Assembly (NCBI GenBank): GCA_038061615.1
Contig: JBBTYY010000063.1
Location: 1-39,296 of the forward strand
From: Patescibacteria group bacterium
Lineage (GTDB): Bacteria > Patescibacteriota > Microgenomatia > Levybacterales > UBA12049
Direction: 5' to 3'
DNA length: 39,296 nucleotides
Shown here: piece after piece, positions 1 to 39,296 of the stretch
Layout of the letters: each line of letters begins with the position of its first letter
Numbering within the stretch: the stretch's first letter is position 1
The notes under the pieces: model-generated
Told to the model about the DNA's origin: nothing
Databases searched by the model: none
What the model saw: only the letters and a program-made list of their open reading frames with translations
Made by a program: the position numbers and the translations under genes

Positions 1-348
1 TTTGAATAAATTGTAAGAGGAGAAAACAGAAATAATCAAAAACGGCCAAAACCAAACCAACCTTTCGATTAATACCCAGGGCACATGAAAAAAATTAAAC
101 AATAACGATGTAGTAGATAAAAAATAAGTATTTAGTGCGAGTAAGAAAACCGTGGTGCCTCCAAGTCCATTAAAAAATCCTGGGTCCCATGCGTATGGAT
201 AAAGAGTAAATCCACGAATCATCTCGGGAAACTTATGACTCCAATCCCCCGATGATAAAGAATAAAAACTAAACCAATTCTTAAAAATTAAAAAAACGAT
301 AACAATCAAGCCTAGATAAATCAAAAACAAAATAAAATTCTTTTTCAT
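1..348 (-). CDS. polytopic membrane protein, N-terminal 116 aa only (3' end runs off the window start); possible GT-C-type protein
   Basis: Not in the ORF track. ATG at 348..346 (cat on + strand) and the frame stays open to base 1. My translation is MKKNFILFLIYLGLIVIVFLIFKNWFSFYSLSSGDWSHKFPEMIRGFTLYPYAWDPGFFNGLGGTTVFLLALNTYFLSTTSLLFNFFHVPWVLIERLVWFWPFLIISVFSSYNLFK. It shows an N-terminal TM helix, then a loop and further hydrophobic helices. Confidence 0.6.
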   Translation of the reverse strand, partial: MKKNFILFLIYLGLIVIVFLIFKNWFSFYSLSSGDWSHKFPEMIRGFTLYPYAWDPGFFNGLGGTTVFLLALNTYFLSTTSLLFNFFHVPWVLIERLVWFWPFLIISVFSSYNLFK

Positions 349-410
349 AAGCGACCTACAAAATTAATAAATATTTTGCATTTTACGATATTTTTCCCAT
401 TAAAATTCAT

Positions 411-1574
411 TTATACAACAGCAAACATCTGCGGATAAATTTTCCTGTAATAATATTTCTTGCTGAGCCTATAAGCATTTTTGCTGTATGCAGAATAATT
501 GTTTAGAATCTTTCTAACACTGTCTATTAAATCTTGGCTGTTGTTGTAGTCAATTACAACACCCGCTTTTGACCTATCAATCTCCTCTGAAATTTCAACC
601 AAATTTGTGGTTATAACAGGAATTCCCAAGCTTAAATACCTTTTAATCTTCCCCGGATCTCCATACTGGGAAACATTACTTGGATCAGACGTATATGTAG
701 CAATTCCTATCGTACATTTTCTTAAGACATCATTAAACGACTCCCCTTCAAGGAATCCATAAAATGTAGCTGTTATCTTAGATTTTTTTGCCCGTGCTTT
801 AAGATAATTCTCATCAGGACCAGACCCAACTATTTCATATCCAATATCACCAAATTCACCTATAAGCGCGGTAGCATTATTAAAGATTATTTCAACTCCT
901 TGCGTTTTTTTTAGAACACCTATAAAACCAAATCTCAATGGCTTTATAGACCTTTTCTTCGGTATTGCAAGCTTATCTGTACCAATCGGTACAATAGGAT
1001 ATCTCGCCTTTCCGTCATAAATTCCGATATTTTTTCGCAAAGTTAAAAGTCTGTTGTTTACAAAAGTAACCACATCAGAATGAGAGCTTATTTTGTCAAA
1101 CTGCCAATAAATGTATCTCATAAACATAACGAATTTATTTTCGTGGATAGGAGGATAATAATCCCAAACCCAAAAAATTGTTTTATCAACTATGCCTGCG
1201 CCTTTTAAAATCCTTCCAATCCATGCAGTAAACGCATTAACAGTAAAATAAATATTTATCTTTTTAAATTTACGTTTTAGCCAAAAAGAATATGCAATTA
1301 TTTCAAAAAATGTCATTACCGATCTAAATGGTATAAAAGCATGAACATACTTAGTGGAAATCGGAAACTGAAATAAGTATAACTTTTTTTTCTCCTTCCC
1401 ATTCTTATATATAATTAATTGATTAAAAACTCTCTCATCATTCAAATTATGGAAACCTAAAGAGAAAAGACAAACATTCTCAAAATTATCTAAAAGATAA
1501 TCTAAAATTTTTCCTGAATTTTCGTATGGAGAATAATTCACATATATAATAGTTTTTTTATTTCTACCGCTCAT
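411..1574 (-). CDS. divergent GT-B (GT4-like) glycosyltransferase, paralogue of 13107..14342
   Basis: The ORF-track frame 411..1592 begins at TTG. The first ATG is at 1574 (MSGRNKK...). The C-terminal half has a GT-B layout (FYGFLEGESFNDVLRKCTIGIATYTSDPSNVSQYGDPGKIKRYLSLGIPVITTN) and aligns by eye with FYGFVSSSIEMSKLIRKCAVGLAPYRDIPGSVRHYADAGKIRAYCASGLPVISSH of 13107..14342. Confidence 0.7.
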   Translation of the reverse strand: MSGRNKKTIIYVNYSPYENSGKILDYLLDNFENVCLFSLGFHNLNDERVFNQLIIYKNGKEKKKLYLFQFPISTKYVHAFIPFRSVMTFFEIIAYSFWLKRKFKKINIYFTVNAFTAWIGRILKGAGIVDKTIFWVWDYYPPIHENKFVMFMRYIYWQFDKISSHSDVVTFVNNRLLTLRKNIGIYDGKARYPIVPIGTDKLAIPKKRSIKPLRFGFIGVLKKTQGVEIIFNNATALIGEFGDIGYEIVGSGPDENYLKARAKKSKITATFYGFLEGESFNDVLRKCTIGIATYTSDPSNVSQYGDPGKIKRYLSLGIPVITTNLVEISEEIDRSKAGVVIDYNNSQDLIDSVRKILNNYSAYSKNAYRLSKKYYYRKIYPQMFAVV

Positions 1575-1588
1575 ATTATTACCAGAAA

Positions 1589-2680
1589 TCAAGTAGTACT
1601 TATTACGCTATCTATTAAATTAACTATCATTGATACATCTTCCATTGGAAGATCCTCGTAAAGCGGGAGACAGAGTACGGAATGAGATATTTTTTCACTG
1701 TTCTTCAAGTTATATTTTTCGTTGATGTACGGAAATTCATGAATTGGCGGGTAAAAATACCTTCTTGGAATGATCCCGTTTTTTAAAAGAACATTTTGAA
1801 CCTTCTTCGTAGTCTTTTCGTTCTCAAAACAGATTGGAAAATAAGGATATGTAAAGTAAGTTAAATCTTTACTTAAGACTTGCAACTTTAATCTTGAATT
1901 GTTTTTAAAATGAGACGCATAAAAACTATAAATTTTCTTTCTCTTGTCCACTCTTTCTCTGTAATCAGCTAACTGCATCAACCCCATTACTGCTTCAAAC
2001 TCATTCATTCTGGCATTTATGCCAGGCAATACCACTTCCTCTTTCGATTTAATACCATGATTTGAAAGTAATTTAATTTTATCTCTTATCATCTTGCTCT
2101 GACTCACAACTGCCCCTCCCTCAATAGTGTGAAATGTTTTTGCTGCATGAAAACTTAATGTACTTGCGTCACCCCATCGAAGTATCGATTTTCCTCTATA
2201 CTCAACTCCAAAGGCATGCGCCGCATCATATATTAGTTTTAGATTATATTTTTGGGACAAATTCGAAAGGCCCTCCATATCGCACGGGTTGCCAAAAACG
2301 TGTACGGCAAGTATTGCAGATGTTTTTTTACTTATCTTTTTCTCCACTTCTTTCGGATCTATGTTAAACGTATTTGGATCTATATCTACAAATACCGGCT
2401 TTATTCCTTCCCAAATTAGAGAATTAGTGGTTGCAGGAAAAGTAAAAGGTGTGGTTATTACCTCTCCTTTTAAATCCAGGGCTTTATATGCAAGCTGCAG
2501 GGCGAGTGTGCCGTTTCCAAGAAGCATTATATTCTCTACTTTAAGAAATTTCTTTAATTCTATCTCTAATTTCTTACTGAATTCACCGTCATTTGTTACC
2601 CAATTATTTTCCCAAATTTTGTTTAGATATTTTATGTAGGTGTTTAAAGGCGGCAAATGGGTTTTAGTTACATTAATCAT
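1589..2680 (-). CDS. DegT/DnrJ/EryC1/StrS-family PLP-dependent sugar aminotransferase
   Basis: Family motifs LGNGTLALQLAYKAL, DAAHAFG and SFHAAKTFHTIEGG (Schiff-base Lys). 363 aa, ATG start. The start overlaps the upstream stop as TAATG. Confidence 0.9.
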   Translation of the reverse strand: MINVTKTHLPPLNTYIKYLNKIWENNWVTNDGEFSKKLEIELKKFLKVENIMLLGNGTLALQLAYKALDLKGEVITTPFTFPATTNSLIWEGIKPVFVDIDPNTFNIDPKEVEKKISKKTSAILAVHVFGNPCDMEGLSNLSQKYNLKLIYDAAHAFGVEYRGKSILRWGDASTLSFHAAKTFHTIEGGAVVSQSKMIRDKIKLLSNHGIKSKEEVVLPGINARMNEFEAVMGLMQLADYRERVDKRKKIYSFYASHFKNNSRLKLQVLSKDLTYFTYPYFPICFENEKTTKKVQNVLLKNGIIPRRYFYPPIHEFPYINEKYNLKNSEKISHSVLCLPLYEDLPMEDVSMIVNLIDSVISTT

Positions 2681-3321
2681 TATAAAAGCTCCTCCCAGTC
2701 TTTTTCTGTTAGCCTTCTCACAACTTTAGCCGGATTGCCATATACTAAAGAGTTATCTGGTATATCAGAAACCACAACTGAACCAGCCCCTATTATTGTA
2801 TGTTTTCCAATTTTTATGCCATGAATGATAATAGCACCTATTCCTATAAAACTTCCTTCTCCAATGCTAACTTTACCTGCAATATTAACACCAGGACTGA
2901 TTGTAACAAAATTCCCAATAAAGCAATCATGATTAATTGTAGCTCCAATGTTAATTAGCACATGTTTTCCAATGCTTATATCTCTTGTAAGGATTGCCCC
3001 TGGAGATACGACTAAGTCTCTACCTCTATTAACATTTTCTCCTATAAACGTACTAGGATGAATTGACTCAGCAAAACTAAATTTTCCTTCAAGCTCCGTA
3101 ATCCATTTACTCCTGAGTGGAGATCCTATTCCATTAATTAAAATTGCTTTTTTCTCTTTAAAATTTTTAAAATTGTAAACTTTCCTTGGCAAATTCTTAT
3201 TACTGCTTTTTCTATTAATTAAAAATCCTACAACCATTGACTCTTTTTTCAAATCCTTAAAGATTTGAAAGACTTCCCTTGCCATTCCTCCATCTCCTAA
3301 GATATAAATTTTATTTTGCAT
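2680..3321 (-). CDS. NeuD/PglD-family sugar N-acetyltransferase (left-handed beta-helix)
   Basis: N-terminal Rossmann-like IYILGDGGMAREV, followed by hexapeptide repeats INHDCFIGNFVTISPGVNIAGKVSIGEGSFIGIGAIIIHGIKIGKHTIIGAGSVVVSDIP..YGNPAKV. It lies immediately upstream of the aminotransferase. Confidence 0.85.
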   Translation of the reverse strand: MQNKIYILGDGGMAREVFQIFKDLKKESMVVGFLINRKSSNKNLPRKVYNFKNFKEKKAILINGIGSPLRSKWITELEGKFSFAESIHPSTFIGENVNRGRDLVVSPGAILTRDISIGKHVLINIGATINHDCFIGNFVTISPGVNIAGKVSIGEGSFIGIGAIIIHGIKIGKHTIIGAGSVVVSDIPDNSLVYGNPAKVVRRLTEKDWEELL

Positions 3322-4204
3322 AATTATTATTGAAATTTTTATTAATCCAAAAATTTCCTGCCACCAATATTTTCATAATTAAAAAGAGAATGTAAATTGG
3401 GAAAGATTTAAAGGTTTTTTTCCACTTGCCATCTTCAATAAAAATTCCTACAAGACGATAAAAGGGACTGAATTGTTTTTTAACAATTTGATTGTAAATT
3501 TTTCTATTTTTTTTAGCCCATTTTCTTTTATATAATTCAAGACCTTCTGTATAAATTCTTTTTTTTGTAATAAATCCCCAAAAGCCTAAACGTTCTTCAT
3601 GGTGATAGGCATATTCATCTATATATTTAAATATAGCAGAAGCCTCTATAAGCTGATTTGTTATATCCCAATCTGCTGGTCCTCCGCTCAGAATCGGATC
3701 ATACTGCCTTTCGGTTTTAAAGAAAATTGATTTTTTAATAATTCTTGGTACCGCAACAACAGAATGTTGATAAAATTTTTCCTCAAAATTTCTAATCTTA
3801 TTTAACATTCCTTTTGCAACTACCTTATAAGGCATATACCATGAATCTATTTCTGAAAATTTTTTTTCAAGATTGGAAAAGCTTTCAATCAGTTTTGAAC
3901 TTAATTCGACATCGTGGTCCAAAATTAGAATATATTTTCCCTTTGCAGCCTTAGCACCAACATTAACTTGATTACAAACCTGCGGAGGCTTACCATAAAC
4001 TTCAATAAACTTTGTGTTAATCTTGAATTTTTGAATCTTCTTTTTTAACAGAAAACCCTTAGCCCAGTAATTATTGGAAATAATTACTTCATATAGGTTC
4101 TTAGAGCAAGTTTGTTTGTAGATACTTTCAAGAGGAATATCTATAAGATTAAGGGAATTTTGGTATGTTGGTATTATTATCGAGACTAAAATTTTATCTT
4201 TCAT
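3311..4204 (-). CDS. family 2 glycosyltransferase (GT-A fold)
   Basis: N-terminal VSIIIPTYQN motif, acidic ILDHDVE motif, 297 aa, hydrophobic C-terminal helix (IYILFLIMKILVAGNFW). Confidence 0.8.
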   Translation of the reverse strand: MKDKILVSIIIPTYQNSLNLIDIPLESIYKQTCSKNLYEVIISNNYWAKGFLLKKKIQKFKINTKFIEVYGKPPQVCNQVNVGAKAAKGKYILILDHDVELSSKLIESFSNLEKKFSEIDSWYMPYKVVAKGMLNKIRNFEEKFYQHSVVAVPRIIKKSIFFKTERQYDPILSGGPADWDITNQLIEASAIFKYIDEYAYHHEERLGFWGFITKKRIYTEGLELYKRKWAKKNRKIYNQIVKKQFSPFYRLVGIFIEDGKWKKTFKSFPIYILFLIMKILVAGNFWINKNFNNNYAK

Positions 4205-4292
4205 TATTGATAGGAAAATAGATAATTTTTGGCAGGTTTTTTTGCATATAGGTGATTATAATATATTTCTTTCTAATTTGTATTAGAAACTA

Positions 4293-4301
4293 TGGTATAA
4301 T
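4293..4301 (+). promoter_or_regulatory. extended -10-like box TGgTATAAT, 7 nt upstream of the ATG at 4309
   Basis: tggtataat read directly from the sequence. Such boxes occur often by chance in AT-rich DNA. Confidence 0.3.
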
Positions 4302-4308
4302 TTTTTGT

Positions 4309-4968
4309 ATGAAAAAAATTTATGACTTATGGTGGAAAGAGGGTGGCTTAGCAGAGGGACATGATTTTAAATGGAAATGGCCAAAAATAAAAAGAGTGCT
4401 TCCTCCAAAAAATTGCACAATACTAGACTTTGGCTGTGGAGAAGGAAGATATATAGAGGAATTTTTAAAAGTGGATCCCTATAAAATTGTTGGAATAGAC
4501 ATTTCTTCTTATGCTATAAAAGAAGCGAAAAAGAAATTTCCTAAAGCTAAACTTTATGCACTTTCCGGAGATGAAAAATTACCAATAAAAAATGAGAATA
4601 TTGATTTTATTCTAGCAGCAGATGTAATTGAACATATATTTGATGTTTCAAATTTTTTATTTGAGATGAACCGTTGTCTTAAAAAGGGAGGAAAAATTTT
4701 CATAAGCACCCCATATTATGGAACGATAAAAAATCTTGTAATTGCTTTAATAGGCTTCGAGATTGTTTACAGTCCCCATTCTCAACATATTAGATTCTTC
4801 ACTAAAAAAAGTTTATCTACTCTTTTAAAGAATCATGGATTTTCTGTTCTTTCCTACGGAGAATACGGAAGATTTAAACCCTTATCAAGAGGCATGTATT
4901 TTGTCGCAGAGAAAGTTAAAAAAACCAGATATGATAAATCAATTTATAGAGATATGTTGCCTCGCTAA
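4309..4968 (+). CDS. class I SAM-dependent methyltransferase
   Basis: Motif I ILDFGCGEGRY, then VGIDIS and AADVIEHIFD. The ORF-track start at 4252 is GTG. The first ATG is at 4309 (MKKIYDLWW). Its stop overlaps the stop of the convergent gene (CTAA at 4965-4968). Confidence 0.85.
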   Translation: MKKIYDLWWKEGGLAEGHDFKWKWPKIKRVLPPKNCTILDFGCGEGRYIEEFLKVDPYKIVGIDISSYAIKEAKKKFPKAKLYALSGDEKLPIKNENIDFILAADVIEHIFDVSNFLFEMNRCLKKGGKIFISTPYYGTIKNLVIALIGFEIVYSPHSQHIRFFTKKSLSTLLKNHGFSVLSYGEYGRFKPLSRGMYFVAEKVKKTRYDKSIYRDMLPR

Positions 4969-5711
4969 TCAGTTTCGACGTATATTGTATTTAAGTCGTT
5001 TGAATAAAAAACTTCATAACCATTCTTAATCATCAACCTATCTATAAACCTCTTTTTATTATTTTTAGACCGTTGGGGAATTAACCAAAAATCTCCTGTT
5101 TCTACACATATCGCTTTTGGCCTAAACCTCTCCCAATCATTACTTCTTAAAACCTCAAAGTCCATACCTTCCGTATCTACTGTTATAAAATCAATTTTCT
5201 TCTTATAAAATTTTTTAATAATGTCTTCTAATCTATATATTTTTACTTTATAAGCTTTTTTTAACTTACAACCTAATTTTATTTTATTTTCCATGTCTTT
5301 CTTACTGAAAGTAGACAGGGCATTCATCTCAAACTCATAAAAGACAGCACTATATTTTTTTTTACCAATTCCAACATTTAGGTTTATGTCCCTTTTTCTC
5401 TTGATGACAAACTTCTTTAACAGTATGGGATTAGGTTCAATATTTATCCCTCTCCATCCTCTTAAATAAAATTTTTTAGTATTACTAAAAATATCCGGAT
5501 CGTTAGCGCCGACATCAATATAGAAACCCTTTTTCTTTCCTTTAAAAATTTGCTCTAAAATTAAATCTTCTCCTTTTTGACTAAAAGAGCCCCTAATATA
5601 TTTTTTAATAATAACGTTATTAAATCCATTAATTAAAAAAAATAGCAAAGCTAAAAAACCTTTCTTTTTGTATAATTCTTTTAATTGAATAAAAAGAGCG
5701 TAAAAATTCAT
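4965..5711 (-). CDS. FkbM-family methyltransferase
   Basis: Family-typical YIDVGANDPDIFSNT, INIEPNP and DFITVDTEGMDFEVL. 248 aa, ATG start. Confidence 0.85.
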   Translation of the reverse strand: MNFYALFIQLKELYKKKGFLALLFFLINGFNNVIIKKYIRGSFSQKGEDLILEQIFKGKKKGFYIDVGANDPDIFSNTKKFYLRGWRGINIEPNPILLKKFVIKRKRDINLNVGIGKKKYSAVFYEFEMNALSTFSKKDMENKIKLGCKLKKAYKVKIYRLEDIIKKFYKKKIDFITVDTEGMDFEVLRSNDWERFRPKAICVETGDFWLIPQRSKNNKKRFIDRLMIKNGYEVFYSNDLNTIYVETD

Positions 5712-5714
5712 TAT

Positions 5715-7382
5715 TTAGTCTTCGAATATAGTCTTTCTAAATTCTTTTGAGATATCTTTAAAGGTATAATTGTCTTCATTTATTTCCAAAGCAACGACAA
5801 TATTTTTTGATAAGTGGTTTTTCTTAAGCGTATCTTCTAACTTGCTTTTTGTAACAAAATATCCAAAACTTCTATCTCCGACCTTTTTGTAGTCCTCTGA
5901 TAACATATGAAATAAAAATTCCTTGGTAAAAAAGGGTCCCCATTCTTTTTCATGACCTACAGCATACATAACTAAAATATTCATTCCCGGACCAGATGAA
6001 AAAGGCAGTACATTTTCCGAAGGTATCCCAAGCTCACCATTACGGTAACACTTATTTTTACATTTAACATAAAAAATTGTATTCTTAGAAAGCACAGGAT
6101 GCACTTCACGCAGACTATTAAGAACTTGCTTTTTTACAATACCAGAATGACTCATGTAATCTACTGCTATTCTTATTTCCTGGAAAGAGGTTATAAGCAA
6201 TACGGCAAAAAGAGTAATGACGCTAATTTTTTTAGCATAGTTAAAAATTCTTATTCTCCCTTTCGAAGTATATAGGGTATACATAAATATTGAAAGAAAG
6301 GAAAGCACAGGGAAACTTGAAAAATATAAATATCTTGGTTCAACAACTGATATATGCCGACCCACAAATGAAAGCATAAACGCGTTAGCAAGTATCCAGA
6401 TCAAAAAGAAAATAAAAATTGGAACTATGCGTTTTGGTCTAATATTCCATAACCATAAAGCGCAAATAGCGATTATAATGCTGAAAATATAGAAAAATGC
6501 CGCATCCATTATGGGTGCCTGACTTGTAAAATAAGACTCAATATCTGGATATGTTTTTTTAGTATTATTAAGAAAAAACAAAGCAATTCTTTCAGACCAA
6601 ACTAAATTTTGTACGACAAATTTTACAGGTATTGTTGCTAAATTATATTCTGCACCACTTCCCGTAATCTGATATTGAACAGGAATAGATTCGGTATTTA
6701 AGCTTTGGGCAAAAAGTCTTATGAATAAAAAAATGATTACTCCGGCGGTAAACAAACCTAAATACTTAAAATTATTTTTATTAATTTTCTTTTTATCAAA
6801 ACAAAATAAATATACTGCAAACAAGGGAATAATAATAAATCCCTCTTCCCTGATGGAAACTGCGGCAAGAAAAATCAGAAATAATATTATAATTTTTTTA
6901 AGTGAAACTATTTTTTCTTTTATACCTGAAAGATAGACAAAAAATAATAAGATAAAAAACATGGCTGCATCAGTTGAGTGAAGAAATGCAAGATGCGTAA
7001 ACGCCTGATACGCCCTTCCATTTAATAAGAACAGTAAACCGGTAAGTACTGCAATTGCTTTATTTTTTGTTAAACGCATTGTTAGGATAAACACTAACGT
7101 AGCAACAGAAGAGTGAACAATAAGTTCAGTTAAAAAATAATATTGCGCCTGAAGATTGAATATCTTATAGAGAGCGCTCCAAAAAAAAGTCCCTAGGGGC
7201 GAAAAGTGCACCCAAGGGACTAAAATATTCCACCAGGGGAGATTATATGAATTCATTACGTTTGCAATTCCAAGCCACTCATCTTGCTCAAAATAACCAT
7301 TTAACAAGCCCTGTGTTGCGATAAAAATAATTATGAAAAAGATGGAAAACACTAGGAGAAAAGTTTTTAGATTTCTGTACAT
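5715..7382 (-). CDS. polytopic membrane protein, candidate GT-C-type glycosyltransferase with a C-terminal soluble domain
   Basis: 555 aa with many hydrophobic helices. There is an acidic motif just after TM1 (GYFEQDEWLGIANVM), where GT-C enzymes carry their catalytic Asp/Glu. The last ~150 aa are hydrophilic. Confidence 0.55.
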   Translation of the reverse strand: MYRNLKTFLLVFSIFFIIIFIATQGLLNGYFEQDEWLGIANVMNSYNLPWWNILVPWVHFSPLGTFFWSALYKIFNLQAQYYFLTELIVHSSVATLVFILTMRLTKNKAIAVLTGLLFLLNGRAYQAFTHLAFLHSTDAAMFFILLFFVYLSGIKEKIVSLKKIIILFLIFLAAVSIREEGFIIIPLFAVYLFCFDKKKINKNNFKYLGLFTAGVIIFLFIRLFAQSLNTESIPVQYQITGSGAEYNLATIPVKFVVQNLVWSERIALFFLNNTKKTYPDIESYFTSQAPIMDAAFFYIFSIIIAICALWLWNIRPKRIVPIFIFFLIWILANAFMLSFVGRHISVVEPRYLYFSSFPVLSFLSIFMYTLYTSKGRIRIFNYAKKISVITLFAVLLITSFQEIRIAVDYMSHSGIVKKQVLNSLREVHPVLSKNTIFYVKCKNKCYRNGELGIPSENVLPFSSGPGMNILVMYAVGHEKEWGPFFTKEFLFHMLSEDYKKVGDRSFGYFVTKSKLEDTLKKNHLSKNIVVALEINEDNYTFKDISKEFRKTIFED

Positions 7383-7472
7383 ATTTTAATGACTGAAAAA
7401 TCGAAAAGCGCGTTTTATTTTAAAACTGATTTTACTTTGCAAAATATAGTGGTAATTATAACAAAATAGAAA

Positions 7473-7478
7473 TATAAT
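7473..7478 (+). promoter_or_regulatory. -10-like TATAAT, 10 nt upstream of the ATG at 7489
   Basis: tataat sits in the divergent intergenic region 7383..7488. Confidence 0.25.
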
Positions 7479-7488
7479 ATAAACTGCT

Positions 7489-8487
7489 ATGGAGAGAAAA
7501 AAAATCAAACCCTATTTAACTCTAATCTGCTTTGTAATTCTTATTATTTTTATAACATTTTATGCAACTAAAGCTTTTTTACCATCAATTTCTACTACAA
7601 ATATCGTAAACAATAAATTGGTTGATTGGGGCATAGGATGGAAAAATAAGCAAAGTTTTTATTCCGGAAGCGAATTAGAATTTAAATTTAATAATAGCCG
7701 CAGAATATCCTTTGAATTTTCCACCACTTCAAAAGCAGATCAGGGAGCCGAAATATTAATTGATAATGATAAATACTTTATCAGTTCACCGAATTTAAAT
7801 AACCAACAGCTTTCAATCAGCGTAAATAATAATGAACCGCATACGGTTAGAATACGGCATTTTTGTACCTTCCTATATTTCCCATGCAATATAACGCTCA
7901 AAAATGTATATCTTGATAATCACTCGGAATTAATACCTTATAAATCAAATAAAAAGGTGCTTTCAATCCTCGGAGATTCTATTTCAACAATTTACGGAAA
8001 AGAAAATTATTCTTTTATGTTAGCAGACTCTTTGGATTACGAACTTCATAATGCAAGCGTTTTGAGTTCAACAGTTTCGAAAATATCAGACGTAGATAAC
8101 GCAATTAAACGTTATAAAAAAGATATGATGAGCTTTAAATCGGATATGATAATTATCTTTTTGGGTACAAATGATGCGGCAAGAAATGTGCCGTTTAATG
8201 ATTTTGAAAAAGATTATTCTAAAATCGTTTCAGATATTAAAAGTTTTAACCCTAATACAAAAATATTTCTTGTGGGGATATTGAAAAGAAATGATGTTAA
8301 TGAAAATATTTTGCAAAATTACAATAATATAATTAAGAATGTTGCGGAAAAAAATAAAGTATATTTCATTGATCCACTCTCCTGGCTAGATAAAAACGAT
8401 TTGTCAGATAATATTCATCCATCAATTGAAGCCCAGAAAAAATTGTCGGAAAAATTTCTGGAAGCTATATCAACGAGAATAAAATAA
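7489..8487 (+). CDS. membrane-anchored SGNH/GDSL-family hydrolase (esterase/acyl-transfer type)
   Basis: N-terminal TM helix (LTLICFVILIIFITFYA), then a ~130-aa beta-rich region, then the SGNH blocks: LSILGDSIS (Ser), GTNDA and DNIHPS (Asp-x-x-His). Confidence 0.85.
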   Translation: MERKKIKPYLTLICFVILIIFITFYATKAFLPSISTTNIVNNKLVDWGIGWKNKQSFYSGSELEFKFNNSRRISFEFSTTSKADQGAEILIDNDKYFISSPNLNNQQLSISVNNNEPHTVRIRHFCTFLYFPCNITLKNVYLDNHSELIPYKSNKKVLSILGDSISTIYGKENYSFMLADSLDYELHNASVLSSTVSKISDVDNAIKRYKKDMMSFKSDMIIIFLGTNDAARNVPFNDFEKDYSKIVSDIKSFNPNTKIFLVGILKRNDVNENILQNYNNIIKNVAEKNKVYFIDPLSWLDKNDLSDNIHPSIEAQKKLSEKFLEAISTRIK

Positions 8488-8492
8488 AATAT

Positions 8493-9557
8493 TTATTTTT
8501 TACTTCTAATATGCGAAGCTTTGTACTCAAGTAAATTCTGTAGCAATCCTATTATAATAAGCAAATATGCAAAAGTAGAAGCTTTATTAACGGAAATTAT
8601 CCAATTAAAATATATACTAAATACAGATAAAGAAATAATTATAAATGCTAAAGTAAAAGTTACCTTACTTTTAAATTTATTTAAATAAATGGCATAAATC
8701 CAAAAACCAAGAAACCCAAGCATAAACCCTATAATTACATCTTTTAAAAAGATTATATCGCTAAATATTAAACCAAAAACTAGAAACGTAAAAAATTTTC
8801 TACTAAAAACTATTTTCGGAATCTGCCTTTTGTCTTTTAGATCGGATGGAACATTTTCATATACTTTTATTTTTTCTATGATTATTATCCATATTAAGTA
8901 AAAAATAAGCGGGAGTAAAAATACCGAAGATGAAAACAAAGTATCGTTGCCAGTAAAAAATGTAAAGATCTTTTTGATTGCAAATTCCATAACTGATTGC
9001 TGGTCTCTAAAAATTTCAGCTTTGGAAAATTTATATTTTGAAATGTAGATAGGATTTTTATCTTTTATCTCTAAGGCGTTGTACGCGTTGCCATTTAGAG
9101 ATATTATTTCAAACTCGTAAATTTTTCCCTTAGAGTCACCTATGGGAGGAAAACCGAAAGGAGAGTAATCGAGTTTATTAAAAAAACCGCTATCATAGAT
9201 AGTTTCGTAATACCAGCTGTTCTTACCTTTTTCTCTAATATGAAATACTAATCTATCTGCATTTTCTAGATTATGAATACTAATCCCAAGACGGACTGAA
9301 ACAATTCCCAAGTTATTTTCTTCACCTGTAAATTCTCCAATTATTTTTTGATTTTTGAATATTTTACCTATAGGAAAATTATTATTCTTATCTCGGTTAT
9401 GATTGTATTGTAAAACCGTAAAACTTTTATAAGTACTGTATATTAATGAAAGAGAAAACCATAACAACAAAAGTATGCATGGAATTATAACCCATTTAAT
9501 TGTTCTATTTTGAATTAAGCTATCAAAAATTTTAAATAATTTTTTATTTAGTTTCAT
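8493..9557 (-). CDS. membrane protein of unknown function (TM anchor, ~170-aa extracytoplasmic domain, C-terminal TM bundle)
   Basis: The ORF-track start at 9590 is TTG. The first ATG is at 9557 (MKLNKKLF). The start overlaps the stop of 9544..11823 by 14 nt. I recognise no family motif. Confidence 0.6.
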   Translation of the reverse strand: MKLNKKLFKIFDSLIQNRTIKWVIIPCILLLLWFSLSLIYSTYKSFTVLQYNHNRDKNNNFPIGKIFKNQKIIGEFTGEENNLGIVSVRLGISIHNLENADRLVFHIREKGKNSWYYETIYDSGFFNKLDYSPFGFPPIGDSKGKIYEFEIISLNGNAYNALEIKDKNPIYISKYKFSKAEIFRDQQSVMEFAIKKIFTFFTGNDTLFSSSVFLLPLIFYLIWIIIIEKIKVYENVPSDLKDKRQIPKIVFSRKFFTFLVFGLIFSDIIFLKDVIIGFMLGFLGFWIYAIYLNKFKSKVTFTLAFIIISLSVFSIYFNWIISVNKASTFAYLLIIIGLLQNLLEYKASHIRSKK

Positions 9558-11823
9558 TTTTTTTATTTTTAATAAGATATGTTGTTCCAATTAATAAGCT
9601 TAATAAGGACATCGCTGTCCCGAGATACAAATATGATTGGGGCAAAAAATATAAAGTTAATACTACGTCAATGCTTCCGTCTTTATTTTGCTTATAAAAT
9701 AACTCGTCTAAACTATTTTTAATTGTATTTGAGCTTATTGTCCATTCATTCCCGTAAGGCTGTAATGCGTTGTGAGAATTATCAAAAATTGGCTCCTTAA
9801 TTAAGTAAAAAATATCAGTAAAATTACTAAAAATTGTATTTTCATAGTGTTTCTCGGACGGATATATCTTCCATCCCGGATGATAGGTTTCATAAAAAAA
9901 TAGTTTTTGTGAAATCTTTAGATTTTTTATTGTAATTTTATATTTTACTGGATTGATTTTTTCATAATAAGCACTATCATTAAAACTAATAATCGTCGGT
10001 GAATTTTTTAACTTATAAAGTATATAATTCCCATTTTGGCTCCGTATTAATTCACGCTCTGTAATTGAATTAATTAGCTTTTTGTCCTGAAATTTTAAAT
10101 AATTCTTATCAAATAGATATGAATCTTTGATCTCTGCGGGAATATTATTTGTTACCATAAGGTAGCCTACATTAATCTGATTTAAGATGACAAGAAGATT
10201 TTTATAGTTTCTTTTTGTTATTGACTCTCTAATATTGTCTGATATTGCTGTATGGAAAGATGAACTACCGCTAAGATCATTCACTCCGGTTAAAAATTTA
10301 AAAGGAGATGTTCCGATGTAAGCATTCTTACCGTTATCTTCAGTTATTACTGAATAAGATGCTATGTTTTGCGGAAAACCAATAATATTGAGTGTAGAAG
10401 GAACCGTTGATTTTACTTTTTCTACAAATGATAAATATTCTTGTGGCAAATTTACGGTTTTATATATATTTTTTGTTGTCCACATCGGACTGTTTACAAT
10501 TTGCTTTACGGGAATAAAATTAATTGCCACAACAATAATAACTGCAAACAATAATGGTATATAAAATTTGGGAAAAGATTTTTTAATTACATAAAAACAA
10601 AAAGATAAAAATGAAGCGTAAATAAAAATATAACCTAACGAAAACTTGTCTGTAAAGTTTCTGAATACAGAAAATCCGGGAATCTGTCCCAAAAGCAAAA
10701 AAAAATATTTAAGAAACCCAATATTAACTGTAAAAAAATAAAGCGCAGCAACGAATGAAATGAAAAAAAAGAGAAATATTTTCTCCTTATTACCACTTAA
10801 AACCTGTTTGTATTTAATAATCCCCAAAAACAAAACAATAATAAATATTAAACTTAAAGGTAAAACGTAATCAAAATAGCTAATGAAAATATTTTTCAAT
10901 TGCCAATCATAATCAAATGCTATTTGTCTATGATAAAATGTTAATAATGGATATATAATATTTCCCGTTGCAGTAGCTAATACTGTCGGAGAAAAGCTAT
11001 CAATTAGACCTTTAGATATTGCTTCTCCTCCTAAATCAGTTTCACCCCGATGTGTCAAAGACATAACAAAAGGAATTAGCCAAAATAGCTGACTTGAAAT
11101 AATAAATGAAATAAAAATTACAGTCTTTTTTAATCTTTTTTTAAGCGGGTTTTCTACAAAAATGAATAAAAAAATAACTCCAAACAATAAGGGCAATAAC
11201 ACTCCTACTAGCCATACGATTGCAAAATAAGCAATAGAAAGAAAAACAGACCATATAACCGCCTTAAAAATGTCTATATTCTTGCCCCTGCGGATAAAGC
11301 TGATGTAGTAGTAAAAAATAATAGGAACTAAAGCAATTAACCACACAGGGGTCAAAAAATGCGAGATATGACTAACGACTGTTATAGGAGATAAAACATA
11401 AATTAATGCCACCGTAAAAGATATTAAATACTCTTTACCTATAAGTTCACGGACAAATTTTTGAAAATATATAAATCCAAGAACAAGAGGCAACGAAAAT
11501 AAAAAATAAAAAAGATGTATTTTAGAATTTAATATTGCATCAAGTAACGATGAAACGATAAGAAAAGGTATAGAGTGAAAATTCTGAATATTTGATGGAA
11601 GGGAAGAAATATTAATCCAGGAAAAAAAAGTTAAACTTTTTAATACTTCCGTTGGGTAAGCGTAATAGAACCTGGTATCATCTCCGCCAAGAAAAAGTCT
11701 TCTTCCAAATAAATAATAAGGAAGATATAGTAAAAAACCGGCAACAAATAAATTTAATAAGATTACGACAATATTAAATTTTTTTTTATTTATTTTATCT
11801 AAAGATCGTTTTAAAAAAAACAT
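9544..11823 (-). CDS. large polytopic membrane protein, candidate GT-C glycosyltransferase (AftD/DUF3367-like or YfhO-like)
   Basis: 759 aa. The first loop reads LGGDDTRFYYAYPTEVLKSL, which resembles the D-T-K..P start of arabinofuranosyltransferase-like GT-C proteins. About 14 hydrophobic helices are followed by a ~300-aa soluble C-terminal domain containing YETYHPGWKIY, the same PGW motif seen in the YfhO-like paralogues here. Confidence 0.5.
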   Translation of the reverse strand: MFFLKRSLDKINKKKFNIVVILLNLFVAGFLLYLPYYLFGRRLFLGGDDTRFYYAYPTEVLKSLTFFSWINISSLPSNIQNFHSIPFLIVSSLLDAILNSKIHLFYFLFSLPLVLGFIYFQKFVRELIGKEYLISFTVALIYVLSPITVVSHISHFLTPVWLIALVPIIFYYYISFIRRGKNIDIFKAVIWSVFLSIAYFAIVWLVGVLLPLLFGVIFLFIFVENPLKKRLKKTVIFISFIISSQLFWLIPFVMSLTHRGETDLGGEAISKGLIDSFSPTVLATATGNIIYPLLTFYHRQIAFDYDWQLKNIFISYFDYVLPLSLIFIIVLFLGIIKYKQVLSGNKEKIFLFFFISFVAALYFFTVNIGFLKYFFLLLGQIPGFSVFRNFTDKFSLGYIFIYASFLSFCFYVIKKSFPKFYIPLLFAVIIVVAINFIPVKQIVNSPMWTTKNIYKTVNLPQEYLSFVEKVKSTVPSTLNIIGFPQNIASYSVITEDNGKNAYIGTSPFKFLTGVNDLSGSSSFHTAISDNIRESITKRNYKNLLVILNQINVGYLMVTNNIPAEIKDSYLFDKNYLKFQDKKLINSITERELIRSQNGNYILYKLKNSPTIISFNDSAYYEKINPVKYKITIKNLKISQKLFFYETYHPGWKIYPSEKHYENTIFSNFTDIFYLIKEPIFDNSHNALQPYGNEWTISSNTIKNSLDELFYKQNKDGSIDVVLTLYFLPQSYLYLGTAMSLLSLLIGTTYLIKNKKNETK

Positions 11824-11839
11824 ATGCAGGGAATTATTA

Positions 11840-12445
11840 TTAGATATTTTTTATAACTTTAGCGGGATTTCCAACCGCAACAGAATTAGCTGGTACATCT
11901 TTAGTAACTATAGAGCCTGCTCCTATTACAGCCCTGTCACCAATAGTTACCCCAGGCAATATTACCGCATGAGTGCCAATCCATACATTTTTTCCAATTA
12001 TTACAGACTTTATTTCATATCCCTGCTCAAATATTAGTTTTTTACTATCTGTATATTTATGATTAAAATCTGTAATAAAACAATATGCAGCAATCCAGGT
12101 ATTATTACCAATAATAATTTTATCTTGAGCCATAAGAAAACAACCATCATCTATTAAAACATTTCTACCAATCTGAATTTTTCCGGCAAAACCTGCGCTA
12201 ATCCTTGTATTTTTGCCAATTCTTGTTTTTTCACCGACTGAAACTGAATGTTTATAACTCTGAAAAAAATCATTTCCGCCCGATAAGGTCACCAACCAAT
12301 TTAAATCATAACCTCTCAAACGCAATAAAATAATAAAAATAACGGAACGTATTCTTGTTACAATAATTATTAACAAATGAATGAGGGTTTCAAATAAGCC
12401 CTTATTCCTTATCGCATTAAAAAATATAACAACGTTTTTTTTCAT
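11840..12445 (-). CDS. hexapeptide-repeat (LbH) O-acyltransferase, WbbJ/maltose-acetyltransferase-like
   Basis: IGKNVWIGTHAVILPGVTIGDRAVIGAGSIVTKDVPANSVAVGNPAKVIK, with an N-terminal hydrophobic helix. ATGA overlap with the upstream gene. Confidence 0.85.
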   Translation of the reverse strand: MKKNVVIFFNAIRNKGLFETLIHLLIIIVTRIRSVIFIILLRLRGYDLNWLVTLSGGNDFFQSYKHSVSVGEKTRIGKNTRISAGFAGKIQIGRNVLIDDGCFLMAQDKIIIGNNTWIAAYCFITDFNHKYTDSKKLIFEQGYEIKSVIIGKNVWIGTHAVILPGVTIGDRAVIGAGSIVTKDVPANSVAVGNPAKVIKNI

Positions 12446-13083
12446 AGGTCTCTTTGTATTATTTTTACCGCATATAAATCAAATGATAAAGAAGCAAATG
12501 GAAAAAATATTATTTCCGATATAAAAGACATGGCTCCCCAAAAAATCCATGGTTTATATTTTATCCCTGCATGATCATCTCTTAAGAATTTAAGCCCTCT
12601 TAAACCATAAACTTTATATCCTAAATTTTCCAAGTCTTTTTTTGTCCATCCCGACTTATGAACTTGATGCGGATTACCATCGTAATCATGCTGTTCATAA
12701 AAACCGTTTGGCGTCAAAAGTACCACTTTATTTTTAGCGATAGCTTCCATATCTTTAATCAGCTTTAACGCGTCTTTTTTATTAAAATGCTCAATTACAT
12801 CAATAGCAACACATGCATCAAAACTTTTCTTTTTATAAAGCTTAGATAATTTTGTTATATCACCAAGTTTATATTTATCATGTAATTTCTTTTTGCGGCT
12901 TTGCGCAATAGTTTCTTTATGTATATCTATACCCTCACTCTTAAACTTTCTTCTAATTTTTCCGACTGCTGAACTATGACCGCAACCCACATCTAAAACC
13001 GACTTATAATTATCTAATTGATTTTCTAAAATTTTATAAAAAAAAATATTTTGATATTTTAAGAAAAAATTTTTAAAGTTCAT
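12442..13083 (-). CDS. class I SAM-dependent methyltransferase
   Basis: Motif I VLDVGCGHSS, then EGIDI and AIDVIEHF. 213 aa. Confidence 0.8.
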   Translation of the reverse strand: MNFKNFFLKYQNIFFYKILENQLDNYKSVLDVGCGHSSAVGKIRRKFKSEGIDIHKETIAQSRKKKLHDKYKLGDITKLSKLYKKKSFDACVAIDVIEHFNKKDALKLIKDMEAIAKNKVVLLTPNGFYEQHDYDGNPHQVHKSGWTKKDLENLGYKVYGLRGLKFLRDDHAGIKYKPWIFWGAMSFISEIIFFPFASLSFDLYAVKIIQRDL

Positions 13084-13106
13084 AATCTGATTAACACAAC
13101 ATGCAA

Positions 13107-14342
13107 TTACATTTGCTTAAATGCGTTTAAAAATGTGTTCTCCCAAGTGCTATTTTTTGCAAAAAGCATAGCACTTCTTCTCAATTTCAAATATAAATTA
13201 GCATCGTTAAAAATTTTTACAATAGCATTCGCAAAGCTTTTTGAATTATCATTTGCTATGATTGCTCCTCCTATTTTTTCTACTTCTCTTCCTAAGGGTG
13301 GTACATGTGAGCTTATAACTGGCAATCCGGAAGCACAGTATGCTCTAATTTTACCAGCATCAGCATAATGTCTTACTGAACCCGGAATATCCCTATAAGG
13401 CGCAAGCCCTACTGCACACTTTCTAATTAACTTAGACATTTCTATACTACTTGAAACAAATCCGTAAAAAATAACTGACTTTTCTAATGTATTTTTTTTA
13501 ATAATTTTTTTTAACCACGTTGTTTCCTTTTCAATTCCCCCAATTACATGCAAGTTAGCATCCGGGAACTTTTGCTTAACTAAAGCTAAAGCTTCAATTG
13601 CCACATCCGGTCCGTTTTCCTGACCTAATGTCCCCATATAGACCATGGAATGTTTGTCAATTTCCGAAACTGGGCTCGCTTTAATTTGGCTTGGATATAA
13701 ACCATTGGGAACATTAATTACAGGAGCGGATTTTGTAGAATCAAGGCCTGCTTTAATGCGCGCCGGCTGCATTGCTTTTGAAACGTCCCAAATATAGTCA
13801 ACGTGAACTGCGCAAAACCGGTCAAGAGCAAGATATAGCCAATTAAACCACTTATTTGGATATCTATTTGGCGAATAATCAGAAACATAATATACTACTT
13901 TTCTCACTCTCCCAATTTTTCGCAAGAGAATACCCGCAATAGTATTTACACTTTCTAAACCGATAAAATAATCAAAATGTGTTTTATCTCTAAATGACCA
14001 GTCTATCACTGATAAAAAATCCCTAATCTTAAATCTAATTTGAGTATTTTCTGAATGAGACATTTCTAATAATGGTTTCAACCAATAAACAAAAATAGAA
14101 GAATTATGCGTTTTAAATTTCATATTGTTGTTACGATATTCTTCTATTTTAGGCATTACTCCATGGCTACCTGGATGGAGTTGATCAATTATTACTAATT
14201 TTTTTACTCGTGGAACTAAAAAATCTCTTAAAGGCTCTATGCTTCCATTTGTCGGTAAACGCTTGTTATCTATCCATTTGGAAAATGTAGCAAATAACAC
14301 AGAGGAATTATTTGATAATGGGGTTTTATTCTTTTTTGTCAT
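13107..14342 (-). CDS. divergent GT-B (GT4-like) glycosyltransferase, paralogue of 411..1574
   Basis: GT-B C-terminal domain (LHVIGG...VIFYGFV...GLPVISSH). The canonical EX7E motif is replaced by HYADAGKIRAYCASG. The start overlaps the upstream SDR gene by 17 nt. Confidence 0.7.
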   Translation of the reverse strand: MTKKNKTPLSNNSSVLFATFSKWIDNKRLPTNGSIEPLRDFLVPRVKKLVIIDQLHPGSHGVMPKIEEYRNNNMKFKTHNSSIFVYWLKPLLEMSHSENTQIRFKIRDFLSVIDWSFRDKTHFDYFIGLESVNTIAGILLRKIGRVRKVVYYVSDYSPNRYPNKWFNWLYLALDRFCAVHVDYIWDVSKAMQPARIKAGLDSTKSAPVINVPNGLYPSQIKASPVSEIDKHSMVYMGTLGQENGPDVAIEALALVKQKFPDANLHVIGGIEKETTWLKKIIKKNTLEKSVIFYGFVSSSIEMSKLIRKCAVGLAPYRDIPGSVRHYADAGKIRAYCASGLPVISSHVPPLGREVEKIGGAIIANDNSKSFANAIVKIFNDANLYLKLRRSAMLFAKNSTWENTFLNAFKQM

Positions 14343-15153
14343 TCTTTAATATTTCTTTTGCCTGGTTAACTATTTTTTGAATACCGTCTTTTAGTTCAAT
14401 ACTTGGAAGCCAGCCAGGCACCCTCCCCATATTATCTGCAGGTAAAGGATCGTGTCCTTTTATTTTACCAGGAATTAATTTAGCCCCTGTTGAATCAGAA
14501 ATTATTTGCGCAATATCAATTATTCTAACCCATTCGTAACTACTGGCATCATAGACAGTTTTTCGTAAATCTTTTGTATTTAAAGCCATATAGAAAGCAT
14601 TACAAAGGTCATTGATATGGGTAAACTGACGCCATTCTTGTCCGTTTGTCATCATTGTGATTTTACCTGTTTGTAAAGCCTGATAAATAAAATCAGATAT
14701 TACATGACTTTTAATATCCTGTTCTTCCATTACTCCGTAAGCATTCCAGACCCTAACGCAAACGCCTTTAAGCAAATTTGTCCAAACTTCTCCTAATCTT
14801 TTAGTTGAACCATATACTGTATCTGCCTCTTCTGTTAATTGGCTTGAAACAAAAAGAAAATCTGTCTTTTTTTGCTCTTCCAACTGATTAAATATATTAG
14901 TAATTAAAGCCAAATTCCATTTTAATTGAGACATTTGAAGTTTAGGTTCGTAGAGATATTTTGAACCTCCTACGTCCCAGGCGAGAAAATAAATTTTATC
15001 TATCTTCTTAAAATCGAACTTAAAAAACCTTCCGTCCTCTTTTTCATTTTGTTTAATATCAAAGCGAATTGCTTTTTCTTGTTTGTTTTCTAAATATTTA
15101 CAAAAAGGCTTGCCTATAAAGCCTTCTGAACCAATAACTAAATTTGTAATCAT
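14326..15153 (-). CDS. short extended-SDR NAD(P)-dependent sugar epimerase/reductase
   Basis: VIGSEGFIGKPF (GxxGxxG) and YGSTK (YxxxK). 275 aa. It lies 15 nt downstream of the GME-like gene. Confidence 0.75.
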   Translation of the reverse strand: MITNLVIGSEGFIGKPFCKYLENKQEKAIRFDIKQNEKEDGRFFKFDFKKIDKIYFLAWDVGGSKYLYEPKLQMSQLKWNLALITNIFNQLEEQKKTDFLFVSSQLTEEADTVYGSTKRLGEVWTNLLKGVCVRVWNAYGVMEEQDIKSHVISDFIYQALQTGKITMMTNGQEWRQFTHINDLCNAFYMALNTKDLRKTVYDASSYEWVRIIDIAQIISDSTGAKLIPGKIKGHDPLPADNMGRVPGWLPSIELKDGIQKIVNQAKEILKNDKKE

Positions 15154-15168
15154 ATAAAATTGTGGAGA

Positions 15169-16143
15169 TTATTTACCGGACTTATGTACCTGTTTATCAA
15201 TCCAAGCGTAAGTTTTTTCTAATCCGTTATATAAAAGTGTAGTAGGCTTCCAACCAAGTTTTTTTTGAATTAATTTATTATCCGATTTTCTGCCCCTAAC
15301 TCCTTGCGGTCCTTTAATATGCTTAATTTTTAATTTCTTTCCTGCTATTTTCATAACCATTCTTGCTAATTCATTTATGGAAACCATTTCTTCCGAACCA
15401 ATATTAACAGGGCCTGTAAAACTAGAATTCATAAGTCTTCGTACTCCTTCAAGACATTCATCAATATATAAAAAACTTCTTGTTTGCTTTCCATCTCCCC
15501 ACATATCTATCACTCCATTATTTTTTGCTTCTGCTACTTTCCTACAAATTGCCGCAGGCGCTTTTTCTTTTCCGCCTTTCCAAGTTCCTTCCGAACCGAA
15601 TATATTATGAAATCTTGCTATTCTTACCTTTAACCCAAAATTTTTATAGTATGCCAAATATAATCTTTCGCTAAAAATCTTCTCCCAGCCATATTCACTA
15701 TCAGGCGCTGCCGGATATGCAGATTCTTCTGAAAGTTTAGGATTTTTTGTATCCATCTGATTATATTCTGGATAAATACAAGCAGAAGATGAATAAAATA
15801 TTTTATCTGATTTTGAATACATCATTGCTTCTAAAACATTTAAATTAATGAGCGCGCTATTATGCATAATATTTGCATCGTTATCTCCTGTAAAAATGTA
15901 GCCCGCCCCTCCCATATCTGCTGCTAATTGATAAACTTCGTCAAATTTTTTATTAAAAACTTTTTTAACAAATAATTGATTTCTTAAATCTCCGAGGATA
16001 AATTCATCCGCTTCCGATTTAGAATACTCCGGTTTTTTTAAATCAACCCCCCTAACCCAAAATCCTTCTTTTTTAAGTTTTTTAACCAAATGGCTTCCAA
16101 TAAATCCTCCTGCCCCTAAAACTAATGCTTTTCCCCTATTCAT
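15169..16143 (-). CDS. GDP-mannose 3,5-epimerase-like extended SDR
   Basis: Near-colinear match, from memory, to plant GME. Shared strings are GAGGFIGSH, LAADMGGAGYI, SSSACIYPEY (catalytic Cys), YGWEK (YxxxK), RFHNIFG..GTWKGGKEKAPAAICRK, MWGDGKQTRSF.YIDECLEGV, PVNIGSEEMVSINE and GPQGVRGRKSDN.LI.KKLGW. Confidence 0.8.
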   Translation of the reverse strand: MNRGKALVLGAGGFIGSHLVKKLKKEGFWVRGVDLKKPEYSKSEADEFILGDLRNQLFVKKVFNKKFDEVYQLAADMGGAGYIFTGDNDANIMHNSALINLNVLEAMMYSKSDKIFYSSSACIYPEYNQMDTKNPKLSEESAYPAAPDSEYGWEKIFSERLYLAYYKNFGLKVRIARFHNIFGSEGTWKGGKEKAPAAICRKVAEAKNNGVIDMWGDGKQTRSFLYIDECLEGVRRLMNSSFTGPVNIGSEEMVSINELARMVMKIAGKKLKIKHIKGPQGVRGRKSDNKLIQKKLGWKPTTLLYNGLEKTYAWIDKQVHKSGK

Positions 16144-16261
16144 ATTTTAAAACTAGATGTAAGTAATTTAACATATTTTTCTAAAACTTAAAAGACTTTT
16201 CATTAAACATACTTGTCGCAAGACTGTAAATTAAATCAATTATAAATAAAATATTTTTTAT

Positions 16262-17206
16262 CTAAAGCATGACCTTATTAAAATAATCCTTATACCAAAC
16301 AAGTGTTTTTTTAAGACCCGCGTCCAATGCGTACCCTGGCTTCCAAGCAAGAATACGACTTGCTTTTTTAGATGATAGATATTGAACAGTAATTTCGTTT
16401 GATCTTTTTTTATTAAGAATTTTAATAGAAAGATTGGCTCCGGATAAATCAATAATTTTTTCAATTAAATCTTTTACTGAAATCAAATTTCCTGTTCCAA
16501 AATTATAAATTCTATTTCTCTCCACCAATTTTTTATCAAGTTTTCCAAGGCTCACATATGCATCTATAGCGTCATCTATATAGATATAATCTCTCATGGC
16601 GCTTCCACCCCACATTTCAGGACTCTTACCATTAAGAACATTTTTTATAGTTTTTGGTATCAATCTGTTAAGATTTAAATCTCCAGGTCCATAAATATTA
16701 ACAAACCTAGGTATTAGTACAGGTAAATTAAAACTGTCTGCATAAGATTGTGCCAGTAAATCTGTGCATGCTTTTGACGTCTCATACGGTCTGGACGGAC
16801 GCGGAGTATATTCTTCTAGATAGGGGACAGGATTATCTCCATACACATGAGCTGTTGAAGCTATAATGATTTTTTCTAAATTATTTTTTCTGGCAATTTC
16901 TAGAATATTTAACGTGCCCTCTATGTTTACCTTGAAAGTTTCAAAAGGACGACTTTGTCCCTCCTCAACCAGAGATTCGCCTGCAAGGTGATAACAAATT
17001 TGAATCTTTTTATCTTTTATAAACTTATCTATTTCTTTATAGTTAAGTACATCTGCTTTAAGAATTTTATTTCCATCTCCAGATGATTTTGAAATCCCAA
17101 AAACTATTACCCCTAAGAAGCTTAAACGTTTTTCAAGAGCCTTACCTATAAATCCATTTATCCCTGTTATTAAAATTCTTTTATTTTTAAAATCGCTATC
17201 TTTCAT
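16262..17206 (-). CDS. NAD-dependent epimerase/dehydratase family protein (extended SDR)
   Basis: ILITGINGFIGKAL, STAHVYG, PYETSKACTD (YxxxK) and RFVNIYGPGD. It lacks the TDE motif typical of 4,6-dehydratases, so an epimerase or reductase is more likely. Confidence 0.75.
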   Translation of the reverse strand: MKDSDFKNKRILITGINGFIGKALEKRLSFLGVIVFGISKSSGDGNKILKADVLNYKEIDKFIKDKKIQICYHLAGESLVEEGQSRPFETFKVNIEGTLNILEIARKNNLEKIIIASTAHVYGDNPVPYLEEYTPRPSRPYETSKACTDLLAQSYADSFNLPVLIPRFVNIYGPGDLNLNRLIPKTIKNVLNGKSPEMWGGSAMRDYIYIDDAIDAYVSLGKLDKKLVERNRIYNFGTGNLISVKDLIEKIIDLSGANLSIKILNKKRSNEITVQYLSSKKASRILAWKPGYALDAGLKKTLVWYKDYFNKVML

Positions 17207-17207
17207 A

Positions 17208-18038
17208 TTATTCTTTTTTTAGAATTAATCCCAAGAAACCTGCCATAACTTCAGCACTTCTTAAAATTATTATACCAACTGTTATAACGGGATTTTTTGC
17301 AAATATTTTCCAATGTTTTATATATGCTTTTTTAAAAGGAAAGAACTGCTTGGCAGCAATGTCTGGATATCGCTTTAAGTATTTTCTAAAAGCCTTGCTA
17401 TAATAATATTTCTTTTTAATTCTGCCAAAAAATAATGTTTTTCCTTCGTCATGATAGATTATACTTTTTATCTTTCCTATTCTACCTCTAGCTTGCATTT
17501 TATAATGGAAATCCGAGTCTTCAACTCCTACAATAGTAATGTCGTAACCTCCAATTGCTATTGCATCTTTTTTTCTAAAAAATCTGCAACATTCATTCAT
17601 ACCATCTTCAAGAACATTACTAACATACCTTTCTGTTGCTACACATTTAGTCCAAAATCCTTCGCCTATTGAAATTTCAGGAATATTAAGCGCTATGTAA
17701 TTATTATTTTTCAGCGTCTCGTAACAGTCTTTAACTACATCTTTTGTTAAATACATATCCTGGTCTATAGTTAAAATAAGTCCTCCCCGCGCTTCCTTTA
17801 TTCCTCTATTTCTTTGAATACTTCTTTCTGGTCCATCCTGAAGGTATCTAGCATATTTTTTTATTATTCTCCTACATCTATTTTGATTATCATTATCATA
17901 ATACAAGCTATCTATTGCAATAATTTCTATATTTGGATATGTTTGCTTTTTAATAGACAAGAGGCATTTTTCTATAGTTCTTGCTGAATCGTAAGTTGGT
18001 ATAACTATTGTTATCAATGGGAATTTTCTATTGTTCAT
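17208..18038 (-). CDS. family 2 glycosyltransferase
   Basis: ITIVIPTYDSARTIEKCLLSIKKQTYPNIEIIAIDS and IDQDM (DxD). Hydrophobic C-terminal helix. Confidence 0.85.
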   Translation of the reverse strand: MNNRKFPLITIVIPTYDSARTIEKCLLSIKKQTYPNIEIIAIDSLYYDNDNQNRCRRIIKKYARYLQDGPERSIQRNRGIKEARGGLILTIDQDMYLTKDVVKDCYETLKNNNYIALNIPEISIGEGFWTKCVATERYVSNVLEDGMNECCRFFRKKDAIAIGGYDITIVGVEDSDFHYKMQARGRIGKIKSIIYHDEGKTLFFGRIKKKYYYSKAFRKYLKRYPDIAAKQFFPFKKAYIKHWKIFAKNPVITVGIIILRSAEVMAGFLGLILKKE

Positions 18039-19392
18039 TATAGTTCTTAACTGCCCAGACGCTTAAAAGCAGAACAATAACTAACGAAAAATAATTAATA
18101 TACATAGATAATTTTTTTGTTTTTGGAATAAATAGGGGAAGCATAGATAAACCAAATAATATTAAGAAAAATCTAAAAACTATAAACGAAAAGCCTAGGG
18201 TTTGTGCCCAACTAAGTTCAAGCATTGAAAGACCTGTGAGAATTAAGAATAAGAACGTCAATGTGTAATTCTTATTAAAGTATTCTTTTAAAAATAAGGC
18301 GGTTGATATTGTTAAAAACGGATAAAATGGGTATCTATACCATCCATGTTCAGCGTCACCTGAGACCGCAGTTACAAAAAAAATGAAATAAGAAAGAAAT
18401 GGAAAAATCACAAATATATTTTTCTTAAGGTCTTTAACCATAAGCAAAAAAACTCCAAACCACCCAAAATAAATCCACCCATCGATCATAAATCTATCGG
18501 CAAGATAAGGAGAAGTTAAGAACGAAAAGAAACTGTTGAATGTAAGATTAAATCTGTGAAGTTGGAGCTGCCAAAGAGAGAAAAAAACTTCCCTATCGAA
18601 TAAAGTGCCGTAGACAAAAAATAATAGAAAAATTGGAACTACTATTAATAGGAATTTAAATATATCTTTATATTTTCTAAGAAATAAGAATATGAATACA
18701 ATCGAAAGCGTAGCGGTAATCCAAGGCACTTTAGCCAAAGTTAAAAGTCCGCATATTATTGCAGCTATATTTCTAAACCAGGGATTTTTAGTTTTTAGAA
18801 ATCTTGAAATCAAATATAATGAAAGCAAGAAGAATGGAATAAAAAAATTTTCATTCTGAACTATCCTTGAACCTACTACAATAGTCGGGGTTATTGCGTA
18901 AATAAAGGTTGAAAGCAAACCAATCCTATGGCCATACACTTCTTTTGCCAATAGGAAAACCATAAAGATACTTAATGTTCCCAATGCAAGTGCCAATCCC
19001 CGGATGTTTTGAAGATTGACATGATACATATCCCTAGCACCTGAAAGCAGTGCGTAAGATCCTGCAACAAGACCAAACAGGGGTGGGTGCTCAAGGTAGG
19101 GTCTTACCAAAACAAATCCTGTTTTTTGATAAATAATTTCTCTTCTATTATTATACTGCTGATAGTAAGACCACGAAACAGGCTCATGATTTTGAATCAG
19201 ATTAATTCCTAACCAAGTCCAGGCATATTCATCAAATGTAGCACCTTGTCTTGGCCAAGTATAGAGATTATGATTTCTTAAAAATAATCCTAGAATTAAA
19301 ATAAAACCTAAAATTATGTATCTATATTTTTGTAACATATACTTTAGAATATTTGATGTTAGATTATCTTGACTTATTTGAATTTGAATCAT
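18028..19392 (-). CDS. GT-C membrane glycosyltransferase, GT39/PMT/ArnT-like (short form)
   Basis: 454 aa, about 12 hydrophobic helices. The first-loop acidic motif is GATFDEYAWTWLGINLIQNHEP. Confidence 0.65.
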   Translation of the reverse strand: MIQIQISQDNLTSNILKYMLQKYRYIILGFILILGLFLRNHNLYTWPRQGATFDEYAWTWLGINLIQNHEPVSWSYYQQYNNRREIIYQKTGFVLVRPYLEHPPLFGLVAGSYALLSGARDMYHVNLQNIRGLALALGTLSIFMVFLLAKEVYGHRIGLLSTFIYAITPTIVVGSRIVQNENFFIPFFLLSLYLISRFLKTKNPWFRNIAAIICGLLTLAKVPWITATLSIVFIFLFLRKYKDIFKFLLIVVPIFLLFFVYGTLFDREVFFSLWQLQLHRFNLTFNSFFSFLTSPYLADRFMIDGWIYFGWFGVFLLMVKDLKKNIFVIFPFLSYFIFFVTAVSGDAEHGWYRYPFYPFLTISTALFLKEYFNKNYTLTFLFLILTGLSMLELSWAQTLGFSFIVFRFFLILFGLSMLPLFIPKTKKLSMYINYFSLVIVLLLSVWAVKNYNEQ

Positions 19393-19404
19393 TGATATCT
19401 AGAT

Positions 19405-19457
19405 TTCAAGAATTCAAAAATTCAACTTCAAGAATATCCAACTTCTAACTTCAAGAA
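19405..19457. repeat. three direct copies of TTCAAGAA (TTCTTGAA on the coding strand) phased at 22-23 bp in the 72-nt intergenic gap
   Basis: Copies at 19405-19412, 19427-19434 and 19450-19457. The last two are exact 11-mers aacttcaagaa (19424-19434 and 19447-19457). Confidence 0.85.
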
Positions 19458-19464
19458 CTATCTA

Positions 19465-20583
19465 CTACTCTACTTCATTCTTACTTCTTAATACTTCATT
19501 CAGCAAGGCTTCGCTTTGCTTCGTAGCTTTTTCCCAGGTTAAGCTTTTTGCCCATTCTAAACCATTTTTTTGAAATCTAACATATTTTTCTTTACTATTT
19601 AATAATTCGATTGCTCTTTCACCCATTTCACTGGGTGTATTTTTAGCTATTACAATCCCCGTTTCTCCGTTAATTACCGAATCCTTAAGACCTGAAACAT
19701 TATATACAACGCTTGGCGTCCCCTGGCTTGCCGCTTCTATAACAACTAATCCCCAGCCTTCTTTTACTGACGCGTGTAAAAGCAAATGAGCTTTTTGCAT
19801 GAGTTCTAATTTTTTATTATCATCTACTTTTCCAAAAAACTTAACTTTTGTTGAAATTGAATAGGATTTCATTGTTTCCTTAAGCTCATTCACATATTTT
19901 TTATCTCCGTCGCCTACAATCCAAAGTTTTGCATCCTTTAAATCCTCAAGTATATAAGAAAATGCTCTGACTACTTCATCTATTCCCTTCATCTTCACTA
20001 CTCTACTAACAAAAATAAAAGTTGGATTTTTTTCCTTTTCGGGAAGCTTATTCAAAACTTTATTATTTATAGGACAATTTATTGCTATGCAGTTTTTCTT
20101 TTTAATTCCCATTTTTACCAAATCATCGATTGTTGAATCCGCATCTGTCCAGAATTGAATATTTTTATAAAGTTTAAAATACAAAGGTTCAATAAATTTT
20201 CCAATTCTATTTACAGGAAACGGAAACATATAGTCCCATATTTCCCGCGCTACTTCATGTATTAATACTAATTTAGGTTTTCTTACATAAAGTGGCGTAA
20301 AAAATGGAAGGCCATGGATCTGGTCTATTACCAGATCAAATTTATATCCTGAAAAAAAATAGAAAAACGGGGCGAGCAGGTATACGGTAATAAAATTTCC
20401 GCGCCGTACGATATTGACTCTCTCCAATTTTTCCTTATCCTTAGATCCTTTAAATCTAGACGTAAACCACGTTACTTGATGGCCCTTTTTTATCCAAAAT
20501 TTTGCATGTTCCATTGTAACTATCTCTGCTCCCCCGCTTTTTGGATTTTTAATATCTCGCCAATTTAGTATTAATATTTTCAT
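19465..20583 (-). CDS. family 4 (GT-B) glycosyltransferase
   Basis: KILILNW..GGAEIV at the N-terminus. The C-terminal part has SVKEGWGLVVIEAASQGTPSVV (EX7E). Confidence 0.9.
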   Translation of the reverse strand: MKILILNWRDIKNPKSGGAEIVTMEHAKFWIKKGHQVTWFTSRFKGSKDKEKLERVNIVRRGNFITVYLLAPFFYFFSGYKFDLVIDQIHGLPFFTPLYVRKPKLVLIHEVAREIWDYMFPFPVNRIGKFIEPLYFKLYKNIQFWTDADSTIDDLVKMGIKKKNCIAINCPINNKVLNKLPEKEKNPTFIFVSRVVKMKGIDEVVRAFSYILEDLKDAKLWIVGDGDKKYVNELKETMKSYSISTKVKFFGKVDDNKKLELMQKAHLLLHASVKEGWGLVVIEAASQGTPSVVYNVSGLKDSVINGETGIVIAKNTPSEMGERAIELLNSKEKYVRFQKNGLEWAKSLTWEKATKQSEALLNEVLRSKNEVE

Positions 20584-21353
20584 TATTCAAATTTTTTCCA
20601 ATTTTTCTTATTTTTCTTTCTATAAAATTTTATTACTCTCACTCGATAGAAAACAGCTAAAGTATCTATAAACATTTTTATAATTATTTTCCAAAGATTT
20701 GTAGACGAAATAGAGGAATTTCCTTTAAAACTTAACTTTATTGGCGCCTCATAGATTCTCTTATAGCCTAGAGCATATGCAAGAGCCAATATTTCGATAT
20801 CAAAAGCAAATTTGTCGACAAGTAGTCTTGGAAAAACATCTTTAACGACTTTTCTTTTAAATAATTTTATTCCTGTCTGAGTATCCTTAATTCCAAATCC
20901 AAAAATAATATGAGTAAAAGTTCTATATCCCCATGAAAGTATTCTTCTCACAAGCGGGTAGTCAACCTGCGAGACTGGATGAAGCTTGCTACCAACAATT
21001 ATATCTGCGTCATACCACTCCATATGATTCAAGAGCATAGATATCGCGACTGGATCAAGATCCATTCCAGCGTCTATAAATCCGACTACATCTCCTACAG
21101 CTTTCTCAACACCGTATTTAATTGCATATCCTTTTCCTTTGTTGTCTTGATATCCATAAACTTTAATATTTTTGTTTTTGATTTTTTTAATTTCTTCAAA
21201 AGTTTTATCCAGGAACCCATCAACAACTACTATAATTTCGTAATTAGTGTTCAATGATGCCAAAACGTTATTAAGTGTCGCAAGATCTTTTACTATGGTC
21301 TTCTCTTGTTTGTAGGCAGGAACTACAAGAGATAAAAAATTGCTTTCTTTCAT
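20583..21353 (-). CDS. GT2, polyprenyl-phosphate sugar synthase-like (DPM1/GtrB/CsbB-type)
   Basis: LSLVVPAYKQEKTI, YEIIVVVDG, FIDAGMDLDP, and a single C-terminal amphipathic/hydrophobic helix. The ORF-track start at 21356 is TTG. The ATG at 21353 forms an ATGA overlap with the upstream stop. Confidence 0.65.
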   Translation of the reverse strand: MKESNFLSLVVPAYKQEKTIVKDLATLNNVLASLNTNYEIIVVVDGFLDKTFEEIKKIKNKNIKVYGYQDNKGKGYAIKYGVEKAVGDVVGFIDAGMDLDPVAISMLLNHMEWYDADIIVGSKLHPVSQVDYPLVRRILSWGYRTFTHIIFGFGIKDTQTGIKLFKRKVVKDVFPRLLVDKFAFDIEILALAYALGYKRIYEAPIKLSFKGNSSISSTNLWKIIIKMFIDTLAVFYRVRVIKFYRKKNKKNWKKFE

Positions 21354-21907
21354 CAAGAGGATAAATTTTTAATGTGTTTGCGCACAAGATTCCAAGAAAA
21401 TAATTGATCATCAGATGTTTTGATACTTGCTTCATGATATGAAATTCTTTTTTCTTCTTCCGGATTATATAGACCTGTTGGGAAATTAATAAGAACTGCA
21501 GACTCTTTAGATACAACCATAAACCCGTGCAAAGTTTTCCGGGGTATTAATATCATGTAGGGATTTTTTCTTGCATTTATATAAAAAAGATTTAGTAAGC
21601 CGTTTGTTGGCGAATTTCCTCTATTATCTGCAACCGCAACGATAATCTCACCTTTTACGACGGAAAACCTATCATCCTGAACTGTGGGATGATAATGCCA
21701 AACATCCTCATCTCTGGCCACGCCCGGAGGAGTTTCGGAATAGTACTGCATGAAAAATTCCCTGCCTTCACCATATATATCGTCCCAGTCCTTTCTTAAT
21801 GTCTCAACCAAAACCCCCGAAGAATCTTTATTGACCTTATACGGATGCATGACAACATCTTTAATGATTTTCTGACTATCTTTGTTTTTAAGAGTGATAA
21901 ATTCCAT
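21353..21907 (-). CDS. RmlC-like cupin, putative nucleotide-sugar 3,5-epimerase or ketoisomerase
   Basis: 184 aa. The beta-barrel core is VWHYHPTVQDDRFSVVKGEIIVAVAD and the N-terminal part has DSSGVLVETLRKDW. The size and His pattern resemble dTDP-4-dehydrorhamnose 3,5-epimerase relatives. Confidence 0.55.
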   Translation of the reverse strand: MEFITLKNKDSQKIIKDVVMHPYKVNKDSSGVLVETLRKDWDDIYGEGREFFMQYYSETPPGVARDEDVWHYHPTVQDDRFSVVKGEIIVAVADNRGNSPTNGLLNLFYINARKNPYMILIPRKTLHGFMVVSKESAVLINFPTGLYNPEEEKRISYHEASIKTSDDQLFSWNLVRKHIKNLSS

Positions 21908-23190
21908 TAGTTTGATTGTATAACAAAATTATTGAAATAATAAGAGAGCAGGAAAATAAGAAGAGCTGTAGAGACAGCTAGGGAAACCCCGATGATTTCA
22001 TAAAAATTATTATGGTAGAAAAATATTAGCACTGTCTGCAAAATTGATGAACCAACAACAGCTGGTGCTATTTTTGTTTTACCTAGGGAGAGAAAGAAAT
22101 TAACACAAACATTAACAAGACTAAATACAGTTAAATATAATCCAAAGAATCCTAAATATTTTGCCACAGAAAGATAATCTCTTCCTCCCAGAAATAAATT
22201 AATAACAATTTCAGGAAAAAGAAAATAAAACACCGTAATTGCCAGAGACGGCAGGAGAACAAGTATAAGAGCCAGATAAAAAAGGCTGTTAAAATTTTTG
22301 CCCGTACTGTGTCTTTTTACAAGAAGCGGAAACATTACCATAGGAATTGGAAATGTAAAATAAAAAATAACCTTACCTATTAACGAAAGTCCCGCGTAAA
22401 ATCCTGCTTCCTGCGGATTAAAAAAATGTTTTACCAAAATCACATCCATGGATGTAAAAGCAGTTAGAGATAAAATTGTTACAAATGCCGGAATTGCAAA
22501 AGAATAGATCTCGTCTGTTTTTATTGAAATATCTTTATTTTTTACTTTTAATAAAATCATTTCTCTAAGCGGGTAAAATCCAATTAAAAAGGACGCAAAA
22601 GTCATAAAAAAGATTGACCAAAGTCCTCCAAATGCTCTAAAACCAAGATATATAAGTGCAACACCCACTAAAAGCTTTATCAAGCCGCTAACTGACGTTA
22701 CCAAAGATATAAAACTAAACTTAAGAAGACTTTGTAAAAATGCACCATTTAATACATTTAAATAAAAAGCCGCTACTGTAACACCAGCCAATACTACATA
22801 CCAGACATTGTCTAAGCGCAAAAAATTACTTATTGGAATGGATAAAACAGCAAAAAGTAAAAATATAAAAAAAGAAAGACAAAGTATAAATTTGAGAAAT
22901 TTTATATAAAGAAGCTTGAGCTTTTCAATTTGATTTTTTGCATGATAGACGGTTGCAAATTTTACAATAATTGTGTTTAAGGAAGCTGCGGGAACTGAAG
23001 CAATAATTATCACAGAGAGAAGGCTTGAAAAAATTGCATAATCTGCGTACGAAAGATTTCTCGCTAGGAAAACATTAAGAAGAAATGCCAGGAAATTGGC
23101 AAACATTGAACCTAAGAAGATAAAAAAACTTCCAGTAATCAGTTCGTGCTTAATTAATTTCTGACTTAATCCTAAAATATTATCTTTCAT
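21907..23190 (-). CDS. Wzx-like oligosaccharide/polysaccharide flippase (MOP superfamily)
   Basis: 427 aa and about 12-14 hydrophobic helices spread over the whole length, with no soluble domain. It sits between glycosyltransferase genes. Confidence 0.65.
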   Translation of the reverse strand: MKDNILGLSQKLIKHELITGSFFIFLGSMFANFLAFLLNVFLARNLSYADYAIFSSLLSVIIIASVPAASLNTIIVKFATVYHAKNQIEKLKLLYIKFLKFILCLSFFIFLLFAVLSIPISNFLRLDNVWYVVLAGVTVAAFYLNVLNGAFLQSLLKFSFISLVTSVSGLIKLLVGVALIYLGFRAFGGLWSIFFMTFASFLIGFYPLREMILLKVKNKDISIKTDEIYSFAIPAFVTILSLTAFTSMDVILVKHFFNPQEAGFYAGLSLIGKVIFYFTFPIPMVMFPLLVKRHSTGKNFNSLFYLALILVLLPSLAITVFYFLFPEIVINLFLGGRDYLSVAKYLGFFGLYLTVFSLVNVCVNFFLSLGKTKIAPAVVGSSILQTVLIFFYHNNFYEIIGVSLAVSTALLIFLLSYYFNNFVIQSN

Positions 23191-24294
23191 TTATCTTTCT
23201 AAAATATATTTATAAGTATCTATAGTATTCCGAGCAGTCTTTTTCCATGAAAATTTTTGAGCTTGTACTATTCCCTTTTCGGAAAGTTCTTTTCTTAATC
23301 TAGTATCTGAGAAAACCTTCCTAATTCCATCGGAAATACTATCAACGTCATAAGCATCTACATAAAATGCCGCATCTCCTGCCACCTCAGTAAGAGACCC
23401 TTCTCTTGACGTAACTACGGGACATCCGCACGACATCGCCTCTAGAACCGGAAGACCAAATCCTTCATAAATACTCGGCATTACAAACACTGCTGCAATA
23501 TTGTATAAAACCACCAAATCCTGATCTGACACAAATCCGATCCGTATAATATTCTTATTTCCCTCTGATAACTTTTGTACTTTTACCAAATCCTGATTCC
23601 ATGGATTATCCTTATCAAAATCTGTGCTCAATAACGTTTTTCCTGTCATTACCAGGGGCACATCTGCTTTAATAGAAGCTTCAACTAGCCTTGGAAGGTT
23701 TTTATTCCATGTAACATCTCCTACATAAAGAGCAAATTTTTCGGGAAGATCATACTTCCTGGCAATTTTTAATTTTAAATTTTCAATTTTCAATTTACGG
23801 AACTTATCTCCTGCAGCAAGATAAACTACGTCAATTTTATTCTCTGGTATTCCTGCATATTTTATTATGTCATTCTTTGATGATATGGAATCAGTAACTA
23901 TTCTCTTTGCTTTTTTAAGAGCAAGTTTTTGAATCTGCCACTTCAATTTCCCTTTTATTCCAATAGGAAAATTTTGTGGAAAAACAAAAGGAGTTAGATC
24001 ATGAACCGTAACTACAAAAGGATTTTCGTTAAAAACCGGTAGCGTTAGAAAAAAAGGCTCAAAGTATGGATAATGTACGATACCTATATCTTTGGGTAAT
24101 TCCTGCCTGCCCTGCCCTGCCGGCAGGCGGGCGGCAGGCAAGGTTTCTCCTCGATTAAAAAATGTATACGCATTCTTGCTATCATACTTTTGCAATGATT
24201 CAATTAAGTTTTTTGTATAAAATCCCGTACCTCTCACTCTGTGCTGCAATGATGATTTACCTTCTATTGGAGAGGTATCAATCGCAATTTTCAT
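23191..24294 (-). CDS. family 4 (GT-B) glycosyltransferase carrying an in-frame GC-rich insertion
   Basis: PSIYEGFGLPVLEAMSCGCPVVTS (EX7E). The ORF-track start at 24351 lies inside the upstream gene. The ATG at 24294 (MKIAIDTSPI) forms a TAATG overlap with the upstream stop. Confidence 0.9.
   Translation of the reverse strand: MKIAIDTSPIEGKSSLQHRVRGTGFYTKNLIESLQKYDSKNAYTFFNRGETLPAARLPAGQGRQELPKDIGIVHYPYFEPFFLTLPVFNENPFVVTVHDLTPFVFPQNFPIGIKGKLKWQIQKLALKKAKRIVTDSISSKNDIIKYAGIPENKIDVVYLAAGDKFRKLKIENLKLKIARKYDLPEKFALYVGDVTWNKNLPRLVEASIKADVPLVMTGKTLLSTDFDKDNPWNQDLVKVQKLSEGNKNIIRIGFVSDQDLVVLYNIAAVFVMPSIYEGFGLPVLEAMSCGCPVVTSREGSLTEVAGDAAFYVDAYDVDSISDGIRKVFSDTRLRKELSEKGIVQAQKFSWKKTARNTIDTYKYILER
24102..24143. 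repeat. 42-nt GC-rich imperfect palindrome built from CCTGCC/GGCAGG units, in frame inside the GT4 CDS
   Basis: cctgcctgccctgccctgccggcaggcgggcggcaggcaagg. The central perfect 12-nt palindrome is cctgccggcagg. An outer cctgcc/ggcagg pair is separated from it by an asymmetric internal loop. On the minus strand it encodes LPAARLPAGQGRQ. Confidence 0.85.
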
Positions 24295-25934
24295 TATTTT
24301 ATTATACCAATCCTTTTTCTTATAAACACAAGCAACACAACTGATATGCATAAATACAGATAAGATAAATTTTGGATGAGAGTGTTTGTTAACTTAATTT
24401 CTACGAAATGACTTCCCTTCGGTACTTCTATCAGTATTTTCCCTCTAAAATTTTGAACATTGATCTTTCTTCCATCCATTTTATAAATCCAGCCAGGGAA
24501 GAATGCAGTATTGACCAACAGCTTAGAATTCTCTTCAGCATTAATCACAAGCTTGTAGTCTACAGATCGTAGATCCAAAACTTTTAAATCACCTTTCCCC
24601 TGTATAAATTCAAATTTTGAATTACTTTTCTTAGGAATCTCCGATAACCACCTGGTATTAAAAACATTTCCGGGACTATTTGTACCATCCGTAAAATTTG
24701 ACCTAGTCAAATAATGATCATCATTCCTCTGATAGTATGTTGCCCCTCTTGCATAAGACAAGCTTGTAGCTACTGCAAAAGTCACTATAGTGATAGTAAT
24801 AAAAACTTTAAATTTCTTATTGCCTATAGCTTTCGGAAGCGCACCGGCAAGAAGGGATGCGATCAGTATCTCAAGACTTAATAGTCTCCATGGAAATTGA
24901 AAATATGAAAGTAACGGCAACTGTCGCCATAACGGCTCAGAAAATGAAGTCATAAAGAAAAAAACTACAATAAAACTGGAAATAAAGAAAAGTAAGGTTT
25001 TTTTATTTTTGTAGAAAAAAATAAGTGCCAAAGATAAAATAAACGAAAGAATATTAGCAACTCCAATTTGTACAGACATTGGATTTGCTAAGTCTGAAGG
25101 AGAAAGACCGTATCCCCAGGAAGGTATTGTAAGTTGATAAATCTCCGGAAAGTTCTTTGTTGGATCAAATATTTGCAGGCCTCTGACCAAATTGGTTTCC
25201 AGAATTGCTGGAAGCCAAAAAGGAGATGAAATTCCGAATCCAGTGAAAATTATAACGATCAACCAAATGATTCCGGATTTAATATTGTCTGAATTTAAAA
25301 TCAAAAATAAAGCATAGAAAATGAAAAATCCAAAAAATAGCAAAGCCAATATATTATGAGAAAGAATAACCAAGGAAAGTGACAAACATGAAATAATAAA
25401 GAAAATATAGCTATTTTTTTTATGAAAATTTAGGTATGACCACAAAAGTATTGGAAAAACTCCAAGAGCCCATACTTCACCTACCGACCCTCTTACGTAA
25501 ATGTCGACCAAGTGATAAGGTGAAAATGTGTAGAATACTGAAGAGACCAACCCTCCCGCTTTTCCCCAATAAGATTTCGTCCAAAGATAGAAAAAAAATG
25601 AACCCGTAAGCGAAGCTAATATCATATTTAACTTAAATGAATCAATAAAACTAAATCCCAATATATGTAGAGCAGATGCAATATAATTAGGGAGCGGATA
25701 AACGTAATTAAAAAGCGGGATACCGAAGCCATTATTGAAATCAGGTGCCCACCGTGGATACAGACTTCCCTCACTCAACACTTTATAAAATTGCTGAAAC
25801 CTTAAAACATGATACTCTCCATCATGCGTGGGAGGTAAGCCTGAACTTAAAAGAGAAGCGACTGCAATAAATCCTATAGACAAAACCAAGAGCCAATCAC
25901 TATATTTTGTAAATAATTCCTTGATTATTTTCAT
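24294..25934 (-). CDS. polytopic membrane protein, YfhO-like / PTPS-related-type GT-C candidate; paralogue of 32493..34142
   Basis: The first loop LPPTHDGEYHVLRFQQFYKVLSEGSLYPRWAPDFNNGFGIPLFNYVYPLPNY aligns with LPITHDGQDHVARIANFYQNLTEGNIIPRWAGNLNWGYGHPILEFLYPLPSY. The C-terminal beta-rich domain contains AFFPGWIYKMDGRKI. The ORF-track start at 25958 is TTG and the first ATG is at 25934. Confidence 0.6.
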   Translation of the reverse strand: MKIIKELFTKYSDWLLVLSIGFIAVASLLSSGLPPTHDGEYHVLRFQQFYKVLSEGSLYPRWAPDFNNGFGIPLFNYVYPLPNYIASALHILGFSFIDSFKLNMILASLTGSFFFYLWTKSYWGKAGGLVSSVFYTFSPYHLVDIYVRGSVGEVWALGVFPILLWSYLNFHKKNSYIFFIISCLSLSLVILSHNILALLFFGFFIFYALFLILNSDNIKSGIIWLIVIIFTGFGISSPFWLPAILETNLVRGLQIFDPTKNFPEIYQLTIPSWGYGLSPSDLANPMSVQIGVANILSFILSLALIFFYKNKKTLLFFISSFIVVFFFMTSFSEPLWRQLPLLSYFQFPWRLLSLEILIASLLAGALPKAIGNKKFKVFITITIVTFAVATSLSYARGATYYQRNDDHYLTRSNFTDGTNSPGNVFNTRWLSEIPKKSNSKFEFIQGKGDLKVLDLRSVDYKLVINAEENSKLLVNTAFFPGWIYKMDGRKINVQNFRGKILIEVPKGSHFVEIKLTNTLIQNLSYLYLCISVVLLVFIRKRIGIIK

Positions 25935-27723
25935 AGATTTTATTGAAATATTTATCAAAAAAGCTTAAGTTAGCTGGGTACCTATTTATTATAAACTCTT
26001 TCTTGTAAATAACGACATATTGTATGCTGTTCTCGTATAATATATTTTTTACTTCATTATAATTTTTACCTAAAAGCACCTTTTGTCTTTGCCCTATTCT
26101 TTTACTTGGATCTCCGCCATATTGATAAATATAATGAGACCTTCCGAGAAAAGTCCTCCTGCCGGATATAGAAAGAGGGTCATAAATATCCCCATTTGTA
26201 AAGATGAGTGAGCTTTTCGGTATTCTTTCCTGAGCCCATCTTGCGAGATTAGATGATCTATAGTCAGGCACTATAGCACGCACGTCATTCTTCACTACAA
26301 GCAAATGGAAAAACCCTGAAATTATTAACAAAAAAACGAAAATAGTGCTCAAGATTTTACTTTCTGTATTTTTTTTGTAAAGCTGAACTAATCCCCACCC
26401 TGTATAAATATTAGCAAGAATTATCCATACATTAAAAAACTTATGATTATCAAAAGCATCACGCGAGAACTTAAAAAGATTTGCAAAGACGAATAATACA
26501 AAAAAGCTTATAAATATTTTCCTTTGCTGCCAATTCGATTTCATAAAACCAAATACTAAAAGAGGAATTGAAATTCCCAAATTCCACATCCAAAATACAA
26601 CGAAATTCTTAACTGAAAAAATATCGTGTGTTATAAAACCCGGATAGAATTCGATCGTATTCAAAGAATTGACTTTAATAGAATAAAATTGAGGAATCGC
26701 CAATAAAAGTGAAATAAACAATATGAGAATCAGCTGTTTTCTCTTGTCTTTCAATAACACAATCATCACAAACAAAACTATATATAAGGAAATTAGCGCT
26801 GGAACATGCCAAAAGGGAAATATCCCTACAATTATTGCGATAAAAAAAATAGATTTTTTATGCAAATTATTCTTTAAAATAAAATAGATGATGAGAAAAA
26901 ACCATAGAAGTGCAAATATTAAATGACGTTGATTAAGATATACATTTATATTCAAGAAGTTTCCTTTTATGACAACTCCCCAAAGCTCTCTCATAAAATA
27001 TTCGTTATGATTATAAAGTCCTACAATAGATAATCCATACTTTTTGAAAACCTGTATGAAAGACAAATCGCTATTAAAAATTATTAGTAGGCTCGACAGA
27101 AGCCCTACGTATCTATTCTTAAAAAGAAGATAGGCAAGTTCATAAATAACGACCAGCAGGAAGAATAAAGACAAGACACTGATGATATTAAACGCAAGAT
27201 CAATTCTCATTCCTAAAAATTCTAGAATTCCCACATAAAAATCGAAGAAATAATGATAAATAAAATTTTTGCCTGCATAAAATGGTACTTCAAATGAGCT
27301 ATTGCCTCCACTTGTCAAAAATCTTGCAAAAGGTATATGTGCACCAAAATCCATATATGTATTCGAGCTTATGAGAAAGCCTTTTGAAGCATTATCGTAA
27401 GAGAAGGATTTGTTAAAGAAATAATATATAAGCCCAATCAGCGGCAGAACTAAACAGTATTTTTTTTTAAATTCGGTTCTCCATATATTTTGTTTAAAAA
27501 TCGAGTAAAAAAATATCGAAATCGACGCACCAAAGTAAACGATAAGAGAAGTTGGAAGATCACGTATCAGCGCTAGCAGTGTGTAGATTAACGTAACTGA
27601 TATTAGTGAACCCAATAAAAAAGCTCCTGCAAATTTTATACCAACTGGTTGTTTTGGAAAAAAGTAATTATTTACTAAAAACCCAATGATAAAAATAGAT
27701 AAAAAAAATAAAACTGCAAGCAT
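25900..27723 (-). CDS. large polytopic membrane protein, candidate GT-C-type enzyme with a C-terminal soluble domain
   Basis: 607 aa and about 14 helices. One loop is rich in aromatic and acidic residues (YMDFGAHIPFARFLTSGGNSSFEVPFYAGKNFIYHYFFDFYVG). The last ~110 aa are hydrophilic. TAATG overlap with the upstream gene. Confidence 0.45.
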   Translation of the reverse strand: MLAVLFFLSIFIIGFLVNNYFFPKQPVGIKFAGAFLLGSLISVTLIYTLLALIRDLPTSLIVYFGASISIFFYSIFKQNIWRTEFKKKYCLVLPLIGLIYYFFNKSFSYDNASKGFLISSNTYMDFGAHIPFARFLTSGGNSSFEVPFYAGKNFIYHYFFDFYVGILEFLGMRIDLAFNIISVLSLFFLLVVIYELAYLLFKNRYVGLLSSLLIIFNSDLSFIQVFKKYGLSIVGLYNHNEYFMRELWGVVIKGNFLNINVYLNQRHLIFALLWFFLIIYFILKNNLHKKSIFFIAIIVGIFPFWHVPALISLYIVLFVMIVLLKDKRKQLILILFISLLLAIPQFYSIKVNSLNTIEFYPGFITHDIFSVKNFVVFWMWNLGISIPLLVFGFMKSNWQQRKIFISFFVLFVFANLFKFSRDAFDNHKFFNVWIILANIYTGWGLVQLYKKNTESKILSTIFVFLLIISGFFHLLVVKNDVRAIVPDYRSSNLARWAQERIPKSSLIFTNGDIYDPLSISGRRTFLGRSHYIYQYGGDPSKRIGQRQKVLLGKNYNEVKNILYENSIQYVVIYKKEFIINRYPANLSFFDKYFNKIYENNQGIIYKI

Positions 27724-28835
27724 TATTTGTTTAATTTAAAGTTCTTTTGGAAAAAGAGGTATATACCTAAAAAAACTGGCGGAATGAATATAGATATTAT
27801 TCTTAAAAACCGATAGATACCAAAGTAACTTCCGGAATACATATATGGAATATAACTAAGCATTAAGCCAAACGTAAGTGCGATGAATAAATAAATCTCT
27901 TTTTTTTTCGCTGGGATTAAAACAAGAAATGTAAATGGCCAAATTACATACCATGGATAAATTTCTTCTCTAAATATTGATAGGAGAAATACAAGCAGCA
28001 TTGAGAAAAAACAATAAAAATATATCCTATCCCAATTTAACTTTCTATTATTAATAGTTTGGAAAGCTGCATAGATAAAAACTGGGATTAAAAATAAAGT
28101 AGCATACTTAATTAGAGCTGACATAAGTAGAAAAATGAATGCTAGGAAAAGTTGCTTCTTTTTTAATAAATAAAATGCTAATAAAGCAAAAAACATCATA
28201 ACAACATCATTATGTCCGCTGACAAATGTTTCAATAATTACAAGAGGATTTGCTGCAAAAAGCAAAATTGAAAAATAGCTATTTGTCAGCTTTCTAATTA
28301 GATATACAATCCCTACATAAAAAACAGAAACAAATATTTTAAAAACAAATACTGATACAAAATAATTTCCGAATGAAATTGCATATGGAATCCCCGATAG
28401 GAATACCCATAACGGTCCATATAGAGCAACTTTATTTGCTGCGCGGGTAAACATTAGAATCGGATCTCCTATGAATTCTATAGGCATTTGAAGATATGGA
28501 TTTTCGTGATAAATAAATAAAACCTTTGATGTACCAATGTAGTTAAAAATATCGTATGAAAGGATTGCGGGATACGATAACAGCATGCCCAAACAGCTAA
28601 CTATTATGATCTTTTTAATATGTGCTGTTTGGACATTTTTTAATAAAATTAAATATGAAGAAAAAAATATTAGTATAAAAATTGCGTAGCTTAATGAAGT
28701 AATTAATCTCAGATCAGTAGATATTCCACTATAAAAATTGCGGAAATAGAGTAAATTAATATCTACGAAAAGATATGAGAAGATAACAAAAATAATAGAA
28801 ACCAAAGCATAAATCGAAGGAAAATATCTAATCAT
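27723..28835 (-). CDS. polytopic membrane protein, GT87/DUF2029/MptB-like GT-C candidate
   Basis: 370 aa. The loop motif LSYDIFNYIGTSKVLFIYHENPY resembles the D(V/I)xxY...G.nPY loop of polyprenyl-phosphate-mannose-dependent mannosyltransferases. Confidence 0.5.
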   Translation of the reverse strand: MIRYFPSIYALVSIIFVIFSYLFVDINLLYFRNFYSGISTDLRLITSLSYAIFILIFFSSYLILLKNVQTAHIKKIIIVSCLGMLLSYPAILSYDIFNYIGTSKVLFIYHENPYLQMPIEFIGDPILMFTRAANKVALYGPLWVFLSGIPYAISFGNYFVSVFVFKIFVSVFYVGIVYLIRKLTNSYFSILLFAANPLVIIETFVSGHNDVVMMFFALLAFYLLKKKQLFLAFIFLLMSALIKYATLFLIPVFIYAAFQTINNRKLNWDRIYFYCFFSMLLVFLLSIFREEIYPWYVIWPFTFLVLIPAKKKEIYLFIALTFGLMLSYIPYMYSGSYFGIYRFLRIISIFIPPVFLGIYLFFQKNFKLNK

Positions 28836-29376
28836 AATTTTTTTTTCTTAAATTTATTGAATTATCTATTTTATCCCAAAGACCTAAATCAGTTGGCATT
28901 TTTTTTTCAGGTGTCCAATGAAACCTTTCCGGAATAATTAATTTCATTTGCTTTAGTTCTTCTACATGCTTTCCTGCCGCTTCTTTTAAGATATTCTTCT
29001 TTTCAGATATATTTTTTCCTTTTTCTGATGCAGATATTAACGCAGGATTTGTTCTTGAAAAGTAAGCATCAGAGCTTAGCAACGCTTGGTATCCCAATAA
29101 ATACTGCTTATATTCAAATAGTGTTTTTGACTCAACTAAATATTTATCAGACATCCTGAGGCTATATTTAAATTGTCCAAAATCTCCAAAATACCAATAT
29201 TTATACAGTTCGTCTTTTACTAAATTTACTCTATAAAAAATACTGCCTGGCATTGCTGAAGGATAAGGAAGTACGTATGAAGACTGCGCCAAGACGATAT
29301 TATTTTGATTTATTAAGAATATGCCTAAAGAAAAAACTAGAATTAATAGTAATTTTAAATTTGTTTTGTGTGCCAT
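28828..29376 (-). CDS. exported/membrane-anchored helical protein, DUF5667-like
   Basis: N-terminal hydrophobic anchor LKLLLILVFSLGIFLI, then YVLPYPSAMPGSIFYRVNLVKDELYKYW, which matches the LPYPG..P....Y..K pattern of DUF5667 as I recall it. The ORF-track start at 29382 is TTG and the first ATG is at 29376. Confidence 0.55.
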   Translation of the reverse strand: MAHKTNLKLLLILVFSLGIFLINQNNIVLAQSSYVLPYPSAMPGSIFYRVNLVKDELYKYWYFGDFGQFKYSLRMSDKYLVESKTLFEYKQYLLGYQALLSSDAYFSRTNPALISASEKGKNISEKKNILKEAAGKHVEELKQMKLIIPERFHWTPEKKMPTDLGLWDKIDNSINLRKKNYD

Positions 29377-30335
29377 TTCCAAGCGCTCTCAACAATAGTT
29401 TTCAAATCCGAATATTTAGGTCTAAAATTCAACTCTTTATTTATTTTAGATGGATCAGCAATCAGTCGGTCTGCATCACCGGAACGTCTATTTTCTTTAT
29501 TTATTTTAAGCTTTTTTCCGCTAACTTCTTCTATCATATCTATTACCTCTTTGTTAGATACTCCTTTTCCTGTCCCAACGTTATAAAAAGATGCTTTGGA
29601 ATTTTTATCAAGCTCTTTAAGAGCAATAATATGTGCCTCTACGAGATCTATGACATGAATATAGTCTCTTATGCAAGTTCCATCAGACGTATCATAATCA
29701 GTGCCATATAAATTGAACTCACTGCCAGAAATTAAGGATTTAATAGCAAGAGGAATAATGTGAGTCTCCGGATCATGATCTTCGCCCATACTTCCGTCTA
29801 AAGCCGCTCCTGATGCATTAAAGTACCTAAGACTTACAAATCCAACTGAGGGATTTGATTTATTTAAAGTTATTAAATACTCTTCTGTTTCAAGTTTTGT
29901 TTTGCCATAAGGGCTTACAGGATTCTTCGGATGATCCTCTGGAATAGGAATTTCAACTGGATTGCCATAAACAGCAGCAGTAGATGAAAAAATTATTTTA
30001 TTTACCTTGCCTAATCCTACAGCAATATCAAAAAGATTTTTTGAACCTACAACATTATTTTCATAATATAAATCTGGGTTTCTTGAAGACTCTTCGACGG
30101 AAATGTAACCCGCAAAGTGCATTATTGCATCGAATGAATCAATTGAAAATAAATTCTCAACATCCGATACGCTTCTTAGATCTCCTTTTATAAATTTAGC
30201 TTGAGGAACTATTGACTCCCTATGTCCTCTTTCTAAATTATCAAAAACAATCACCATATGACCATCTCCAATAAGTCTTTTAGCCGCAAAACTCCCAATA
30301 TAACCTGCTCCACCAGTTACTAAAATTTTCATCAT
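29355..30335 (-). CDS. galE: UDP-glucose (or UDP-GlcNAc) 4-epimerase
   Basis: MKILVTGGAGYIGSF, FDNLERGHRE, SSTAAVYG, YGKTKLETE (YxxxK), LRYFNASGA and CIRDYIHV. 326 aa. ATGA overlap with the upstream GT2. Confidence 0.9.
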   Translation of the reverse strand: MMKILVTGGAGYIGSFAAKRLIGDGHMVIVFDNLERGHRESIVPQAKFIKGDLRSVSDVENLFSIDSFDAIMHFAGYISVEESSRNPDLYYENNVVGSKNLFDIAVGLGKVNKIIFSSTAAVYGNPVEIPIPEDHPKNPVSPYGKTKLETEEYLITLNKSNPSVGFVSLRYFNASGAALDGSMGEDHDPETHIIPLAIKSLISGSEFNLYGTDYDTSDGTCIRDYIHVIDLVEAHIIALKELDKNSKASFYNVGTGKGVSNKEVIDMIEEVSGKKLKINKENRRSGDADRLIADPSKINKELNFRPKYSDLKTIVESAWKWHTKQI

Positions 30336-31117
30336 GTTAAATGCTTAATATATGATACAGGAAATCGTAGTGCAGAAAAAAGTGAAAAAACAAAACCCGG
30401 CCATAAATCCAAAAATCCTTTGTGTCTTATGTAAGTAATTAAGAACCAATGAGAAGGTTTTATCAAGAGGTATACAAAAGCATAAAATATCTTTTCAAAA
30501 ACATTTTTCTCACTCTGCTCTTCTTTAATTTGACTAGCTATAAGATCTGTGTACCTTTGCCATTTTTTGAAATATTCGGAAAAATCTTTATATGGATAAT
30601 GGAGAAGGGCTTCCTTTAAATAACCTGCCTTTCCATCTACGACAGCTTGCTCATGCACATCTTTTTGTGGTAATTTTCCTTTTCCTCTCTTATATAATCT
30701 GAGAGTATAATCCGGATACTGTCCGCCTTTCATAAGAAATCTTCCTAAAAACCAGTTCTTCCTAGGTATCCAATAACCATTAACTTCAGTATTTTGTATC
30801 CTGTATTTAGTATTTAGTATTCTTTTAATTTCTTTTTTTAGCTCGGGGGAGACTATTTCATCAGCGTCAAGTTGAAGAACCCAATCACAAGTCGCAAGAT
30901 CAATTGCCATTTGTTTATTGATATGGAAGTTTCTCTTATTTGTAGTAATCTTTACTTTCGCTCCATATTTTTTCGCAATTTGGACTGTCGCGTCTACTGA
31001 TGTACCATCCACTGTCACAATCTCATCTGCTAAATCTTTGATGCTTTCTAGACACGCGGATAACTTTTTCTCCTCGTTATAGGTAGCTAAAACCACAGAT
31101 ATTGTTTTCCCTGACAT
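30332..31117 (-). CDS. family 2 glycosyltransferase
   Basis: ISVVLATYNEEKKLSACLESI, IVTVDGTSVD and LDADE (DxD). 261 aa. Confidence 0.85.
   Translation of the reverse strand: MSGKTISVVLATYNEEKKLSACLESIKDLADEIVTVDGTSVDATVQIAKKYGAKVKITTNKRNFHINKQMAIDLATCDWVLQLDADEIVSPELKKEIKRILNTKYRIQNTEVNGYWIPRKNWFLGRFLMKGGQYPDYTLRLYKRGKGKLPQKDVHEQAVVDGKAGYLKEALLHYPYKDFSEYFKKWQRYTDLIASQIKEEQSEKNVFEKIFYAFVYLLIKPSHWFLITYIRHKGFLDLWPGFVFSLFSALRFPVSYIKHLT
30789..30823. repeat. five tandem degenerate heptamers GTATNNN inside GT2 CDS 30332..31117
   Basis: gtatttt gtatcct gtattta gtattta gtattct. Confidence 0.8.
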
Positions 31118-31220
31118 GCCTATTCATAATAACAACTAAACTTCCTTTTTACAAACCTAGAAATACACTTTATTACCTAAAGATCTAAAGTTAATAGTAT
31201 AAAAATATCCTTCAAAGTAA

Positions 31221-31226
31221 TAGAAT
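31221..31226 (+). promoter_or_regulatory. -10-like TAGAAT, 6 nt upstream of the ATG at 31233
   Basis: tagaat sits in the divergent intergenic region 31118..31232. Confidence 0.25.
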
Positions 31227-31232
31227 AAAGAA

Positions 31233-32462
31233 ATGGATGTTTCCTCACCTATAAAACGCCATGGTAGATTAATAATCTTTATCCTACTGCTTATCTTTTG
31301 CCTCTACTCAACTTTTCTTTATTTAACGGTTGGACAAAGAGGATATGATAAAGTCCTATCTCAGCTTGCTGCGCAATTTATGCAAGGAAATCTAAGTCTT
31401 TCAATTTATAATTTACCGGTAAGAGATATCTCAAACTATTACAACAATTTTTATGTATACTTCGGTCCGCTCGCATCAATATTGCTAATTCCTGGAGTAT
31501 TTTTTCAGGGAGACAATTTCCCTCAAGTAACTATTGGAGTCGGATCAATGATTATATCTTTTTTTGCAGTATATTTCATTTCGAAAAAATTTAAATTCGA
31601 TCGTCTTGACAGCCTATGGCTTGGTTTATTTTTTGTTTTTTCAACTGTTTTATTTAGCTCAAGCGTGATTAACATAACTGCTTATCAGGTTGAAGCTCTC
31701 GGAGTCCCTCTAATCTTGTTGGCAATTTGGGCTTATCTCTATAAGAAAAACGGCTTACTGATCGGCATATTCATTGGACTTGCCACTATGACAAGAATTA
31801 CTTTAGTATTGAGTGTTATTTTTTTCTTTTTGGAATTAATAAGAAAAAGAATCTCGATAAAACAGTTCACGCTAATTTTAATCCCAATTATTATAGCTAT
31901 ATCGTTCTTAGGCTTGTATAACTCTCGGCGTTTTCATTCGATTTTTGAGACAGGTTATAGCTACAATATTTCGATAAAAGACTTACCGATTGGGGATAAT
32001 TTTAAATACGGTCAAAGTAATATAATTCATGTTCCGGCAAATCTGTATAGCTTTTTATTAATGTCTCCAGAACCATTACTTAAAGATAAAAACGATGGAT
32101 TTACCCTTAAATTTCCATTTATAAAAATGAGTCCATGGGGCGCTGCAATTTGGTTTACCTCTCCATTATTCCTACTACTTCTAACAAGATTTAGGAATGG
32201 AAAATTTACTATCCCAGCAGGTCTTACGACTTTATTTTTATCAATGCCGGTATTATTGTGGTACAGTATTGGATATGCACAGGTTGGATATCGCTATGCC
32301 CTTGATTTCCTACCCTTTCTATTTTTACTTTTAATCCCTTCTTTATCTCCAAAATTAACGAAAACCGCGATAATGCTTATAATAATTGGCGTTATTTTTA
32401 ATTGTGTTTATACTACAAGTATTTGGGAAATATACCCATTATTTAATATTTATCATAAATAA
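31233..32462 (+). CDS. polytopic membrane protein, candidate GT-C-type glycosyltransferase
   Basis: 409 aa and about 11 helices. The first loop carries acidic residues (QRGYDKVLSQ...VRDISNYYNNFYVYFGP). A conserved-looking motif GYAQVGYRYALDFLPF lies near the C-terminus. Confidence 0.45.
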   Translation: MDVSSPIKRHGRLIIFILLLIFCLYSTFLYLTVGQRGYDKVLSQLAAQFMQGNLSLSIYNLPVRDISNYYNNFYVYFGPLASILLIPGVFFQGDNFPQVTIGVGSMIISFFAVYFISKKFKFDRLDSLWLGLFFVFSTVLFSSSVINITAYQVEALGVPLILLAIWAYLYKKNGLLIGIFIGLATMTRITLVLSVIFFFLELIRKRISIKQFTLILIPIIIAISFLGLYNSRRFHSIFETGYSYNISIKDLPIGDNFKYGQSNIIHVPANLYSFLLMSPEPLLKDKNDGFTLKFPFIKMSPWGAAIWFTSPLFLLLLTRFRNGKFTIPAGLTTLFLSMPVLLWYSIGYAQVGYRYALDFLPFLFLLLIPSLSPKLTKTAIMLIIIGVIFNCVYTTSIWEIYPLFNIYHK

Positions 32463-32492
32463 AAAAACGTAAAGATATTGATTGGTTATTAA

Positions 32493-34142
32493 TTATTTCT
32501 TTGTTTTAATTTTAATAAGATAATACAAGAAGAATCCTCCAGAAATACTTGCCAGTGAAGCAAATGAAATTACATCTGCAAAAAATCTTAATTTTGTTTC
32601 TACATATTTTGCCTCAACAGTATAATGCCCTTCATCTAATGTAAACTTCATAACTCCATTATAATGCTGCGTGTGAAAATCAACATCAACTTGCTTACCG
32701 TTTGCTTTCATTTCCCAACCGGGAAAATAAACAGTATTTTCTCTAAAAATAGTTTTTTTATTAACTACAACTTTATATTTATGATACGTAGATCTTCTTT
32801 CTATATTTTCTACTCGCGCATCCCCATCTACTATTTCGAGATTTGCCTCCGGTCTTTTCTCCATAAACCTTACCGACCATATTGGCGCGCTTTCTCCTGT
32901 ATCTGTTGTACTTTCATAAATACTCGTATAAAAACTTTCCGGTTTTTGCATATATCCTTTTGGCTTCCAATAAGAACTGCTTATTGCAAGAATAATAATT
33001 ATCGATAATATTGTAAGTTTAGCTTTAAATTTATTAGGAACCGCATCTATCAACAATGCCCCTAAGACAGACGTAGAAAAGACAATTATTGCTAAAAATC
33101 TCCACGGAAATTGAAAGTTCTGAAGAAGAATAATTCTTTCCCAGATAGAATTTGAAATTGGAAGCATTAGAAATATTGCAAGAACTAAATACATAAGTAA
33201 TAAAAATAATAAGTATAATTTTTCTTTATTTTTTTTGTACTTTAAGAAAACGAATGGCGACGCAATAATTGCAATCCATTGAAAAAGCCCAAATTGTACC
33301 GTGAATACCCCGGAACCGCCATAATTCCACGGTCCATATAGAAGATCTTTAAAGTTTACAAATCTTCCGATATAACCACCCGCTGTAACTATATTTCTAA
33401 GAGTATATTTCCCTTCCAGAAGTCCCGGTATCCAGAAAAAAGCAGATATTCCAAAACCTATAAGTATTAAGAATAAAGTATTGAGTATTAAGTATTTATT
33501 ATATTTAGATAAGTAAATAAGATAAAAGCAATATGCAATGATAAATGGCATAAACATCAGGCTAATACCATTGTGAGAAAGAATTAGAAATGCAAGAGAA
33601 AAAGATCCAAAAATTGCATCTATAAATCGCTTACGTTTGTAAATTCTGTGAATGTAAAAAAGAACTAATGGAATAAATGTAAATGCGAGGTGCTCACCAA
33701 TATCTCCTCTTACATAAAGCTCGACGAACCGATAGGGTGCATAAGTGTACAGCACTGCTCCGAACAGTGCCGAGAATCTTGAGACAAATTGAGAAAGCCA
33801 AAGATACATAAAGAAAAAAGAGGAAATCATTCCAAGTCCAAAAACAATTTTTACAGAATCCACAAGAGAAAATCCCAAAAAGTGAAAAACTGAAGCAAAA
33901 TAAGAAGGTAAGGGATACAGGAATTCGAGAATTGGATGACCGTATCCCCAATTTAGATTACCTGCCCATCGCGGAATAATATTTCCTTCAGTGAGATTTT
34001 GATAAAAATTAGCAATCCTCGCTACATGATCCTGCCCATCATGAGTGATAGGCAAGCCAGGATTCAATAAAGAAAATACTGGAATAATTGAGAGTATTAT
34101 TATTAATAATATAAACACATTTTTATTAATTATTTTATTCAT
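32493..34142 (-). CDS. polytopic membrane protein, YfhO-like / PTPS-related-type GT-C candidate; paralogue of 24294..25934
   Basis: See 24294..25934. The C-terminal domain contains VYFPGWEMKANGKQV. Confidence 0.6.
   Translation of the reverse strand: MNKIINKNVFILLIIILSIIPVFSLLNPGLPITHDGQDHVARIANFYQNLTEGNIIPRWAGNLNWGYGHPILEFLYPLPSYFASVFHFLGFSLVDSVKIVFGLGMISSFFFMYLWLSQFVSRFSALFGAVLYTYAPYRFVELYVRGDIGEHLAFTFIPLVLFYIHRIYKRKRFIDAIFGSFSLAFLILSHNGISLMFMPFIIAYCFYLIYLSKYNKYLILNTLFLILIGFGISAFFWIPGLLEGKYTLRNIVTAGGYIGRFVNFKDLLYGPWNYGGSGVFTVQFGLFQWIAIIASPFVFLKYKKNKEKLYLLFLLLMYLVLAIFLMLPISNSIWERIILLQNFQFPWRFLAIIVFSTSVLGALLIDAVPNKFKAKLTILSIIIILAISSSYWKPKGYMQKPESFYTSIYESTTDTGESAPIWSVRFMEKRPEANLEIVDGDARVENIERRSTYHKYKVVVNKKTIFRENTVYFPGWEMKANGKQVDVDFHTQHYNGVMKFTLDEGHYTVEAKYVETKLRFFADVISFASLASISGGFFLYYLIKIKTKK
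33464..33498. repeat. five tandem degenerate heptamers GTATTNA inside CDS 32493..34142
   Basis: gtattaa gaataaa gtattga gtattaa gtattta. Confidence 0.75.
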
Positions 34143-35418
34143 AAACTATTATTCCTTTTTGTCTCATTAAATAATAATATAAATAAGATTCCGGAACTCC
34201 CTGCTGAAACCCAATTTGCTTTCCCCGACTGATTGCTTGTAATACGGCCCTTTCTCTGTCGGCTAATCCTGTATCTTTATGAGATAGGAAACTTGTTACA
34301 TTCGTTGTTGCTATATAAATTAATATTATTAAAAGAGCCACTTTGGGAACTATATTCTTAATCATCCAGACTCTGGCAAAAAAATAAGAAATGATAAGAA
34401 GAGCTATAAATCTGTTAATAGAAAAATAATAATCGCTAATCTCTCCGCTATAGGTGGCGAAAACAAACCACGGAACAATAAACCAAAGCAAAACAAGATA
34501 GCAAAAAATTAGTTTTTCTCTTGGAATAGACTTGTATAAATAAAGCAAAAAAAACAAAGGTACTGCTATGAACTTTAAAGGGATTAATTTATCTAAGAAT
34601 GAGTAAGAGTTAAATTGAATTAGACCGTCGCCTGTAAGCTGGACTACTCTTCTTAAATGAAAACCATGGTAGTAAGTGTGAAAATAAGAAGTAAAATTCG
34701 AAGCCGCAGATTTTTGTTGTAGTTGAAAAATAATATTTGGAACCAGCCAAATTAAAAATAAGGGCACAGACAATAAAATATATTTCAAGGTCTCCTTATT
34801 CCTAGGAAAAAAAGGCAACGTCAAAATAATTATGATTGGAAAAAATATTGAAGTGAAATGCACGCTAAGCGAAGCCCCTACCAACAGAGCAAGAACAATT
34901 ATTTTCTTAAAATCTCCTAAGGTTATTCTGTATAAAACGTAAAAAATTATAAAAGAGACAGAGGGAATAAAATTTACATTCCATTGTACCCTATCAAAAA
35001 TAATAGCAGGCAAAAGAAACGTGTTTATAAACACCGCTATTATTGCAACTTCTGCTGAAAATAGTTTTCTTGAAACATAAAATATTACCCAAAAAGTAAA
35101 AATACTAGTTAATCCTGCAAAAATCCCGGAAGCAATAGGATTTAGATTTGTTATCCAATAAATAATAGAAATAAGATAATAATAGAAAGGTCCGAGAAAA
35201 ATTCCACTATTTCCTTTTGCAGCCATTCCAACTAAAGGTAACTTATGGTTTACTATTAAATTCATTGCGGCCCAAGCATTATCAACTTGGTCGTAGCCAA
35301 AAGGACTTTTTCCATTTATATCGTAAAAACGTAGAAGAAGTTCAAATAAAAAAATTGCCAATACTATCAATGGTTTATTATTTTTCAATAATTTCAAATA
35401 TTTTTTAAATTTTTTCAT
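34135..35418 (-). CDS. GT-C membrane glycosyltransferase candidate (ArnT/GT39-like short form)
   Basis: 427 aa. The first-loop acidic motif is PFGYDQVDNAWAAMNLIVNHKLPLVG. About 11 helices and no large soluble domain. Confidence 0.55.
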   Translation of the reverse strand: MKKFKKYLKLLKNNKPLIVLAIFLFELLLRFYDINGKSPFGYDQVDNAWAAMNLIVNHKLPLVGMAAKGNSGIFLGPFYYYLISIIYWITNLNPIASGIFAGLTSIFTFWVIFYVSRKLFSAEVAIIAVFINTFLLPAIIFDRVQWNVNFIPSVSFIIFYVLYRITLGDFKKIIVLALLVGASLSVHFTSIFFPIIIILTLPFFPRNKETLKYILLSVPLFLIWLVPNIIFQLQQKSAASNFTSYFHTYYHGFHLRRVVQLTGDGLIQFNSYSFLDKLIPLKFIAVPLFFLLYLYKSIPREKLIFCYLVLLWFIVPWFVFATYSGEISDYYFSINRFIALLIISYFFARVWMIKNIVPKVALLIILIYIATTNVTSFLSHKDTGLADRERAVLQAISRGKQIGFQQGVPESYLYYYLMRQKGIIVYE

Positions 35419-37088
35419 TATATGCCTACTATTCTAATTGCCTGCGTACCATCTAAATTATAAATAGTTTTTATGGTTGAAGCCCCATTGGAGATTTCTC
35501 CCGGGTTACCTATATACAAGACCCCCTTTCTTAAAGAGTCTTTCTGCCAATCAATGGGTCTAAAGGTATATTTTCCAAAATAATGATGCTCGGCATATTC
35601 CCCGGAACTATTTATACCGATTTTTTGATAATCAGCAGGCGGATATTTTAGATAAAAAAGAAAAAACATATAAGATTGATCCATAGGCGGCTGATTAGAA
35701 ACTACTATTTCTTTATATTTATCTTTAACTAATAAAACTTCATCAACTGTCTGTTGGTACCCATACTGCCAATCCTGAGAATTATAATAATTTTGCTGAA
35801 CAAAGTATTGATTTAAATAATATAAAAAATTAAAAATGAAAAATAAAATACACAAAGAAAATATTAAATATTTAATTTGCATTTTTGATATTTGATATTT
35901 GATATTTGATATTTTTTGCAAAGCAAAAAAGATTCCTATTGCCGTAAGGATCTGAAATGTTGGTAAAAAATTAAGAGTTCTTACCGCGTGAGGAACTCCG
36001 CTTGTTATCGAAGCTGGGATCGGCGCAATTAAAAACCAGGAAAATATAAGTAACTTTGCTTTTTTATCAAATTTGCCAAAAATTAAACCATAGATGCCTA
36101 TAAAAAGGAAAGGAAATTCAAATAAGTACAAAAGTCCCATATTTGGCGCGTGATGCCTTGCTATATCTCCTTTTACAAAAAGCCAGTTTGGGTCAAAGTG
36201 GGAAATATATCCCGCCACTATCGTCTTTGCATATGTTATTCTTCTGTTATCTAAAATTAACCCTAATTTATCGTTATTCAGCCTGTCATGTTCGAGTTTT
36301 TGTATATCTGTTTTTAAAAGCTCTGTCTGGTATGAGAATATACTTGTTCCTGTTACTCTTAAAAGCGCAGCTCTATTGCCCAATATATATAGCGCCATGG
36401 GAGCCACAACAATAATTCCTAAAATAACAGCAGATAAAATATATTTTTTATTAAGAGAAAATAATTTTTTTCTGTAAATTACAACCAATGCAAGAATTAA
36501 AAGCGGAGTAAATACTTTTTCACTCTGGTAAGCATAAATACAAAGACCGGCAAAAAGCGCAGATAAGCTTAACATCCAAGGCTTCTTAAGTCCTTTTAGA
36601 AAAAATAAAACCACCAGAACGTTTAGAGCAACTCCAATATTTGACTCAAATGCAACTCTTGAGAATTGGATAGACCAAGGAGAAATTGCAAAAAGAAAGG
36701 CTGAGGCGAGAGAGAAATAGTCGCGGTACTTATTTTTTTCAAAAATTTCCCTTACAAGAAAAAATACTAATAGAGTTGTTAATGTTCCAATAATTGCAGA
36801 GGGAAGGCGTACGGCAAAAACATCAAGACCGAATATAAGAACCGACGGAACAGTAATATATGCATATAAGGCCGGTTTATAATCATCAAATGACCGAAGT
36901 ACGACCGGCAAGAATTTTCCAAATTCATCTCGCCCTGTTTGCAATATTGAAAAAGCGTTATAACCAAGCGCGGCCTCATCCCAATCAGGCGAAGGCGGTA
37001 TGCCTCCAAGCTGCCAAAGCCTTAGAATTCCTGCTAAGAGAATTATCGCTACTAATAAAACCCAAATAGTTTTTCTGTTTTTAATCAT
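35418..37088 (-). CDS. GT39/PMT/ArnT-family GT-C glycosyltransferase (tandem copy 3)
   Basis: The first loop PPSPDWDEAALGYNAFSILQTGRDEFGKFLPVVLRSFDDYKPALYAYI aligns with the neighbouring paralogue. 556 aa with a C-terminal soluble domain. Confidence 0.75.
   Translation of the reverse strand: MIKNRKTIWVLLVAIILLAGILRLWQLGGIPPSPDWDEAALGYNAFSILQTGRDEFGKFLPVVLRSFDDYKPALYAYITVPSVLIFGLDVFAVRLPSAIIGTLTTLLVFFLVREIFEKNKYRDYFSLASAFLFAISPWSIQFSRVAFESNIGVALNVLVVLFFLKGLKKPWMLSLSALFAGLCIYAYQSEKVFTPLLILALVVIYRKKLFSLNKKYILSAVILGIIVVAPMALYILGNRAALLRVTGTSIFSYQTELLKTDIQKLEHDRLNNDKLGLILDNRRITYAKTIVAGYISHFDPNWLFVKGDIARHHAPNMGLLYLFEFPFLFIGIYGLIFGKFDKKAKLLIFSWFLIAPIPASITSGVPHAVRTLNFLPTFQILTAIGIFFALQKISNIKYQISKMQIKYLIFSLCILFFIFNFLYYLNQYFVQQNYYNSQDWQYGYQQTVDEVLLVKDKYKEIVVSNQPPMDQSYMFFLFYLKYPPADYQKIGINSSGEYAEHHYFGKYTFRPIDWQKDSLRKGVLYIGNPGEISNGASTIKTIYNLDGTQAIRIVGI
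35884..35914. repeat. perfect heptanucleotide tandem repeat (TTTGATA)x4 plus a partial unit, inside CDS 35418..37088
   Basis: tttgata tttgata tttgata tttgata ttt, read directly from the sequence. It encodes KISNIKYQISK on the minus strand. Confidence 0.95.
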
Positions 37089-38712
37089 AAGTATATGCTA
37101 CCAACGCTGGCTGACCATTTAGTAGATAAAAAGTTTTAAGAATCGAAATATTTTTGGGTAAATTGAAGGGTGTATTTACATAAAGGACTTTATTTGTCTG
37201 ACTCAGTGAATAATTGTAATTATCAGGAAATATATACTTGCCAAATTTTTCCACCTTCACAAATCCAAAAGCATCTCTATGGACAACAGCTGTTTTTCTA
37301 AAATCTTGCGGACTTGTTTTAGTATAAAAAAGATAATATATGTATGGTCTCCCAAGCGCGTTTGTCATCTGAATATAATCATAATTACTTTCAACTGATT
37401 TAACATAATCTAGAGACTCTTTATATCCGTACTGCCATTCTCCTGAATAATCATATTTATAGTGAGAAAGGTAATCATGATAAAAATAAGTAAAATTTAT
37501 CAGAAGCAGGAAAAACAATGAGCAAATTATCAGATTTTTATATCGTTTTATCCCTCCTATTAATTGAACAAATCCATACGCTGTGATTATCTGAAAAGTT
37601 GGTAAGGTTGTCTCTATTCTTAATGCATGGGGAGTTTCCCGCGCAAAAGCTGCGGGAATTATACCTATAATTAGCCAAGTAGGAATGATCCACCAGTTTC
37701 CTTCCCTTCTTCTAAAAATAAGAAATGCACCAGCTGTGAAGAAAATAATATCCCATATATACATTTGACCGACGTTTTGAGTAGAAAATTTAGGATTTCC
37801 GTCTCCTCTTATGAATAGGAACGATGGGCTTAAGTTATCAAAATAGTGTTTAAAATATTCCCTTGCAAACAGAACCCTTCTGTTATGAATCAACTTAGAC
37901 CATATAGCGTTATTGTCGTTTTTAATTTCTTGATTAGCTGTTTTTATTATGCTACTATCACTGAAAATATTTACTTCTTTAAATCTTAAACTTGCCTGAG
38001 GCGATAAGAGAAACTGCAGGGTTGGCAAAATAAGAATTATTCCCAAAATAATTGCTAAAAACGTTTCTTTTTTTCTGCTTAGTAATTCTTTTCTAAACGC
38101 AAACGCTAGGATCAATACTATAATTGGAACAACTACCCTTGCAGTATTAAAACTATAGATTGATAAAACGAAAGAAATAGCAGAAAATAATAAAATCCAT
38201 CTTTTACCATGCATCGACAGAAGAAACAACCAAATACCTAAAACAATAAAAAAAGTGGCAACGTTTGCTTCAAAAGCGGCACGGGAAAGCATAATATGCC
38301 AAGGGGAAATTGCAAGTATTAATGCTGACATTAAGGCATAAGATTCTTTTAATTTTGATTTCCAAAAAATTCTTTTGACTAAAAAATAAGTTGAAATAAC
38401 CGTTAATACCCCAAACAAAGCAGAAGGAAATCTAACCGCAAATTCATTTAAACCGAAAATCTTAATAGGAAGAACGTCTAAATAAGCATAAACAGGCGGC
38501 TTAAAATCTCCGAAAGACTCAAGGTAATCAAGAGGCAGAAATCTTCCAAACTCATCTTTCCCTTCAATTCCAATTGAGTAGGCATTATACCCCCAAGCTG
38601 CCTCATCCCACGTAAGACTCGGCGGATTACTGCCCAGCTGATAAAATCTTAAAAAAGCAGCAAGAAAAACTATTGAAAATAGAACTAATTTCCAATTTAA
38701 AAATTTTTTCAT
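37081..38712 (-). CDS. GT39/PMT/ArnT-family GT-C glycosyltransferase (tandem copy 2)
   Basis: PPSLTWDEAAWGYNAYSIGIEGKDEFGRFLPLDYLESFGDFKPPVYAYL. 543 aa. Its stop overlaps the downstream start by 8 nt. Confidence 0.75.
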   Translation of the reverse strand: MKKFLNWKLVLFSIVFLAAFLRFYQLGSNPPSLTWDEAAWGYNAYSIGIEGKDEFGRFLPLDYLESFGDFKPPVYAYLDVLPIKIFGLNEFAVRFPSALFGVLTVISTYFLVKRIFWKSKLKESYALMSALILAISPWHIMLSRAAFEANVATFFIVLGIWLFLLSMHGKRWILLFSAISFVLSIYSFNTARVVVPIIVLILAFAFRKELLSRKKETFLAIILGIILILPTLQFLLSPQASLRFKEVNIFSDSSIIKTANQEIKNDNNAIWSKLIHNRRVLFAREYFKHYFDNLSPSFLFIRGDGNPKFSTQNVGQMYIWDIIFFTAGAFLIFRRREGNWWIIPTWLIIGIIPAAFARETPHALRIETTLPTFQIITAYGFVQLIGGIKRYKNLIICSLFFLLLINFTYFYHDYLSHYKYDYSGEWQYGYKESLDYVKSVESNYDYIQMTNALGRPYIYYLFYTKTSPQDFRKTAVVHRDAFGFVKVEKFGKYIFPDNYNYSLSQTNKVLYVNTPFNLPKNISILKTFYLLNGQPALVAYTYD

Positions 38713-38716
38713 TTAA

Positions 38717-39296
38717 TTAATTCTTATAGATCTTCCACACGGTATGCAAGGGCTCTCCTACTTGAATTATTGACTTTATCGGCTCAGTTGCGGTTTCTTT
38801 GTAACAGTCACCAGGAATTACATACAAAGTATTTGGAGGCAAATGAATTCTTGGGTCAAATGGTTTATTGTATGTTTTTATACAATTGCCAATAAAATAA
38901 ATATTTTTCAGTTTTTTATTTTTATATGCGGCCTGAACTATATCTGGATCTTCACGATTAAAAAGCGCATACTGCATAAGCAATCCGCCTTCATTAGCGA
39001 TATAAACTTGTTTATAGTTGTCTTTCTCTTGCACGATGTATTCACTAACATCTCTTGAACTTCTCAACCATGATTCTGCGCCATAGATATTATATCGATA
39101 ATGATATTGATAGAGATATCCTGTAATTAAAAATGCATATAGTAAAATAAAGGCGCTTGTGAAAATGGCTGAATAAATTTTTTTTATCCTCCCAAGCCTT
39201 ACACACATTTCATATATTCCACATCCTACAATGATAGACAAGAATGGCAACATCATTATGCTTCGCAATCCATATGATTTATCAATGGTAATTGTT
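38717..39296 (-). CDS. C-terminal part of a third tandem GT39-like GT-C glycosyltransferase (5' end off window)
   Basis: The ORF-track start at 39268 is TTG, but the frame stays open to the window end (..TITIDKSYGLRSIMMLPFLSIIVGCGIY). This stretch aligns with HALRIETTLPTFQIITAYGF of the neighbouring paralogue, and the following C-terminal domain is colinear. Confidence 0.65.
   Translation of the reverse strand, partial: TITIDKSYGLRSIMMLPFLSIIVGCGIYEMCVRLGRIKKIYSAIFTSAFILLYAFLITGYLYQYHYRYNIYGAESWLRSSRDVSEYIVQEKDNYKQVYIANEGGLLMQYALFNREDPDIVQAAYKNKKLKNIYFIGNCIKTYNKPFDPRIHLPPNTLYVIPGDCYKETATEPIKSIIQVGEPLHTVWKIYKN

Follow-up and report, generated by a model that had tools for sequence, protein, structure and literature searches.

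Nearly half of the window, i.e., the whole 39,296-nt stretch of DNA analysed here, is filled by genes encoding 13 membrane proteins with GT-C glycosyltransferase homology or fold (18,309 of 39,296 bases, 46.6%), and these proteins span at least seven sequence families, four of which (those of orf7, orf10, orf25 and orf30) were unclassified until now. The DNA comes from a Hainich groundwater Candidatus Levybacteria (Patescibacteria/CPR, Microgenomates group), an uncultured and ultra-small organism, and the locus extends beyond both window ends. The window is probably the central part of a super-locus of at least 49 kb for cell-surface glycoconjugate biosynthesis, while our best reading of its function is the extracytoplasmic glycosylation of a surface glycopolymer and/or of proteins from lipid-linked donors.

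Gene content of the window

ORF listing and translation returned 37 CDS, of which 35 are complete and two are cut by the window ends, which slightly revises the 36 CDS of a preliminary description. They form a tightly packed, co-directional string lying almost entirely on the minus strand (Table 1). Our independent count of the GT-C candidates gave the same number as that description, i.e., 13 (orfL, orf7, orf10, orf18, orf24, orf25, orf26, orf30, orf31, orf32, orf33, orf34 and orf35), and two other polytopic proteins, the Wzx-type flippase (orf22) and an accessory membrane protein (orf9), are not GT-C.

Table 1. Genes of the window, with the evidence for their assignment and, for GT-C candidates, the acidic loop motif (residue) and the conservation of its acidic residue among homologues.
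Gene	Position	Strand	Assignment	Evidence	Loop motif; conservation
orfL	1..348	-	GT-C-like; first 116 aa of a 698-aa protein		SGDWSH...AWDPG
	411..1592	-	GT4 (GT-B fold)	Pfam Glycos_transf_1 / Glyco_trans_1_4	
	1589..2680	-	DegT/DesI/PseC-type sugar aminotransferase	Pfam DegT_DnrJ_EryC1 6.6e-96	
	2680..3321	-	NeuD/PglB/VioB-family amino-sugar N-acetyltransferase	TIGR03570 183 bits (cut-off 160.8); Pfam Hexapep, PglD_N	
orf4	3311..4204	-	GT2, C-terminal TM helix	Pfam Glycos_transf_2; hydropathy	
	4252..4968	+	SAM-dependent methyltransferase	Pfam Methyltransf_23/11	
	4965..5711	-	FkbM-family methyltransferase	Pfam Methyltransf_21 1e-24	
orf7	5715..7382	-	GT-C-like, unclassified family	Profile comparison	EQDEW (32); D34/E35 35/35
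	7489..8487	+	Membrane-anchored SGNH/GDSL esterase or acyltransferase	Pfam Lipase_GDSL_2 2e-19	
orf9	8493..9590	-	Membrane protein	N-terminal TM helix, ~170-aa outside domain, C-terminal TM bundle	
orf10	9544..11823	-	GT-C-fold, unclassified family; C-terminal beta-rich outside domain	AF2 model, Foldseek	GGDDTR (46); D48 31/31
	11840..12445	-	Hexapeptide-repeat acetyltransferase	Pfam Hexapep 3e-18	
	12442..13083	-	SAM-dependent methyltransferase	Pfam Methyltransf_11/25	
	13107..14342	-	GT4	Pfam Glycos_transf_1	
	14326..15153	-	SDR-type nucleotide-sugar enzyme	Pfam Epimerase/GDP_Man_Dehyd	
	15169..16143	-	SDR, GDP-fucose-synthase-like	Pfam Epimerase/GDP_Man_Dehyd	
	16262..17206	-	SDR, 4,6-dehydratase-like	Pfam Epimerase/GDP_Man_Dehyd	
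orf17	17208..18038	-	GT2, C-terminal TM helix	Pfam Glycos_transf_2 8e-19	
orf18	18028..19392	-	PMT_2-type GT-C	Pfam PMT_2 6.7e-15, 56.1 bits (gathering score 26.1)	FDEYAW (53)
orf19	19465..20583	-	GT4	Pfam Glycos_transf_1 1.9e-39	
orf20	20583..21356	-	GT2, polyprenyl-phosphate-sugar-synthase-like	NCBIfam, sub-cut-off	
	21353..21907	-	RmlC-like cupin (sugar 3,5-epimerase-like)	Pfam dTDP_sugar_isom 3.5e-15	
orf22	21907..23190	-	Wzx-type flippase, MOP superfamily	Pfam Polysacc_synt 4e-11, Polysacc_synt_3	
orf23	23191..24351	-	GT4	Pfam Glycos_transf_1 3.4e-31	
orf24	24294..25958	-	PTPS_related-type GT-C	Pfam PTPS_related 1.2e-18	THDG (44)
orf25	25900..27723	-	GT-C-like, unclassified family	Profile comparison	D125...H129...R134; D125 36/36
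orf26	27723..28835	-	MptA_B/GT87-like GT-C	Precomputed Pfam PF26314 MptA_B_family	YDIFNY...ENPY (94); D95 9/9
orf27	28828..29382	-	Small secreted or anchored protein	Weak DUF5667 match	
	29355..30335	-	GalE-like UDP-hexose 4-epimerase	Pfam Epimerase 8.6e-52; adjoins GT-C array, conserved	
orf29	30332..31117	-	GT2, hydrophobic C-terminus	Pfam Glycos_transf_2 1.1e-20; conserved beside GT-C array	
orf30	31233..32462	+	Compact 409-aa GT-C-fold enzyme, unclassified large family	AF2 model, Foldseek	D65 48/50 (E in other 2)
orf31	32493..34142	-	PTPS_related-type GT-C	Pfam PTPS_related 3.8e-12	THDG (33); D35 40/40
orf32	34135..35418	-	Short PMT_2-like GT-C	PMT_2 25.3 bits (gathering score 26.1)	YDQVDN (42); D43 24/24
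orf33	35418..37088	-	PMT_2-type GT-C	Pfam PMT_2 7.4e-12	WDEAA (36); D37/E38 61/61
orf34	37081..38712	-	PMT/PMT_2-type GT-C	Pfam PMT_2 2.8e-15, PMT 1.1e-12	WDEAA (35); D36/E37 61/61
orf35	38717..39296	-	Third orf33/34-type paralogue; C-terminal 192 aa, truncated at contig end	Family HMMs	

The remaining genes encode four GT4 and four GT2 glycosyltransferases, the flippase, amino-sugar enzymes, methyl- and acetyltransferases and an SGNH protein. All the accompanying functions announced earlier (Wzx, a polyprenyl-phosphate-sugar-synthase-like GT2, nucleotide-sugar and tailoring enzymes) were thus found with Pfam and NCBIfam, as was the total of eight Leloir glycosyltransferases, except that the synthase-like GT2, previously listed beside these eight, is already one of them. 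For the DegT aminotransferase (DesI and PseC) and the three SDRs, the NCBIfam matches lie under the cut-offs. Among the GT2s, orf20 alone clearly resembles polyprenyl-phosphate-sugar synthases, with specific matches all below curated cut-offs (near-full-length to PgfS, PpgS, Dol-P-hexose transferase and AglJ; N-terminal to ArnC), and in most relatives a paralogue of it immediately precedes the GT-C array, while orf29 has 66 related ORFs. Regarding orf9, neither Pfam nor NCBIfam returned a family match, and the protein shares 36% identity with a stretch (residues 17-333) of a 1344-aa fusion protein of a related locus (L084), in which the orf9-like region is followed by an orfL/orf10-like GT-C, then by a C-terminal GDSL domain. 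This comparison makes orf9, which is not GT-C-like, a partner of GT-C proteins of the orf10/orfL type. Similarly, the orf27-orf26 pair is repeated in relatives, which makes orf27 the syntenic partner of orf26. Finally, the Pfam scan of the window did not reveal an initiating phosphoglycosyltransferase or a Wzy polymerase, nor any ligase of the O-antigen, PglL or LCP type, so that the Wzx-dependent branch is incomplete as seen; a GtrA-type flippase for polyprenyl-phosphate sugars was not found either, the search yielding only an EamA transporter outside the window.

GT-C homology and fold of the membrane proteins

Five of the 13 proteins (orf18, orf24, orf31, orf33 and orf34) pass the Pfam gathering scores of PMT_2/PMT or PTPS_related, families of the GT-C clan CL0111, which includes PMT, PMT_2, PTPS_related and GT87 (PMC7801869). 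Two are near the threshold (orf32 for PMT_2, orf26 for MptA_B/GT87), two match no family and yielded confident AlphaFold (AF2) models (orf10, pLDDT 86.2; orf30, pLDDT 94.1), and four (orf7, orf25, orfL and orf35) were assigned through profile/HMM comparison. Within the first two groups, orf24 is a paralogue of orf31 (33% identity across 510 aa), orf34 is 38% identical to orf33, and orf32 reaches hhalign probabilities of 97-98% against the families of both orf33 and orf34.

The targets for structure prediction were orf10, which has no family match above noise, and orf30, which has the weakest profile links. When the models were compared to the PDB with Foldseek, the first 22 ranks for orf10 and the first 23 for orf30 were all GT-C, which contradicts a transporter identity for these two proteins. 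For orf10, the list opens with STT3 (5.6e-7) and AftD (6.8e-6, TMq 0.45), then DPY19, PglB, ArnT, ALG12 and AftA, and for orf30, with ArnT (3.7e-4, TMq 0.48), then AglB, PimE, GPI-MT-I, ALG3/9/6, Pmt4 and AftB. The 103 homologues of orf10 are without Pfam assignment and no Pfam family covers the members of the orf30 family (1385 representative clusters at E < 1e-3).

The profile/HMM links of orf7, orf25, orfL and orf35 are well above the controls, which never exceeded 1% for the Wzx family against every candidate family and 17% for reversed alignments. For orf7, which has no family in Pfam or NCBIfam and 52 homologues, none of them annotated, hhalign gave 94% with the orf32 family, 93.5% with orf34 and 88% with orf25 (Wzx 0.3%, reversed at most 5.4%). 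As for orf25, which lacks a family match even at E 10 and has 101 homologues without annotation, the values are 94% with orf10, 88% with orf7 and 84% with orf32 (reversed at most 8.5%), so the GT-C assignment of these two proteins, expressed as profile-profile probabilities of 84-94%, is to be read as probable. The gene of orfL, without Pfam match, is read at full length in L003 (11245-13341) and hits two family HMMs, that of orf10 at 3.3e-13 and the PTPS_related-type one of orf31 at 5.8e-8, which makes it a distant orf10 paralogue. Finally, orf35, whose frame stays open up to the window end, hits the orf33 and orf34 family HMMs (3.3e-15 and 6.3e-13, respectively).

Altogether, Pfam, Foldseek and profile links all favour the GT-C fold proposed earlier, in the case of orf26 via the precomputed match and weak scores (sub-threshold GT87, E 0.0088; NCBIfam AZOBR_p60025, 3.9e-5). 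The six loop motif types had been described as unrelated-looking, but profile comparison joins all of them except orf26, which shows no profile link with the other GT-C families of the window. At face value, composition alone (many TM helices) and the presence of one true flippase (Wzx, orf22) might suggest a transporter or flippase function for the polytopic proteins, with coincidental acidic motifs. We hold this to be highly improbable, as transporters appear in the Foldseek lists of orf10 and orf30 solely at E > 0.1 and probability < 0.1, the Wzx control is negligible for every candidate family and the motif residues are invariant.

Acidic loop residues and their predicted orientation

All six motif types were recovered at the places previously reported (Table 1). 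In the nine families with enough homologues for conservation to be scored in alignments, the acidic residue of the loop shows no or almost no variation, with G46, G47 and D48 invariant in the orf10 family and D34, E35 and W36 in the orf7 family. Because of this invariance, the motifs are not chance occurrences. Their location in the first loop after TM1, as initially described, does not hold for orf25 and orf26, where the motif follows the predicted third or fourth TM helix, in a loop that still lies outside by the positive-inside rule. A K/R-containing N-terminal tail precedes TM1 in all candidates with a complete N-terminus except orf25 (it is short in orf26 and orfL), and, where the TM count is reliable, K/R residues strongly favour the N-terminal side (orf10: 24 vs. 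3; orf7: 20 vs. 5; orf32: 22 vs. 11). In agreement with the earlier proposal, these tails and this bias argue for motif loops facing outside, according to a crude estimate from hydropathy and the positive-inside rule in which helices are miscounted in several proteins.

Several of these proteins, i.e., orf7, orf25, orfL and orf30, might nonetheless act not as glycosyltransferases but as scaffolds, or use the GT-C fold for some other function (e.g., as non-catalytic subunits of the PIG-U kind, or as enzymes that resemble polymerases or ligases or that modify lipids). PIG-U, a GPI transamidase subunit devoid of glycosyltransferase role, is indeed found among the structural matches of orf30 (ranks 8, 12 and 17), and none of the four families has a characterised member. 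We consider such a role unlikely, since the invariant acidic residue kept in each family aligns with the catalytic Asp/Glu position of PMT_2-type families and the closest structural matches of orf10 and orf30 (ArnT, STT3 and AftD) are catalytic.

Conservation, proposed mechanism and known systems

The gene order is conserved across the Microgenomates group: the series 34-33-32-31-29-28, then 27-26-25/24 or 23-22-20-19, is repeated in Levy-, Gottesman- and Roizmanbacteria genomes, while the orf19-to-orf7 segment is syntenic in GCA_002430675.1. The 51 related loci have a median density of 8 GT-C-like ORFs per 21.6 kb. Moreover, orf33 and orf34 are each retained as separate orthologues in relatives, which argues for non-redundant roles.

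The following scheme is inferred, from the kind of donor and the outward placement of the loops to catalysis, the sequence of steps and the acceptor. In the cytoplasm, nucleotide-sugar enzymes (the 4,6-dehydratase-like SDR, RmlC-like cupin, DegT aminotransferase, NeuD/PglD-type N-acetyltransferase and GalE) would supply modified sugars, including an N-acetylated amino-deoxyhexose. The four GT4 and some GT2 enzymes would assemble a lipid-linked oligosaccharide, to be flipped across the membrane by Wzx, and at least one GT2 (orf20; perhaps orf29, orf17 and orf4) would charge polyprenyl phosphate with single sugars. On the outside of the membrane, the 13 GT-C enzymes, as members of their superfamily, would draw on lipid-linked donors to transfer, extend and branch the glycan, each requiring the invariant Asp/Glu of its outward-facing loop, before methyl-, acetyl- and SGNH-type enzymes tailor the product. 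The succession from GT2 to Und-P-sugar to GT-C has precedent (PMC12041528).

A tentative alternative, to which we grant a minority share of the probability, is a protein O-glycosylation battery, in which each GT-C paralogue would move one sugar from a polyprenyl-phosphate donor to Ser/Thr of a class of secreted, pilin or S-layer proteins, the Leloir/Wzx part making a separate glycan, in the manner of animal POMT, TMTC and TMEM260 or of streptococcal PgfS/PgfE/PgfM1/PgfM2 and GtrB/PgtC2. In its favour, orf34 scores above threshold for PMT, which is the Pfam family of protein O-mannosyltransferases, and orf18, orf33 and orf34 pass PMT_2, but the latter model also takes in ArnT-like lipid/glycan transferases and thus does not specify a protein acceptor. 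The conserved core (an orf20-like GT2, GT-C paralogues, a GT2 and GalE) has the parts list of the S. mutans pgf operon, which combines two GT-C enzymes with a GT-A synthase and an epimerase (PMC12041528), and YfhO-family genes lie just upstream in one relative. Against it, no Ser/Thr-rich candidate acceptor was found in the window and none recurs among 85 related loci, while 13 enzymes of seven families far exceed all known protein O-glycosylation systems. Some GT-C paralogues may still use surface proteins as acceptors. Within the glycopolymer reading, our guess for the acceptor is a heteroglycan anchored in the membrane or the wall, which would be built largely outside the cell, as are mycobacterial arabinogalactan and LAM.

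Gene content of the window

The window has a G+C content of about 31% and holds 35 open reading frames accepted as complete genes plus one truncated gene at each end, and all but three of its genes lie on the minus strand. Most adjacent genes either overlap (by 1–11 bases) or lie less than 25 bases apart, so that the window reads as a single long co-directional gene string. No tRNA gene, Rfam match or notable tandem repeat was found in it. A local drop in G+C content, to about 27%, covers orf9 and orf10, against about 31–33% elsewhere.

Thirteen genes, numbered here from left to right, are candidate membrane glycosyltransferases of the GT-C type (see the table below): orfL, orf7, orf10, orf18, orf24, orf25, orf26 and orf30 to orf35. 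This is the same count as in the preliminary description, and together these genes take up 46.6% of the bases of the window. The only one of them on the plus strand, orf30, is divergent from orf29, with a 115-base intergenic region before the orf29 start. The soluble genes, compared with Pfam and NCBIfam, also match what had been described. They comprise Leloir-type enzymes (four GT4 and four GT2), nucleotide-sugar genes (four SDR-type enzymes, including one GalE-like, and an RmlC-like cupin), amino-sugar genes (a DegT aminotransferase and a NeuD/PglD-type N-acetyltransferase, the latter above its NCBIfam cut-off) and tailoring genes (three methyltransferases, a second hexapeptide acetyltransferase and a membrane-anchored SGNH/GDSL protein). 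Two polytopic proteins are not of the GT-C type, namely the Wzx flippase orf22 (Pfam Polysacc_synt) and orf9, an accessory membrane protein without any family match.

Coordinates of the GT-C candidates and of other features of the window and related contigs, with the conserved acidic residues of nine candidate families (number of aligned homologues carrying them)
Sequence	Feature	Position	Strand	Conserved acidic residue
Window	orfL (cut at left end)	1–348	−	
Window	orf5 splitting substitutions in L002/L004	~4594, ~4473		
Window	orf7	5715–7382	−	D34/E35 (35/35)
Window	G+C drop (orf9 and orf10)	8000–11000		
Window	orf10	9544–11823	−	D48 (31/31)
Window	orf18	18028–19392	−	
Window	orf24	24294–25958	−	
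Window	orf25	25900–27723	−	D125 (36/36)
Window	orf26	27723–28835	−	D95 (9/9)
Window	orf30	31233–32462	+	D65 (48/50; E in the remaining 2)
Window	orf31 to orf34	32493–38712	−	orf31: D35 (40/40); orf32: D43 (24/24); orf33: D37/E38 (61/61); orf34: D36/E37 (61/61)
Window	orf32 splitting substitution in L002/L004	~34446		
Window	orf35 (cut at right end)	38717–39296	−	
Window	Right end shared with L001 and L002	39296		
L003	EamA/DMT-family transporter	14496–15368		
L003	1065-aa membrane protein	18495–21182		
L012	YfhO-family genes	1906–4257, 5545–7791		
L084	Fused 1344-aa protein	12181–16212		

Evidence for the GT-C assignment

By hydropathy, 8–11 transmembrane helices are found per candidate, twelve of which are available as complete sequences (orfL being read from its full-length copy on L003, a contig of the same organism), while orf35 is a fragment. 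Pfam gathering scores are exceeded by orf18, orf33 and orf34 for PMT_2, by orf34 for PMT as well, and by orf24 and orf31 for PTPS_related, three families that are members of the Pfam GT-C clan CL0111 (PMC7801869). On PMT (PF02366), orf34 reaches 48.4 bits for a threshold of 22.7 and bears W-D36-E37 in its first loop, orf18 falls just under the threshold (22.1 vs. 22.7), and the remaining candidates have no match. With 25.3 bits against a gathering score of 26.1, orf32 stops 0.8 bit short of PMT_2, and its family profile aligns with those of orf33 and orf34 at an hhalign probability of 97–98%.

Pfam (E-values up to 10) and NCBIfam (up to 0.1) returned nothing usable for orf7, orf9, orf10, orf25, orf30, orfL and orf35. 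Sequence and profile searches of PDB chains (orf10 and profiles A1 to A5) gave no meaningful match either, the best one being PimE with the orf30 profile (E-value of 1.3), and the PDB relatives of these proteins were reached by structure comparison only. The 103 homologues of orf10 are all unannotated and orf10 itself has no family match above noise. Its AlphaFold2 model, built with 31 homologues, has a pLDDT of 86.2, and its best 22 PDB matches in Foldseek are all GT-C enzymes (STT3, AftD, DPY19, PglB, ArnT, ALG12 and AftA), transporters appearing only at E-values above 0.1. The candidate with the weakest profile links, orf30, gave a model with a pLDDT of 94.1, and a GT-C fold is common to each of its top 23 PDB matches (ArnT, AglB, PimE, GPI mannosyltransferase I, PIG-U, STT3, ALG3/9/6, Pmt4 and AftB), with ArnT ranking first. 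From these models, both orf10 and orf30 are predicted to adopt a GT-C fold. The orf30 family amounts to 1385 representative clusters in public data (E-value < 1e-3) and has no Pfam model, its sole NCBIfam link being a weak match to the Leptospira LA_3751/LA_3752 family (7.5e-5).

Profile comparisons extend the assignment to other candidates. The orf7 family (52 homologues, none annotated) aligns with the orf32, orf34, orf33 and orf25 families at hhalign probabilities of 88–94%, and the orf25 family (101 homologues, none annotated) with those of orf10 (94%), orf7 (88%) and orf32 (84%). As controls, the Wzx family stayed at or below 1% against every family, and reversed alignments at or below 17%, mostly at or below 2%. 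Full-length orfL matches the HMM of the orf10 family (3.3e-13) and orf35 that of the orf33 family (3.3e-15). Through these profile and HMM matches, orf7, orf25, orfL and orf35 appear to be GT-C-like.

Among the thirteen candidates, orf26 is the least secure assignment. It has a precomputed match to the MptA_B_family (PF26314) and weak matches to the NCBIfam AZOBR_p60025 family and to GT87 (PF09594; E-value of 0.0088, 16.2 bits for a threshold of 25), the latter being shared by one of its nine orthologues, while its profile has no match among PDB sequences. A link to the other candidates was dropped, as the best hhalign probability (32%, with orf7) lies too near the 17% of the reversed-sequence controls. 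Scanning 50 members of the orf30 family and 9 of the orf26 family uncovered no hidden Pfam family.

Six types of acidic loop motif had been named in the preliminary description, and all are present at the kind of position stated there. In orf25 and orf26, however, the motif comes after helix three or four instead of helix one. When conservation was counted in homologue alignments of nine families, all nine featured an invariant or nearly invariant acidic residue (table), and, when profiles were aligned, the acids fell in register for the orf34, orf32, orf31, orf10 and orf7 families. Most candidates have a K/R-containing tail N-terminal to the first helix and, where helix counts are trustworthy, K/R residues are biased to the N-terminal side (24 vs. 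3 in orf10, 20 vs. 5 in orf7). From these two features we infer, by the positive-inside rule alone, that the motif loops face outward. To the reach of sequence comparison and structure prediction, the proposal that the locus encodes GT-C enzymes acting outside the cytoplasm is supported.

Extent and conservation of the locus

Exact-protein matches trace the window to contigs of the Hainich groundwater metagenome (0.1- and 0.2-µm filter fractions). The 54.7-kb contig L003 is 100% identical to the window over 11,592 shared bases and reaches 9.6 kb beyond its left end, where it carries orfL in full (698 aa), followed by a GT2, an EamA gene, two ORFs with a GT4 domain, a hexapeptide transferase, a GT2 and a 1065-aa membrane protein. 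The locus is at least 49 kb long. The 1065-aa protein has no Pfam match, and its residues 565–794 resemble the N-terminus of orf7 (BLASTP 6.8e-10; 63 bits with the orf7-family HMM). Its N-terminal half was suspected by eye to be an O-antigen ligase or Wzy, a reading that obtained no Pfam support and was not retained.

The locus probably extends past the right end too. Directly upstream of the orthologue of orf34 in Levybacteria RIFCSPHIGHO2_01_FULL_36_15b (L012), a 10-kb stretch carries four GT2, one GT4 and one methyltransferase gene, together with two GT-C genes of the YfhO family (Pfam 1.9e-34 and 7e-22) that are interleaved with the GT2 and GT4 ones; the contig of the window ends before the equivalent region. 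Independent assemblies (L001 and L002) stop at the same base as the window, inside the paralogue orf35, and the tandem paralogues of the orf33/34/35 type are probably what interrupted the assembly at this shared end.

A scan with one genome per species retrieved 78 related loci, the named relatives belonging to Candidatus Levybacteria/Levyibacteriota (53–72% identity) and, more distantly, to Gottesmanbacteria and Roizmanbacteria (41–56%). The window is accordingly placed in the Microgenomates group of Patescibacteria/CPR. Matching their ORFs to the window proteins revealed a gene order common to Levy-, Gottesman- and Roizmanbacteria: an orf20-like GT2, one to six paralogues of the orf34/33 type, orf32, orf31, orf29 (GT2) and orf28 (GalE), after which come either orf27-orf26-orf25/24 or orf23-orf22-orf20-orf19. 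Counted over the 51 loci that span 18 kb or more, GT-C-like ORFs have a median of 8 per ~21.6 kb (range: 3–12), a figure that describes the density of the array and not a genome average, these loci being centred on an orf34 relative. The proteins orf33 and orf34 are 38% identical, and separate orthologues of the two are present in most relatives, an indication of distinct roles rather than recent redundancy.

The left part of the window, from orf19 to orf7, has a syntenic counterpart in GCA_002430675.1, on a contig (DJCT01000001.1, L084) encoding a single 1344-aa protein that joins an orf9-like part (17–333), a GT-C part of the orfL/orf10 type (367–969) and a GDSL/SGNH part of the orf8 type (1038–1363). 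In the window, the counterparts are separate genes, with orf8 on the opposite strand. This fusion ties orf9 and orf8 functionally to the GT-C enzymes of the orfL/orf10 type.

Two side observations concern the public records. In the assembly of the 0.2-µm fraction (L002 and L004; 7x coverage), which is 99.97–99.98% identical, orf32 is split into 324 + 76 aa and the methyltransferase orf5 into 100 + 95 aa; the three substitutions examined are all G>T or C>A, and may reflect either damage or mistakes in sequencing or genuine nonsense variants. Many metagenome-assembled genomes (among which L007, L009–L011, L013 and L014) are titled “uncultured Gammaproteobacteria/Pseudomonadales bacterium” and carry syntenic loci with 55–70% identity, so that these labels look wrong.

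Candidate pathway and comparison with known glycan systems

In NCBIfam, orf20 matches PpgS (E-value of 1.3e-11) and a Dol-P-hexose transferase (2.2e-7) nearly end to end, PgfS over most of its length (1.4e-13) and also the ArnC model; all of these scores are below cut-off, those with PpgS, the Dol-P-hexose transferase and PgfS being far under the equivalog cut-offs. The presence of orf20 and Wzx in one gene string gives indirect support to polyprenyl-(di)phosphate-linked sugars as the putative donors of the GT-C candidates. In streptococci, the logic by which a GT2 supplies an Und-P-sugar to a GT-C enzyme has been demonstrated experimentally (GtrB/PgtC2, PgfS/PgfM1; PMC12041528). Neither the window nor the 9.6-kb left extension has a Pfam match to an initiating phosphoglycosyltransferase (Bac_transf or the MraY-type Glycos_transf_4) or to Wzy_C, and no Wzy polymerase, Wzz or LCP ligase was detected in the window; the initiating, polymerase and ligase genes may be encoded in other parts of the genome. 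No flippase of the GtrA/GtcA type was found. Among the glycosyltransferase genes just left of the window, L003 carries an EamA/DMT-family transporter (Pfam 2.5e-36), a possible flippase of lipid-linked sugars comparable to ArnE/ArnF.

From the usual behaviour of these families, a pathway can be proposed. The nucleotide-sugar enzymes would supply modified sugars, from which GT4 and GT2 enzymes would assemble a lipid-linked oligosaccharide to be flipped by Wzx. Meanwhile, orf20, possibly along with other GT2 having C-terminal hydrophobic segments, would load polyprenyl phosphate with single sugars, which the GT-C enzymes would transfer at the outer face of the membrane, the product then being tailored by the SGNH protein and the methyl- and acetyltransferases. 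By analogy, the favoured candidate product is a glycopolymer or lipoglycan built largely outside the cell, because the number and diversity of the GT-C enzymes parallel the assembly of mycobacterial arabinogalactan and LAM. A battery for protein O-glycosylation is a less likely but serious alternative. A scan for Ser/Thr-rich tracts in the window and in 85 loci revealed no candidate acceptor encoded in the window and no recurrent neighbour of that kind.

We tentatively envisage a complex surface heteroglycan that Levybacteria and related Microgenomates would assemble for the most part beyond the cytoplasmic membrane, using at least 12 specialised GT-C enzymes, among them members of at least four unclassified families (orf7, orf10/orfL, orf25 and orf30 types). 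To our knowledge, such a GT-C assembly line has so far been found only in mycobacterial arabinogalactan/LAM and in the eukaryotic ER lumen. If this is true, much of the surface character of these ultra-small, probably episymbiotic cells, and of their attachment to hosts, would depend on the glycan.

CPR/Patescibacteria make up a large share of bacterial diversity, with minimal genomes and cells thought to live attached to others, and very little is known of the chemistry of their envelope. For a genome estimated at about 1 Mb, a conserved locus of this length represents a considerable investment, of roughly 5%. With nearly half of the window DNA devoted to glycosyltransferases predicted to act outside, it suggests an elaborate surface glycoconjugate and provides concrete genes for testing. 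Both GT-C enzymes and gene clusters for glycans are already well known. What is unusual here is their density (13 GT-C genes in 39 kb, with more past both ends), an architecture kept across a CPR lineage and the four unclassified families, which have no Pfam or NCBIfam model and would extend the catalogue of glycosyltransferases using lipid-linked donors. Full-text literature searches turned up no account of GT-C arrays of this kind in CPR bacteria, only brief remarks on multiple mannosyltransferase annotations in some CPR genomes.

Judged by sequence, membership of known families holds for PMT_2/PMT and PTPS_related only. As in PMT/POMT (GT39), Rv1002c-type enzymes and ArnT (GT83), the first outside loop of orf33 and orf34 contains a D-E pair. 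Unlike in eukaryotic PMTs, no MIR domain was found in Pfam scans of the window candidates; bacterial GT39 enzymes also lack it, so that its absence is compatible with a bacterial-type PMT. The lipid A role of ArnT is not expected in this Gram-positive-like lineage, which is devoid of lipid A. As for STT3/PglB, the top Foldseek matches of orf10 include both, and an oligosaccharyltransferase function was considered for it, but membership fails because the WWDxG motif is missing: a regex search of the candidates for WWD and W[WYF]D.G gave nothing, Pfam STT3 has no match, and the fold alone is shared.

The Wzx/Wzy-type clusters for O-antigen, capsule and S-layer glycans (slg) share with the window its Wzx, GT4 and GT2 enzymes, dideoxy-amino-sugar pathway, methyl- and acetyltransferases and co-directional genes, but such clusters usually have zero to two proteins with the GT-C fold. 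The Gtr-type, GtrB/CsbB-YfhO and PgfS-PgfE-PgfM1-PgfM2 systems have in common with it a GT2 synthase of Pol-P-sugars, an epimerase and outside-acting GT-C enzymes, yet only one or two of the latter, against thirteen from at least seven families in the window, where no protein matches Pfam YfhO (PF09586), even at an E-value of 10. In the ER lumen, a series of GT-C enzymes (ALG3/9/12/6/8/10, then STT3) extends a flipped lipid-linked oligosaccharide with Dol-P-sugars, and the orf10 and orf30 models have STT3, ALG3, ALG9, ALG12 and ALG6 in their lists of structural matches, although the window proteins have no family membership at the sequence level.

The arabinogalactan and LM/LAM systems of mycobacteria and corynebacteria (EmbA/B/C, AftA–D, PimE, MptA/B/C) likewise employ many GT-C enzymes, which there work one after another on a single glycan outside the membrane, with polyprenyl-phosphate monosaccharide donors. 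The genes of these systems are partly clustered (aftA-embC-embA-embB, with aftB nearby), and the density of GT-C genes in the window is higher still. The orf10 model resembles AftD and AftA, the orf30 model PimE and AftB, and orf26 has its precomputed match to the MptA_B_family; sequence identity is only 10–14%, and no window protein passes the Pfam or NCBIfam models of the mycobacterial Emb, Aft, PimE or Mpt enzymes. On GT-C_AftD (PF11847), orf10 (E-value of 0.047, 12.1 bits for a threshold of 26) and orfL (0.8) both stay below threshold, and the orf10 model aligns with the AftD structure 6w98 at a TMq of 0.45. Unlike mycobacteria, the host is a CPR bacterium without a mycolate envelope, in which no genes of the decaprenyl-phospho-arabinose pathway were seen. 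In both fold and logic, the nearest known systems are the mycobacterial Emb/Aft/PimE/Mpt enzymes, the Gtr/YfhO/Pgf systems and the ALG enzymes of the ER lumen.

Follow-up and report, generated by a model that had tools for sequence, protein, structure and literature searches.

The window analyzed here, a stretch of 39,296 nucleotides, consists almost wholly of minus-strand genes for glycan biosynthesis. These encode GT2 and GT4 glycosyltransferases, PMT_2/GT-C-like membrane proteins and a Wzx-type flippase, together with a DegT aminotransferase, hexapeptide acyltransferases, methyltransferases, an RmlC-like cupin and four SDRs. Neither a tRNA nor an Rfam element was found in the window. Among the glycan genes lies that of an ortholog of GDP-mannose 3,5-epimerase (GME, also GM35E, EC 5.1.3.18), which is followed by the genes of a 275-residue extended SDR (SDR275) and of a GT4-type glycosyltransferase (GT4_411), as listed in Table 1.

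Table 1. The three genes of the GME cassette and the promoter-like site upstream of them
Feature	Position	Strand	Description
Promoter-like site	16239..16266	(-)	TTTAGA, 16 nt spacer, TATAAT; 10/12 matches
GME ortholog (GDP-mannose 3,5-epimerase, GM35E)	15169..16143	(-)	324 aa, ATG start
SDR275, extended SDR	14326..15153	(-)	275 aa; starts 15 nt after the GME stop
GT4_411, GT4-type (GT-B) glycosyltransferase	13107..14342	(-)	411 aa; start overlaps the SDR275 stop by 17 nt

The gap upstream of the GME gene measures 118 nt (16144-16261) and is among the few real intergenic spaces in this string of genes. The promoter-like site, assigned to this gap, may be taken as a weak lead to the start of a transcript specific to the cassette; the scan for promoters and terminators returned 22 sites versus a mean of 21.6 for shuffled sequence, which is no excess. 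No Shine-Dalgarno-like sequence was found before the GME start codon. Two plus-strand ORFs within the GME gene (15377..15610 and 15480..15674) were rejected as shadow ORFs, since they lie opposite a strongly conserved gene. Just upstream of GME, a 314-residue SDR (16262-17206) resembles a 4,6-dehydratase or 4-epimerase and scores under all curated cut-offs. It has a 65%-identical paralog adjoining a GT2 (C15:39510-40454), and homologs with 50-56% identity are located upstream of GME in several related loci.

Assignment of the 324-residue protein to the GME family

The earlier note on this DNA, made from the sequence alone, had described the protein as almost colinear with plant GME and had quoted seven blocks common to both. 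All seven are present in the ORF, with the relative positions that are expected: SSSACIYPE at residue 118, YGWEK at 151, GTWKGGKEKAPAAICRK at 186, MWGDGKQTRSF at 214, IDECLEGV at 227, PVNIGSEEMVS at 245, and GVRGRKSDN at 281. The colinearity was found to be real when all PDB chains were searched with phmmer. The top match is the plant enzyme AtGME (PDB 2C59 and its mutants), with an E-value of 8.5e-101 and 341 bits, and residues 5-322 of the query align to residues 31-345 of AtGME in a single colinear stretch with only three short gaps and 53% identity over 313 aligned positions. GME from Myrciaria dubia (8SG0) follows with 332 bits (E = 5e-98). The other SDR classes reach at most 99 bits, with UDP-xylose synthase as the next class that is not GME (99 bits, E = 4e-27), GalE-like proteins at approximately 98 bits and GMER at approximately 80 bits. 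Given that this next class reaches only E = 4e-27, the match to AtGME is far beyond chance, and the search against characterized GMEs that had been proposed as a check thus bears out the assignment.

Profile libraries are less specific for this protein. Pfam returned only the generic Epimerase (PF01370, E = 5.9e-40) and GDP_Man_Dehyd domains. The best NCBIfam match is the Fcl model NF047922, with 121 bits versus a cut-off of 500, in a library that has no GME equivalog and is therefore unable to confirm membership. Many homologs with 74-80% identity carry the JGI name GDP-D-mannose 3',5'-epimerase. The AF2 model of the protein is poor (pLDDT 65.6), given that the alignment supplied was shallow and consisted of sequences with 73-86% identity. 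A Foldseek search with this poor model placed 14 GME chains first (E of approximately 1e-27, TM 0.63, rmsd of approximately 11 Å), with seven orders of magnitude between the GME chains and GalE.

The residues that define GM35E are, in AtGME numbering, S143, C145, Y174, K178, N203, K217, R243, and R306 (PMC8787198). S143, Y174 and K178 form the triad, which follows the pattern [ST]xnYx3K, Cys145 and Lys217 are the acid/base couple, Arg306 acidifies the cysteine, and Arg243 contacts the diphosphate, with Asn203 completing the set; in GMER, the base lysine is replaced by a histidine and the arginine that acidifies the cysteine by a lysine, and GalE has neither the acid nor the base (PMC8787198). 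In the HMMER alignment to AtGME, all eight residues are identical in the window protein, where they correspond to the triad S120/Y151/K155, the acid/base pair C122/K194, the cysteine-acidifying R285, the diphosphate-binding R222 and the orange-wall asparagine N180. The catalytic Cys, Tyr and Lys, whose positions the earlier note had wanted confirmed by alignment, therefore match those of AtGME (C122, Y151, and K155 versus C145, Y174, and K178). The eight positions are invariant, save in one truncated sequence, across an alignment of 84 sequences that comprises 82 distinct orthologs from other genomes, the window protein and AtGME. The NAD+ motif G10-A-G-G-F-I-G16 with D34 is kept in 83 of these 84 sequences.

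A paralog in the same genome (C15:34253-35230) serves as a control for this discrimination. It is 35% identical to the GME protein, keeps the cysteine and has a histidine at the position of Lys194, and its best match is the GDP-L-fucose synthase 7LL6 (E = 2.7e-54), with 227 bits to NF047922. Given that this paralog displays the Cys/His signature, it supports the distinction between GME and GMER. The paralog itself, with 325 residues, carries GME-like motifs (SSACVYP, YGWAK, QTRAFLYVEDF, and RRNSDN) and an NAD-type aspartate after beta-2 (VLDN), and its score to the Fcl model is under the cut-off of 500 bits. Possible identities are an atypical fucose synthase and a 3,5-epimerase of another type.

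In a quick maximum-likelihood tree, the 83 prokaryotic orthologs, including the window protein, form the sister group of AtGME, with moderate support (SH-aLRT 82-93). The GMER-like pair, three divergent GME-like proteins and the other SDRs of the genome all fall outside the GME group. These three divergent proteins, found in three relatives (G021, G032, and G007; L012, L013, and L014), have 39-44% identity and keep the Cys/Lys/Arg set, while in two of them a threonine replaces the orange-wall asparagine (N180). They may constitute a functionally distinct subfamily.

Compared with AtGME (PDB 2C59, 2C54, 2C5A, and 2C5E), the window protein is by its sequence likewise an extended SDR with the NAD+ motif, is colinear and shares the eight defining residues. 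It differs in lacking the plant N-terminal (approximately 28 residues) and C-terminal (approximately 30 residues) extensions, in its glycine motif, which is GxxGxxG versus GxxGxxA in AtGME, and in its predicted role, which would be the synthesis of an envelope glycan rather than that of ascorbate or the cell wall. A characterized bacterial counterpart is MfGM35E from Methylacidiphilum fumariolicum SolV, which is approximately 50% identical to the plant enzyme (PMC6678494). It is a self-sufficient bacterial GME of similar size whose Cys/Lys/Arg set, by the account of the paper, is the same, and its presumed role lies in the synthesis of an envelope polysaccharide (LPS); it differs in that it comes from a thermoacidophile and no linked short SDR has been reported for it (PMC6678494). 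GMER/Fcl (PDB 1BSV and 7LL6) has the same NS-SDR fold, a cysteine acid and a 3,5-epimerization on a GDP-4-keto sugar. It uses, however, a histidine base, a lysine acidifier, NADPH and a 4-keto-6-deoxy substrate, and its net reaction is a reduction, whereas the corresponding residues of the window protein are Lys194 and Arg285, and its score to GMER is only approximately 80 bits.

Proposed reaction and supply of GDP-mannose

Judged by its sequence, the ORF very probably encodes a functional GDP-mannose 3,5-epimerase with the mode of action of AtGME. The mechanism proposed for it is carried over from the structural and mutagenesis work on AtGME as summarized in PMC8787198. NAD+ would be held tightly in the Rossmann fold (GAGGFIG, Asp34), and Tyr151, together with Lys155 and Ser120, would oxidize the C4-OH of GDP-alpha-D-mannose to give a 4-keto intermediate. 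Cys122, as a thiolate stabilized by Arg285, and Lys194 would act from opposite faces to remove and re-add the protons of C5 and C3, and the bound NADH would re-reduce C4. The products would be GDP-beta-L-galactose (the 3,5-epimer) and GDP-beta-L-gulose (the 5-epimer), possibly with minor GDP-D-altrose, and they would be used by the translationally coupled SDR275 and GT4, which would make up one branch of a large surface-glycan locus that varies between strains. The equilibrium of GME favors GDP-mannose, both in AtGME and in MfGM35E, and the coupled downstream enzymes would therefore plausibly pull the reaction forward.

The GDP-mannose would be supplied by a ManC-type guanylyltransferase and a PMM/PGM, both of which were looked for in the genome (0.88 Mb in 70 contigs, 89% complete) as the earlier note had recommended. 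A ManC-like gene and a PMM/PGM candidate were indeed found. The ManC-type protein, encoded on contig C65, has 359 residues, matches TIGR01479 in its guanylyltransferase portion (positions 4-356, E = 2e-67), and also matches the mannose-1-phosphate guanylyltransferase of Thermotoga (2X5S, E = 1.6e-41). The PMM/PGM candidate is PgmG-like and scores 403 bits, which is under the cut-off of 600 bits. ManC is present in 55 of 61 genomes of the order, including all the GME-positive ones, and given that it is nearly universal there, its co-occurrence with GME does not discriminate. Neither phosphomannose isomerase type I (PF20511) nor type II (PF01050) was found in the 89%-complete genome; mannose-6-phosphate could come from a bifunctional PGI/PMI, from uptake, or from a gene located in the missing 11%. 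[quoted passage not shown] The GMD gene lies directly after that of a GMD-like SDR of 338 residues, possibly a reductase of the Rmd type (C66:11444-13445).

The GME-SDR275-GT4 cassette and the sugar of the glycan

The three genes GME, SDR275 and GT4 recur with order and strand unchanged in 10 distinct loci selected by their GME. In these loci, the SDR is 69-85% and the GT4 58-73% identical to that of the window, and all 10 fall within one 16-member clade of the GME tree. The same arrangement is reached from the other side, given that three divergent SDR275 homologs (63-66% identity), drawn from the most divergent among the matches listed, all have GME directly upstream and a GT4_411 homolog directly downstream. 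The genes of the loci reached from SDR275 are separated by 3-10 bp, and two of these loci have a GT4 that is duplicated or fused to a GT2. These two GT4_411 homologs (L108:2779-6312 and L110:5825-8113) are fused behind a GT2 domain and located directly after GME and the short SDR, and one of them contains two tandem GT4 copies in a protein of 1177 residues. A member of the short-SDR family with 35% identity is encoded 2-3 kb downstream of GME in two loci of the Saccharibacteria type. Approximately 70 of the 82 GME ortholog loci have no SDR275 nearby, and a search of 400 genomes sampled from the phylum returned no SDR275. Its 763 database homologs carry generic names only.

SDR275 is 26% identical to GME. 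Its invariant positions include the GxxGxxG motif (GSEGFIG in the window protein), Asp32 of the NAD type, Ser104/Tyr114/Lys118, Asn137, Arg175, which is the diphosphate arginine, and K148-S149-H150. In the hhalign alignment with the GMER-like protein of the genome, KSHVI of SDR275 stands opposite YSHVI, which places His150 at the position of the histidine base of GMER and hence at that of Lys194 in GME. Leu106 occupies the position of the cysteine, and the loop that follows is deleted. The confident AF2 model (pLDDT 89) matches the folds of UXS, GalE, GME and GMER equally well in Foldseek (TM 0.7-0.8), and a PDB profile search is equally unspecific; given that these matches do not discriminate, no reaction can be assigned. 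SDR275 is a probable second sugar-nucleotide step, and the product of GME and SDR275 is probably transferred by GT4_411.

From the GME locus, L-galactose or L-gulose is a plausible constituent of the glycan. Nonetheless, SDR275 may modify the GME product, and the sugar of the final glycan therefore need not be plain L-galactose or L-gulose. That SDR275 acts on the GME product is tentatively proposed. GME would then be the first half of a two-enzyme pathway, a doubtful reading in which SDR275 makes another GDP-L-hexose or selects one of the two GME products. In one version, no less doubtful, the outcome would be, for example, GDP-L-galactose or GDP-L-gulose epimerized at C4 or C2, which GT4 would transfer, such that no plain L-galactose or L-gulose enters the glycan from this locus. 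The conserved order and strand of the trio, both in the 10 loci selected by GME and in the three of three reached from SDR275, argue for this pathway, as do the spacing of the window genes (15 nt apart, then a 17-nt overlap), the 35%-identical short SDR downstream of GME in the Saccharibacteria-type loci, and a family of 763 homologs that has only generic names. The Ser/Tyr/Lys triad, Asp32, Arg175 and the invariant His150 are likewise intact, which makes SDR275 look catalytically active. Against the pathway stands the fact that in approximately 70 of the 82 loci GME occurs without a nearby SDR275 and so does not need it. The fold of SDR275, which fits UXS, GalE, GME and GMER alike, does not favor the pathway either, and the enzyme could use another nucleotide sugar or the acceptor. 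A joint reading of the locus, more possible than probable, is that GME, SDR275 and GT4 form a dedicated three-step module that makes an undescribed GDP-L-hexose, which GT4 would install on the envelope. The carriers of such a module would be, on this same unsure footing, Microgenomates-type Patescibacteria and a few other uncultivated bacteria. Speculative candidates for the SDR275 product are GDP-L-glucose, GDP-L-allose, or a 2-epimer. The conserved cassette is the only element here that could lead to new biochemistry.

A GME-like epimerase that acts on another substrate (GDP-glucose, GDP-heptose, or another NDP-hexose), or that performs a single C5 or C3 epimerization, is improbable. Some homologs may be promiscuous or epimerize only C3 or only C5 (PMC8787198), product ratio and sugar specificity are not readable from sequence, and the relatives do have divergent GME-like proteins of 39-44% identity, two of them with threonine in place of N180. 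The window protein is, however, 53% identical to AtGME, its substrate contacts named in the review are identical (R222 at the diphosphate, N180, and S120), the tree places it with the plant GME clade and not with the divergent proteins, and the genome makes GDP-mannose.

The least tenable alternative is a misread member of a neighboring SDR class (GMER, UDP-glucose 4-epimerase, or UDP-xylose synthase), which the Fcl model as best NCBIfam match (121 bits) and the generic Pfam domains would allow, but which is refuted at the sequence level by a Fcl score far under 500 bits, by a base that is Lys194 and not His and an acidifier that is Arg285 and not Lys, by the Cys/Lys pair that GalE lacks together with 79 bits versus a cut-off of 262 for TIGR01179 (GalE), by 341 bits to GME versus 80-99 bits to GMER, GalE and UXS in the PDB, and by a separate GMER-like Cys/His protein in the same genome.

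Distribution and significance of GME in Patescibacteria

The statement in the earlier note that prokaryotic members of the family are few is outdated. In 2011, 43 bacterial and two archaeal close homologs were counted by Yin et al. (PMC3220709), and UniProt contained 18 bacterial entries in 2019 (PMC6678494), while database homologs now number in the thousands. A word-indexed search returned at least 8000 database matches to GME and at least 100 clusters at 73-90% identity, and an exhaustive search returned 1010 representatives of 50%-identity clusters at E <= 1e-30. In a scan of species-representative genomes, 313 close relatives with approximately 70% identity were found, distributed over Nitrospirota, Planctomycetota, Bacteroidota, Ignavibacteriota, Acidobacteriota, Thermodesulfobacteriota, Chloroflexota, and Patescibacteria, as well as two archaeal lineages. 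That these members are sparsely characterized, as the note also said, still holds, given that MfGM35E is the only bacterial one that has been characterized biochemically (PMC6678494).

Some of the homologs are fused to other domains. In P0241 (665 residues), a NodZ-like domain of the fucosyltransferase type is fused at the C-terminus, which fits, as circumstantial evidence, an L-galacto-configured GDP donor in the GME family. In P0244 and P0304 (687 and 845 residues), a UDP-glucose/GDP-mannose 6-dehydrogenase is fused at the N-terminus of the GME homolog, which hints that GDP-uronic acids may be epimerized in some lineages.

Closer to the genome analyzed, GME is a rare accessory gene. Orthologs with at least 71% identity are present in four of 60 near relatives and in none of the three genomes of the same genus, and GME was found in seven of 400 genomes sampled evenly across the phylum. 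The GC content of the window is 31.4%, versus 35.7% for the genome. The low GC of the window and the rarity of GME in the lineage fit a variable surface-glycan island, one that seems to differ between strains and was possibly acquired by horizontal transfer.

As a GME, the 324-residue protein is ordinary, and it adds to a known and widespread enzyme family of which one bacterial member is already characterized. It is a further enzyme from which activated L-galactose or L-gulose is predicted to arise, and biocatalysis has a demand for mesophilic bacterial GMEs in the synthesis of L-sugars (PMC8787198). The larger potential value lies in its partner SDR275, which would catalyze a new nucleotide-sugar reaction if it acts on GDP-L-galactose or GDP-L-gulose. 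The protein also suggests that rare L-hexoses are part of the envelope decoration in some Patescibacteria, and such an envelope would bear on the interaction of these episymbionts with their hosts and with phages.
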